Shown piece after piece: positions 1 through 64,000 of a stretch of 64,000 nt of DNA. The stretch is from Seison nebaliae (Eukaryota), in the NCBI GenBank assembly GCA_023231475.1, contig JALJEE010001544.1, forward strand, positions 62,001 through 126,000, written 5' to 3'. Numbering within the stretch: position 1 is the first letter of the stretch; every line of letters starts with the position of its first letter. The translations under genes were made by a program, and so were the position numbers. Under the pieces are notes generated by a model, which was given only the letters and a program-made list of their open reading frames with translations, made no database searches and was not told where the DNA came from.

Positions 1-953
1 TTTCTTTATTTTTCACTCGACAAGTGATTTTAATGTTGTTGTTGGGTGTAAAGGATAAAGCTAAAAATATGACTTTTTGAAAGAATTTACGAGAATAAAG
101 TTATTTTACAATTTCAAACAATTTTTGTAAATTTTGTGAATTTTCACTCTGGTTGGTATGCCAACGATGGATTGATGATTATGATACAGGAGATCAAAAG
201 GAAATAGTTATATTAACAGACCGATTGTTCACATTACAGGATCAAGTTATTTCGGAAATCAGTTGAAAGAAAGAGAAAAAGACTGTGTGACCATGTGAAT
301 ATTATAAACAACGAAATGGAAGCTGAAAAGTCTTATTTACTGAATAACACCGGCTGGGCAAACATCTATTCTGCCATACTCTTCATCATCTTCGCTACGG
401 AAACGCTTTTTTTTGTATTAAGCTAACGAATCTGGTTATTAAGAATTTCATTAAAAGTTGTCGCTAAGTCTCTTTTATGTTCTTCCTTCATTTCTTATTC
501 GTGTTCACGTATGACGATTCTCTTCTATTTACTTCTCAATTGCATATTATTTGAAGAAGACGAAATGAAAGAAATCTTTTCTTCTTTTCGTTTATTAACT
601 ATTATATGTCTTCTAATGATTCCAGTTGGAGGGAGAATTGGTATAAACGAACTTATATTCTTCTTACCCCAAACCTAACTACATATGCTCTTCCCTCGTG
701 TTTTAACCTTCCCCTCTGAACGTACATGCGAGCAGATGTTGTTCGAACGAATTTCTCTTATATGTCAAATGGATTGACTTTTATCCTATAATTTCCTTAT
801 TCCTCTAATACTTTATTATTAGTTTGATTATAGTAATCATTTGAAACTTTGAAAAAAAAAACGAAAAATTCTTATTTCCTTCTTCAACTTTCTCATTCAA
901 AAGGAATAAATAAACTCGGGAGAATTCATGTCGAATGTAAATTTATAAGAAAA

Positions 954-3900
954 ATGGGAGAACCGAACGAAATGACCGATAGCAAGAATAATTCTTCTTT
1001 TCTCAACCTATCCAAATATCCACTACATTCAGTTAATAATACTACATCTAACAAGTGTAACGAATAATCGATCATCAAATATTTTTCAGAATGTTTATGG
1101 AGTTTTTATGGAAAATCATTTGACATTCTACGGATATAATAATCGTAAGAATAATTATTCGGCCAATAAAGTAGCTAATCGATTATACTTAAAAGACATT
1201 CTACATCGACCGATTAATGATGAAAATTCAGATGGAGAATATATTTGTTAAATTTTATTCTTCTCTACTTTACGTAATTCCAATTTTAATTAGATGGAAA
1301 CAACAATCGAACAAGACAATTAGTATCTCGTGTTGAAAATGGTAAAATTGTTAGTTCCATTTATTTTCTTATCCATCTATGCGTAAGTCGAAGGTAATTC
1401 GACAAATGAAATGTTTTCATAAAAACTAGAAATTTTAGAGTAATATTGATTTTTCTAATAAATTTTATCGATTCATTCTCCTCTCGTATAGTAGTAAATT
1501 ATTCCTTTTCATTCATTTCTTTTATGATTACTCAACAGAAAACTAAACTTCGTCCCCCACAAGACCTTTATGACGACAGGTTCTCTGGCAATCGTTATAC
1601 TCAACCACGATGGCCTAAAGAAATCAAATTAATTCCCGAATATTATCAACCACATTTCTCGATTGATGTCCTAAAAGTCGATTCGAAGAAGGAGATTCAA
1701 CGCTCTTGTCATTATCAGAAAAGTTGAGATTATTCTCCCATTTTAAAAATCTAATAAATTAATTAAATAACAAAACGTTCATAGGCGGAAGAGAACAATT
1801 ACCTAAAGTAAGAAATCCAACATATGGTGGATTCTATAAAATAGTTTATGATAATGAACGAATTACTGATGGTCATGTTAGAAATTGTGTAAGGAAATAA
1901 GTTCACTAAATTTCTTGAATAGTTCGAGAAATCATGTGAAAGAAGTCAGATAACAACTACCTCAATCGAAAATATAAATGAAACTGATAATGTTTTTTTC
2001 TTCAATTTTTTCTTCTCACATTTTATTATTAGTCATCATCCAATGACGGTATTATATTTGAAAGTCGTTTCGAATCCGGAAATCTTATGAGAGCTATCCA
2101 ATTGTTAATTCATTCAATTAAAAGTCATTTAATTTCTCTTGCAGAGAAAATGATTGCTATGAATTGTACATGCAATATGATTTGTATACGGAGAAACATA
2201 CACAATGGTTCTATTTCAGATTTGAGAACGCCAATCCAGAGAAGACATATCGATTTTCTATCCACAATTTTTGTAAAGTTTTCAATCTTATGCTCAAATT
2301 ATTGTCATTGTCATTCCGCCAGTCATCAAGTTTATATGGAGAAGCGATGAAACCGTTATTCTATTCTAAGAAGATGAGCGAACTTAAGAAAATCGGATGG
2401 TATCGGAATGGTGATTCCGTCGTCTATTATCGAAACAATACTTCGTTAATTTTTTCTCTTTATTTCTAAATTATTTTCAATATTTTTTATTTCAATTCTT
2501 TATTTTAGACGAATTGATGATCCAAATAAATATTATTATTCATTATCATGGAAATTCCGGGTGCCATATGATGACGACGTCTGTTATTTCGCTCATTGTT
2601 ATCCTTATACCTATACTGATCTAGAAGTTAATAATTATTGATCGAATAATAACGTCAATTATTCTTTCAGTTATATATCGATGACAAATGGCAGAAACAT
2701 CGAGTTAAACCAAATCTCGAATATTCATCCATCAACTTGTTTACCGATCATCGATTATCTTACACACCACTAGAAATTCGAGAATCTCCAGTTCTTCCTA
2801 AAATAGCAGAAACGGTAAAATCAGAAAAAGAAACGAATGAAATTTCAAGAAAAGAAGATTTCTCGAAAGAGAAAGAAGAAGAAGAAGAAGAAGAAGAATC
2901 GCCAGATGGTGAAAAACCATCAAAAATTCCAATTGAGCAACCCGTTTCTACCACTGACAATATCTTACAGAGACGGATATTGTGTAAAACGGTGGCTGGT
3001 AATCATGTCTGGTTATTGACAATCACATCTCCTTCTCGCAGTGGAATGGAACATCAAAATAAAAAGTTCGTCGTCCTGACAGCTCGAGTACATCCGGGAG
3101 AATCAGTCTCCTCTTGGATGATGAAAGGAATTATCGATTTCTTATTATCAGATAATGACCAAGCGGAAATGTTGAGAAGGAAATTCATTTTTAAGATTAT
3201 TCCAATGTTGAATCCTGACGGTGTAATCATTGGGAATTATCGATGTTCATTATCTGGACGAGATCTCAATCGGAATTATCGGACAGATTTTCGAGAACAA
3301 TTTCCCACCATTTATTCTACTCGACAACTGATAAGAGATTTGAAACAACAGAAAGATATTCTACTTTATTGCGATTTACATGGACATTCGAAAAAGATGA
3401 ATATTTTCGTTTACGGATGTGAAAGTACTTATCATCCGAGTAGATTATATTTATCGCGAATTTTTCCATTTATGCTACATAAAAATGCTCCTGATAAAGT
3501 TACTAATCTGATATCGATAATGTAAATTCTTATTAATTTTTTCTAAGTTCTCTTATTCTTATTCTCGATTTATGATGCAGAAAAGTAAAGAAGGCACGGG
3601 ACGAATTGTTATGTTCAATATGGGAATTACCAACAGTTTCACAATGGAAGTTCCAAATTTCTTTTTGGAATATTTAAAGTTTTTTTGAATCTTTTAGGCT
3701 TCGTTTTGTGGTTCACGGATTGGTAATTTAGCCGGTTATCATTTCAATTCTCAAGACTACGAGCAAATGGGAAAAGATTTCTGTCACACCATCTCCGATT
3801 TCACGAAAGATGATCGTGTTTATGTTAATATTAATTTCATTATAATTCTTCATTTTATTTCTGATAGTTCAATAAAGCATTACATATTATTCAATTGAAA

Positions 3901-5341
3901 TTAAATGGGAAGACTTTTAAGAATTTCATAAATGTTGATACAAATGTTAAAGTTCTGATAAATGACAATGATCTCATGGAGGATGATGACGACAATTTAT
4001 CAGAAGATGACAGTGAAGACTCTTGCGGGAGTGATAGTTCGGAAGATGACGGATTACCTCTACAATATACACAACGTTATCTGAAAGTTCAAATTTTTTT
4101 GAATAATGAGAATAATCTACAAATTCTTTTAGCAACTGAAAACGAATACAACCACGAAAAAAATAAAAACGGCGAAACGTGTGAAATATAAGGTCCAAGC
4201 AAGATATCAATCAAAACCTCAGAAACAAAAGAAACGGAAAAAATCGAAGGAGATCTCACAAAAGAATATCAATGAAGAATTTTCAGTGACAAAAGAGAAT
4301 AAACAAAAATCACCTGTCAAACGTTTATGTCGAAGTGCAGCAGTTACATTGAGGAAATCGGGAGAGAAGAAAGAAAATAGATCAGTCATCACCCTTCCAA
4401 CCGTCACAGAAAAGAATCATGTTAATTCAATACATTTCCAATAAATCATTATAATTTTCAATTATTTCGCAGGTTGAAATGATGGGGAAAATTGATGAGA
4501 AAGATAAAAGTTTTTTTCCCAACATTATTCCAATTTCTCCATTTATTTTATCAGATTTATTAGAATTGGAAAGAATTCGTCGAGAAACGATTCTTCGAGG
4601 TTCATTTCCTCAATTTTAATTTACTTTACAAATTTACATTTCTTTAGGAATTGATAAAGAATTGGCACAACTGAATTTGAGGAAAAAAGTTTAAAATTTT
4701 TAAAGAAGATAATCTTCTAAATTCTCTTTTAGAAAACTCCAATCGAGCAAATCTTATATGAATGGCCAGATAATGAGAATCGTGGAAACATTCTCAATTA
4801 TCTCAACAACAACAATAACAACAATAATTTTAATTGTGGAACTTTTGCATCTTTAGGATTGGCATGTCCCACCAACTCTCCTATAAATCAACAACGTTCG
4901 ACGGAGAAAGTGAAAGAAGAAGAAACGGATAATTTCAAATTAAATTCAAATTATACTTCCAGTTTAATGAAAATAACTCGATCCAAATTACAGAAAACTC
5001 AAAATAATCCTCCAAAGAATTATCATCAGAAAAAACAACATTCAGAACAACAATTCCGATATATCAATCAGGTTAGTTCGGAAAATGAATCGAACGACGA
5101 TAGACATTCAAATTCGGATTATCAAGAACGAAAGAAATCGAATGAGACAGACGAGATTCATGATCTAATCATTCGAGCCACACCTCTCAATCCGAAAGAA
5201 AAGAAAAAGAAACAAAAAATTCCAACAAGTCTCTCCGACGATTGTCTACTATCACACGAATTGAAAATGATGGAAGTCCAATCGACTCTGATCAATAATC
5301 ATATTAAAGAGAATCGCAGAACGAAATCAAGAAGAAATTAA
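954..5341 (+). CDS. AGBL2: Cytosolic carboxypeptidase 2/3-like tubulin deglutamylase (M14), ~19 exons; 5' exons less certain
   Basis: Spliced translation gives FESRFESGNL, DLYTEKHTQWFYF, FAHCYPYTYTDL, ARVHPGES, PMLNPDGVIIGNYRCSLSGRDLNR, DLHGHS and SFTME|ASFCG. 18 GT-AG introns traced (donors 1032,1247,1350,1723,1877,1992,2104,2278,2445,2627,3499,3650,3824,4087,4421,4510,4600,4689). Confidence 0.9.
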
Positions 5342-5410
5342 TATAAATTGATCTATTCATTCTCAACCATAACAAATTACAAGAAAAAACAAATAAAATT
5401 TTTTACAATT

Positions 5411-7129
5411 TTATAAGTTGTTTATCGTTTCCAATTCCATCGCCTTCTCAATTACACCTTCATCGAAATAACCTTTCTTCTTCAACTCCTTCTGCTCTTC
5501 TCGTCGACGTTTAACGTCCTCATCGATTTTCCTCTTCCGTCGACGTATTCCACTTCCATCTATTGATGATACAGTTCCAGATTCTTTCGTTTTTGTCGAT
5601 TTCTTTTTCGTTTTCTCCGGTTGTTGTTCGAAGAAGAAACTGAAATCGAAATCATTATTTTCATCTTCTTTATTCGAGTATAATGCTTCATCAATAGCTC
5701 TGGGATTTATTCTAAAAAAATTGACACAACATTTTAGGAAAGAAACAAAACTTTTCTTCTCGTTTGAATTTCTTCTGAATTTCATTTCTCGATCGAGTCG
5801 GTAATAGTCGTTGCATTAAAGTGAAATCACTTCCAATTAAACTAAGCGCTTTATAGAATCGAACAGTTTCTTTAAAACTAAATTCGATTCATTAGAAATT
5901 ATCAAAGAAAAATAACCGAATTCTGTCCATTGTCGTCGACGGATATTTTGTTTCCGTCTTTCAATCAAACCAATCTTCGATTCAGAAATTATAATCTTTT
6001 CACGATTTATATGTTTGTTCGTTTCCTGAATTGTGATACTTCAAGAGAAATATAGAAACTTAATGATATTCTCGAAAAAAATAATAAAAAATAAATTTCT
6101 CCAAAAAAAAATTTCCTGTTCAGAAAATTGAAAAATTTTTCTATTTAAAAAAATCGTAAAGGAAATAAATAAAAAATTGAACAAATCTTCCATTGAAAAA
6201 ACTCAAATAATTTTTTCTACTAAAACAAACTCGAAAAATTTTTTTCTAGTGAAACGAACTGAAAAAATATTGAATTAAAAATTTTCTTTGATAAAATAAA
6301 AGAATTTATTTAATGTGATCAAGATAATAAAAAAAACCTTTCTTCATCAACAACAAAACTACCATCTTCAGCTAATCGTAATTGTGGAACGATATCAGAA
6401 TTCTCTTTCTTCTCTTCAACTTCATCTTCGATAATTTCGTCGTTTAATTGATCGAGTTGAGATTGAGACATAAAATCTTCAGTTGTGTAAATTGATTCGC
6501 TGACACTGAGAAATTAGGAAAATGTTTGTTTTCGATTAAGAGAAAGAAAACTTCTTCATATAAACGACATCTTTCAATGTCAATTTGCTACAAATAATTT
6601 CTGAAATTTTTTCGTTTGATAATTTCGTTGAATTATTTTTCGACGATGATTTTTTCGATTGTAACTCTTCACCTTTTTCTGGCTGTGTAATGATAGATGA
6701 TGCTGCTATTGATGATTCATTATCATTCATTTCATTAAATTCATTTGTATCTAAAGTGGAAACATTTGACATGTTCATCGAGAATCCTGTATCATTCTCA
6801 CCGAATGAAAGAACGGTTTGATTTTCCAAATCGATTTCTTTTTCGTTTGGTTCATCGTCATCACTTTCTATTTTTTTGGAATGATCAATTTCAACTTTTC
6901 TTTGTTCTGCTTTCAATTCCTCTTGTGCATTCTTCAATAACGTCTTGTAACGACGACGTGATTGTCGTCGACAATTGTTGTGATGAGTTCGATCGCTCTC
7001 TCGTAACAATTTCACTCCATGATTCTTGGTCTGAATATTTTGAATTGTAATGAATTTAAATGAAAATAAAAAAATTCTAACACGAAATTTGACCGCGTGA
7101 TCAGGAATTTGGTCGACATCGTCAGACAT
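5411..7129 (-). CDS. BDP1: TFIIIB subunit B'' (BDP1)-like, short form, 6 exons
   Basis: Spliced product has IVPQLRLAEDGSFVVDEES followed by the Myb/SANT-like WTEFETVRFYKALSLIGSDFTLMQRLLPTRSRNEIQKKFKREEKINPRAIDEAL, typical of Bdp1. Confidence 0.85.
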
Positions 7130-8920
7130 GTTTATTTGAAAAGAATAAAAATTTCCTATATTTTTTGTTTCAAATAAAAATGTCAGCTAGATATTTCAAT
7201 CGAATTCTCTTCTCTAGAAATGATGGATGATAATTGGAGAAGAATATCCATCAATTTATCGGAGAAATGAATAATGTTGTTATGATGATTTAATTATGGT
7301 CCTATCAGATTGTTTTTTCTGTTCATCTTCTATTTTTCAGAAACAGAACAAGATAAATTTATCTAAAATTATCATATATGACTATTGTATCTGATAAATT
7401 TTATTAGAAATGAAGAAGTTGAATTCATAATTTCAATTTTAAAAAAAAATCAAATTAATTCACGTTTTTTAATAGTTTTTTATTGTTAATAAATTCTCCT
7501 CAATTCGTGTAATAGTTGCATAATGATTTCATGATGAATGTTAAAGCTTTTTATGTAAACGAAATATGTTTATGTATCTTGTCCAAAATGTTATGTATAT
7601 GGGAGTCTGTCCAAATTCAGTGTTACACAATAACAAGTTCCATATGGAGTGAGGATAATGATGAAATTGTAACGACCATCAAATTAACATTCATGAATAA
7701 TTCTTATTCGAAATGATTGTGTTCGATCTTACCTCGAATTTCTCTAAAAACCAAACTCCCTTTTAGTTGACATTCAAGTCTCGCTAATAGTAAGAAGAAT
7801 TAAGTGAGGTTGAATAGCTGTAGATGAATAAAGTGCTAAAAAGAAAAGATCAAATATTTTCAGCATGTTGCGGATGTTGCAAATATTGAAAATATGTGAC
7901 TTTACGTCAATCGTTTCTAGTGGTAGCTATGTAAATATAATCACCTTGACAGGTGGGAGGGGAATTGACATTCGATCAAATATTATTCCCACTTACAATT
8001 AGTAGTCATCAAATTTTTCAATGAATTGACTAATAAAATTTATTGAAGAAACTTAATATCTTAATGACTCTGCCCACTTCGAATGAAATTCATTTTAAAG
8101 AGATGAAATTAATTTCTCTATAATCTCTCCATATTGTTTAGAATTATAATAATTTTAATAATATCCTGAACTCCATCATCATAACAGTGTTATGATAACA
8201 CAACTCTTCTTCTTCTTGTTAGTCTTCTTCGTTGAATGTTAGGAAGTTTCTTTTTTATATGTTACTGTGATACATCTTCCCTTTTCTTCTTAAGAACTTT
8301 ATGAGAGTTAGAGCTAACTCAAATCATTTATTAACTGATAAAAATGATTCTCTATTCTAGAATTCTGTTTCGATAAATTTAGATTTCTTTACGTCTCCCC
8401 AATTATCTAACTTATGTATCTTGTTGTCCTTCGTTAAGATATACCTTCTTATCATCGATCTAATTCGAATAATTCTTAATAGAGCCACACGGAACAAATC
8501 ATTTTTCATACTGTAAGTGTAGAAAAATTATATTTCTTCGCAGTTTCTTTTGTTTATTTGTTTGTTCGTAAATTAACATCTTATTAAATTTTTTCATTGA
8601 CCAGTAACTACTCGTCATTAATTTTATCAGCGATCATGTTTTGTTACTGGTCAATAATATTTTAACGATTTTTCTCCTCTAAATAAAAAATTTCGTTAGA
8701 AAAATTCAAATTCTTCTTATTTTCTTCAGAGAATTTTTTTTCATCCTTTCTAAAGAAATGTGTTGAATTGACGAAATTTATTATTCAAATTGACTGTTGT
8801 TATTGATTGGGAAAGAGAGACGAGAATTACTGAGAAATGATAGTGAATTGACAAGAGAAAAAATTTACAAAATTCTTTGAAACGTTTTCATAATTATATT
8901 CCAATCGTTATTCTGGGAGA

Positions 8921-10561
8921 ATGATGATGGAATTAACAAATCATCAATTGAAACTTCATTACGGAATGGTGAAAACGATTCTACGGTTATTGGAGGAGAG
9001 GAATTACCAGATACATTCTTCTCCATTTCCATTAAATAAGTTTCATTTGGTGACGATGAAGGATTTGGATAGACGAATTGAAACGTTAATAGCTAAAGAG
9101 AAACTTTATGAAAAACGTTCGATTGTGGATAAGAAGAAGAAAGCGAAGAAAGATCCGAATGAATTGACGGATAGTCAATATTCGATGATTGTTCATTGGA
9201 TGTTGTATCATTGTCAGATTTCATTTGAATTTCAAACTGAAACTTTCTTACGATCGGTTGAAATTTTCAATCGTTTCCTCTCTCTCGTGCTCGTTCCTTA
9301 CAATTTCGCTTTCTTCACTGCAATGGCTTGCTTATATATTGCGTCGAAAGTGGAGGAGGAGGAAGAACGAATCTTTACCACAACCCAATTCGTTGCTGCA
9401 ACCAATATGCCAACGATGCAGATTCAAGATATGTGTCGAGTGGAATTGCTGATTTGTAAACGATTAAAATTTAACATCAATTCACCAACGTCTATTCAAT
9501 ATATTATTCCTATACTACTGAAAACGAATCGATTGTTATTAAACGAATACGAATTGATGAATGATTCTCTCCGAGATTTGTTGGATGAGAAATCGGAAAA
9601 TTTTTTGAAACTGTTTCACAACATCGAATTACTGATAGTAAAGTGTGCATTATTACCGTTGATGAATTCGTTCAATCCATTGACTGTCGCAATGTGTTGC
9701 ATTAGTTTCGTACCGGAATATGTCGACCGTTTGAGCGATCCACATCAGTCAGGAAATTGGCTAATATTCCTCGTGAAGCTATTGAAAGAATATTCGGTCG
9801 ATTTTATCAAATTTATTCAATGTCGCAAATGTTTAATGAAAAGAATTCCAAATATTATTTATTTCATCTTTTCAGCAAAAAACGGTGTTCTCATGATCAA
9901 TGACGAGATGTTGAATAAATATCATCATCATCATCATCATCATCATCCGGAACATGAGAATTTGAAAACGATCGTAGAAAATAAGAAGAGTGAGAATTTT
10001 GAAAATGAAATAAATAATACGAAAATACATAAAATCAATATGAATACAACAACAACAACAACAACAACATCAGCAAATATCAATAGTCGACGAATTATGA
10101 GATCGTTTCGTAAACGTTATCAAAAGAAGAAAAAGAATAAATCGATGGGAAATAATTCAACAATTCCTCTTATGCTCAATGAAAAGAAAAGTAGTTGGAA
10201 TCAATTTCCACTCGACGACGATGACGAAAGTAGTAGTAATACCATCAGTAATACTACAATCAATCAGACAATTCTTCCTTCCATTCAAGAACAACAACAA
10301 CAACAGTCATGGAAACGATTAAGAACCATCACCAACGAATCATTAGGCCAACAAACAATTGATGATTCAATTGACACTGGAGAACTGAATGATATTTATG
10401 ATGCAAAAATCTTGAAAATTGCTGATTTGACACTCATATCATCAACACTGGAACAAGAGAATCATCATATCAACACACCATGCAAGATGGAACATAATCA
10501 TGATATTGGCACTTATGCCGAAGTACTTACACGGAACTATAAAAACCATACAAAAGTTTAA
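8921..10561 (+). CDS. Cyclin G/I-family protein with low-complexity (H/T/Q) C-terminal tail; intronless CDS
   Basis: Cyclin box ETFLRSVEIFNRFLS...ACLYIASKVEEEEERI...VELLICKRLKFNINSPT. The EE-ERI segment resembles cyclin I/G. Confidence 0.8.
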   Translation: MMMELTNHQLKLHYGMVKTILRLLEERNYQIHSSPFPLNKFHLVTMKDLDRRIETLIAKEKLYEKRSIVDKKKKAKKDPNELTDSQYSMIVHWMLYHCQISFEFQTETFLRSVEIFNRFLSLVLVPYNFAFFTAMACLYIASKVEEEEERIFTTTQFVAATNMPTMQIQDMCRVELLICKRLKFNINSPTSIQYIIPILLKTNRLLLNEYELMNDSLRDLLDEKSENFLKLFHNIELLIVKCALLPLMNSFNPLTVAMCCISFVPEYVDRLSDPHQSGNWLIFLVKLLKEYSVDFIKFIQCRKCLMKRIPNIIYFIFSAKNGVLMINDEMLNKYHHHHHHHHPEHENLKTIVENKKSENFENEINNTKIHKINMNTTTTTTTTSANINSRRIMRSFRKRYQKKKKNKSMGNNSTIPLMLNEKKSSWNQFPLDDDDESSSNTISNTTINQTILPSIQEQQQQQSWKRLRTITNESLGQQTIDDSIDTGELNDIYDAKILKIADLTLISSTLEQENHHINTPCKMEHNHDIGTYAEVLTRNYKNHTKV

Positions 10562-10978
10562 TCGGAAAATAAATTTCACAGGAAAAAATGGAAAAAAAAA
10601 TTCATTTATTAATATATATTAATGAATAAAAACGGAAATTAAAAAAATAATATAATTTTTAAAGAAAATAATCGAAATAAAAATCAGATTTTTGAGAAAA
10701 AATCGAAATATTTTTCTAAACTGCAAATTCCTGAAATGGCTTCTCTCCTCCTTCTTTCTTTTACAACAAACAAGAATATTTTCATTTTCTTTAATCTATT
10801 TTATTCTTTAGTAAAAATCATATTTCTTTTCGAACTATCAATTATTTTCCTTTTTCATAGTAGAGTTTTATTTTATAACTTTCTTACCAATTTTCCTTAA
10901 AAATAAATGAACAAATTTTAATTTTATAATAACAAAAAAAATAAAAACAAAAAGTTTCTGTACATAGTAATCTGGAAA

Positions 10979-12580
10979 TCATTCGTCAGTACGTAGAATG
11001 ATTCCTCCGTTTGTTGATTCGATTGATAATTTCATATTTTTCAATTCACTTGTATTCTCCAATAGTTTCATGAGATAATTATATTCATTAGAATCATTCA
11101 ATGGAATAAATATATTTTGAGATGTCATTTTATTCTCAATCAATATCTCCATCGTTTCTTTTACATCATTTTTGAATGACAAAGAAACTTCATTGGAATT
11201 CTCTTTCAATTTCGTTTCAGTACATTTATTCATATTTGGTGTATCTTCATATAATCTCATCATTTTTCTACATAATTCTGTTTCTTTCTTTTTGTTATCT
11301 AATGTTGTCCTAAAAATATTGTAAAATATATCATTAAAACCATCAGAAAAATATGAGGTAATATTAAAAAAATTATTAGAAATAAAATGAAAATATAATA
11401 ATAACTCTTTAATTTTATTTAACAGAACAAAAACGTCTTTATTGTTTGGTGAGAGTATTTCAGCTTTCTTAATATAATTTTGGGCGTCATATAAATTATT
11501 CAATTCCCAATGAGCGGCTGCACATCTGAATAATGCCTTAATATTATCAGGATCATAATACAAACATTTTTTAGCGAAAGAAATGCTCAAAGGATATCGT
11601 CGAAGTTTGAAAGCGCAAATTGAAAGATTCATCGATACTCTTCTAATGAGACTCTCCACCACAATTTCTTCTTCTTTTGAGAAGACTTTTATTCTCTCTA
11701 AAATCGACAAGACTTTCTTATAGACTCTCAATGAATCATAAAATTGTTCTCCCATAAAATAATGTTTTCCCATTGACAATAATTCTTGAACGATTGAAAT
11801 TAATTGATCAAATTTCAATTCTTTCTTCTTTTCTTCATTCAATTCGTCGAATTCTTTACTCTTCTTAGGGAGGACAACATTCAAAATATTTATAACAAAT
11901 AAAATATCAGCTTCTTTCGGCACTCGAGGTTCACATCCAACTTTACCATAACAAAACTCCGAATTGACGATACATTTCGCATTTTCGTTCTTCTTCATCG
12001 ACAATAAAACAAATCTCAATCCAATTAATTGAATATCATCAACAGAAATTTCATATGGTTTTCTTCGAAGATATGTGGAATCATATGGTTCATCGTTCGA
12101 TTCATGATAAGCATTCAGATGAAATTTTACGATACATCCACTTTTTATCAGATCTCCCACTCCCTCATTCATCACTTCCTTCATTATTTTTCCATCATTA
12201 TCTGGTGAGATATCCGTCATATTCTCACGCAATTTTTCAAAAAAAGAAAATCCACTTTCTTCATCTTTCTCCCCGAAATCATTCAAAATCGAATATTTTC
12301 CCATCGTTTCCGAATGTGTCTCATTCTCTTCCCAAACCTCACCATCATTCACATCGTCACTCGGTCCAACCATCTCAACAAAATTCTTCTCTTCCATCTC
12401 TATAATATCTTTATGATCGAAAATCAAATCTTCATTTCGTCTCTTCATCTGACAAATCTTCTCTTCCAATTTCGTTAATTTTGTTCTCGTATTTTTCGTC
12501 AATTTTTCATGAATATCTACTTTCTGTAACAACTTCCTTTCACGTTCTTTCAAACCATCATCCATCATATTTTCATCCAT
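10979..12580 (-). CDS. FKBP6: FKBP6/Shutdown (FKBP-type domain plus TPR co-chaperone, piRNA pathway)
   Basis: FEKLRENMTDISPDNDGKIMKEVMNEGVGDL...EPYDSTYLR...CYGKVGCEPRVP, TPR NIKALFRCA and C-terminal ELCRKM. The ORF reads through a 96-nt stop-free intron at 11310-11405. Confidence 0.85.
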   Translation of the reverse strand: MDENMMDDGLKERERKLLQKVDIHEKLTKNTRTKLTKLEEKICQMKRRNEDLIFDHKDIIEMEEKNFVEMVGPSDDVNDGEVWEENETHSETMGKYSILNDFGEKDEESGFSFFEKLRENMTDISPDNDGKIMKEVMNEGVGDLIKSGCIVKFHLNAYHESNDEPYDSTYLRRKPYEISVDDIQLIGLRFVLLSMKKNENAKCIVNSEFCYGKVGCEPRVPKEADILFVINILNVVLPKKSKEFDELNEEKKKELKFDQLISIVQELLSMGKHYFMGEQFYDSLRVYKKVLSILERIKVFSKEEEIVVESLIRRVSMNLSICAFKLRRYPLSISFAKKCLYYDPDNIKALFRCAAAHWELNNLYDAQNYIKKAEILSPNNKDVFVLLNKIKELLLYFHFISNNFFNITSYFSDGFNDIFYNIFRTTLDNKKKETELCRKMMRLYEDTPNMNKCTETKLKENSNEVSLSFKNDVKETMEILIENKMTSQNIFIPLNDSNEYNYLMKLLENTSELKNMKLSIESTNGGIILRTDE

Positions 12581-13133
12581 AATTTATATCTAAAAATAAA
12601 CCAAAGAATTAGAAAGATAGAATAGAAGAATTATTTTATTACCAGAAAATTTGCAGGAAATTAAGAAAATTTTGAAATTTTTAAAAAAAATGGAATTGAA
12701 AAAGATTTTAACATACAAGAACTGAGAATGTTTTCAAAAAAAAATAAAAATTAAAAAAGATTTTACCACAACAAATAAAATTTTCAAAAGAAAAAAAAAA
12801 TCAAAATAACTTGAAAGAAAAAAATTTAAAAAAAAGGTTTTTTTTTAAAAATCATTGTTTCTTAGAAAAAACCGTTTGAAAAAACTAAGTCGTTAATTTT
12901 AGTTTTCGTATCACATAAAAAATAAGTAAAGAAATAAAAAATTGTAAATTTTTCGAAAAAAGAAAAAAATGGTATAAAAAAAACTTTGGAAAAAAATTTC
13001 AAAAAAAAATCCAGAAAAAATTTGAAAAAAATATTTCAATGAAATTAATATAATCCATTGCAAATATGGTAATTTTAGAAAAACGGGGGAAATTAATTTT
13101 TATAAATGTCTTTAGATTTCGGTAATTCGAATT

Positions 13134-13436
13134 TTAAAATATCCGAATATCTTTCTTCATTTTCCCTTTATCGATTTGTGATTCATTGAAATTGACGAAA
13201 TTCTTGCCAATCTTGTACGTGGAGAATATTTCAGAGGATAATTTCTCTTTTGTCGATACATCAGTGGGAGACTGTCGGAAACTTTCGACCAAATATCTAT
13301 TTCGATATAGACGTACTTCTTCTTTGAACAATGATTTCTGATCGTTATTCATCAAATTGAATTTTTTATCGATACGTTCCAAATAATCGTTCAAACTCCG
13401 ATCAGGTGGAAGTGTATCTTTCTTTATATCACACAT
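13134..13436 (-). CDS. Small protein of unknown function (frame is open upstream to an acceptor at ~13501)
   Basis: 100-aa ORF with coding-like composition flanked by very AT-rich DNA; no secure family match. Confidence 0.5.
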   Translation of the reverse strand: MCDIKKDTLPPDRSLNDYLERIDKKFNLMNNDQKSLFKEEVRLYRNRYLVESFRQSPTDVSTKEKLSSEIFSTYKIGKNFVNFNESQIDKGKMKKDIRIF

Positions 13437-13649
13437 GAGATAAATCTGATAATTAGTGTTTGTGATAAAATCACGATGTCGAGAATGAAATGGATTGAGC
13501 CTAAATTTGAAATGTTACAAGAAATATTTTTAAAGTGAGTTTAAAAAAAAGTATTATTAAATTTTCAGCTTCTAAGCTTCGTCGTCTTACAAGAGATAAT
13601 TTGACTAATTTATCGGGGAATTTTTTTTATTCTAATTTTTTCGTCGGAA

Positions 13650-14766
13650 ATGGAAAATAGTGAAGTTATTTCATAATTTTCGAATAATTGTTCGTTAAGA
13701 AAAAATGTGATTGAAAGTTCATTTCAGGTGACGATGTCACCTCCGAAGTGAGTAGTATTCAGTCAGCTGGTGAAAAACGGTCGTTACCAATCGATCGGAA
13801 TGATGAAATATTTTCTAAACGAGAACGTCATTTTAGATCGATGCCAATCACTCAACAATACAAGAATGAATATGGTCACATGAATGCGTATGACCGTCAT
13901 AAGGAATTAATTTATAGATATGTTCTAAAAAATGGTTCGGTCAGTTTGAACGACGCTTTCCCCCAAAAAACAGATAAACATGTCCGAGACATTGACGTGA
14001 TCAGAAAATATCAGAAATTTGTTTATGATGATAGTGATGAGGAAGTGGACGACGATGATGATAATGATGAGGAGATGGAGAAGAAAGAATACAGGAAATG
14101 GTGCAGGAAATTAGCGAAACGATATTGGAATAAATTATTTAAAGAATATTGTATTTGTGATTTGACTCAGTACAAGACGAATAGAATTGGAATGAGATGG
14201 AGGACCGAAAAGGAAGTTGTTAATGGCAAAGGACAATTCATCTGTTCCAACAAGAAATGTCAAATCAATAATTCGTTATTGTCATGGGAAATTAATTTTG
14301 GTTATATGGAATATCATCAGAAAAAGAATGAATTAGTCAAATTAAGTTTCAGTTTATTTCTTCTTTTTCTTAAATGGAATTGTTGAAGGATTATGTTCGG
14401 CATGTTCGAAGAAATTAAATTATCATCATCAACGACGATGTGTATCCAAGTTAACGGAAGTTCATTCTATTTCCCAGGAATCATCTTCGACCGATGAGCA
14501 ATGTGAAAAGAAAGAAAGTGAAAAAGATACAAATGAGAAAGAAGATTCAAATGAAAAAAATGAGGAAAAAGATTCAGAAGAAAAAAAGGAAGAAATCGAA
14601 GACAAGTCGAATGATATTTGGGACAAACAAGCAGAAGAAGAATTGAATGACGAAGATGATTCGAAAAGGAGAAAGTTATTTTTTTGAAATTTAACAAATC
14701 ATTCTGTTATGTTTTATTAGGATGGAAGACGAAATGAATGAATTCTTATCCGATTTATTATTATGA
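13650..14766 (+). CDS. FRA10AC1: FRA10AC1 homolog, 4 exons
   Basis: AYDRHKELI, LAKRYWNKLFKEYCICDL, IGMRWRTEKEVVNGKGQFICSNKKC, SWEINFGYME, LVKLRLCSACSKKLNYHH and C-terminal EMNEFLSDLLL*. Confidence 0.9.
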
Positions 14767-15373
14767 ATTTTGATTTTTTTATGTTGGTCAGAAGCTTAAA
14801 ATTTGACTTTTTTTTAAATTTTTATTATAATTATGAAAAATAAAATTTTTGTTTTTTCGAATTTTCGAAGAGTAACACGAGTTTCGATGCATATCGTATT
14901 CGCATAAATGATGAACATAAACTTTTTGAGTGGCTCTGTCAAATGTATTATTCGTTCTTCTCCTCTGCCCTATGGGAATGGTGTTAGTGTACACATGTAA
15001 TTGTGAAAGTTACATAGATGTGCATGTGTAAAAGATATACACATCATGTACACATATATGGACAATTGAGATGGGGAAGAAGAGAGATAAATGAAAAAAA
15101 AATAGTTTTCCCTTCATTGGCAGATTAGAAGAAGAAGAAGAAATCGAAGAATGTGTTAAGAATCGATTGTCAGTAAAAATGTTATCATCCTCCACTATTT
15201 TCTTCTTTCAGTTCTTTTAATTTCAAATTTTCTTTTATTTAACCTTCTTTCTGTACATTTCTCATCAATCCTTTTCCACATGTTTCATGTAATTTCTTTT
15301 CTTTTTCAAATGGTACACGGTCAATTAGTAATATAGATACATTTATTTCTTTCTCTCTAGTTTCCGTGTATTT

Positions 15374-15393
15374 GTGTGTGTGTGTGTGTGTGT
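15374..15393. repeat. (TG)n microsatellite
   Basis: Directly visible run of TG dinucleotides. Confidence 0.9.
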
Positions 15394-15699
15394 ATGTGTG
15401 AGGGGTGGGGAGGATGGATGTTTTTTATTAATTCGACCGTTCGACTGACAGTTTTCGTGTTCATTCGTCTATGGGGATATGGGGAGGGATTTGGAGAAAA
15501 GTTTCATTTCTGTGAAAATATATTTGAATTATTCGTTTTGAAAAATTTGTTGTTTCGTGAAATTTAAATAATAATAAACCAAAAACGACAATATATTTTC
15601 CTTTAAGATTGAGAATAGATTTAGTGAGGGACGAACTATTAATTTCATATGATTATTGTTACCTTTAGAGAATTTTGTGTTGTATCTTAGTGTTTGCGA

Positions 15700-17648
15700 A
15701 TGAGTAATCTCGTAGATACGACATCGGCAAATACGTTAAAACGTCGGTCGACAACCGGTTTGCATCTTTTTTCTTCCCTCAGCGAATTAATCATTTCGTC
15801 GACGACATACAACTTAATGTTCAATAATTCCATTTCAATTACTGACTGGGGACTTTCTCTGACTGTTGATATAAATATTTCATTTCATTCATCCGTTAAT
15901 TAAAGGCGAGAATGATAACGATTTGAATGTTTCTAGTGAGAAGAAGAAAAATCTTTGTGATGATTCAAGTTTGATAATAAAATTTTTCATTTAATCTTCT
16001 CCACTAATAGATTTCTTTCTTTTATTTTTTTCTTTATTTCCCTTTCTCATCATATCATCATCATCATCATCATCATCATCATTTACGTTTATCATTCAAT
16101 CAATTATTATAACTTATCTTATTTTGTGAAATTATCATTATTTCGATTCTTAATTTCTATTTTAAGTTGGTCATTTTTATTCTCAATTCATTACCATGCC
16201 AACGATTGTTGTTGTCTCTAATTAATTTCCATTCATCTCCCTCTCCCTTATTTCAAGTTAATCTTTGTGGTAAACAAAAATTGAAGATAACGATAAAATG
16301 GCAAGCGAGGAAACGATTACGGAGAACTTCAATATTCCCAGCAACATGGCTGGAATTGGTTCGTTATATCATTTTTACCATCTCTCTCATCGTTTCTCTC
16401 TTTTGTAGTCATTGGTAAAGGTGGGCAAACGATTTCATCAATCAAATCGGAAACGGGAGCTAAAGTTGAATTACAACCATCAACTTTTCAAAGTCAAGAT
16501 CGTCGAGTGACGATTAGTGGAACTCCGGAACAAGTGAAGTTAATAGAAATTAATTAATTTTTTTGAAATTTAAAAATTTCTTATATTTTTCAGTAATGCT
16601 AAAACACGTATCACAGCGTTACTCACTGATCCACGTCCGACAACTTCATCCAATTCCATATTTACGACGACTCTCGATATTCCTGGGAATAAATGTGGTT
16701 TGGTAATTGGTCGATCTGGTGATACGATCAAAAAATTAGCTGTTCGTTTTCCATTCTGTCTCATTTCACTTTCATTTCATTCATTTAATAGGAACGATTC
16801 TCCGTTAAATTGATGATCGTTCAAGAGAATACGAGTTGTAATGTAATGTCAAAACCTTTGAGAATTTCTGGTGACAGGAAACAAGTGGAATTGGCAGAAC
16901 ATGCTGTTCGAGAATTGATTTCACGAGGCAATGAAGGATCGGGTAAAGGTTTCAATCCCGGAATTCCCAACAACAACAACATGAATGGAGTTGTTAGTGT
17001 TTTCTCCTTTTTCAACTTTTCCATTTAATAATTTTGAAAGAAAACATCAATTTTGACAGTACCAGCAGAAAAGGCAGGAATGGTAATTGGAAAAGGTTAA
17101 TTCAGATTAATTAATTTTATAATATTTTTATCTAAATTTTTTTAGGTGGTGAGACGATTCGAGAAATTAACAGGAAATCTGGTGCATTTGTTGAAATAAG
17201 AAAAGATTCCCAATCAGCAACTGAGAAAGTGTTCGATGTTCGTGGAACGATCGATCAAATTCAAACTGCAATTCAATTAATTCGAAATAAAATTTGGAAT
17301 AATGGTCAAGTGAGTATGATGAATCGACAGGAACAACCATTTCCTAACGCCTTTTCCAACATTCAACAAACTGACGCATTTGGTAATGCAAAAGATCATC
17401 CACCTGATTATTCGTTGCAATGGATCGAATATTATCGGGCACATGGCGAATATGAGAAAGCTAATAGCGTGTTAGCTTCTTATAATATTGCTCATCCAAA
17501 TAATCAATTGCCACCTTTGACCACTACAATTCCAAGTTGGCCGAATCCCTTAGGTCAACCACAGATGGTTGTTCCCAACGCCTCCGGACAAGGACAACCA
17601 CCTCAGCCGCAAGCTAGCGCCAATAATCAGTCATATATCCAACAATAA
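15700..17648 (+). CDS. Psi: FUBP/KHSRP/Psi-family KH-domain RNA-binding protein (3 KH domains); 5' exons uncertain
   Basis: KH motifs AGIVIGKGGQTI, CGLVIGRSGDTIK and AGMVIGKGGETIR; KPLRISGD; C-terminal DYSLQWIEYYRAHG typical of FUBP/Psi. Confidence 0.85.
16053..16082. repeat. (CAT)n microsatellite, intronic
   Basis: Directly visible trinucleotide run. Confidence 0.85.
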
Positions 17649-19624
17649 TTGTCAATGAAATTTAGTTTTAAATCTGATGATAAACATTCAAATTCGCTAA
17701 TTAATTTTCATTCGATCTGAATGTCTGGTGGAAATTAATGGGAAAATAATGATAATTCTAAATTTCATATAAATTGTTTCTTTTTAATTTCTTTCTTCTT
17801 TTCTGGCGTTTTTCCTTCTCAAATTTTAATTTATGATTATTTCTATTAATCATCAATTATCATCTGGTAAAATTTATGTATTTTATTTTCTAGTTATTTC
17901 TCTAGTTTCTATCCCTTTTTTTTGTGTCTGTTGTAATCCATTTCTGTTACATATCAATATGCGATCGATTTACCATTTTTTTGATTCCATTTTTGTTTGA
18001 TAATCCAAATGATGATAATTTTCTTGTAAACAAATATTTCAAGTGTTTGGAAAATTTTTCTTAAAAAAAATTCCATATTAATATATATTAATCTTTTCAT
18101 CTCACCATAAATTCCACAAAAAAATTATTTATGAGAATAAGACTTGTTTTGATGATCTCGAAAAAAAATGGTCAATAAAATTTATTATCGAAATTTCATT
18201 TCACAATATTGATCTTCTCATTTATTGGATATCATCATTAACTCGTCTTTATATGATATATTCAGCAATATAGTGTAATCAACATTCTTTTATTATTACA
18301 AATTTTCATTAAAATCGATTTTATCGATTGAAAATTTTTAACGATTTCATTATCATCATTTGGAATTATCATCATGAAAATCAAAAAAAAAATGACAAAA
18401 AAAATCTTCGTGAACTTTCATCATCATCATCGCCACAACAGTGTGTAAAGATCTAAATAATTATATAAATCATTTGGAATTGGATAATTTTCAAGAGCGA
18501 TTTCCCGAATTCTTGTCAAACAAAGAAAATTATTATAAATTCATATCATTATTTGTGTTATGTGTAAATAGAATTGATTTTCTGATTTCTCTTTTCAATT
18601 TATACCGAACTCAATTTCTCAATATATTTATCGATTATATTATCAATTTCCGTTATTTCTGATGATAATGATGATGTTATGTTGAGCAATGATTTTTGAA
18701 GATATATATGCACGATGCCGTTTTATTTATTCATTTTTTTTCCATTTCAACCGAATAAGAATTTTCTCAACAACAAACAAATTCCTTCATTTTTCCTCAC
18801 AAGTCGTCCGGTATCCAAAATCATTAAATAAATTCGTAAAGGAACAATTCGTATTGATATGTTTTGGACGAATTACAAAAAAAATTTTCTTTCTTTTCTT
18901 TATGATCATTTCCTTCTTCGTTTCTCTTCAGATCAATGATTTCAATCTTTATCTAATAAAAATTTCTGTTTCTAAAAAAAAATGAGAGAATCTTCTAACA
19001 AATTTATTTCGAAGATGATAAAATATTTAGAAATGTTATTAAAAAATCTGCTTGTTCAATTTGGGAAGAGGAATGAAAATTAATCGATGACTAGTAGAAA
19101 TTGTAGATTAGTTAGAGTAGAAGTAAAGATGAGTTAGAGTTTTCATGGTATTTTTTATTGGACGTTAATCGAATAAGAAAAGGATGACAAAGAAGATATG
19201 AAAATAATTCGTTTTTCTAATCTAATTGCAATAAGAGATTTTCCAATATTTCTTGTCAATGATTGATGAGCAGAAGAAGAAGAGAATTTTTTGCGAATTA
19301 AAATATATATCGAGTGAATTATATTCGGGTATTTTGCTCTCGGTAATAATATAAATGAGGTAACACTTTTGAGATAATTTTTTTTTTGGATAAAATGTAA
19401 ATTGCATGATAAATTGGAATCATATTAATCAGATAAATGACCAAGTTATTTAAGAGAGAAGAAAAAGAGATATTTGTTTTGTGGGAAACTTGAAAAAGCC
19501 ATGCAATAATTTAAAAAAAAATAAAATGATTTCTTTTAATCAAAAGTGGAACAATCATGATGATGATAATAAGTGATGATGGTATTGACTGTACAAAATG
19601 ATTATGAAAATAAGAAAAATAAAT

Positions 19625-22600
19625 TCATTTTAAATCGAATGTATTCTTATCATCCATCAAATTCTTCCTTCGACGTCGCTGTGATGGACATTCGAATATT
19701 TCAACGAATGGATTAACCATCGTGTCTGTTGGATTGAGAGTTCGATTTATCATAAGATCTGGTAAACTGGTGTTCGTACATTGATCCAATGGATTAAATT
19801 GAGGAATAAATTGATTAGAATATGGTGGCTGTTGTTGTTGTTGGTGGTGGTGGTGATGTTGTTGCTGTTGAGAAATATCAGGAATTTTACTATCGAAAAA
19901 TGAGACAGTTCGATGATGACTGGCAGCTCGAGGATTCATTTCCATATTTGTCATTCGAATTTTCTTCCTTAACAATTGTTCGGAATATGGAGGCATTGGA
20001 GGGGAATGGAGTGGATATTTGTTGAATTCGTTTATTGGATTCATCAGATATTGTTGTTGATCGGACGAGAATATGGATGCTTTCGTTCGATTCATGGTGT
20101 TCGGATGATATTTGTAAAGGTTGGTAGATGGAGCAGGTGGCGGTTGAGTCTCGTACGGAGTCGACCTTTTTTCAAAGAATATTGGAGACATATCATTCGA
20201 ATGTGGTTTGGAAAGAATTTGATTAACATTCAACGAATACTAAAAGACGAGGAATTGTAATGAAAGAGAATTAAATTGAAATTGTGAAAGAAATTTTAAA
20301 CTTGATCAACAAGACAAAGAGTATTCATGATGAGTTGATGGACAGATAAACTTAATTCACAGACGAATGATAAAATTGTTCTGGATTGACATAGCAATAT
20401 CTCATTCTTACTATTACTATTAGCTGAGTAAGCATTCTGTTGTAATAACAATATCAATCGTTGACAGAGTGGGAGAACAGTCTCCAAATGATTGATGAGG
20501 AATGCTTTCTGTTGACATGTATTTGGAATCTGAAATATAATATTTAAAATAAATGATAAAATGAGAGATAATCAACGAACGCATGAGATCAATACTTTCA
20601 CCATATTATAAATTCGATGTATCTCTTTCGTATAAGTAGATATGTGAATGATTAAGGTACCGAGTGCTGCACGAATATCTGTATTATTTGCGAGAATGAA
20701 CTGATGGAATATTTCGAGAATTGTTAAAATTCTTTTCGTTTGTTCTAATAACGGATTGGATTCTTTCAATTGATTCGTTTCCTGAGTATATTGCTTCTGT
20801 TGTTGATGGACGTATCGATCGTAATCGTTGTACATCTCATAAAGGAGAGATTTTAAATCATTATCTAATTTATCAAAGTCTTGTCGGTTGAAAGTTTTGG
20901 TGGGGAATTTAATGGGATCGGTAGCTGGAACTGATTTTGAGAGACGATCATTATTCAACTTCCTCTGAACACGTCCATGTTTACCTCGACGTGGCAATGA
21001 CGTGTAAGTGGAATAATTGGAATTGTTGGAAGGTCGTATATTCTGATTGTTAATGATATTGGGATTATATGGTAATGTGCCTGATATTTTTCGAGAGGAA
21101 TAAGTAGCTGGACGAAAAGTATTTAAATAATTAGATTTCTCCCTCAGATTACTATCATCGAATGAATCGGAGTCAGTATTCGGTTTGAACCATCCAACAT
21201 TCTTCATCGGTTCTGGAAATTCTTCATATAACATCTGCGTTGATGAACGGAATCTGGGATCAGCATATCGATATTTTCTTTTCGTTTTATTCTCATATGT
21301 CACTGGTTGTGATCGTTGATGATGATGATGATGATGATGGTGTTGATGATGATTCTGACGTTGTTCAGGTTGTGTTGCATATCGATTATTTTGATGTGAT
21401 AACATTTGATGCTGATCATAAGAACGATGATGATGTCTCGATTTATTCGATCGTTTATGATGTTTATCATCTTCCATTAATGGTATTGCTGTTCGTCGTC
21501 CTGACGGTTTTAATTCTTCGTCATTCCCAAATGAACGATTACCTGTTGCTGTGGTTGCGGCTATTGTTGTTGTTGTTGTAGCTGATTGTGATGGAAATGT
21601 TGATAAATCAAATAAAGGTGTTGATGATACAGATGTGGTGGTTGTTGTTGTTGTTATGATGGTGGTGGTGTTTGTGGTGGTGTGAAGTGGAGGAAGATGA
21701 GGCAAATTTGATGATTGATGATCAGCTGAGGGATTGATTGGATGCGTCTTCAATTGATTATCGAAAGTCAAACGATATTGTGACCAATATTGTTGTAGTT
21801 CACCGGGTAACAATATTAGTTTCTGTTTGATGGATCGTTCGTAAAGTTGACGGAACTCCTTCAACGAATTCTCCAAACTATTTATACAATTGAATAACAT
21901 ATCGCGGAGAAGTTTCGTTGTGGAATTGAAGTCGAGTATTGTGAAGAGTTCGCTCTGTAAATTCATCTCGACATTTGAATTCAAATTAGTTGCAGTAGAT
22001 GTGGCGGATTGAGGTAGTTTCGTCTTTATAAAATATTTCCTCTGAACAACATACATCGTATAGATGATAGATAAAATCGATTTGACGGTAAGGCAAATGC
22101 TCACGCTCATCAATCGCAAATAACGATGATGATGAATGACTTGGGAACGGAGTGCATCGTCAATAGTCAGTTGACAAGTTAAGTCGAAGATCAAAGACAA
22201 ATGATTCGATTTCTGTTGTAGTTGTAACAAATTCAGTAATTTATTTTGGATCAAATTCAATGATAATTGTATAAGAAATATCTTCTCTTTCTCATTCAAT
22301 TGTTCATCAATAAATTGCTGTTGTTGTTGTTGTTGTTGCTGTTGTTGTTGATATTGTTGCATATTATGATGTTGCTTCATTAAGAAATTATTTTTATGTT
22401 GTTGGAAATAATCAGATGTTATTTGTGTCAATTGCTTAAGATCGTGAAGAGAAATGCGATACCATTTGAAAATAGCCGAATGATGTAAGGACGTAGTAAT
22501 GATATGTAGAGTGAAACGTGTAAACTGAAAGATGAAAATTATTAGAAATGGAACTAGATAAATTTTAAATAAAATAAAAACTTCAGAAGATAATTGAGTG

Positions 22601-24852
22601 TGTAGTTTCATGGAATAGATTGCATATCGTTCATAATTCCGTTTGGCGTTCATCATCGTCTCGATGGAAGTTGTCTGTATACGAATCGTTTCTTCCGTTA
22701 TTTTCCGAATGAATTGACGACTCTCACCACAATTCATATGTTTCTTATCAGCACAAATCTCTTCCAACGTCTTTAAGAGAATACTCTTCTTGTGAATTAA
22801 TTGTAGAATGGAATGACGTATATCTGATTCGATTTCTTCGATCGTCTCCATATACTTCTCCAGAGATGCATGTGTCACTCGGAAGAATTGTGTTAGATGT
22901 TCGATGTTGACGATTTCATTCTCACGACCTGTCGATTGTTGATGATCCAGATTGATTGATTCATAATTCGAATTAATAAATGTGATGATTTGTTCGAATT
23001 TGCATTTTGAGAAGTTCTCCTCTTTCAGAAACTGGATACATTTCAAATGGACCGATCTCATTTGTGAGAGAATTTGTTGTAGTTCGTTTGTGGTCACTCG
23101 GAGCGATTTGATGAGTTGTGAAGCGATTTCTATTTCATTCGAATGATTATTATTTAGAGTGGAGAATGAGGGAGATTTTGGTCGAATGATTTGAATGTAA
23201 TCGATAATATGTTGTCGATTATTATTGACGATGTTGAAAATGTTTTTAAGTGAAATGAATAATTCGTCAGAATAATGATGGATACATCTCATATTCTCTA
23301 ACAGTCGTGCTAGAATTCCATTATTCGATACACTACCGGATTGATGAGATGATAAATTGAAATTATCATTATTCGAATAAATATTCACCACCTCCGAGTC
23401 GGACCGATGCCAATTCTTATTCATATTCGTCAATTGTTTTTCAAATAACGGTTTCTTCATGAAAGCGGCTGAAGTGAAAGTGAATTCCTTCATATTGTCA
23501 CGATTCTTCTCGAACACATTATCATACAATTGTAACGCTTCAAATAAATTGGAGAGATCGAATGAATCTGATAAATTTAATCGTCTCTCCTTCTCATTGT
23601 TTACATCATTTTTCAAAAAATATTCATTCTCATTACTGTTATTATTATTATTGTTGTTGTTGTTGTTTGTGTAGTCATAAGAAATGGAATCGACAACGAC
23701 TAAATGGAGAGTGTAAAGTGCATAGCGAATATATTGGAGAATGCTGTCACGTAATTCAATTGATAAATCGATCGGTAACAAATGATGTTGTGTCATTAAC
23801 GTTAACATGATAATATCGACGGATGTACGTTGAATATCGATTGGACGTCGAACATCCTTCACTGACAAATGGAGAAGAATCGGCTCTTCAGTATCTGTCA
23901 AAATATTTAAACGTTGAATAGATGATTGAATTAGTGAGTGTAGCGATGTGATTGATGGTTCGTCTTCCGTTTTCCGATGAGTATCTACACCTCCGAAATG
24001 CAATGCCATTTTACATGACGATAATAAAAATGGTGTGGTCTCCTCTAACGATTGTCTTGACATCGTCAACAACATGACGGCACTTCGATCCTTCAAATCC
24101 GTTTGACGTCCTCCACTCAAATGTGCCAGTTCGACTAAATCCGATCCGAATCGAGTGAAGGCTGTTACTAATGAATCGACATTATTCGATTGTTCCATCG
24201 ATTGTATCGATTCATTCACTTTCAATTTAAATCGAACGATATGTTTCACCGTTATCGCATCGGCCAACAACAACACTCTCGTTACAGCTCGTAAGATACG
24301 TATGGCAGATGTGCGTAACCGTTTATTATACATTTCACATAACGAATAAATATTCACATCATTCGATGTCATTTCCACACTCACATTACTGTTCGCCCAT
24401 TGTAACAATTGCATCAACTTCTGCATCGAACTATCCGCAGCCTCACACGCAACGAACATGTCCGCTTTAATCTCTTGATTTGTTTGTCCAATCGACTCGC
24501 CTAAGAAAAATGTTTACAATTGACGATCTCAAATAATACGAACCGACATTAATAAAACGCTGAATTGCTTTGCCCAAATTATTGACGAGAGTATTCAATG
24601 TATGAAGATTACGGGGATAATCAATAATTCTTTCTAATCTAATATCAATCAACGTTTGAATCTGAATAGAAAATTTGAATTAATTTTGGAAGAAATTTTA
24701 AATGAATTTTAATTTTGGATGGAATATTAGATAGAATATTTTATTGAATTCTTTAAGGAATTTTAAAAAATTAATTGAATAAGAACCTGTTTTATCAGTG
24801 GCTGCAGAGTGTTATCAATACTCTTTGTTTTGATGACAGACCGAAGTCCCAT
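19625..24852 (-). CDS. CTNNAL1: Alpha-catulin-like protein (vinculin/alpha-catenin family) with long low-complexity insertions, 6 exons
   Basis: IKTKSIDNTLQPLIKQ|IQTLI, AIQRFINV|GESIG, VTRVLLLAD and FGSDLVELAHLSGGRQTDLKD match the alpha-catulin N-terminus. Includes a 57-nt in-frame intron at 22525-22581. Start codon tentative. Confidence 0.8.
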
Positions 24853-27800
24853 ACCAACAGCAATTCCTCGTTCACCAATTGTTGTTGGTTGAAGTGAACG
24901 ATTCTCATTCACCAAAACAATAAGTTCATTTTTAATCTGATAATATTGTTCGTTTGGCTTCCCCTTACCTTCTTTCTTCTACTTTTCTTCTTTTTCTTCT
25001 TCTTCTGATGTGATTGTGAGTGGAATAGTTTCAATTCAGTTAGTTATCCTTATAATCATCTACATATGTGCCGATGAGGATGTAGATGATCTATACACAC
25101 TTATGCTTGTGCATACGTGTTTAGTATTAATGATTATATATACACGATATGTAAATATATTCATTAATTCTATCTCATCTAATTTGTTTGGTTGGGATAA
25201 GAAATCGGGATGGGAATGAGAGAGAATGAAGATAATTGATTAGAAAATGATGGAATGATCAATCTTACTTCTTGTTACTTTCTTCGCCTCCTTCTCCTCT
25301 TCCTTCTATCCATCAACCACTTCTCATATGAAAAGTTCAGATGGTTATCTTACGGCAGTTTTGGAGGGTTCTCAAAAAATATTCATATTCTTTCCTTCTA
25401 ACGTGTCTCGAGACTGGAAATGAATGCGATTTGAAAACATTTCAGTTAATCTTTTGTGTGTTTGTCGGACTGGTGAGGAGGGGGGATGTGGATGGAAAAA
25501 AGACGGAAAAGAATTTTATGTTTCGAGTTCGCCTAATCGATTGAACTACAACCAAAAGCATGAAGTTGATTGATGTAATAATTATTATTTTTTTGTTCTT
25601 TCTATGAACAGTTGGGTGAAGGAAAGAAAGAAATGGAACAATTGCTATATTTGTTTCGTTTTTTCTTCTTTTTTCGTCAATTCAATGAAGTAGTGAATCG
25701 ACAAATGTTCAAGGAGAATTTATACACAAATGAATTCGTTAACATCTAACTAGTACTAAGAGCAGTGCGCTCGTTCAATGTATATCTCATTCATGTAACT
25801 AGTAGTCGTCTTGCGTAACTGAGAAAAAAAATCAATTTGGAAATAGTGCAGATAAATTCTTATATAACCATCATCAATGTACATATGTGCATGAGAATAA
25901 TGATGAGAATGATAATGATAATATTCCTAATGTTAATAATTATCTGTTTGTCAAATGATAATGAATGGTCCTGACTCGAAAAATTTCCTTTTTCAATTCT
26001 TCTCCTTCGATAGGAGAACATTTGAAAAATCGGAGAACCATTTCTTTTTTCTCATTCCAGAATTTTCATGATAAACTTCCAATCTCATTGACGGAACATA
26101 TCCCACACGAATTAGTCAACGGAAAATGATGTGAAGAGTCTCCTCATTTCCACATTCAACTCAGGAAATTTCGATTAAGAAAGAAAAAGGACATTTTTAT
26201 TAGACATTAAAAATGGTGAGACGGTAATGATATTATTATTATCTCTAATACATACTTTCATCATTTAGAATTAGTAATAAAAATCTTCTTCGTAAGCGAC
26301 TACATTTGACGATTATGTAATAAATATGTGTCGATTATATGAAACAGATTTACTTAATAAAAATCATATTTTCTTTTATTGAAAATTAACAGATGATCAC
26401 ATGAAAATTATATGTCCGTAATTGGAAATATTTGAACAAATAATTTTATCAAAATTAATAATATTAACATTATAATTAACGGAGTGTAACATGTCCGATG
26501 GTGATAATGATTGAAGGATAAATATACGAATGAGTAAACTGATTCATGATTAGAGAATTAATAATTCTTTATAACTGCTAATAACTATCTCATATTCAGC
26601 GATTGCATGTTATATGCACGTTCTGGTGTATGAAGGGGAAATGGGAAATTAAAATTTGTTTTTTAGATCTGAACGGAAAGTAGAATTGATGAGGAATGAT
26701 TAACGATATTAATATTTCAATACTCGACAACAATCACTTTTATGCAATAGACAAATAGTAGCTTATTAATTTTCCGTTAAGTCAATGTTAGTTGGTGATT
26801 CGACGAATTCTCCTTTAATCTTCCCAAGTGATTATAAGAAATAGATGGCAGGATGAAGAAAGTTGTAATGAGGAGAATTTGGAGTATGAGGAAGATGAAT
26901 AACTGGAATTATTCGAAAAAAAGAAAGAAAGAAAATTATAAAATTTTTTAATAGAATGATCTTATCAGCGGCAACATATTAACACATAAGAAATTTATAA
27001 TAAGAAATAATCGGAAAAGGAGGAAAACTAGTTTCGTGGTACAATTACAATGCTATTAGATTTGGACATATTTTCTCTTCATTGAAAAAAAAACTTTCTC
27101 AACTTCACCTATTCTGTATATATGCATCTTTATCATTTTCGCATGTGTATGATTGCATATGAATTAAAAATGAATATAATAACTCTTAAGTTCTAGTCTT
27201 GGCTCGATTATGCTCCTTATGTATCTCTCCCGTTGCATACGTAAGAGTGTGAGTGTATGCGGGAAAGTATAGGGATGTGTGTGTGTGTGTGTGTGTATCG
27301 GGGATGGTGTAGTGTATGTGTGGATGGGTAAATATAGACCTCCGTAGCTGGTAGACTAAGGATGTGTGTATTATGTAATCGTACATCTACATACATACTG
27401 ATGTTTTCATTCGGCAATTTTATAACATCATTCCAATGCACGATCAACTGGAGAAGGAATGAATATCTTTATTTATTACTTAATTCCTCTATAATCAGTT
27501 GTATGTCAGAATGACTGATAATGTATAGACAAGGAACTGAATGAACGTTAAGCATACTCTCTCTTGGTCGAACGACTAATACAGATTATATGTTTAAATC
27601 CCATATCTTTGAGCACACACACACACACAAACACAGAGAGATAGTAGCTCGACCTTGCCATTGGTTTCCATCAATTAAAATAATAAATAGCTAAATTATT
27701 GTTGAACGAGCACAAATATGAATTCGACGTATTCATCCATATGGGAAACTGCATATGAACCAACCGTTCAATGAACTATTATGCAGGAGAAAAGAATGTA

Positions 27801-28853
27801 CGACAAAATTTCTCGTTGTCTTTCCTATTCATTCCCCGTTTCTATATTATTACTACTTTTCCGTTTTTATATAAGACACCACTACATACTACAATATGTC
27901 ATTCTTTCCCTCCTCCTCCTCCTCTCCATCGTCCCCACTACCCGCAAATATATCGATGGATTTATATATCTGATTTTCTTTCGTCAAATCGACTATCTAC
28001 ACACACACATGTAACTTTCCTCGACATAATAATAATTTAAAGAAATCATAAATTTACTGCTATTAAATAGATATGATAAGGCACATAAACTTCTACACTT
28101 ATTTCTCTCCTATTACCGAGAGTCGTACTGGTTCTTGCAGTATGTGTAGCTTCGACTTAATCATTTCAGTCCAATAACTAGACAACATAAACTTTCTACA
28201 TCAAACAAAATAGATAATATTCTTCTCAAAATTATTCCTCGCTAATAATATGTCGGGTGGATGTTATACAATAACAATAAACTAACACATAAACCTCTCA
28301 AGATTGCTAATATAAAATAAATATTAATCTAACTACTAGCGGGCTAGTTGAGATTAGTTTCTTCAATCTTACAATATCTACTATTTACATTACAATAAAT
28401 TTATTTAGTACTTACTTAGCCATATATTGGCAGTAGGACCAAATTCACAACTTACACGTTTTCCCGAACTATCACACACACTAACTTTTGACTATAAACA
28501 TTCCAATTCGAATGACTTAAAATTAAGTCGAAGCTTGCTCAAATTGGAGGCGACTAAATTCTACAGATATTAAATGGGAAGAATTGACAATTCTTCTGAA
28601 GCTAAAATCATTCTCAAAAATTTCTATTTCAAACTCAACAACTATTCTCCTGCATTTTTTTCAAAATTTTAGTTTTGTTCTTCCACAATTTTCTATCTTT
28701 CCCGAAACTTTCCGAAAACACAATCTGAAGAATCCTCAAATTTTCATTAAATTACTAAATAAATAAATATAAATAATTCAAATTCTTTCGAAACTTATTT
28801 GGGAGCAAAATAAAAATTTACATAATTTGAAATATTGAATTTGGAGTAGAAGA

Positions 28854-30750
28854 ATGATGAATATTCATCGAAATTTATTGGAATTACGATTCGGTTCTCA
28901 TGAATATTCGACGTTGAATGGACGACGGAGAAATGGAACAAACAAGTATTTCCAGACAATTTACAATCGATATCTCTTTAAAAGAACATTAGATAATTTG
29001 ATTCCACTTCCTTCTCCAACTTTATCTAAATATTCAATAACTGAAATGAAATTGGAGACGATGGAAAATCGATAGTTATTCATCACACATTCCATTCTCA
29101 TTCACCTTCTCCCTCCCCTCTAGTCTGATGGTTGGAAATGTGAACGGTGAGATATCTCTGTTGGATTTGAAGAGAATTCGTAAAGGAAAATTCCAACGAA
29201 AACGGAAAGAAAAATTTGAGGTGAAAGAAAACGATTATGAGAATCAATTTCCTATCACTTGTCTCAAATGGAATAAATTCACAAGCGAAATTGACATCAG
29301 TACTGGTAATGGAGAATTCATCGAATTTGATGTACGTCGATGGCAAGTGAAAAGGAAAATGAATAATTTAAATAAATCGAAAAATACTTCGACAATTTTC
29401 ATGAATGATTCGAATGAATTTTTGAGGAATACCGTTCTCCTCACTATGTCCAATGGCGGTTATGGAATTTATGACAGACGTACAGGTGGAGTAGTTGATA
29501 ATGTGATGAAGAATGTTCATAATCATTTAATCGATCAATCATCGACAGAGAATTATCGTCGGAATGGAATTTCCGTTTTGAAATTCCATAAGAAATTCAT
29601 TAATATCGTTACGTCAGCAGGATTTGATGGTCAAATTAAGTTTTGGGATATCCGTTTCACCAATCATCCACTGGATGTGTTAGGATCACAATATGATTTC
29701 GTTCAATTTGATGATATCGATTCGACAGCACATAAATGGCCGATAATTTCCTTAGAATTTTTAAATGATGGAAATCATTTGATTTCAATGGATATTTATG
29801 GAACTGTAAAATTATGGAAATTATCTGATAACACTCCAACAACAATGATAAGAACATCGAACAATTCTGATAATACTTCAACAAAATTATTGAGAACTTT
29901 CAATTCTGATAATATTTCATCCTCAACAACAACAACAACAACATCATCGAAAATTTGTATTTCTGATATTTCATCAAAAAATTATTTTTCGAGTGATCGA
30001 GAATATTTTCCATCATATGAAGAATTTCCATTAATAATTAATGAATCGAAAAGGAAATCGAATAAATGTTTCCCTTTAATGAAGTCGATCGATATTATTC
30101 ATTTGAGCACAGATAATTTGAACAATTTATCCGAATTCATGAATGAGAGAAAGTTTTTAGGAGAATATCTTTTAATTCCGTCGACTAATGGAAATTTGAA
30201 TATCATCGATATGTTGAGTGGGAGATGTGTAAGAGAATTGAAATCACATTTCTCTCCTATTACTTCACTTTGTCAATTGACGACGAATAAATCATTCGAT
30301 CCATTAATTACCTCATTCATTTCCAGTTCTTATGTTGACGGAACAAATATTTTATGGAAAGCAAAAGATTTCGAAGATATTCTCACTTATCCCGTTCAGA
30401 CATCTCAAGAAACTTATTTAACTAAACAACAATTACGAATCGATTCTATTTCTCAACAGATTTGTCGTGACGAATTAATTGAAAGAAATTGGGAAAAATC
30501 AAATTATCGAATTCAATCCGAATCTCATAAATATGAAACATCATTCCAAAATTCATTAAAATCTTTATTTCCTAATCAACAATTTCTGTCGGTAATGGAA
30601 GAAGGAAAATTAATTGGAAATCAAAAGAGACCATCAAATAATATCGAAGAGATTCTCATGGAAATTGATAGAGAAAAAAAATTATATTCTAATAAAATTC
30701 ATTTGTTCGAAGATAATTGGTCAGATGATAATGATATTGACATCGATTAA
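28854..30750 (+). CDS. ERCC8: ERCC8/CSA-like WD40 protein, 2 exons
   Basis: MKLETMENRY|LMVGNVNGEISLLDL, SAGFDGQIKFWDIR, SGRCVRELKSHF and terminal FEDNWSDD resemble CSA. Confidence 0.7.
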
Positions 30751-30872
30751 TATTTCTTCCTTTTTCTATTTCGAACTTTTTCAAAATTTTCTTATTTTCT
30801 TACAATTTTTTTTAAGTTTTTAATTTTGTTCAAGATTTTGTAGAATATTTTTTGAATAAAACAGAAAAGAAA

Positions 30873-32935
30873 ATGGTGAAAGGAAAACCATTTAGTTCGA
30901 AACAGAAACGTGAGCAATTGAGGAGAAGACGGGAAAGGAAACAAAATAAAAATCGTTGAAATTTGAAAATCTGAAATTCTTTCAAATATTCTTTTTTAGA
31001 GGATTCATCAGATGAAAATGAGAACGATGATGAGAAGACAATTCCAGTGAAAAGGACTCCATTAGAAATTCAAAAGATTAATGAATGTAAGAAAATTGGG
31101 AAGAATTGTAAAGTAATTTCGAAAAATTATAATCCCAATCGATATCGATTACACTTCTTTGCGGAAAGTAAAGAAGATATGAAAATGAAACGATTAGCAG
31201 CAAATGAGAAAATTCAAATGAAATCAATTAGTGATCTGATAATTGAACCTTCCCAATATTTCATCAAAGAAGAAGAGAAAACATTTCCCAAACGTCCATC
31301 ATGGTCTGACGATTGGAGTAAAACAAAATTGGATGAAGTTGAGGAGAAATATTTGAATGATTTCGTTCAATCCTTAATCGACGACGACGAACAGTTGAAG
31401 AAGTTGGGATATTTCGAATTGAATTTGGAAACTTGGAGACAATTTTGGAGAGTCGTCGAAATGTCTGATATTATTCTCATGGTGACAGATATGAGATTTT
31501 CAGTTAATAATTATCTTTCTACTCTTATTTTTTTGTTTTTAAAAATTTCTTAATTTTATGGAAAAGTTTTTGAAATTTTTTTTTCTGAAACATTTTAAAT
31601 GAAATTTTTTTGTTTGGAAATATTTTCCCATAAAATTCTTAATCGAATTTTTTTTAATATTTTAAGATGTTTCAAATGAATGATTCGATTTACAATTATT
31701 TGGTGAATGAGAAGAAAAAAGAATTATTTTTGGTTTTAAATAAAATTGATTTATTACCAACTCCCTTAGTGATTGGATGGTATGATTATTTCCAGAAACG
31801 ATATCCGAAAATTAAAATAATTTTCTTTTCATCGTTTCCAATTGAAATTATGACAAACGAGAAATTATCGAAAAGACAATTGACGAATCTTCGATTTCAT
31901 TCGAGACGGTATTCATTGGGTCCATTGGAATTCGTGAAATGTTTAGAATCGTATGTAGAACGACGTCAAGAAGCAGGATTTATGGATGTTGACATTGATG
32001 AGAAATGGAAAAATTCGATGAAGGATCGATATCGAAAAAATCAAATGAATTTAACAGAGATAAATTTAAGAGGAAAAGAAGAAGATAATTTGAATGAATT
32101 TCACGAATTAATCAATTCGAATCTATTGACAATTGGATGTATCGGTTTTCCTAATGTTGGAAAATCGACAGTGATCAATTGTTTGAAAGGAAAGAAAGTG
32201 GTAAGTGTTTCAAGAACTCCAGGACATACGAAATATTTCCAGACAATTCATTTAACAAAAACGATTCGATTATGTGATTGTCCTGGATTAGTTTTCCCGT
32301 CTTTATGTCCAAAAACATTACAAATTTTATCGGGTGTCTATCCGGTAGCTCAAGTTCGTGAACCGTTATCAGTGGTACAATATCTAAGTGAACATTTGAC
32401 GGACGAAAAGAAAAATATGAGAATTATCAATTTACTCAAATTAAATCATTCGTCAGTGAAAGAGATTATGGAAGATTTGGATTTTGAGGAATGGTCTGCC
32501 TCCGCCATCTGTCAGACTTATGCATCGATAAAGAAGTATTTTTGTGGGAAAGGTCAAGTGCCGAATGTGCATAAAGCGGCAAATGAAATAATTAAACTTT
32601 CGTTGGAAGGAAGAAAAAATTTACGATTAGTTTTCTATCCGCCAAATTATTTTGATGGTAATTGGGAGACGGATAGGAGAACGTTGGAATTGGAGAAGTG
32701 TTTGAAAAGGAATGCTGCCGCTATTTGTGAATATTCGAATTTATCAGATATTCCATTTCATCAGGATAATATAGATTTATTAATTAACAATTCTGATGGG
32801 GAAATTAGTGAAGATGAATCTTCAATTGAAGATGATACTGACAATGAAATTGAAAAAGAATTAGATGATACAAATGAAATTAATGAAAAATTTCAAAATA
32901 TAACAACAACAACAATAATAACAATTGATGAATAA
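30873..32935 (+). CDS. GNL1: GNL1/HSR1 circularly permuted GTPase, 3 exons
   Basis: MVKGKPFSSKQKREQL, NPNRYRLHF, YFELNLETWRQFWRVVEMSDI, NKID, GFPNVGKS, SRTPGHTKYFQT and DCPG. Confidence 0.92.
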
Positions 32936-32960
32936 GATTAATTATTATTTTTGAGTTACC

Positions 32961-34061
32961 TTAAAGAGTATACCAACCGTCTTCATCGACTATATTTTGA
33001 TGGAATAATGGAATGAGATTTGTAAATTTTTAAAAAACAAATAAAACTTCCAGCATGTTCCGCTATATCGGGAATCATTTTCTTAATTAACGGTTTCTTG
33101 GGTGTTAAATTGTTTTCGATAATTTTTCTTCGTTCATAAAGTTCATTCATTTCGATATAAACCTCACCAGACGCTCGTAAAGCTGAAAGCGAACTACCTA
33201 TTAGTAACTGAAAAAAAATTTCAAATATTTCGAATTCAAATCAACAAAGTTCAAACTAATCCATAGATGACGAGGAAAGTACAAATAACAAATGCCTTCG
33301 CTAAATTATAGTTGACACTTAACTGAAACGAATAAAGAAAAATTACGAGAATTAAAATTGAACTGCATCGAAAAATATTTCGTTACCAATTCCTTTAAAA
33401 TGAGGTCCATATTCAGTGCGAATGCCAAAATATTGTAATCGCCAAGGAGTGAGACTGAGTACCAATAATCTGGAACAGATCATATGTGGAAGTAATACAC
33501 AACAACTATAGATGGCCATGAAACACCATACGATATAGAAAGTAATTGTATTGATACAATTCTTCCGACGTTAAAACAGAAAATTAATTAAATTAAATAA
33601 TTCAATCGAAACTTTCCGAGTTTTACCTAAAAGTAATCCTAAATCTCGGGTAGAAATTGAACTTGCATTGGCAGTTAAATTTTGTGCTGATAACATAGCT
33701 TTTGTTCCGATATATCCTGTTCCAATCGAGAGGATAGTATATGGAATTATGAGATAATTGAAACTAAATTAGATGTACAATAATTGGGGGAAATGAGAAG
33801 GAACGAAACTGAACATTCGTTTGGAAATATAATCGAATGGAATTAGTTATCGTATAAATTAAGAGAGTATGGCAAATGAAGGAAATGCCAAGACCGGCGA
33901 CAAGTAGAATATAACCGAATAGGACTGCATAAGGTGATGCTGGCACCAGTGATAACCAGTTGGCTGTTGGAAATGTCGAATTAGAATAATAATTAGAAAA
34001 ACGAACGACGTGGTGTCGGTACGCCCAAAGTCTCATCAAAAGTAGGGTACTGTTTCACCAT
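32961..34061 (-). CDS. Four-transmembrane protein, probably myelin proteolipid/M6 family, 7 exons
   Basis: Spliced model MVKQYPTF...PYAVLFGYILLVAGLGISFICHTLL...RLYF, a TM3-like FYIVWCFMAIYSCCVLLP, LQYFGI, and the end ...DEDGWYTL*. Resembles PLP/M6 PYASLIATIL...TYF and LRQFGI. Confidence 0.6.
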
Positions 34062-34609
34062 ATTAATTTCAGGTTTATTTATAGATAAGGTCAAATGATT
34101 ATCATATGAATGAAATGAGAAAATGAAATAAATTTGATTGAACTTAGTGAGAGAATGTTAAATGCAATTTGTTTTCATTTAAGAAATCAATCGAAAATAC
34201 TGCTCTCCCTCCCTCACCAACAATGTTTCTTCTCATACACATAAAAGGAATTGTGATCAGTTTTATTAAAATGTCAAATGAAATTGTCAATACAACAATT
34301 TCTTTGCTCGCGAACAAAACTTTAATTGAATTAGTTTTTTCTAATTATTCCTTAAACTATGCACTCACTCACTCACTCACTCACACGAACATTCACATTC
34401 CTCATATTATTCCAATTAGTATTTTCATTTATTCGACACTGTACCAGAGAAAAATCGATGAAATTTCATCGTTCCTCTCATTTGTTTTCTTTACTTTTCA
34501 AAAAAACTTTCTCCGAAATTGGAAGCAGAAAGTAAAGGAACTGAAACCACATTTATCCAAATAAACAGGAAAACAAACGGAAATTTGAATAGATCCATTA
34601 AAAAAAAAT

Positions 34610-35437
34610 ATGTCAACGAATATGTTAGACATCGAAGTCGGTACTATCCGATTGAGAGATGCCAATATCGTAACTCTGACAATTGATGGTGAACAACGAC
34701 TATGTTTAGCACAAATATCGAACTCGCTACTTTACAATTATACTTATAATGAAATCCACAATCGACGTGTGGCTCTCGGAATATTGTGTGTTCAATGTAC
34801 TCCCCCACAACTCGAAGTACTTCGAAGATATAATGCTCTCCCACCCACATCTCGTCGTTGTGGTATGATATCGTTGAAGGAAGCGAAACGATTAATAACT
34901 TCATTTTTAGATGAGCCAAAACCGTTGAATTTAGATAAAAATTATTCGTTTCAAGTTCGACATTCGTGTGCTTGGGGAGCTTTCGGTTCGTTTCAACCCA
35001 ACAAATATTCCAGTTCACGTGCTAAATGTATCGAATGTTATACGTGTCACAATTTATTCTCTCCAAATAAATTCATATTTCATTCTCATAAGAAAGAGGC
35101 CGCGAAACCCGACGAATATGTACAACCGAATGCTGCTAATTTTAACGCATGGAGGAGGCATCTCCAACTAATTATTCCGTCGAATATCGAAACGAATTCG
35201 GATGAATATGAATCTTTTTTATCTCAATGGGAAGATGTTAAATCGATTTATAATGGCGGTTCTCGCAAACGAACAATGAATGGAAATGATTCGAAACGAC
35301 TTTATCAACTGAATGAAAAAGAAGAGAATTTCAATCGACTTTGTGTGAAATATTTGAAAGGAGAGAATGAATTGAAATCGGAATGGAGGAAGGACGAATC
35401 CAAATCATTTACAATTGACTCGATTATTTCATCATAA
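34610..35437 (+). CDS. SKOR: SKI-family transcriptional corepressor (SKOR/Fussel/CORL), short and intronless
   Basis: RLCLAQISNSLL...YNEIHNRRVALGILCVQCTPPQLEVLR...SRRCGMI, plus SAND-like YSSSRAKCIEC...FSPNKFIFHSH...AANFNAWRRHL. Confidence 0.92.
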   Translation: MSTNMLDIEVGTIRLRDANIVTLTIDGEQRLCLAQISNSLLYNYTYNEIHNRRVALGILCVQCTPPQLEVLRRYNALPPTSRRCGMISLKEAKRLITSFLDEPKPLNLDKNYSFQVRHSCAWGAFGSFQPNKYSSSRAKCIECYTCHNLFSPNKFIFHSHKKEAAKPDEYVQPNAANFNAWRRHLQLIIPSNIETNSDEYESFLSQWEDVKSIYNGGSRKRTMNGNDSKRLYQLNEKEENFNRLCVKYLKGENELKSEWRKDESKSFTIDSIISS

Positions 35438-35516
35438 TTTTATTGATTCCACTTTTTTTCTTTTTTAAAAATTATAAAATTTAGTCAATGTCTTCATTTA
35501 ACTAACGAGAACGACG

Positions 35517-38500
35517 ATGGATGTCGAACATGATACATATCCGGAATTGAATAATTTTGCTGTTCATTTACCTGACCTTGTCGTTCAACAACGAGAGAGA
35601 AATATCTATCCATTCGGTATTTCATATAATGCCGTCGTTCTATTTGCTGATGTGTCTGGATTTACTAAATTAACGGAAATCTATTCGAATGACGTTCAAC
35701 GAGGTGTTGGCCATTTGACTCGTCTATTGAACAATTATATTGGTGGTCTCGTCCGAATTATGATGTTGCATGATTGTGATGTACTGAAATTTGCCGGGGA
35801 CGCTATTCTAGGATTTTGGCCAATTAGTCAACATAGCCAAGGAATCACAGACACCAAAATTAAAGAAACTTTAGAATTGGCTATATTATGTGCACGTTCG
35901 ATGCAACACGAATATGGAGATTTCGATACTCCCGTAAATACGAAATTGCACGTCAAAATCTCATTAGCATACGGCGATTGTCATATGATATTCATCCAAT
36001 CACAAAATAAAGAAGATCATTTCTGTCATTATGTTACTGCTGGCGAATCGGTGGCTGATGCAAATGTCGGTGAAAGTTATTGTAGTGCGGGTGACGTAAT
36101 GATATCTCCAAATACCTGGAAATTAGTGAATGCCCCTGATTATAAATATGAATATCTCTCACAAACGAATGGTCATGTTAAAGTTAAGAAATTTCTATTG
36201 TTCTATTATCATCAAAATAATTTCTCATTGAATTTGAAAGATAAAGGAAATTGTTCGATTTACCACCAGTATGTTGCAGAAGACACGTCAAATTAATGCA
36301 GATAGATTGAAGGATGCCGAAACGGCCACAATTCGATTGAGACATTTAGCGATCAAGAAAATATATCCGAATGTCGATAAAGAATTATGGAAATTTGTCA
36401 TAAAACCGGTTCGACAAAAAATTAGTGAAAAAATTTCATCCAGTTTCCTCAACGAATTAAGACAAGTTTAAAAATTGTTTTGACAAAATTATTCTCTACT
36501 AAATTATTCAGGTGACGATTGTTTTTGGTACGATGCAAATTGATCAAAGAAATACCTTAGGAACTTTAGCCGGTAATGTCCAACATGTATTCAAAGTGAT
36601 TCATGAAAGAATTTCTTTAGCTAAAGGTTCATTTTCTTTATATTCCTTAAATGAATATTTTGAAATAATTTTAACAAAACAATTTTTCAGGCATTGTAAC
36701 GAAAGTAATGATGTTTGATAAAGGATGTTCATTTCTTTGTGCTTTCGGTCTTCCCGGTTTCAAACAAGATAACGATTGTGCAAATGCGCTGCATTCATCA
36801 TTCTTATGTTTCAAAGAGTTGAAATTGTTGACTTTTGTGAAAAATTGTGCATTTGGTGTTACAACCGGTTTGACTTTTTGTGGAACTGTGGGACATGCTC
36901 TCCGTCATGAATATACTGTAATTGGACGAAAAGTGAATATGGCGGCTAGATTGATGACTAATTATCCTGATATAGTCTCTTGTGACAGTGAGACAAAATT
37001 GCAGGCACGTGCCAATGACGAAAATTTCCATGAATTAGAAAGGAAGATCTTGAAAGGAATGACGAAATATGGAACTTGTTATTCGTATGATGAGACAAAT
37101 ATTGAGAAAGTGAATCAGGAAATAAAGAAATTTAATTTGCCGATTTTGAATCAAGAAGCTGAAATTAAAATTTATGAAGAAGCAGTTAAGAATTTGTCGA
37201 TATTCCTCCCGAATAAAACCATTTCCCGAATTAATTATTTGAGGAAATACTCAAGTAGTAATAATAATGTCAGTATGATCGTTTATTATGGTGATGCGGG
37301 AATGGGCAAAACGAGAATTCTCGACGCACTTCTCAGTTTAGCTGGTGTTGACACACATTTCTTCGCGTATAAAGCACCGGTAAATTTCTCGACTGTCGGT
37401 CTTCATACGATCGGAAAGATAATAAAGTCATTCGTGAAAGTTGATCCATATCTCAAAATTCTACCTCCAAATTTAGAGTTAATGAAATCATTCGAGAATA
37501 TGGTGTCTTTAGTATTGAAACAATGCGAAATTGATGGTCGTGAGAAGATCATTGGACAATTGTTGGATGGACGACGAGTAATACCATCGTTGATTGAGAG
37601 ATCGTTATTGCCAACATTGATGGAAGATCTAACTGAAGAAATTAAGACGATGGCCGATTTAAAGAAATTTTATCATTATGTTCGAATGAATTCTCTAACA
37701 AAGTCAGAAAAAGATCAACCGAATGAAACACCAAGTGGTTATTGGATTGAACTTCTAGTGAGAATTTTATTGATGAGAAGTTCATCTCGATTAACTATTG
37801 TCATCGTTGATGATGCTCAATTTATTGACGAAGATTCTTGGCCTTTCCTACCTCTAATTGGCGATTCGCCACATTCGTTAATCGTTCTCGCTTATCGTCA
37901 AAGCGAATTACCTTCAAAAGTATCCGAATATGTAAAGAAATTAGGAAAAAAGAAATCGATTATTGTGAGGAAATTATCAGCATTTGATGAATGTTTAACA
38001 TTACATTTAGCTTGTCAAAAACTTAATGTTGTTGCCGTACCGAGAACTTTAGTGAAAATTCTCATTGATAAAAGTAGCGGGGTACCAGCATGGATTGAAT
38101 ATCTAATAAATGATTTTAAAATAAATGATTATATCACCATTGAACCAGGAAGGATATCGAAAGATGAAGCTATTAAAATGGAATTACAATATATGGAATC
38201 AGCTGAAATTTTTGTGAATTCTCATCAGGTGCCAGAAGCTTATTGTAATTTCTCGAAGAATTTCGATTTACTCTCTTTGGAATTACCTGATAGTTTAGCT
38301 GACCAAGTGATAGCTCGAATTGATAAGTTGACGGAATTGGAAGCAAGTGTATTGAAATCGGCTTCTTTATTGGGTGGATCATTTTCACGAATGCTTCTCG
38401 TCAATTCAATGCCGACAATGTCCATCGAACAAACAAATATTCACATTAGTTCTTTGTTTAAGAATATGGTTTTCGAATGTGCATCACCAGCACCAAATAA

Positions 38501-41500
38501 TTATCATATTAGACAATCGTTGGGATTGAAAACGAAAATAGTTTGTAATTGTCGTCAGGCATTGAATATTCAGAATGTCCTTCTCGCTGATAAAATCCAA
38601 AATAATTTGACCAAATGTCTTTTTATAAAATTTAAAATTGCTTTGTTTTCTGAAGTGGTGGCTAAAACTATAACACCGATCGTTAGTGAAAAATGTTTTA
38701 TTGTTTAAACTAAAGAATTTTGTTGTATATAAAAAGGTGGAAAGAAGTATCCATTTACGAGCAGCCGCTTTCTTGGAACAGGTCGCACCCCAACAATGTT
38801 ATTTGTGCGGTGGGCAATACGTGTACGAATGTTTCCCTGAATTACGATTGAGATCGAATACTTCCAAATATTTACCGATGCGTATTTCGATAGGATCTGG
38901 TGGTTTGATTACTTTTGTTATTTCTGAAGAAAAATTTGAAAAAATATCTTTTCAGAAAGTTTGGGTGGTGGCACAGAAACAGCACCAACTGGGCCCTCGA
39001 CTACAAGTTTAAGTTTTTTTAGATTCCAACAATTTTCAATCTGAAACTTTCCAGGTGAGGAAAATACTGATACTTCCACATATTATGGAACGAATCGGAA
39101 TGCGAATGAGAACGCGAGATCAAAAAGTAAGATTGATTACTCGTTTGATCGTCCTCCAGGAAATATTCCCGGTCAGTATATTCGGAGTACTCAACAATTC
39201 CTTCAAATTAATAAACCGAGTGACATTTTGACAACAACGTTAACGGAGGAAGATTGGAATAATTATCCAGTTGAAGATGTGGAAGGTATGGAGAATTTTC
39301 TGGAGGAGTGTGTGAAAAATGAGAGAGTTCCAAGTGAAACATTATCAGGAATAATGATTGATATGATCTCGCACAGTAAACAAGTTTTCCGCATATTCTC
39401 CAAACGAATCCGCCACAAATCAATGACGAATAAGAAGACTCGATCTCATGTTGAAAATGTAAAGTTGTTACTAAATAATGTTTCCTTATCGATGCAAGGT
39501 TTCATTTTTCTTCTATTCAATTTGTACATTGTCAATTCAAATTCTTTCAATTATCAGACATATTAGAAATGGAAATAGAGTTAAGTAATGAAATGGAAAC
39601 AAGTGGTAAGATTTGTGGTTGTATCGATTGGCCTCGAGAAGATAAAGCATTTCGTTATTCGAATACATCCGGTTCATTTGGAACAGGCAATGATTTGACT
39701 CAAATAGAAAATAATGATTTGTCTGATACTTGGAATCGGAAATCAGCATTCGATTTGGAAGCATGTGAATGTAATAATGTTGGTAAATTGATAATAAACT
39801 AAATTGGATTAATATCATAATATGATTTTTAGTTATTAGTCATTTTATATGCTCAATTGACATATCATTATTCGAATGCTTGTGATCCGGAATCAATGAT
39901 TCATTATAAACTGATGGAAGCGGAACTGGCAATTATTATCGGTAATAGTTCACGTGCATTATTATTCCTTCACGATTGTCATCATATTATGGATATGTGG
40001 AAGAAGAATCAAAGAAATCCTTTATTGGAATTGAAGTCTGGTGAAGGAGCGATATTACCAGAATTAGTTTACACTATCAGTAAAGTAACTGAAGCACGCT
40101 TGTATCGTTTAGTGGGAATAGTTTGAAATTTTTTTCTTTTATTAATCATATGATGTCTTTAAAAGGCCTTATCTTATCAAGGCAAATATATGAAAGCTTT
40201 AAATATGTTCAATTATGTCACTAAATTATTCCATTTACCGGAATTATTAACGAAAATGGTAGCGTCAAAAAGTCCGTTTGGGAAATCGTTCATGCTTTTC
40301 CCATCATACGTTAACGCGTTCGTTCGACGAGTCACTGGCGAGAAGAATATAACGAAGTTAACTGAAATAGTCGAATTATGTAATGCTACAAGAGTCGTTT
40401 TTCTTCATTTGACTGATGGTCATCGTGCATTGGCATTGAATATAATTCAATCGAAAGTAGCATTAATCCTCATTAATCTCAAAGCACCAAATGGATTACC
40501 TGAAGTTATAATGCTGAACATAATTTAGTTAACATTCAATTTGTTTATAGTTACTCAAATCAGAAGCGGCTCTAATTGAATTCTATTCACGGGAAGGTAT
40601 CATAAATAAAGCCAGAAAAGCTCTGAAACGAACATTAGAAACGTTCCGATATATTTCAGACTTATCTCTATTTTACGCTCAATTTCAGATGTGGACCAAT
40701 GTTGAAGAGTCTTCAAGATTATAATCAAGTCATTAAACTCTACTGCGTTCTATGTGTCCACTATCAATCAGAAGGTATCGTTCAAAAAGCAATGGAGACC
40801 GGTTGGCTATTTTTATGAATTAAAATAAATTAAAACATTTTTTGAAGGTTTATTAGTAAGAAAATTATTAACGAATGTCAATGATACGAAACAATTGATC
40901 AGAATGATGCCAGATATCATATCACCTGCAATTGAGACCATAAAGTTTTTACTCAAAATTTCCCTAAAACTACTCGACTTTTCACTAGTTTAAGTGTAAC
41001 GGAACAATGTTTGGAGATTTTATATTATTATTCAAGAGAAACAGAAAACGAATTAGGTATGGCTTGGTTCCATTGTTTAAGTGTTACCGTTTCACTCGTT
41101 TTCCCAAGTTTTCATTAAAACTTCCAACAACTTATTAAATTTCTTCTTTGCGCAGAACCTCCAAAAATCATTCCGGACATTAAAGCGTCTTTGGCTTTCT
41201 GTAACGAGTTGGTCACCTCAACAATACTCGGAGAGAATAGTATGTTAATTTATAATTGTCTTAGCAATTTGGGTCTTTGGTAAGGAAATTTTTATTCAAA
41301 TTAATAATTCTTTGAAATGTAATTTGTAGGTATCGTCGTTATCCACATTACAAATCTCCGAATTCATCTGATTATTATTTTTATGCAGCATTAGGAATGC
41401 ACAGTTTCCTTTATATCAACAACTATTTAAGTGGTTCGTCATTCTATCGATTGATTGAATATCAATTGATAAATTTGGCGGGTAAAGTTTTTGAATTTGG

Positions 41501-41929
41501 TGATTCATCTCACATCATGAATCGTTTTCAAATGCGAAATGTTTTCTCTCATTTCAAATTATTTTTTCTAATTCTGTTAGTTATTGAAAGCGACCGCATT
41601 AATCGAGAATTCTTGCGAGATATTTATCGCCAGAAGTATGATTTATGAAGCTTATTTGAATTTGTTACATGAGAAGAAAACGGATTGTAAAAAACTGATA
41701 AACGAAGCAATAGGTCATTCAGAGAAATTCGGATTAAAATATACAAATTCTTATGCGAAACGATGTTATAAAGTTATCATTTCCATTCGTTCCTCTCTAA
41801 TAATTCTTCAAAAAAAAACAGTTTTGGTTTAAGAGAGAAGTGACATCTCAATTTGAGGTGAATAAATTATATCCATCGAAGGAAATAAACAATTTCATTT
41901 TACCACCAATTGAATGGTTTGAGAAATAA
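35517..41929 (+). CDS. ADCY10: Soluble adenylyl cyclase (two cyclase domains, P-loop NTPase, TPR-like tail), ~18 exons
   Basis: FADVSGFT, KFAGDA, MFDKGCSFLCAFGLPG, HEYTVIGRKVNMAARLM, Walker A GDAGMGKT and Walker B IVIVDDAQFID. Exons traced to TAA at 41927-41929. Confidence 0.9.
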
Positions 41930-41949
41930 ATAAATGAGTCAATTGTTAA

Positions 41950-45237
<3,288 letters not shown>

Positions 45238-46827
45238 GACTGATGGATTTGTTCATGTAAAATTGATAAAGATATTTTTAATGTTCTCACCGAAAAGAAA
45301 ACAAATAAGAAGAAGAAGAAATTTCCCGTCCGACAACTTTCAATCCGATATTAGCGATGTTGATCAAATTGACGGTGGATGATGTTAATGATGATAATGA
45401 GATATATAGAAACGTTCGAGATTTGGACTAGAAAGAAAGTTTTTCAATCAATAGGACGAACTATCGTTATCGAATACCGTTCCTATCCGTATCTTCATAT
45501 TCGTATCTCGCATTCATGTATATTAATGTTTGTCATCGTTATCGTTATCATCGAATCTAATATGTCTAATTTTCCTTTTCTTTATTTTGAGAATGTTCTT
45601 CCTTTCAATATGGTATTCTTCTCGATGTGTTGTCGTAATGTGATGTTGATATTTATCGCGTATAATTTTTTTTCAATTTGTTCGTTGAGGTGCGACAACG
45701 GACAAATCCGGATATGGTATTTCCATGCAAAATATGATCGTCAATGAATCGATAAAAATGTAATTCAACATCTTTATCTACCTTTCCAAGATAAATAAAC
45801 TTTCCTAAATTCTCTTTCATTCATTCTTAACCGAACAATAATAACTAAATCGTTAAAGCGATAAACTTCCTAATAATGCTCGACGATTAGGTCAATTCCT
45901 CATTCTTAATCATTATATAGATAATAAAGCAAATGTCTTAACTCCTCTTCGCGTTAGGAAATAATTTCAAATTTCTAACTTGTTTATTTTTAACGTAACA
46001 TTGCTCATATAAAGGATAAGTTTCAAATGGATTCATTGGAAAGAGCATTTCGGTTGTTGATGAAATGATTGGGATTAATTTCTCCATAATCTCTTTAATC
46101 AATTATGATAAATTACTTTACGTTGACATATATTTCGGGATATTTAAAGGTAAAATCCCATGGAGAATTTCAATTAAAAAGAATTTTATTAAATCTTTCA
46201 TTGACGTCATACTACGCACAACAATAATAACTTGTCGAATAACACTAAATACCTCCAGATATCTCACTCACAAAGACATCTGATTTGAAAGGGTTAAGAA
46301 AGGAACCTATTTAGAGTGGTACATCAGAAACAGTAACAAAACTGTTAAAATTACTTACATATGTATTAGGTATATATGTATCTCTTAATAATTTAAAAGA
46401 GTTAACTCTTTTAATATGTTTAATATTGAAAGAGAATATCAGAGAACTAATTGTAATAATTGTTAAAAGACAAATATCTATTTACTATAATCAGTTATTA
46501 AATAATAAGTAGATGTCTCTATTTAATTCCTCATCAGTAAACTCTTTTGAACAATATTTATTATACCTGATGACCTTTTACCATTCATTGTGGAATTGAA
46601 GACATTTAATACTACTTCTGTCACATGTCGGTTTGTATAATGTAAGAAAACATTATAGCACAATTAATCAGATAAGGCAAATTTTTATTAATGAAGATAA
46701 ATTAAATAATAATTAGATACAAGTATCAGCCAGATAAGGTAAATTTTATAATGCAAATTATAAATTAAATTGAACAATTTAATTTGACATATCTAACTAA
46801 TCACAAGACAGTGAAAAAAAATAATTT

Positions 46828-47678
46828 CTAAAATTGTATATAGAATTTAACAACTTTTCTAATTTTATTCGGTTCGAATAAAATTGTTAATAGACAAATA
46901 TCCCAGAATCGATATTCTTTGGAGCGATATTTTATTAGTTGGTATTTGCTATTATGCATTGGAGAATTGTGTGATGAACAATCAGTCAAATTATATTTTT
47001 GTGCAAATTTCCAATAAACAAAATCACTTTCGTATTGTTGAGATGTGTTCCCAAATTTTACTCCGCAACCTTCACCGGACATATCTTCCTCCATTGGACG
47101 TCGTATAAAGATTTTTAAACAGATTGGTCGTAATTCACTTAATTGATGGAGAAAGTTAAGACCCAAATTAAATGTCACAAAATCAGCGGCCACATAACCA
47201 TTCTCATAATCCTCTTGCTTCATTTGATTCAATTTTACGTCAGCATACTCCTGACTGAACATAAAATATCCTGGTTCGTTACAACCTGAAACAGAAAATT
47301 TTTTTGTTTCCAAAAGTTTATCATAATAGAAAACATAATCTAAAAAGATAATTAATCTCGTTGATTTAATGAAATAGTGGAACTTTTTTTTAAAAAAATG
47401 ACATTTTCATTTTCAATAATTTCTTTACTGAAATTGAAGAATTTTATTGAAGTTCCATCCATTGTATTTAGTAGACCAATGCAGCCAGTAGTGAGACTAC
47501 AACTTAAAAGTTGCTTCATAATACATTTATTATTATAATACTGAATTCCATTTCTCGGCGCATAAACGTCGGATGAATTGATATACAGATGATTTGTTTC
47601 AATTGTGTTTCCTGAAATAACTTGAAAATTTATTTGGAAATTGATGATGGAAATAATGACAAATGAGAAAATATACAT
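46828..47678 (-). CDS. Orphan, probably secreted Cys-containing protein, 2 exons
   Basis: Hydrophobic N-terminus. ORFs 47352-47678 and 46828-47313 join in frame through a phase-1 GTT...TAG intron (~47340-47383). Confidence 0.6.
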
Positions 47679-48320
47679 CGAAAATTTCTACTATTTAAAA
47701 AAAAAATGTTAAATATTAATTTTTTTATATAATTGAATAAATCCCAGCGAGATAAATAAAAAAGGAAACGAACTAACTCAACTGATGAGTTATTAGAAAT
47801 AAGACGTTTTGCTTGAAAAAACAAGAGAAATTTATTCAAAATAAGTAAAAGTAAATTATCACAAGTTGAATAATGAAGAAAATTAGTAAGTAAAGTAATT
47901 GGAAGATTACTAATCTTGTTAGTTGATTCTTTCAACTTTCTTCCTTACGTATGGAAAATAATTTGTTTTATGAAGAATATGCTTCATTGAGTAAACATCG
48001 ATTTTAAAAATTCAAAAGATTAATTACTAATGAGAGAATATTAAAACTTCTTACTTTCACTATAATTTAACTAGGTCCTACTTTCCAAGTAATTATCGAG
48101 TTCCTCATCAATTATTATTTTCCCAAAGACCAATTGAAGTGTTTGAAAGATTTCTCAATGTATTTGTAATTAACACTAATGTAAATCTTAGTGCCAAATA
48201 TGATTTTTTTTAACTAAGCAAAAGTGAGCTCTCTTCTAGCAGAGCAAAATTAGACAGTTCTAACGAAGATCATTTATAATCCATTTGTACTATTAATACC
48301 ATTGATACCATTTGTTAATC

Positions 48321-48542
48321 TTATAACTTAGCAACCATATTTAACGAAAGCAACCAGGGACTGCAACTAATCAATTGGTTCATAATACATATAATAATCT
48401 GATATTGAATTCCATTTCTCAGTAAATAAACTTCTGATGAATTAATATCCTGGTCGCCCTTCTGTATTGGACCTCCTGAGATAAGTGGAAGATTTATTTG
48501 GAAATTGATGATGGAAATCATGACAAATGACAAAATATACAT
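48321..48542 (-). pseudogene. Truncated paralog of exon 1 of the 46828-47678 gene
   Basis: MYILSFVMISIINFQIN...INSSEVYLLRNGIQYQIIICIMNQLISCS aligns with MYIFSFVIISIINFQIN...INSSDVYAPRNGIQYYNNKCIMKQLLSCS, then similarity stops. Confidence 0.7.
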
Positions 48543-48796
48543 GGATAATTTCACCAAAAATATATTGAAAGTTAATTTATTATAAGTTTAGAATTAAAGA
48601 ATTTATAATTTTGAAAAGTAAATAATCAAAGCAATTGATAAGGTAAGAAGATGAGAAAATTATCAAATCTCATTCCAACGACGAAATTTCCACATATGTT
48701 TTTTACACCGTGTATTACTTTTCATCATTTTTAATTTCTTCGAAGTAGACAATGTGAACCTTTTCAAGCTCATTCTCAATAAAAATGATCACATGA

Positions 48797-48915
48797 GTGC
48801 GTAGCGCAGTGGTCTACGCACGTCCCACGCATTTATGCGAAACAATGTACCTTACATTCGATACCAAAATTATATTGGGACGTGCGTAGCGCAGTGTTCT
48901 ATGCACGTTTCCAAT
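48797..48915. repeat. GC-rich pair of palindromic direct repeats
   Basis: GTGCGTAGCGCAGTG(G/T)TCTA(C/T)GCACGT at 48797-48823 and 48882-48908. 48814-48827 and 48876-48889 are also perfect inverted repeats. Confidence 0.85.
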
Positions 48916-49653
48916 GTCACAACGATTGAGACAGACGTCTCACGAAAGGTAGGAGTCTCCTATCACACTGACCGTAAGGAAGAAGATCGCTCAAACAATA
49001 TTCAATTGCCCAGATTCGGATTTCAAAACAAAAAAAAACAAACAAAATTGTAATAAAACTAATCAAAATTAATCCTTAAACGAATTTTAGAGAACCTACG
49101 GAGAAGTATTCTTATAAGAAAATGATAAATATAAGGTATAACAAATATTACCAAAGAAGGAGATTCGTGCTTTATTAATAAAGCTTAGTAGAGAGACTTC
49201 GAGTAGAGACTTCCATGCTTTCCAAATTTATAGTTGGCAATATTCCAATTTCACTATAATAACCATGTTTATTGTTTAGTAATAAATATTGAGTTAAAAG
49301 CGATTTTAAAATTCCGAAATATTAATTAATAATGATAGAATGTTAAAACTGGTTCAGTTAACTATAATTAAGTTATAAAATTATCGAATTTCATAGTTCC
49401 TTATCAACTATCATGTCATGTTGTGAAAAAAGTGTGAGTAAAAATGAACGGGATCGATGGGGAAAAAATTCGTAAGTTCCGAACAGGAGAATAAAACATT
49501 TATTTTTATGATTTGTAAATTACAAATGATAAACATTACAAATTGTAATGTTCGTTTTTAGATGAATATGAAGCTTCAGATCGGAACGTGTATTTAAGAA
49601 TTATACGTTATTTTACCCATTGTACAATTGACGGATATTTTTAAGTTCGGAGG

Positions 49654-50817
49654 ATGTATCGTGCGAGTAAATTCGATCCGAAAGAATTAGGATTGTCAGT
49701 TGATTTTCAATTGACGTCGTTCTCCAAATTGAAAGGATGAGGATGTAAGGTACCGCAGTCAGAATTAGATAATCTCCTGCGGAAAGTTAAATCAACATTC
49801 GACGACAATTTCAACGATAAAACTAATGGTGAAGGAGACCATTCGAAAGTGCAAGGAATTGGACTAGACACATCTATAACTCCATTATCTCAGAAGAATT
49901 TATACATGATCCAATCAACTGATTTCTTCTATCCTCTAATTAATGATCCTTTCCTAATGGGAAAAATTGCTTGTGCCAACGTTCTCAGTGACGTATACGC
50001 GACCGGAGTACAACGAATCGATAATCTTCAAATGATTCTCACTCTCTCCATCGACATGAATAAAGAGCAACGCTCCAAAATTATTCCTCTATTAATCGAT
50101 GGATTTATTGAGCAGACGAAATGTGCAAAAACCGTCGTGAGCGGTGGCCAAACGGTGAACAATCCATGGATCACTATCGGAGGAACAGTGACGAGTATTT
50201 GTGATGAGTCGGAATTTATCCGTCCAATTAATTCTACTCCTGGTAACGTTCTCGTTCTAACAAAACCACTTGGTACTCAAGTTGCAGTGAACGCTTATCA
50301 ATGGATGATGGAAACGAAGATGGAAAATGAACAGAACGAGATTTTTATTGACTTCTTTAATAAAATCTCACCTATCATCACTAACGAACAAATCGTGGAA
50401 TTATATGATAAAGCTGCTAACCAAATGGCAAGTCTTAATGATATCGGTGCACAATTAATGCACAAATATTGCGCAAATGCAGCAACCGATATTACTGGAT
50501 TTGGCCTATTAGGACATGCTAAAAATTTAGTAGCCGAACAAAATAAATCGGTTAATTTCAAATTCCACACAATGCCATTTTTGGAACATTCGTTGGCCGT
50601 AGATAAAGTTCTTGGTGGAATGTTCAAATTGGAAAATTTCCTCTCAGCTGAAACGAGTGGTGGTCTCCTCATCTCACTACCAAACATATCAACAGCGAAA
50701 GATTTCATTGATGATTATCTCAAAATAAAAGGCTATCCAGCTTGGATAGTCGCCGATGTCGTAGAAGGAAATAGAAATGTTGAATTTTCTTCAAATATAA
50801 AATTTATAGAATGTTAA
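49654..50817 (+). CDS. SEPHS2: Selenophosphate synthetase 2, selenoprotein with in-frame TGA at 49738-49740
   Basis: ATG 49654 gives MYRASKFDPKELGLSVDFQLTSFSKLKG-TGA-GCKVPQ in frame with ORF 49849-50817 (TDFFYP, GKIACANVLSDVYA, GGQTV, LTKPLGTQVAVNA, ATDITGFGLLGHA, ETSGGLL). Confidence 0.93.
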
Positions 50818-50851
50818 CTTTTTTCAATTATTTTTTTGTCGTCCAATTTTT

Positions 50852-50932
50852 TACAAAATCTCTTTTATCTCATGATTTCTTTTAACTCAATTTGCTTTCC
50901 TAGTAAGTGTTAATTAAGATTGAAATTTTTTA
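50852..50932 (+). promoter_or_regulatory. Candidate form II SECIS element in the SPS2 3' UTR
   Basis: ATGA 50872-50875 pairs with TGAA 50921-50924 as the core; helix TCTT-TTAAC / GTTAA(TT)AAGA; unpaired AA at 50889-50890; apical mini-stem TTTGCT/AGTAAG. Folded by eye. Confidence 0.7.
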
Positions 50933-51238
50933 TTAAATAAACTTTTTTCTAAATTTTCTCGTTAACTTAAAATGAATTTAATGTCGACATGGAAAGTTTC
51001 AATAATTTATTGATCGATGTTTAATTCTGTTTATTCTGTTGCGAGAAATAAATAAAGTTTATTTTTGTTAAGAATTGCGGAATGTGCAATAAAGAGAGAG
51101 AAGGAAAATTTGAGAACTTATTTTTTAAAAAAATACCAGAAATGATGGAAATGAAGAATACTTTAAAAATCTGTTAATTTACTTATTGACATAAAACATT
51201 TAACGAGTTATAAGCTACTTAGGAGGAATAATGAAAGT

Positions 51239-53974
51239 TCAATAAATTTCACTATTCAATAACATATTTGTCTTAACTGTTGTTGGTGTTGTTGTTGGGG
51301 CGAGAGAAAAAGAAGATGTTGTCATGGCAGTTGATAAATCATTATAATTATTAAGAAATGTTCCACCAGTACTTGTTGTTGTCGTGGTAGATAATAATGG
51401 TAAAGATGTACCGATTGCTGATATAGGTGACGGTAAATTTTTTGATTTGATGGTTTTGCTTGAAGATTTCATACTTTTCCCTCTATCATTATCCGGTTCA
51501 ATGATATTCGTTTGTGAATGAACACGAAGATGTCTATTTAGATTTCCCGATTGAGAGAATCTCAAGAAACAAATTCGACATTGATATGGTTTCTCGCCAC
51601 TGTGTATTCTCATATGTTTCGTTAGTGTACTTGAATCACTAAAAGCTTTCCTACACAATCGACATCTAAAGTAACAAAACAATTAAATATTTTTTTGCAA
51701 AATTCTGAACATTGTTTTTTGATTAAGAAAAATTCCGAAAATTGTTATTTGGTTAAGAAAAATTTCTGGGAAAAATTCCAAAAATTGTTTTTTGATTAAG
51801 AAAAATTTTTTGGAGAGATTTAAAAAACCGGTTTTTTTAAGATACTCAAAAATTACTAACCGATATGGTCTCTCCCCAGAATGCGTCCTCATGTGTGTGG
51901 TGACGGAGGAGGATTGAGAGAATTTACGAGAACATATCGGACAGGCGAATGGTTTCTCTCCACTATGTGTCCGAAGATGTGCTGTTAAGTTGGCTGCTTG
52001 AGAGAAAGTTTTCGAACATTTGGGACATTTGTATGGTTTCTCTCCCTGAGAAGATAATGGAAAAGAACAAAAAGAATAAACAAACCGAATGTGTTCTCAT
52101 ATGTGTCTTCAATGTACTCGGTCTAGCGTAAGTTTTCCCGCAGATCTTACACAAATTCAGTTTGGCAGTTCCGTCCATTTGTTGTTTTAATGAGGAGTGT
52201 ATTGCTGTCAATTCAGCCATAGCTCGTTCCATTGTTGTGGAAGGAGAAGGAAATTCTAAATGGCCCAACATTGACGGAACGTTGGTGGTGGTTTTTGAAA
52301 AGATGTCGTTCAATACATTCGATTGACTTGGAAATAAATTACAGAAACTTTAGAGAATGTTAAATAGTTGAATGAAGAGGAAGAAAACTTGGGATTTTGT
52401 TCTATTTGATTTCTGACATTATAATCATATTCGTAGTATTTTGCAAGAATTTCATTCGCTGAATTAATATCGAGTATTGGAGTAGTATTTACGTCTTGCA
52501 ACATCTCCAACGAGAACTGAGACTCGTACATTAATTTCAATTGTTTCTCAATTTCCATTCGGTCGTTGGAATTGTGAATATTATTCTTCTCACAATAACT
52601 ATCCAATTCAATTGCCAACTTATCCGTTTCTATTTGTGAAATTGGATCAGATAAACCGTTTTCACTATTCGGCAATTTGACGAGTGTCTCCGAATTCATC
52701 TCAAGCGGCTTCTCATGGAACGATGAGGAGTCGAGTGAAGAGAATGAAGAGTTGTAAGAGATATTGTAATTGGATGAGAGGAGATTCTCGCCGTTCTTAT
52801 CAAATTGATAATTGGCTGGAATGTTAGCGAGTGTCTGCTGATGATTCCAATCATTCGATTCGATTGATGTATGAATCAATTTTTCGGTTTGATTCTGAAA
52901 GAAAATATTACAATTATTTAAATTATTCAAATTTATCTGATTTTGATTTTGATTTTGAAGATTATTGAGAAGTAAATTATTCATTTCAATCTTGTTCGAC
53001 ATATCTCCATTTCTTTTATTTTCTCCATTTCTTCTGTTTGTCTGATTTTCTTCATTTTTTTCTTCTATTCTCATTTCATTTCCATCTTTATTTGCTTCAT
53101 CTTCTCTCACAAAACTTTTCGGAAATGTTTGATGTTGTTGTTGCTGTTGTTGTTGTTGTTGTTCGATAAATAATTTGAGTTGATGTTGTTGAATTTTCTC
53201 GACGTTCTCGAGTGCTTCGTCCAACAAATGTGTTTGGTGCAGTTGGTGATGATTGAGATGGTCATGTTTATTCGTGTCATTCACCTTCGACTCATTGGAT
53301 GAAGTATTGACATTGTTTGTTGTGGGAATTGAGGAGTTGGACGATGAAGATGAAAACGATGAGAGTTGAGAGTTGGACGTGGAGATAATATGAAATTGTG
53401 AATTATTCTCATTGGTTTGTTGATTGGCGAAAAGTTGTTGATAGAAGAAATAATTGAGATATTCGTTTGAGAAATTATTAGAGAAATCATTGGATTGTGA
53501 TGGGAAAACGGAATATGGATAATAATTTTGATTGTCATTCGCATTTGTTAATAAATTTTGTTCCTCAGTTGCTTGACTTGTCTCATCGTCCGCTTGTTGT
53601 TGTTGTGGTTGATATGATAAGTTGGAAGTGAGACAAGTTGATGGTGGAAACTTTTTCATAATTTCAATATTCTCTTCCATTAATGGCAATTTGATTTGAG
53701 GAAGATCATCATCTTCACCGTCGTCCGAAATAAGTTGTTTTGATCGTTTCCTACGATTATTTCCATTATTCTCTTCCATCATCTTCTCTTTCATTCCACA
53801 ATTATTCATTAGCAACGATGGCTTAAAATCATTAGCATGAACGATATTCATGCTTCCAATTATCTGACTCCGATCGGGAATGTACTCAGATAGAAAATCT
53901 TTCGTCAAATTCTCTAATCGAATCAAATAAGAAAGTAAATACTTCGAAATGAAATAGTGTTTGATCGATGACAA
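51239..53974 (-). CDS. gl: Glass C2H2 zinc-finger transcription factor (5 fingers); 5' end uncertain, possibly extends to ATG 55090
   Basis: Fingers [44 protein letters not shown] and [10 protein letters not shown] are the Glass signature. Confidence 0.93.
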
Positions 53975-56078
53975 TCAAGTAAGAAATGTAAAGAAAAACA
54001 GTTACTTCTCCAAAACACTGAAAGAGATCGAACATTACTTCTTCTCAAGTGACTTGATAAAAATTTGAAGAAACTAACTCCTTTCCTCCTCCTCCTTCTT
54101 CTCCTATCCCTCTCCCCAGAACAAATAGTAACAGCAACTTGTTCAAATGGAAAAGGAATCTGATGGTGAATAATTGAAACGCAAATAGAACTGAAGATAA
54201 GTAATCGATCTATTTTCTCCACAATGAATAACAGCATCCACTTTCTCCTCTACTTACCAATAACAACAACAACAACTTTTCATTCACCTGTTCTAAATTC
54301 AGCAAATCTTCTTTTCTCGAAGAGAAAATAAATAAAAATTTCATTTGAAACTAAAAATTATTTCCGTTTCTAAAATTCATTGCTCCATTTCTATTCTCAA
54401 TAATCATTTTAAAAGAATTTTATGATTTAGTAAATTGATATAAGCATTTGAAAATTAACTTCTAAGTCATCAACATCTTTCAATTCTTTTCTAATTAACA
54501 ATTTGAACTAACTACATTTTTCTCATCAAAATTCAAAAATCTAACGGAGAGTAAGATTGAAAAAATAACATCTAATATCTGAATTCAATCAAAAGAATTA
54601 TTTAGTGTCACAATTGGTGTAATTACTTATTTCTGTAGGAAATCATTAACTTATCGTCATTACTAACCAATCTTCAACTTCTTAAAATTGCATTAAACAT
54701 ATTAAATTTTCCTTTTAAATCTTAATTTGATAAAGAGAAATTATTTTAAAATTTTTTTCATCATTATTATCTTCTGTTGGGAGATTATATTTCTTACAAT
54801 AATTCGTTTGTTCATTTCATCCCCTCATCGTTATTGTCGTCATCATCATGATTATCAGTATCTCCTATGTCTATCGTAAACATTGATAGATTTTCGGGTA
54901 GAAAAAAAAGAAGCCAAACAAATGGTATTCGAATGGAAATGAGAAAAACGCTAATAGAATGTTATTCTTTCCTAGTTGATTTTTATCATCATCATCATCA
55001 TCATCATAAACATCGTCGTCGTAGTCGTCATCAGTTACTATTCATCCATCGAATGTGATGAAATGAAATTTCCTTTCTGCTACTCACCATATAATGGAAG
55101 AGAACGAGTTCTATTTATCTTTTGTCTTTCTTCTTCTAAACCAAATGGTCGGTAAGCGAAAGAATGAGCAGAATGAAATTCTATTATTAATGCCAATGAT
55201 AATTCGACATATTCCAGAAAGATTCTCTTTGTAATATGAGTTTAGTAAACATTTCCTACCAAACAATCTCAATACTATTCATTTCGACTTGTGATTTCGA
55301 TTAGACATATCTCCCCTCTCATAGGAACAAAAGGAGGAAACAAGTCCAAATCACCCGAAAGTTGTCATGGTTCTCCGTCTTCACTCTCGCTATATTCCTC
55401 TTAACGACGAACTTTTCATATTGTCAACTTTCTCTTTTTTCAAATCCATTTCGATATAGGCAATCGAATTTTTTTGAAATTCATTTCCCTTTAAATTCTC
55501 GATGATTGTGGCGAATTGTCAGGAATAAATTTCGTTCTTTCAAGTTAAAACACATCTACTTGTGAAAAACATCGACTTTTGATGAAGCCAATGAAATCAT
55601 TTTCTCTTCCTTCCACCCAATAAAATTTATTGCGTGGTTTTCTTTCTTTTTCTTCGACATATCTGCACAAATTCGTATACATTTCATAATTCTTTTCTTT
55701 CATCTTCCTCCCTCTCTACACAAACGTCACATTCATTTCATCATTAATTTGATTACTAATCGAATAATTAATTTTCAATATCACTAATTCAATTACTCTT
55801 ATTGGTAATGTTTAACTAACAACTTAAAACAGAAATTAATTTTATTTCCAATTATATTAATTCCCCCTAATATTTTCTTTCAAATACTTTTAGTTTATTC
55901 TTTCCCAATAAAATTTTCCGTTTAATCATCAATCTTTGATGATAATGATATAATCAGAATTCCAATTCATAATTTAATAAAAGTAGAAGATTTTTTAAAT
56001 TAAATATGAGGAAAATATTTTATTGTCTAACTAAAATTATCAAAATTTTTCATCTTCAATTCCATTATGATGATTCTC

Positions 56079-56933
56079 TTAACACATTCCGCACATCTTT
56101 GGACAATCGAATTTGACATTGCTATACTTCTTACAATATTCGACAGGCCATTGAGTGCCACAATACCATTTATCAGAATCAGTTCCACATGATGCAATTT
56201 CACATTCATGTCCTTTCGTAAACGGAGTGCATTGACATTGACATGTATTCCTGTCTAATGTTCCTCCGTTCTTGCACTTTAATCCTTGACAATCACACAT
56301 ATTATTCTTGCAAGAATTGGGACAAGATGAACATGAAGATGAACTCTTCTGATAAGGAACGGAATAAGTGAATTGTCCCACAAGATAATTACAGGAATAA
56401 TGTCGTTTGTACAAAGTGGAACAAGTAGCGAATCCACAACCAATTCTGGTGGCGTTTGCATTCACCAATTGTGTATAATGTCCAACAGTTCCTCCATTTT
56501 TTGATCCTACTCCAAAAGTAAAATCTTTCACTTCATCCCACCATAGATCGATGGCAGATTTCCAATCTTTGGCACCAGCAGCCAAATTTTGTCCAACAGC
56601 CGCTGATTTATCACTCGGAATTTTACGACAATTATGACAATCATGTTTCATTTCACAAAGTTCTGCATGTTTCTGTGCAACAGAAGCCAATTCATCATCC
56701 CAATAAATTTTCAACATATCCCCAGCACTTGGCGATACTTTTCCTCTCAATTCATTATGATGATCGACAATAATTTTCTTTTCTGCATCCGTAACTGTAT
56801 GAACTCCAGAAATTTTGGATGAAGCAGCTTCACAGAATGTATGTTTTTCCCCACTATCCACCAACTCCTCCCATTTGCTATTGCAACAATTGATAAGAAC
56901 AATTGAACTCACAAATAATAAAACTCTCAACAT
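56079..56933 (-). CDS. Secreted CAP/SCP (CRISP-like) protein with EGF-like and ShK-like C-terminus, intronless
   Basis: Signal peptide, HNELR, GQNLA, GHYTQLV, RIGCG, YSCNY, CKNGG...CQC...GHEC and terminal CPKMCGMC. Confidence 0.9.
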   Translation of the reverse strand: MLRVLLFVSSIVLINCCNSKWEELVDSGEKHTFCEAASSKISGVHTVTDAEKKIIVDHHNELRGKVSPSAGDMLKIYWDDELASVAQKHAELCEMKHDCHNCRKIPSDKSAAVGQNLAAGAKDWKSAIDLWWDEVKDFTFGVGSKNGGTVGHYTQLVNANATRIGCGFATCSTLYKRHYSCNYLVGQFTYSVPYQKSSSSCSSCPNSCKNNMCDCQGLKCKNGGTLDRNTCQCQCTPFTKGHECEIASCGTDSDKWYCGTQWPVEYCKKYSNVKFDCPKMCGMC

Positions 56934-57494
56934 TTTTTTTTGAATTATTCATCAGAAATTTCACATTATTTTTATACAAGAATATTCCTAAGAAGTTTTT
57001 TGGTGTTTTATTTAAAAAAAGTTTAGCGAACTAACAACAAAATTTCTTGATAGTTGAGAGAAAATAATGTAGTTTATTGATGATTGTTATTAGAAGTGAT
57101 ATGGTTGTCGTAAGTTGGATGATTTTGAAGAAATCATCTTTTTTCAGGAGATGAAGAAGTAAGAAGATTCCAGGAAAAATATACTTTATTTTTCTCATTT
57201 CATTTCAATTTCAATAAATATCAACAATAGGATTAATATCGGACTATGAAATCAAATAAAACAAAACGGAATCTCTTTCATGCAAATAATTTACATCGTC
57301 TTCTCCCTTCTCACCACAAACAACAAATCGTATAACAAAATAACAATAACGAGAAAAAAAATAGCAACAAACAAAAAAAATGATCAGTATATTCATCCAC
57401 AGGAGAAAAAGTTCCATAAGGAAAAAAATATGAAACTTTTTCAAGAGAATATTCTGAAAACTTTTTTAAGAATCATTATTTACAATATCCTTCA

Positions 57495-59404
57495 TCAATA
57501 ACGTCTTCCTCCTCCACCCATTCCAAAATTCTGATTTGTTCGTTTCCTAAAAGTTCCACCTCGCGAATATCTACTATAATTCTTTCCAGACATCGGTTGG
57601 CGGATGGAATATAATTCTTCAGGAATAATTTGATTCGCCTCTTTCATCACATTGATCAAATTGCGAATATGTCGAGCGTTATCTTGAGTGAAGAATGTAT
57701 AAGCGATACCTCTATTTCCAGCTCTTCCGGTACGACCGATTCGATGAATATAATCTTCCGTGTCATTTGGGAAATCATAATTAATCACAAACGAAATATC
57801 ATCAATATCTTTTAAAAAAAAAGTTTGAAAATAGAAAAAGTTGAAAAATTAACCTAATCCTCTTGACGCGACATCAGTTGCAACTAGAGCGATAGAATCA
57901 GTAGCACGTTTAAATTCTGGAAAAATTTCAAAAATAAAATAATAAAATTAAAAAATGTTCAACTGTTCAACATTCCTTCACGAACATCTTGTGATTTGTC
58001 ACCATGGATACCGATAGCTTTATATCCCCAAGAACGGATATTTCTTGCCAATTCATCTACTTTCACTTTCCTCTCACAAAATATGATGGTTTTTTGTTTC
58101 TCTTTTTCAGTAATTGTTTTGAGAATTTGTTGGAGACGTTCTTCTTTTTCATGTTCTAACAATAAAATAACTTTTTGTTCAATGTCATGATTCGCTGTTA
58201 ATTCTAATCCACCAATAGTAATATGAATATAATCTTGAATATAATTCGTTGCCAAACTAACAACTTCTTTGGGCCATGTAGCTGAAAACATCATCGTCTG
58301 TCTAGTTGGACGCATCTGTCCTAATATCTGTTTAATTTGTGGTTCGAATCCCATGTCCAACATTCGATCTGCCTCATCCAATACCAAATAAGTGACTTCA
58401 TCAATTATTATTCGACGTGTCGTTATAAAATCAATTAATCGACCAGGTGTAGCTATCAAAATATCTACACCAAATCTGAAAGTTTCCAATTGTTCTCGAC
58501 GTGGTGCTCCACCATAACAACACGCAGTTCTGATTCTTTTCGACTCTGAAAACAATTTGGCAACTTGATGAATTTGTTGAGCTAATTCTCTGGTGGGAGC
58601 GAGAACGAGACATCTAGGACGATTTTTTGTTGATGTTCGTTCATTTCCTTGAAGATGACGAACTGCTGGTAAAAGGAAAGCCATAGTTTTTCCACTACCA
58701 GTTTGAGCGATTCCAACCACATTCGAACCATTCATTAATAGAGGCCATGCCACACTCTGAATACATGTTGGTCTTTCATATTTGGCTTTTTCGAAAACTT
58801 CCATCAAATCTTTCTGAAGATTCATTTCTTCGAATGTCATAATTGGTTTATTCACTTCCATTTGACAAGTGGCTGTTTTCGTTATCGATAATTGATTTTT
58901 TACACGGAATTCATTCAATTCTTCAGGTTGTCGATTTTTTGTTATTTCACTCTCCAAATAAAATTCTTTCTCGAAATCGGCTATTGGAATTTTGGAGAAA
59001 TCGATCGGAATTAATTGACCATTTTCCTGTGGCAAAGGTGTCCAATTCGAATTTCCTCTATTATTATTATTATTATTATTATTATATCCATTTCGATCGT
59101 TATTATTATTATTATATCCGTTTCTATCATTGTTATTATTATATCCATTTCTATCATTATTATTATTATATCCATTTCGATCATTATTATTATTATATCC
59201 ATTTCCGTTTCGATAACTATTATTTCCATTTTCTCCATTACCTCCCCAATTATTAGAGGGACGTCCACGATCCCCATTATATCGATTATTCTGTGGTCGA
59301 TTGAATCTTTCAGTCCGATAATGGGAAGATCTACTGGGAGGAGAATGATTACTTCTCGACCGATATCTCGATTGGTTACTATCTTCACCATTCATTTCTG
59401 TCAT
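57495..59404 (-). CDS. DDX5: DEAD-box RNA helicase DDX5/DDX17/Dbp2-like, 3 exons
   Basis: [63 protein letters not shown] and [12 protein letters not shown]. Confidence 0.85.
59060..59210. repeat. Coding tandem repeat (~24 nt unit, RNGYNNNND) in the helicase N-terminus
   Basis: Five NGYNNNN units are visible in both DNA and translation. Confidence 0.9.
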
Positions 59405-59772
59405 TTTTTTTTTATCAAGACAAGTACACTAAAAATTATTGAAGTTGTTGTTCTAATTTATCTTTATTTCCAATCCACATGCAACAACTAAAATTTTAAA
59501 ATTTTCTCTTTTATTTTTCATATTCCTTCCAATTTTCATTTCACAATTTTCAAATCTTAAGCTTTTACCACCACGCTAAATTACACTTACTAATTTCCAA
59601 ATTACAACATGCTTTTCATTATTATACTTCAAATTTTAATTAAACATATTACCGTTAGATTATTATTAGTTAACATACATATTTCAAGTAAAATATTTTA
59701 AAATTAGTAGACAGAAGAAATTTGGTTATTTTTATTTTTTTTAAAAAATTTATTATTTGAATATCTGAATAT

Positions 59773-59968
59773 GGATGTATACTTATATGGTTTTCCCGCT
59801 TTCGATAGATGACGAATTAGGGTCGATGGAAATATGGTATGAAATTTAATATATGATGTTATCGTTAGCAGATACTTCATTAGAAAGTGAATTCTGTCTG
59901 AGACGATAAAGTTTATGAGAGATCTCTCAACAAAAATTCCAAAGGAAAATTTGGAAAGACTTCTCAAG
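59773..59968 (-). ncRNA. SNORA73: U17/snR30-type H/ACA snoRNA, copy B (5' end approximate)
   Basis: H-box-like ATATTA (59852-59847), m1-like ATATTTCCA (59835-59827), m2 AAACCAT (59793-59787), basal stem, ACA (59778-59776). Confidence 0.75.
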
Positions 59969-60095
59969 AGTCACATCAAAAAATATTTTTAGGAAAATAA
60001 ATTTCTTCCCGAAATTCCTTCAATTCATTCCGATATCGACGATCTATAAAATATTAAAGAATTAGTTATTTCATCTATAAATATAATCAGAAGAC

Positions 60096-60295
60096 AAATG
60101 TTAGTGATATGGTTTCCCAAGCATCCATCGTAATCGAATGTTATGGTTGATGGAAATATCATTATAAAATTTGATCTGGGATGATGTTATTGCAAAGGTC
60201 TGTATGAAGAACAGTTTTGTCAAAAAATAACGAGACGAATAAATGATCTCAACTAAAATCGAACAAGTTCAAATCTAGGAAATCTCTCATTCTTT
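60096..60295 (-). ncRNA. SNORA73: U17/snR30-type H/ACA snoRNA, copy A (5' end approximate)
   Basis: H-box-like AGATCA (60177-60172), m1-like ATATTTCCA (60159-60151), m2 AAACCAT (60115-60109), stem TGATAT/ATATCA, ACA (60101-60099); about 200 nt. Confidence 0.78.
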
Positions 60296-60443
60296 TCATC
60301 CGAATGGAAATATGAAGTTTTTGAAAAATTGAAACTAACATCAAATTTATTGAAATTAATATTCTGACGAATTCATAGTGAAAATCTAAAAAACAAAAAA
60401 AAATTAATAATCAGTAAGATAATTTCTATGGTATATTTATTAA

Positions 60444-60553
60444 TATTTCAGAATGTAGACTGTGCATCTTCAACGAACTAAAGGAAAGATGTCTATGTTG
60501 GAATTGTTCTCAGAAGACCATCGTGATAGGAAATGACATTATTATCACCAATG
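60444..60553 (-). ncRNA. SNORD35: U35/snR73-type box C/D snoRNA, copy 1 (divergent)
   Basis: C-like GTGATAA, guide TCACGATGGTCT followed by T and D' CTGA, C'-like TTGAAGA, D CTGA (60451-60448). Confidence 0.75.
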
Positions 60554-60713
60554 TTTTAGGAATAATGTGTAGAGAATAAATGAAAAATACAAACGTTTTA
60601 AAAATTTTCAAGTTAAGTTAAATCATGTCCGAAATGAGTCTAAAAATGATATAAAAAAAATCATTAAATCAATTCGAATAATAATTGAAATATGTTTTTC
60701 AAAATTATTTTAA

Positions 60714-60822
60714 ATAATCAGATTAAAATATTTTTCTACTTCATAAAACGAATTAAATGATGTCGATGTTGGATTTGTTTTCAGAAGACCATCGTGAAAT
60801 GAAAAATTTATCATCACCAATA
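60714..60822 (-). ncRNA. SNORD35: U35/snR73-type box C/D snoRNA, copy 2
   Basis: C GTGATGA (60817-60811), guide TTTCACGATGGTCT, D' CTGA (60784-60781), C'-like ATGAAGT, D CTGA (60721-60718). Confidence 0.85.
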
Positions 60823-60974
60823 TTCGAGGAATGATTTGAAGAATAAATAAAAATTACAAACCGTTTTATAGTTAAATATTAAATCATGTCCGAAATGAGT
60901 CTAAAAATGATATAAAAAAAATCATTAAATCAATTCAAATAATAATTGAAATATGTTTTTAAAAATTATTTTAA

Positions 60975-61083
60975 ATAATCAGATAAAAATATTTTTGTAC
61001 TTCATAAAACGAATTAAATGATGTCGATGTTGGATTTGTTCTCAGAAGACCATCGTGAAATGAAAAATTTATCATCATTCAAG
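60975..61083 (-). ncRNA. SNORD35: U35/snR73-type box C/D snoRNA, copy 3
   Basis: C ATGATGA (61078-61072), guide TTTCACGATGGTCT, D' CTGA (61045-61042), C'-like ATGAAGT, D CTGA (60982-60979). Confidence 0.85.
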
Positions 61084-61235
61084 AAATGAAAAAAAAAAAA
61101 AAGAATAAAAACCTTTTAGAAAAAATATGTCAATTCTATCTGAACAGGAAAATCTAAATAAAAATTGTGTAAAAATTTTGTTAAGGAAGGACGAAAATTT
61201 TATTAAGATGACAATAAAAGTGATCGATTAATAAT

Positions 61236-61907
61236 TTATTTTCCTGGCATAACAATTCCTTCATACTGAAATGAAATAGAGAAGAAGAAAAAGAAGAATT
61301 TAGAGTAACTTTTAGTTTGAACCATTTAATTGCATCAGCTTTATTTAAGATATGATTTCTTCCTATTCGATTTCGTTGTTTCTTTCGATAGGAGACATTG
61401 TATCCTGGTCGATCCAAAACAACATAGAAATCTAAGCCATAAATACCGATGGCGGGATCGTATTTAATACCCAAATCGATATGTTCCTGAATACCGAACC
61501 CAAAGTTGCCTTGTGGAGTGAAATTACTTTCTTTCAATTCGAATTCTTTCACCTTAACAATGAACAAAGAATGGAATAATGAGAAATGGATAGAACTTTC
61601 AATCCCTTTTCAAGGATGTCATGCGCCTTCTCTCCTCGAATTGTACAATGCACCGCAATTTTCTCATTACGACGGATACCGAACGATCGAACTGTATATC
61701 TGGCCTTCGAAAATACAGGAACTTGTTCTGTCAGTTGTTCCAAGACTTTGGAGGCACGAGTCAATCTATCACCCGATTCTCCCACCGATATATTCAGGCA
61801 CAATTTCCTGATTCGTACATTTTTCATCACATTCTCATTTTGTTCCTATTAAATTTCCTAAAATAGTGAATGAGACGAGGATACAAATCAAAGATACGAA
61901 CGTCCAT
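61236..61907 (-). CDS. RPL11: 60S ribosomal protein L11 (uL5), 4 exons
   Basis: [41 protein letters not shown]...GLK|VKEFEL...[11 protein letters not shown]...[13 protein letters not shown]. Introns 61846-61901, 61553-61596 and 61266-61309. Confidence 0.97.
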
Positions 61908-62533
61908 TTCGAATAAATTTCTTTTTGAAAAGAATAATGTAATGAATCTTACAAAGTACTCAAGACTCTGTTGTTGTTTGGGAAGTAGTGAGGTTATTTC
62001 AAATACACAAATGTGACTATCGAATAAATATCAATATTTCTTGAATTAAAGAAGAAAAGATATTTTCAAAGTTTAAAAATTAAGCTTTGAGAAAATCGAT
62101 TAAGAAATAGTTATTACTATTTTTTATTATAATATATTTATACAATATTTTATTTAATATTTAATTTGTAAGTAATATTTCATTTTGATCTTCAATTTCA
62201 AATTTGAAAATTATGAAGTCAATTTCTATCCATTTTTATACATCGGAATTATATTTTTGAATTCCAAAAAATTGATTAATCTTTTTTAATCAAGTTGAAT
62301 TACTTTACTCGAATTTTTAATATTTTTGTTCGAATTAAAATTGTTAATTATTGTCATCTACTCGTAAAATGTGCAATCTGTTTCGAATTCCCTTATTATT
62401 AATAATTCTTATTGGATTTAATTTTGGAGTATTGTTTTTAACATTTAATTTTAGAAGAGATTAATGTTTAGAATTTATTAAAATTATTTGAACGAAATGA
62501 AAAGAATATTCATGAATTAAAATTTAATTAAAT

Positions 62534-64000
62534 TTATTCGACGGGAGGAGAGGTTAGGAGTTGAACAACTGTCCGACCATTTGTGTCCATGTTAACCGGT
62601 ATTGTGGACGCTAAAAATAGACGAGAAAAATTAAATTAAAAATAAACTTAATTAATTAACTTTGTAGTAAATGGTCATTTGCTTCGTTGGAATTAATATC
62701 TTCAAATTCTTCTTCATTTGCAGATAATCCATCAATTCCCTCATTCTCTACTTCTTTTAATTCTTGTGGAGTTGTTTTTTGAACCATTTGATTTTCGAAT
62801 AATTCGTTAAGTTTCGTAGAAGTTGAAGCGACACCCCCTAATTCTTTCGACTCATCTATAGTTTTCGTCAATTCTTCTGCTTTTATTCCTCCAGCTAATG
62901 GTCTTTTTATTTCTTTTTTTATTTGCTCTTGTGCTTCTACTTGTTGTACTTGTTCTTGTTCTTGTTGTTCGTGTTCTATTTGTTCTTGTTGTTCTATTTG
63001 TTCTTGTTGTTGTTTTTGTTGATCCTTTATGTTAAATTCTTCTACTTGTTCTCTCGGTAATCTTTCAGATATCTGTTGATTTTCTGTTTCATCTATTTCT
63101 TCAACTGGTTCTTCTTCTGACGACATTTCTACATCTTCCACTGGCGATATGGATTCATCTGGTAACTTAATTTCTTCCACCTTAAATTCTTCTTCTTCTT
63201 CAATTTGATCTTGTTCGTTATCTGAATTTATTTCATTCGTATCTAATGATACAGTTTTGGAAACGGTTTCTTTTTGTGGTTGCTCAGAAATTGACACACC
63301 ATCATCATAATCTGGTATATTATTCGAATTTAAATTATTCGTATATTCTCGGAATGAATTGATTGATTGTAGATCGATGTGATCCTTATATTCTTCTTCT
63401 GACATCATTCCATGATCATTGTTATCGATTGATTCTGAATTGTCACTTGGATGCATTTCTATTTCATTTGGTTTCATCGAATCATATTGTTCATTCTCCT
63501 CCTCCATTGTGTCCATCATTTCTGTAGTTTCAGGATTTCCTTCCGGTTGTTCCATTTCGGCAGTTTCTGCTGTAATAGTTGTCGTTTTTTCCGTTTTCAG
63601 TTCTTCCTTTTTCAGTTTCTTATTCAGTTGCTTCATTTTTCTCCTCAACATCTTCTTCCATTTTCTCTTTAAATTCCTTTTATTTTTTCGAAGTTTTCGT
63701 TTATTTCTCTTCTTTGAATTGACTTTGAGAATGGGCAAAATTTTGATTTGGGGATTGGGTTCTACTATTTGAATTGGCTCAGGATTCATGGCAATTGGAA
63801 CTTTTCCATTTTCCTCCACCAATTTCCATTGCGGATGTTGTCTTGGATTCGTTAACAAATCCTCCAAATTATTCACGTTTTGCTGAACAGGTTTATAAGA
63901 AAAAGTTTCTGGATTGCTTCCCAATAATTGTTGTCGATTATCAATTTTATGATATTTTATTTCTCCCAAATTGTTCGGTATTTCATTATTGAGATCTCTT
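62534..64000 (-). CDS. Partial (3' part) acidic E/Q-rich protein of unknown function; continues beyond the window
   Basis: Frame is open from the window edge to ~62661. A short GTT...TAG intron joins a last exon TSTIPVNMDTNGRTVVQLLTSPPVE*. Confidence 0.7.

Follow-up and report, generated by a model that had tools for sequence, protein, structure and literature searches.

GTT replaces GTA and GTG at nearly all mapped 5′ splice sites in a 64-kb window of the Seison nebaliae genome

The stretch of S. nebaliae DNA analysed here (the window, 64 kb), whose origin is confirmed by protein matches at 100%, carries a series of intron-containing genes on both strands (Table 1). Introns were placed by protein mapping, homology and gene modelling of genomic DNA, and the resulting set of 68 combines 42 from four public gene models with a further 26 placed by a gene model that ignores the base at +3. 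U2-type donors conform to a GTRAGT consensus with a purine at +3, a base found in 2 of the 68 introns: 66 begin with GTT, one with GTA, one with GTG and none with GTC. Nearly all mapped introns in the window start with GTT, unlike the GTA or GTG usual in animals. The first-pass annotation had reported this dominance from about 80 traced introns; the dominance holds, on the 68 that could be placed here.

Table 1. Genes, donors and individual introns in the window (a slash marks the exon–intron junction; decimals are model posteriors)
Feature	Position	Strand	Introns, donors and evidence
Cytosolic carboxypeptidase 2/3-like (CCP, SNEBB_003605)	954..5341	+	18 introns, all GTT; public protein and HMM
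CCP donors	1032, 1247, 1350, 1723, 1877, 1992, 2104, 2278, 2445, 2627, 3499, 3650, 3824, 4087, 4421, 4510, 4600, 4689	+	all GTT
Unnamed gene	5380..7200	-	confident GTT donors 6551, 6337, 5916, 5751; donor-neutral model
FRA10AC1	13650..14770	+	confident donor 14675 GTT; GTT favoured in two more introns
FUBP/PSI-like KH gene	16299..17648	+	confident GTT 16359, 16539, 16742, 17096; fifth intron with three candidate donors, all GTT
Vinculin/alpha-catenin-family gene	19625..24950	-	confident GTT 24786, 22581, 20301
Lower-confidence sites of the same gene	24841; 20595	-	non-GTT favoured: 24841 GTC (0.76); 20595 GTA (0.71) vs 20580 GTT
WD40 gene	within 28857..32935	+	donor 29075 GTT; lower-confidence 28946 GTA (0.81)
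GNL1-like GTPase gene	within 28857..32935	+	donors 30955, 31503 GTT
SNEBB_003615	32961..34061	-	6 introns, all GTT: 34006, 33809, 33612, 33363, 33256, 33047
Soluble adenylate cyclase ADCY10 (SNEBB_003617)	35517..41929	+	17 introns, 16 GTT; public protein and HMM
Exception intron of ADCY10	41280..41329	+	TTG/GTAAGG, fixed by homology
SH2 + tyrosine-kinase gene	42037..44026	-	7 introns; GTT 43704, 42829, 42701, 42444, 42286 and 43450/43459
Exception intron of SH2/tyrosine-kinase gene	43212..43255	-	GAG/GTGATT; four frame-keeping donors, all non-GTT
39-nt intron of SH2/tyrosine-kinase gene	42791..42829	-	GTT start same in divergent second haplotype; 11 other intron sites differ
Selenophosphate synthetase (SelD)	49654..50817	+	one intron, 49699-49749, GTT...AAG
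C2H2 zinc-finger gene (earlier called 'glass')	51290..53974	-	donors 52388, 52085 GTT; 51860 GTT (0.73) vs 51845 GTA (0.27)
DEAD-box helicase gene	57460..59400	-	2 introns, both GTT
RPL11	61240..61901	-	GTT donors 61596 (1.0), 61309 (homology reaches here), 61901 (0.76)

Near-universality of GTT was borne out by three tests that do not presuppose it. Exact alignment of four public S. nebaliae proteins with the window gave 42 introns, all with GT...AG ends and 41 of them with GTT (CCP 18/18, ADCY10 16/17, SelD 1/1, SNEBB_003615 6/6). Run singly through a spliced aligner, non-Seison proteins settled only one to four introns each and gave three wrong-looking calls in poorly conserved parts, and for this reason homology was assessed with HMMs built from non-Seison homologues only, the 35 CCP and ADCY10 introns being compared with every frame-keeping GT/GC..AG alternative. 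In 23 of them the GTT donor was ahead of all non-GTT rivals by at least 4 bits or had no such rival, including the CCP sites 2104, 2278, 3499 and 3650, singled out earlier as anchored by homology; 11 were not fixed, 4 of them having a non-GTT competitor ahead by up to 1.5 bits. In the third test, +3 was emitted from the intron background of a donor-neutral gene model, in which calls with a posterior of at least 0.9 counted as confident. Thirty held-out donors reached this level, 29 GTT and one GTG, and all 30 stayed in place when +3 was changed to A in silico; summed over all posteriors, GTT took 42.7 of 48.0 (89%). The model-only part of the intron set is GTT in 25 of 26, and the RPL11 donors named by the first-pass annotation, 61596 and 61309, are both GTT. 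Since three lower-confidence calls that favour non-GTT donors (Table 1) were left out of the 68, the true GTT share in the window is about 89-97%.

Three exceptions to GTT had also been proposed. GTAAGG at 41280 is genuine, its homology score exceeding that of a GTT rival by 23.8 bits, and GTGATT at 43255 also stands, all four frame-keeping donors for its acceptor being non-GTT. Both introns carry -1G and +4A, that is, good pairing to the remainder of a standard U1. GTAACG at 33386, on the reverse strand, is probably no donor: it lies inside a coding exon of the SNEBB_003615 model, which splices at 33363 (GTTCAA), and two of the four acceptors in reach meet a stop within five codons.

One could suspect that the pattern is artefactual or passive, arising from annotation circularity, T-rich composition or a length-only definition of short introns, and the 11 introns left unfixed by homology as well as the three non-GTT model calls would fit such a view. 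We nevertheless consider it highly improbable. The donor-neutral HMM and gene-model tests still return GTT. Composition is insufficient, with T at 0.478 of the intron background against 64 of 66 at +3 (p=2e-18), T following internal GT in 49 of 86 cases, and 643 of the 1634 GT dinucleotides in these genes being GTT. Seven short introns bypass a GTR site whose match to standard U1 is better. Moreover, 43 introns of bdelloid-like loci, placed with the same aligner logic, are mostly GTA (34, with 5 GTT and 4 GTG), and 40 of them span 47-74 nt. Because these equally short introns use GTA, neither short length nor base composition explains GTT, and the suggestion that a length of ~40-60 nt could by itself define the introns is not supported. 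The broader proposal of rewired donor recognition is supported: +3T lies far above composition, the preference is absent in bdelloids, and GTT is kept in a second haplotype, a comparison that covers one donor (42829). Donor recognition in S. nebaliae likely follows a changed rule. Contigs over 40050-43800 are unspliced DNA with no spliced joint and bear neither for nor against splicing.

Beyond +3 the donors are less free than had been thought. Positions +4 and +6 match background, as claimed, with +4T at 25/66 against 0.478 (26/68 in the full set), hence no +4U preference, and +4A at 24/66 against 33/43 in the bdelloid-like introns. At +5, G is enriched (14/66 against a background of 0.066, p=8e-5; 15/68 in the full set), mainly at donors lacking an exonic A at -2: among +5G donors, 2 have -2A and 13 do not, against 40 and 13 among the others (p=2e-5). 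This anti-correlation is significant separately in the public models (p=0.0016) and in the model-only introns (p=0.007), and is absent from 489 decoy GTT sites (p=0.72). The earlier statement that there is no consensus beyond GTT was therefore too strong. Two donor classes emerge, A-ended exons (mostly NAA/GTT) and +5G sites (NYN/GTTNG), and GTT is present in 41/42 donors with -2A and 14/15 with +5G. The compensation matches the known U5/U6 see-saw. G is never found at -2 (0/68, p=2e-6), an absence that pairing with U1 or U5 leaves unexplained, while -1G occurs in 17 of 68 and GURAG once. Acceptors have T in 44-49 of 66 at -8 to -6 and T27, C25, A14, G0 at -3, the acceptor model having been trained on 36 of these introns; AAG acceptors, noted before as common, make up 14/66. 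No covariation between +3 and -3 or between +5G and the acceptor was seen among the introns. U12-type introns have an RTATCCTT donor and a strong branch site; no donor resembling RTATCCTT occurs among the 68, and of seven branch-point motifs compared with shuffles none stood out clearly, CTAA alone being borderline (15 vs 9.4, p=0.03 uncorrected).

Another possibility is that the introns are mostly new, derived from a mobile element ending in GTT and merely tolerated by the spliceosome. In ADCY10 the eight bdelloid and the 17 Seison intron positions have none in common, so that the comparison gives no evidence of old introns having been converted, and -1G at 17/68 is weak for old proto-splice sites. 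Still, we regard this origin as improbable. The 68 introns have no family likeness beyond matches of 12-17 nt, although old elements would have decayed past detection; in a check for target duplication, exon end and intron end have no common letter in 51 of 68; intron phases (21:10:5) follow the usual bias; and functional selection is evident both from the -2A/+5G compensation and from the GTT that the second haplotype retains.

An Rfam scan of the 64-kb window for snRNAs found none. For the spliceosomal proteins we turned to a published BUSCO table (PMC12256650 supplement), in which, among 25 syndermatans, METTL16 is 'Missing' only in the Seison column, where 'Missing' means not detected and where 356 of 954 BUSCOs are missing, 76 of them present in N. 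agilis, which sets a base rate of ~8% for a single such call. In the same table SNRNP27, PRPF8, Snu23/ZMAT2 and KIN17 are Complete in Seison. Of the presence checks proposed earlier, the one on METTL16, as scored in this table, points towards rewired donor recognition, while SNRNP27 is scored as present. SNRNP40 and LSm2 are scored missing in Seison, ZMAT5 in Seison and both acanthocephalans, and acanthocephalans keep METTL16.

The explanation we prefer, with a probability of roughly 0.4, is that +3U is read by an A in an altered U1 5′ end, predicted to be a U-to-A change at position 6, within a major spliceosome from which U6 m6A has probably disappeared. Since U but never C is found at +3 (with 66 pyrimidines drawn at the intron C share, the probability of finding no C is 5e-8), the pairing partner would be A, because G would accept C too. 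Fixation of +3U in both donor classes suggests that the base is inspected at a stage through which donors of either class pass, and U1 binding is the simplest candidate. Donors with -2A and those with +5G would represent the conserved U5 loop 1 and U6 ACAGA classes, respectively, METTL16 loss would deprive GURAG (+4A) donors of their advantage and free +4, and the remaining information may come from the 40-60 nt intron length and the T-rich acceptor. A shifted U1 register, with AA/GUU on the extreme U1 5′ end, is less attractive, as donors that lack AA have the same fixed +3U.

The precedent is Entamoeba, whose GUUUGU donors are described as having co-evolved with a U1 reading ACAAAC (bioRxiv 2022.06.08.495308). 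Both lineages have near-universal +3U, U2-type GT-AG introns and short AT-rich introns; Entamoeba, in that account, has few introns, and their donors follow a strict motif of six to seven bases (GUUUGN in 96.9-98.5%), whereas Seison is intron-rich (17-18 introns in two genes), with +3 alone fixed, +4 free and +5G only compensatory, its U1 change being predicted; the near-universal +4U and +5G of Entamoeba are not found (26/68 and 15/68). In C. elegans, mett-10 mutants abandon GURAG donors, two quoted examples moving to AA//GUUGU and UG//GUUG (PMC11347140). Against a U1 change, the majority of donor-shifted lineages are reported with a standard U1, namely yeasts, Giardia, Trichomonas, Thecamonas and Micromonas (bioRxiv 2022.06.08.495308) and Fritillaria (PMC13326754); mean predicted pairing is ~5.2/9 even with A at U1 position 6; and coding exons show no avoidance of AR/GTT (p=0.54). 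Against the m6A step, METTL16 loss in yeasts is described as accompanying +4U, not +3U (PMC10581693).

Alternatively, and somewhat doubtfully, U1 could be standard and U6 could select U at +3, through the unmethylated central A of ACAGA once METTL16 is lost or through an altered ACAGA box, for example in a geometry that loops out +4 and leaves +5G paired with the C. The METTL16 call unique to Seison would fit, as would a free +4 beside selected +3U and conditional +5G; pairing of m6A with U has been reported to be unfavourable (PMC11732430), and Fritillaria is reported to alter snRNA methylation, not sequence (PMC13326754). However, ACAGA is described as invariant across 240 fungal and outgroup genomes and METTL16-less yeasts as retaining +3A (PMC10581693). 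If U6 read +3, less constraint would be expected at the U5-type donors with -2A, but GTT persists there; and if +3 formed a plain G.U wobble with the G in ACAGA, GTC should be tolerated as well, and none is found. Less likely still, all snRNAs are standard and a pocket in a diverged protein (U1C, LUC7, SNRNP27, PRPF8, Snu23) demands +3U. C. elegans snrp-27 mutants are described as changing +3 choice (PMC11732430, PMC11347140). The exclusion of -2G resembles a protein effect more than base pairing, and the missing calls for SNRNP40 and LSm2 imply changed spliceosome proteins; on the other side, SNRNP27, PRPF8, ZMAT2 and KIN17 are scored Complete, which concerns presence, not sequence. We know of no case in which a protein alone fixes a new +3 base.

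Other known systems share parts of this pattern. Two 5′ splice-site classes, AG//GU (U5 loop 1) and //GURAG (U6 ACAGA), have been described (PMC11732430), and Seison resembles that system in the anti-correlation of exonic -2A and intronic +5G but differs in its classes and in having lost the -1G and +4A preferences. Saccharomycotina are described as switching from +4A to +4U with loss of METTL16/SNRNP27K (PMC10581693); Seison likewise has lost the +4A preference and has METTL16 scored missing. In the yeasts of that study, +4U was gained and +3A kept, introns are few and the two classes are lost, whereas Seison gained +3U without a +4U preference and keeps many introns, both classes and SNRNP27. 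Among animals, non-canonical intron ends are reported for Fritillaria borealis, whose U6 m6A is altered (PMC13326754), and for Eurytemora, with GA/GG donors (PMC5714493). These too are genome-wide donor shifts, but as described they relax the terminal dinucleotide, while in Seison the GT-AG ends persist and a newly fixed third base makes the rule stricter.

How splice signals and the spliceosome change together while thousands of sites stay recognisable is a long-standing question, and the donor-shift cases in the studies cited here are mostly intron-poor microbes, most with standard U1. We rate it an even chance that Seison is an intron-rich animal recoded genome-wide from GTR to GTT through loss of U6 m6A (METTL16) and a changed core-snRNA pairing face, while retaining both donor classes and introns in their thousands. 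With public data, Seison makes testable which snRNA or protein reads +3, whether U6 m6A is dispensable for an animal, and the sequence in which the changes occurred relative to acanthocephalans (METTL16 kept) and bdelloids (GTA kept). In practice, gene-finding and splice-prediction software whose training rests on other animals will put donors of the Seison lineage in the wrong place. If the recoding is true, it would be a natural experiment in spliceosome–substrate co-evolution in a metazoan.

When public proteins were threaded exactly onto the window, the sole donor requirement being GT/GC-AG, 41 of the 42 introns in four models proved to begin with GTT: 18/18 in CCP, 16/17 in ADCY10 (the remaining one being GTAAGG at 41280), 1/1 in selenophosphate synthetase (SelD, protein P0206) and 6/6 in SNEBB_003615. 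Exon queries were 100% identical to the S. nebaliae proteins SNEBB_003605 (CCP), SNEBB_003617 (ADCY10) and SNEBB_003615. The public models were also subjected to independent tests. HMMs built from homologues outside Seison, 58 for CCP and 38 for ADCY10 (every second match, from part of the lists), were used to score all frame-keeping alternatives for 35 introns of these two genes. GTT donors lay at least 4 bits above every non-GTT rival, or had no such rival, in 23 cases, and the scores gave no clear winner for 11 introns in poorly conserved parts, four of which had a non-GTT rival at most 1.5 bits ahead. A gene model blind to +3, which drew that base from the intron background, had been trained on long ORFs together with CCP, ADCY10 and SelD; it was applied to 21 other regions of the window, where donors with a posterior of at least 0.9 comprised 29 GTT and one GTG (43255). 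Expected +3 counts over all posteriors were T 42.7, A 2.5, C 1.6 and G 1.2, and 30/30 donors were still placed after +3 was changed to A in silico. Lower-confidence calls, three of which favoured non-GTT donors (24841, 20595 and 28946), were excluded from the counts. The merged set holds 68 introns: 66 GTT, 1 GTA and 1 GTG. Base composition, which the first-pass annotation had named as a possible source of the +3 T, is excluded because T makes up only 0.478 of the intron background and only 643 of the 1634 GT dinucleotides in the analysed genes are GTT, against 66/68 donors. That the pattern is an artefact is very unlikely, and we put the probability that GTT donors are a real phenomenon in S. 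nebaliae at about 0.92.

Among three exceptions listed by the first-pass annotation, GTAAGG at 41280 is real, standing 23.8 bits above its GTT rival in the HMM test, and 43255, in a tyrosine-kinase gene, is non-GTT under each of four frame-keeping donors. GTAACG at 33386 is probably no donor: GTTCAA at 33363 is the site chosen in the public model and, at 0.97, in the neutral one. The two RPL11 donors it had proposed hold up: 61596 has a gene-model posterior of 1.0, and 61309 is favoured over 61322 (both GTT) because homology extends to the end of that exon.

Donor positions +4 to +6 had been described as free, which is true of +4 and +6, both at background level in 66 introns, but not of +5, where G occurs in 14/66 donors versus a background of 0.066. 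On the exonic side of these introns, -1 is A in 35 and G in 17, and -2 is A in 41/66. G is never found at -2 (0/68, p=2e-6 versus coding background; 12/43 in bdelloid-like donors). +5G is present in 13/26 donors without -2A versus 2/42 with it (p=2e-5), an anti-correlation seen in both data halves and absent among 489 decoy GTT. The pattern, NAA/GTT and NYN/GTTNG, is of the same kind as the see-saw between U5 loop 1 and U6 ACAGA known from other animals (PMC11732430, in the part available). U at +3 is fixed in both donor classes, and C never occurs there in the 68-intron set (p=5e-8). Intron length is 39-64 nt in 62/66, and acceptors are TAG (27), CAG (25) and AAG (14/66, common as previously remarked). 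Seven short introns pass over a nearby GTR site with a better match to standard U1. Standard-looking donors were noticed by eye upstream of two start codons, at 24968 (-, AAG/GTAAGG) and 12642 (-, CTG/GTAATA); they could have arisen by chance or belong to 5'UTR introns that retain the ancestral motif.

For comparison with related taxa, seven bdelloid ADCY10 proteins were aligned and 23 metagenome loci retrieved, whose best matches were all bdelloid; after removal of 5 near-identical copies, 17 of the 18 remaining loci yielded introns with a donor-neutral spliced aligner. Unlike in Seison, the 43 introns were GTA 34, GTT 5 and GTG 4, with +4A in 33/43 and lengths of 47-74 nt in 40/43. They are not independent, since they sit at just 7 confident positions (majority GTA 5, GTT 1, GTG 1), and the +3 contrast stands per position (p=1e-6). 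None of these 7 positions coincides with any Seison ADCY10 position, a point in favour of the GTT introns having arisen by intron gain. Against that origin, which we consider improbable, GTT is kept in a second haplotype, ~85% alike, found among contigs aligned to 40050-43800: in the 39-nt intron 42829-42791 (one donor) at least 11 sites differ, including +5 and +6, and +1 to +4 are the same among the sites listed. No contig aligned there contained a spliced joint. Low-depth contigs ~83-90% alike cover exons in this region, with ADCY10 and the kinase gene staying adjacent, fitting a second Seison lineage; S. nebaliae, an epizoic rotifer whose genome is ~46 Mb in size, comprises two cryptic lineages (PMC8351084, in part).

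Spliceosome proteins were scored from rows of a BUSCO table, its column header checked (PMC12256650 supplement, in part). METTL16, the U6 m6A methylase, is Missing in Seison alone among 25 assemblies, being present in the other 24 including both acanthocephalans, a score not to be over-read because the same score applies to 356/954 BUSCOs in Seison (N. agilis has 76 of these). SNRNP27, whose presence had been proposed as a check, is Complete, as are PRPF8, ZMAT2, KIN17, PRPF6 and PRPF31; SNRNP40 and LSm2 are Missing, and the rows searched hold no entry for U1C or LUC7. Seison shares a Missing score for ZMAT5 with both acanthocephalans, and one for ZCRB1 with these and the monogononts, a hint that Pararotatoria have lost the minor spliceosome.

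METTL16 loss would account for the lost +4A and the lost GURAG and would not, by yeast precedent, account for +3U. U1 position 6 lies opposite donor +3, and the U6 ACAGA box opposite +2 to +6, its methylated A opposite +4. Since +3 is strictly U and never C, its partner is likely an A, and fixation in both donor classes suggests reading at a step common to both. The simplest fit, which we hold tentatively, would be an altered U1 with a change at position 6. Co-evolution of U1 with a shifted donor has a precedent in Entamoeba (bioRxiv 2022.06.08.495308, in part), where a donor shift of this kind is known; shifted donors with unchanged U1 occur in more lineages (same source; PMC13326754, in part), and selection of U by U6 instead is possible, if somewhat less probable. 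Selection by a protein is doubtful.

Three genes in the window, FRA10AC1, a FUBP/PSI-like protein and a DEAD-box helicase, are presumably linked to splicing, their co-occurrence being probably coincidence. The SNEBB_003615 product (270 residues, hydrophobic) matched only itself in a weak search (1 match among 2 candidates), and scanning three ORF pieces against Pfam gave nothing. The duplicated AT-rich unit gave weak Rfam C/D snoRNA matches (best E 0.034, under the curated threshold) and could be lineage-specific snoRNAs; the likeness of two stretches, noted by eye, suggests a small tandem gene duplication.

Other features of the window
Feature	Position	Strand
FRA10AC1 gene	13650-14770	+
FUBP/PSI-like protein with FUBP_C motif	16299-17648	+
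SNEBB_003615	32961-34061	-
Similar stretch, first	47500-47690	-
Similar stretch, second	48370-48560	-
DEAD-box helicase	57460-59400	-
AT-rich unit of ~270 bases, duplicated	60440-61080	

In the literature covered, GTT donors are not reported for Seison, nor near-universal +3U for any animal: the parts covered of PMC10125929, PMC3464624, PMC12690905 and PMC2483917 describe no such donors, and in those of the Seison genome paper splice sites are mentioned once, in the methods, with no matches to splicing terms in two supplements. The Seison donor shift is real and lineage-specific, and the mechanism of its +3U is cheaply testable.

Follow-up and report, generated by a model that had tools for sequence, protein, structure and literature searches.

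U17/snR30 and SNORD35 are housekeeping families, and ribosomal-protein genes commonly host snoRNAs. In the rotifer Seison nebaliae, the minus strand between the ribosomal-protein gene RPL11 and a DDX5-family helicase gene carries a row of short exons and five candidate snoRNAs, which raises the question of what these RNAs are and from which transcript they would be released. The interval lies in a 64-kb stretch of DNA that was analysed as a whole and is called the window here. The first-pass annotation had described it as a promoter-less host chained to RPL11; the intronic host and its duplicated cassettes are upheld, and the host is very probably fed by RPL11, but a donor-less, trans-spliced unit is not. 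In the reading favoured on balance here, the snoRNAs probably come from the RPL11 pre-mRNA, out of a non-coding 3′ extension, and the neighbouring DDX5 is probably transcribed on its own.

Gene context and architecture of the host unit

Exon 2 of RPL11 (61845 to approximately 61597, minus strand) agrees at 100% with the Seison nebaliae gene SNEBB_003624 and translates to RPL11/uL5, whose canonical product contains 175 aa with the C-terminal end YEGIVMPGK. The start of RPL11 is predicted at a TCT/TOP-like motif, for which the consensus is YYCTTTYY. On the other side of the array, the helicase ORF shows 100% identity with SNEBB_003623. These locus tags follow one another directly; hence, no gene is annotated between RPL11 and the helicase, and the U17 and SNORD35 RNAs described below are unannotated candidate members of these families in a seisonid rotifer. 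No earlier report of the locus or of an RPL11-hosted U17 was found among the matches listed from the open-access literature. The features of the locus are collected in Table 1.

Table 1. Features of the RPL11–helicase interval, in positions of the window
Feature	Position	Strand	Remarks
TCT/TOP-like motif, predicted RPL11 start	61927..61934	-	C at 61932; weak, 3 matches in 2.9 kb
RPL11/uL5 coding region	61236..61907	-	exons 61907-61902, 61845-61597, 61552-61310, 61265-61236
Alternative 5′ splice site GTTATG	61248..61253	-	in last coding exon, upstream of stop codon 61238-61236
AATAAA, predicted poly(A) signal of canonical RPL11 mRNA	61199..61204	-	
Host exon 1 (predicted)	61113..61153	-	41 nt; acceptor at 61154; homology to the other host exons; absent from public model
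C/D snoRNA 1 (predicted)	60979..61078	-	intron 61112-60901; guide 61058-61046, D′ 61045, extra-pairing element 61040-61028, C′ 61005, D 60982
Host exon 2	60862..60900	-	39 nt; exact part of public model P0008
C/D snoRNA 2 (predicted)	60718..60817	-	intron 60861-60640, present in public model
Host exon 3	60595..60639	-	45 nt; stop codon 60615-60613 of extended frame
C/D snoRNA 3 (predicted)	60448..60548	-	intron 60594-60386; same guide and extra element
Host exon 4 (predicted)	60340..60385	-	46 nt; from GTT/AG and cassette similarity only
Predicted U17/snR30 copy 1 (RNA 4)	60096..60302	-	~207 nt, 5′ end approximate; intron 60339-60075; H 60177-60172, m1 60156-60148, m2 60115-60109, ACA 60101-60099
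Predicted U17/snR30 copy 2 (RNA 5)	59773..59978	-	~206 nt; without GTT donor; likely in terminal exon; H 59852-59847, m1 59832-59824, m2 59793-59787, ACA 59778-59776
Two AATAAA (59754, 59736), predicted end of extended transcript	59731..59754	-	
DDX5/DDX17/Dbp2-family helicase SNEBB_003623	57495..59404	-	605 aa

In its dimensions, the architecture is as originally described. The AATAAA of RPL11 is followed, 45 nt on, by the acceptor TTTTTATTTAG ending at 61154, and from there the tiny exons alternate with GTT..AG introns of 212, 222, 209, and 265 nt. The distances from the end of the D box to the last intron base are 78, 78, and 62 nt, the cassettes repeat at spacings of 261 and 271 nt, and the DDX5 ATG lies 350 nt after the AATAAA at 59754 and 332 nt after the second one at 59736. 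The background density of AATAAA in the 64-kb window is 2.2 per kb per strand.

GTT is the donor class of the Seison genome. In a survey of ORF-bridging candidates, with introns sought at 38–75 nt from 41 acceptors, six of which were ambiguous and set aside, GTT donors occupy 31 of the 35 unambiguous candidates (29/33 distinct donors), some of which will be false, compared with 59% in T-rich controls (p = 1.3e-4). This survey supersedes a weak, distance-only donor survey of 68 acceptors.

The duplication of the cassettes looks real. The contigs of three sequencing runs (X1, X2, and X3), which behave as DNA, each span 61112-61990 in one piece and without joints, and a fourth run, X6, contributed no contig; by the record coordinates, the main contig stops 64 nt past the compared stretch, at 61048. 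The first 31-mer common to cassettes 1 and 2 ends at 61047, at most one base from this contig end. A break at a shared 31-mer is what would be expected of an assembly graph at a true repeat, in runs that may include the source of the window.

Identity of the five RNAs

The three C/D RNAs are predicted to be methylation guides of the SNORD35/snR73 type, and they possess the C, D′, C′, and D boxes present in RNAs of this type. Copies 1 and 2 are identical at 96 of 100 nt, and both the C box and the D box are canonical in them. Copy 3 carries a degenerate C box, GTGATAA, and is only ~73% identical to the others, yet both rRNA-pairing elements are kept. The D′ guides pair over 14, 14, and 12 bp with a segment of eukaryotic LSU rRNA, which is that of another eukaryote and not of Seison, and the fifth guide base faces the initial C of LSU AGACCGUC, the predicted methylation target, which we take to be equivalent to yeast Cm2959. 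Furthermore, an element located from D′ towards C′ forms 12–13 bp with LSU rRNA approximately 35 nt upstream of the guide site, a pairing matched by only 2 of 2000 shuffles for copy 1 and 1 of 2000 for copy 3. Applied to 107 distinct loci, duplex energy was too permissive a measure to single out this element. Some yeast snoRNAs, snR73 included, are known to make additional base pairs with rRNA through the stretch that separates D′ from C′ (PMC3116282).

An Rfam scan, which had been proposed as a check, gives no match at the gathering score in the whole 64-kb window. Below the gathering scores, C/D copies 1–3 match clan CL00056 (snoZ161_228, SNORD35) with E values of 0.002–0.06 and bit scores of 32.2 and 27 against a gathering score of 45 (RF00328), and of 23.2 against 36 (RF00211). 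A pattern made from both antisense-looking elements retrieved two loci from a viral collection, one of which comes from a eukaryotic LSU rRNA and agrees at every base with the Rfam LSU consensus from model position 2922. Since the pattern guaranteed some match, the independent fact is that the matched segment equals the conserved LSU consensus. The same guide occurs in at least 126 metagenome stretches and lies within RPS11 introns in two of the four AT-rich loci inspected. The D′ guide is that of SNORD35/snR73/snoZ161_228; Seison differs in having three tandem copies, in the proposed 3′ extension of RPL11.

RNAs 4 and 5 are very probably U17/snR30, as judged from their motifs and predicted pairing. 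Their m2 element, AAACCAT, is exact in both copies, and ACA follows 7 nt (copy 1) or 8 nt (copy 2) after it. These elements, the H box, and a length of ~206 nt (207 nt in human U17) are common to U17/snR30/SNORA73, as are the presence of two copies and a ribosomal-protein or non-coding host (PMC7601244, PMC2664660); it is well documented that U17 can reside in introns of ribosomal-protein genes or in a non-coding host (PMC7601244). The m1..m2..ACA pattern occurs twice in the window and the 17-mer of the C/D guide plus D′ three times in 64 kb (≤2 mismatches), whereas 0/100 shuffles reach two of the former or three of the latter (mean 0.01); as each pattern had been derived from the very copies it retrieves, the tests show recurrence rather than function.

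The m1 element distinguishes the Seison candidates. Their m1 (ATATTTCCATC) is unlike every m1 tabulated in PMC7601244, with AUAUUUCCAUC and not the AUAUUCCUA/G/U of known U17, and matches an altered 18S site. In the 18S alignment of PMC8194223 (supplement 4), the monogonont row retains the canonical rm1 GGAAT. In the Seison row, GGAAT is lost; TGATGGAAA stands a few bases on, followed by a short hairpin and then by an intact TGGTTT. Read by eye on this alignment, m1 pairs over 9 bp with Seison 18S (with one G-U in copy 2) and m2 over 6 bp, and the pairing sites keep the known order of rm1, hairpin, and rm2. The U17 motifs had been recorded before the Seison 18S row was examined. Such a compensation of m1 by 18S, shown elsewhere only by T. 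brucei according to the accessible text of PMC7601244 and PMC2664660, provides independent support for the snR30 pairing model. From the acanthocephalan row of the same 18S alignment, an m1 ending in UUUCCGUC is predicted for that group.

Structural indications are uneven. Copy 1 folds slightly better than shuffles (z −1.48, 18/200), and the 3′ hairpin forms lower and upper stems in copy 1 and, under constraints, the upper stem only in copy 2. A two-sequence consensus fold recovered no common structure for the U17 copies, with the sequences misaligned, and Rfam gives no match to the U17/snR30 family even at E ≤ 10. UTP23 is scored missing in Seisonidea in the BUSCO table of PMC12256650, which weakens the partner set of U17; BUSCO misses are common in the divergent Seison genome (51% complete).

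The statement that each intron holds one snoRNA applies to RNAs 1–4 and fails for RNA 5, which has no GTT-bounded intron. The sole GT between the acceptor at 60044 and RNA 5 is a GTC at 60040, a GAA stands at RNA 5 where the paralogous cassette has its donor, and an AATAAA begins 19 nt past the predicted end of the RNA. The absence of this donor in U17 copy 2, its 8-nt spacing, and the degenerate C box of C/D copy 3 would also be explained if one or both of these copies were decaying duplicates and the array only partly functional. A small but appreciable chance is left to that explanation. At 60–73% overall identity, however, both copies retain their rRNA-pairing elements, and U17 copy 2 folds better than shuffles (z −2.87, 2/200). 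The spacing of seven nucleotides between m2 and ACA is described as invariant in U17/snR30, but one added base was tolerated in yeast (PMC2664660).

Proposed entry from the last coding exon of RPL11

The host unit had been described as having no GTT donor upstream of the acceptor at 61154. This proves incorrect, because GTT is present at 61253, in the last RPL11 coding exon, and at 61309; it is only between the stop codon and the acceptor that no GTT occurs. The GTTATG donor at 61253 fits the GTT donor class and is employed by the public gene model P0008 (KAI3384557.1). This model is reproduced letter for letter by the RPL11 exons plus the splices 61253→60901 and 60861→60640; the remaining junctions of the array are predicted. 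P0008 omits the exon 61153-61113, hence it gives no support to the acceptor at 61154, to which the same donor would be joined over a 100-nt intron.

The protein encoded by P0008 ends in YEGI-THFGHDLIFNYKT-THFGHDLT. Among 120 hits, 59 tails are canonical, 55 are without the motif, and 6 are of other kinds; the conserved tail YDGIILPGK is found in 32 of the 59 homologue tails with the motif and is matched by the unspliced tail of the window. P0008 drops this conserved tail in favour of a 353-nt and a 222-nt intron, which exceed the length of RPL11's own introns (44–56 nt) five- to eightfold, and was thus probably built on transcript data. We consider transcript evidence the likeliest source of the model, with good but incomplete confidence. 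Odd RPL11 tails also exist in other gene models, where 3/120 diverge after ILPG/ILPA and fused models occur too, so the P0008 tail may be a predictor artefact. The annotation method behind P0008 is not stated in the accessible text of PMC8351084, PMC12256650, or bioRxiv 10.64898/2026.06.08.730799.

In the favoured reading of a 3′ extension, most transcripts would be cleaved after the AATAAA at 61204 and give normal RPL11. In the remaining transcripts, the GTT donor at 61253 would be spliced to 61154 or 60901, thereby removing the stop codon together with the poly(A) signal, and splicing would continue through the short exons. Trimming of the spliced-out introns would yield snoRNAs 1–4, and RNA 5 would be trimmed from the terminal exon ahead of the AATAAA at 59754/59736; having no intron of its own, RNA 5 requires a second release route. 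The last-exon donor would compete with the poly(A) signal, and each transcript would yield either protein or snoRNAs, the two outputs being mutually exclusive. The probably wrong C-terminus of the public RPL11 model would be explained at the same time. An animal with ~45-nt introns may thus house intronic snoRNAs in a 3′ extension that is entered via the last coding exon.

Translation of the extended frame would end in exon 3, at a stop 64 nt ahead of the last predicted junction, or already in exon 1 where this exon is retained, and the spliced remnant with its premature stop would be a likely substrate of decay. Decay of snoRNA host isoforms by NMD is known (PMC7038934). For Seisonidea, the BUSCO table of PMC12256650 lists SMG9 as missing and SMG8 as fragmented, which weakens this step.

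By analogy, the closest precedent appears to be Drosophila minifly (mfl/Nop60B), likewise a ribosome-related TOP gene with duplicated snoRNAs in alternative 3′ ends, one per intron, and with C/D copies ~70 nt from the 3′ splice site, similar to the Seison array (PMC1821038). The longer 3′ ends of mfl/Nop60B retain the normal protein, whereas the Seison entry donor in the last coding exon would cost the conserved C-terminus; the arrangement of one snoRNA per intron applies in Seison to RNAs 1–4, but the last RNA is not intronic. Compared with this precedent and with the hosts below, the predicted novelties are an entry point within the final coding exon, a terminal RNA that is exonic, and an m1 compensated by 18S.

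GAS5, UHG, and U17HG share with the Seison unit the tiny non-coding exons with premature stops and the single snoRNA per intron (PMC7038934, PMC7601244); unlike these hosts, the Seison unit appears to be appended to a protein-coding gene. An independent host of the GAS5/UHG type would need a TOP-like start of its own overlapping the 3′ end of RPL11, at CCTTCCTT at 61190 or at a C-poly(T) at 61103. C-initial pyrimidine tracts do exist at 61190/61189 and 61103, although they are weak, and the mammalian U17 host is a non-coding gene of the TOP family (PMC7601244). However, seven such tracts are found in 220 nt of this T-rich DNA, and the public model links RPL11 to the host exons. With only 82 nt from the RPL11 stop codon to the acceptor at 61154, there is no room for a promoter outside RPL11, which would have to sit inside its last exon and intron. 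We regard an independent host as very unlikely.

Neither a donor nor a promoter would be needed if the RNA downstream of the RPL11 cleavage site, uncapped, were trimmed 5′ to 3′ up to a protective first snoRNP and splicing then freed the later snoRNAs. SPA formation involves an exonuclease step. At the Seison locus, ~120 nt separate the poly(A) signal from the first C box downstream of it. Polyadenylated RNAs with 5′ snoRNA caps are described in human cells, but as not conserved even in mouse (PMC7038934). SPA-like trimming leaves unexplained both the acceptor and donor kept by exon 1 and the junction in the public model, and its chance of being correct appears slim.

Possible trans-splicing and the helicase gene

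Trans-spliced operons are known from nematodes and tunicates as well as from chaetognaths. In an arrangement of this kind, the RPL11 mRNA would be cleaved after 61204 and a spliced leader joined at 61154 would cap a separate host RNA, with or without DDX5. The Seison locus shares with the chaetognath operons, which include ribosomal protein genes, a short U-rich spacer from poly(A) signal to acceptor, with the difference that Seison has a cis donor (PMC12460157). The 45 nt from the AATAAA to the T-rich acceptor contain no GTT, two same-strand gene pairs in the window are only 79 and 122 nt apart, and spliced leaders are described in rotifers (PMC3795323). Against this, usable cis donors are present at 61253 and 61309, the former employed in the public model, and acceptor-like motifs show no enrichment ahead of ATGs (3 of 12 hand-picked starts, compared with 117/814, or 14%, of AT-rich control windows). 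Among the matches listed in the literature on Seison, acanthocephalans, Brachionus, and Adineta, there is no mention of a spliced leader. A trans-spliced host is accordingly held to be rather improbable; cis-splicing from the donor in the last RPL11 exon better explains the link, with the array as a 3′ extension and not as a separate cistron. A trans-spliced operon, if shown, would bear on the spread of operons in Gnathifera.

The suggestion that the helicase belongs to the same operon as RPL11 and the snoRNAs finds no support in the spacer composition or in the acceptor counts before ATGs given above. The 368-nt spacer before DDX5 is A-rich, with 45% A and 35% T, and in this resembles the region upstream of RPL11, with 41% A and 37% T; short spacers in the window are T-rich (46–52% T), unlike the DDX5 spacer. 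An acceptor-like TTTTTAG ends at 59429, upstream of the helicase. Co-transcription of DDX5 with the RPL11 unit is judged unlikely. Very improbable is the fuller version, in which one promoter serves RPL11, the five snoRNAs, and the helicase, and the helicase mRNA is set free by a spliced leader joined at 59429. There, a splice/poly(A) switch in the last codons of RPL11, set by RPL11 or by nucleolar load, would choose between the ribosomal protein and the essential U17. If true, the compact genome of this rotifer would contain an operon for ribosome biogenesis that balances itself.

Homologous arrangements were sought by tblastn among loci fetched by pattern in a scan of 27 of 64 parts, and RPL11 or DDX5 was present in 0 of 124 of them (80 with flanks); none of these loci is known to be rotifer, and the count is uninformative as to synteny. 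A U17 regular expression likewise gave no match among the pattern-fetched loci, none known to be rotifer. Both RPL11 and DDX5 are preceded by AACAACAAC, but this sequence recurs so often in runs that encode N/Q that it was given no weight. The closest solved relatives of the SNEBB_003623 helicase are DDX17 and Dbp2, and SNEBB_006943 is a paralogue of it with 50% identity.

Gene pairs and splice sites

Both the Ski/adenylate cyclase pair and the WD protein/GNL1-like GTPase pair are better operon candidates than the RPL11-DDX5 pair proposed in the first-pass annotation. In the Ski/adenylate cyclase pair, TTTAG is present, with no GT close by.

Among the unambiguous ORF-bridging introns surveyed across the whole window, 31 of 35 candidate 5' splice sites carry GTT, with little consensus beyond it. 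Such near-uniform GTT sites with little other consensus are unusual among animals. In a BUSCO row of PMC12256650, METTL16 (the U6 m6A methyltransferase) is scored as missing only from Seisonidea; that this absence is tied to the GTT donor class in Seison is only a guess.

Features of the window
Feature	Position	Strand	Remarks
WD protein -> GNL1-like GTPase, spacer	30750-30873	+	genes 122 nt apart; T-rich
Ski -> adenylate cyclase, spacer	35437-35517	+	genes 79 nt apart; T-rich
Selenophosphate synthetase-like ORF	49654-50817	+	in-frame TGA within LKG*GCK
Tandem repeats, 27-30 nt units	59045-59236	-	encode low-complexity helicase N-terminus
Acidic E/Q-rich ORF, upstream of RPL11	62656-64000	-	no Pfam match

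Individual reading frames

The in-frame TGA of the selenophosphate synthetase-like ORF is likely a selenocysteine codon, and the ORF is presumably of the SPS2 type. The acidic E/Q-rich ORF gave no Pfam match.

Second haplotype and SNORD35-type guides

Over the RPL11 region (61306-61990), a second haplotype of low depth and approximately 10% divergence occurs in three sequencing runs (X1-X3), and its listed coding differences are separated by multiples of three. SNORD35-type guides, the C/D snoRNA family predicted behind RPL11, also lie in RPS11 introns of two metagenome loci from other AT-rich genomes (L083 and L102), and a single L083 intron appears to contain two copies.
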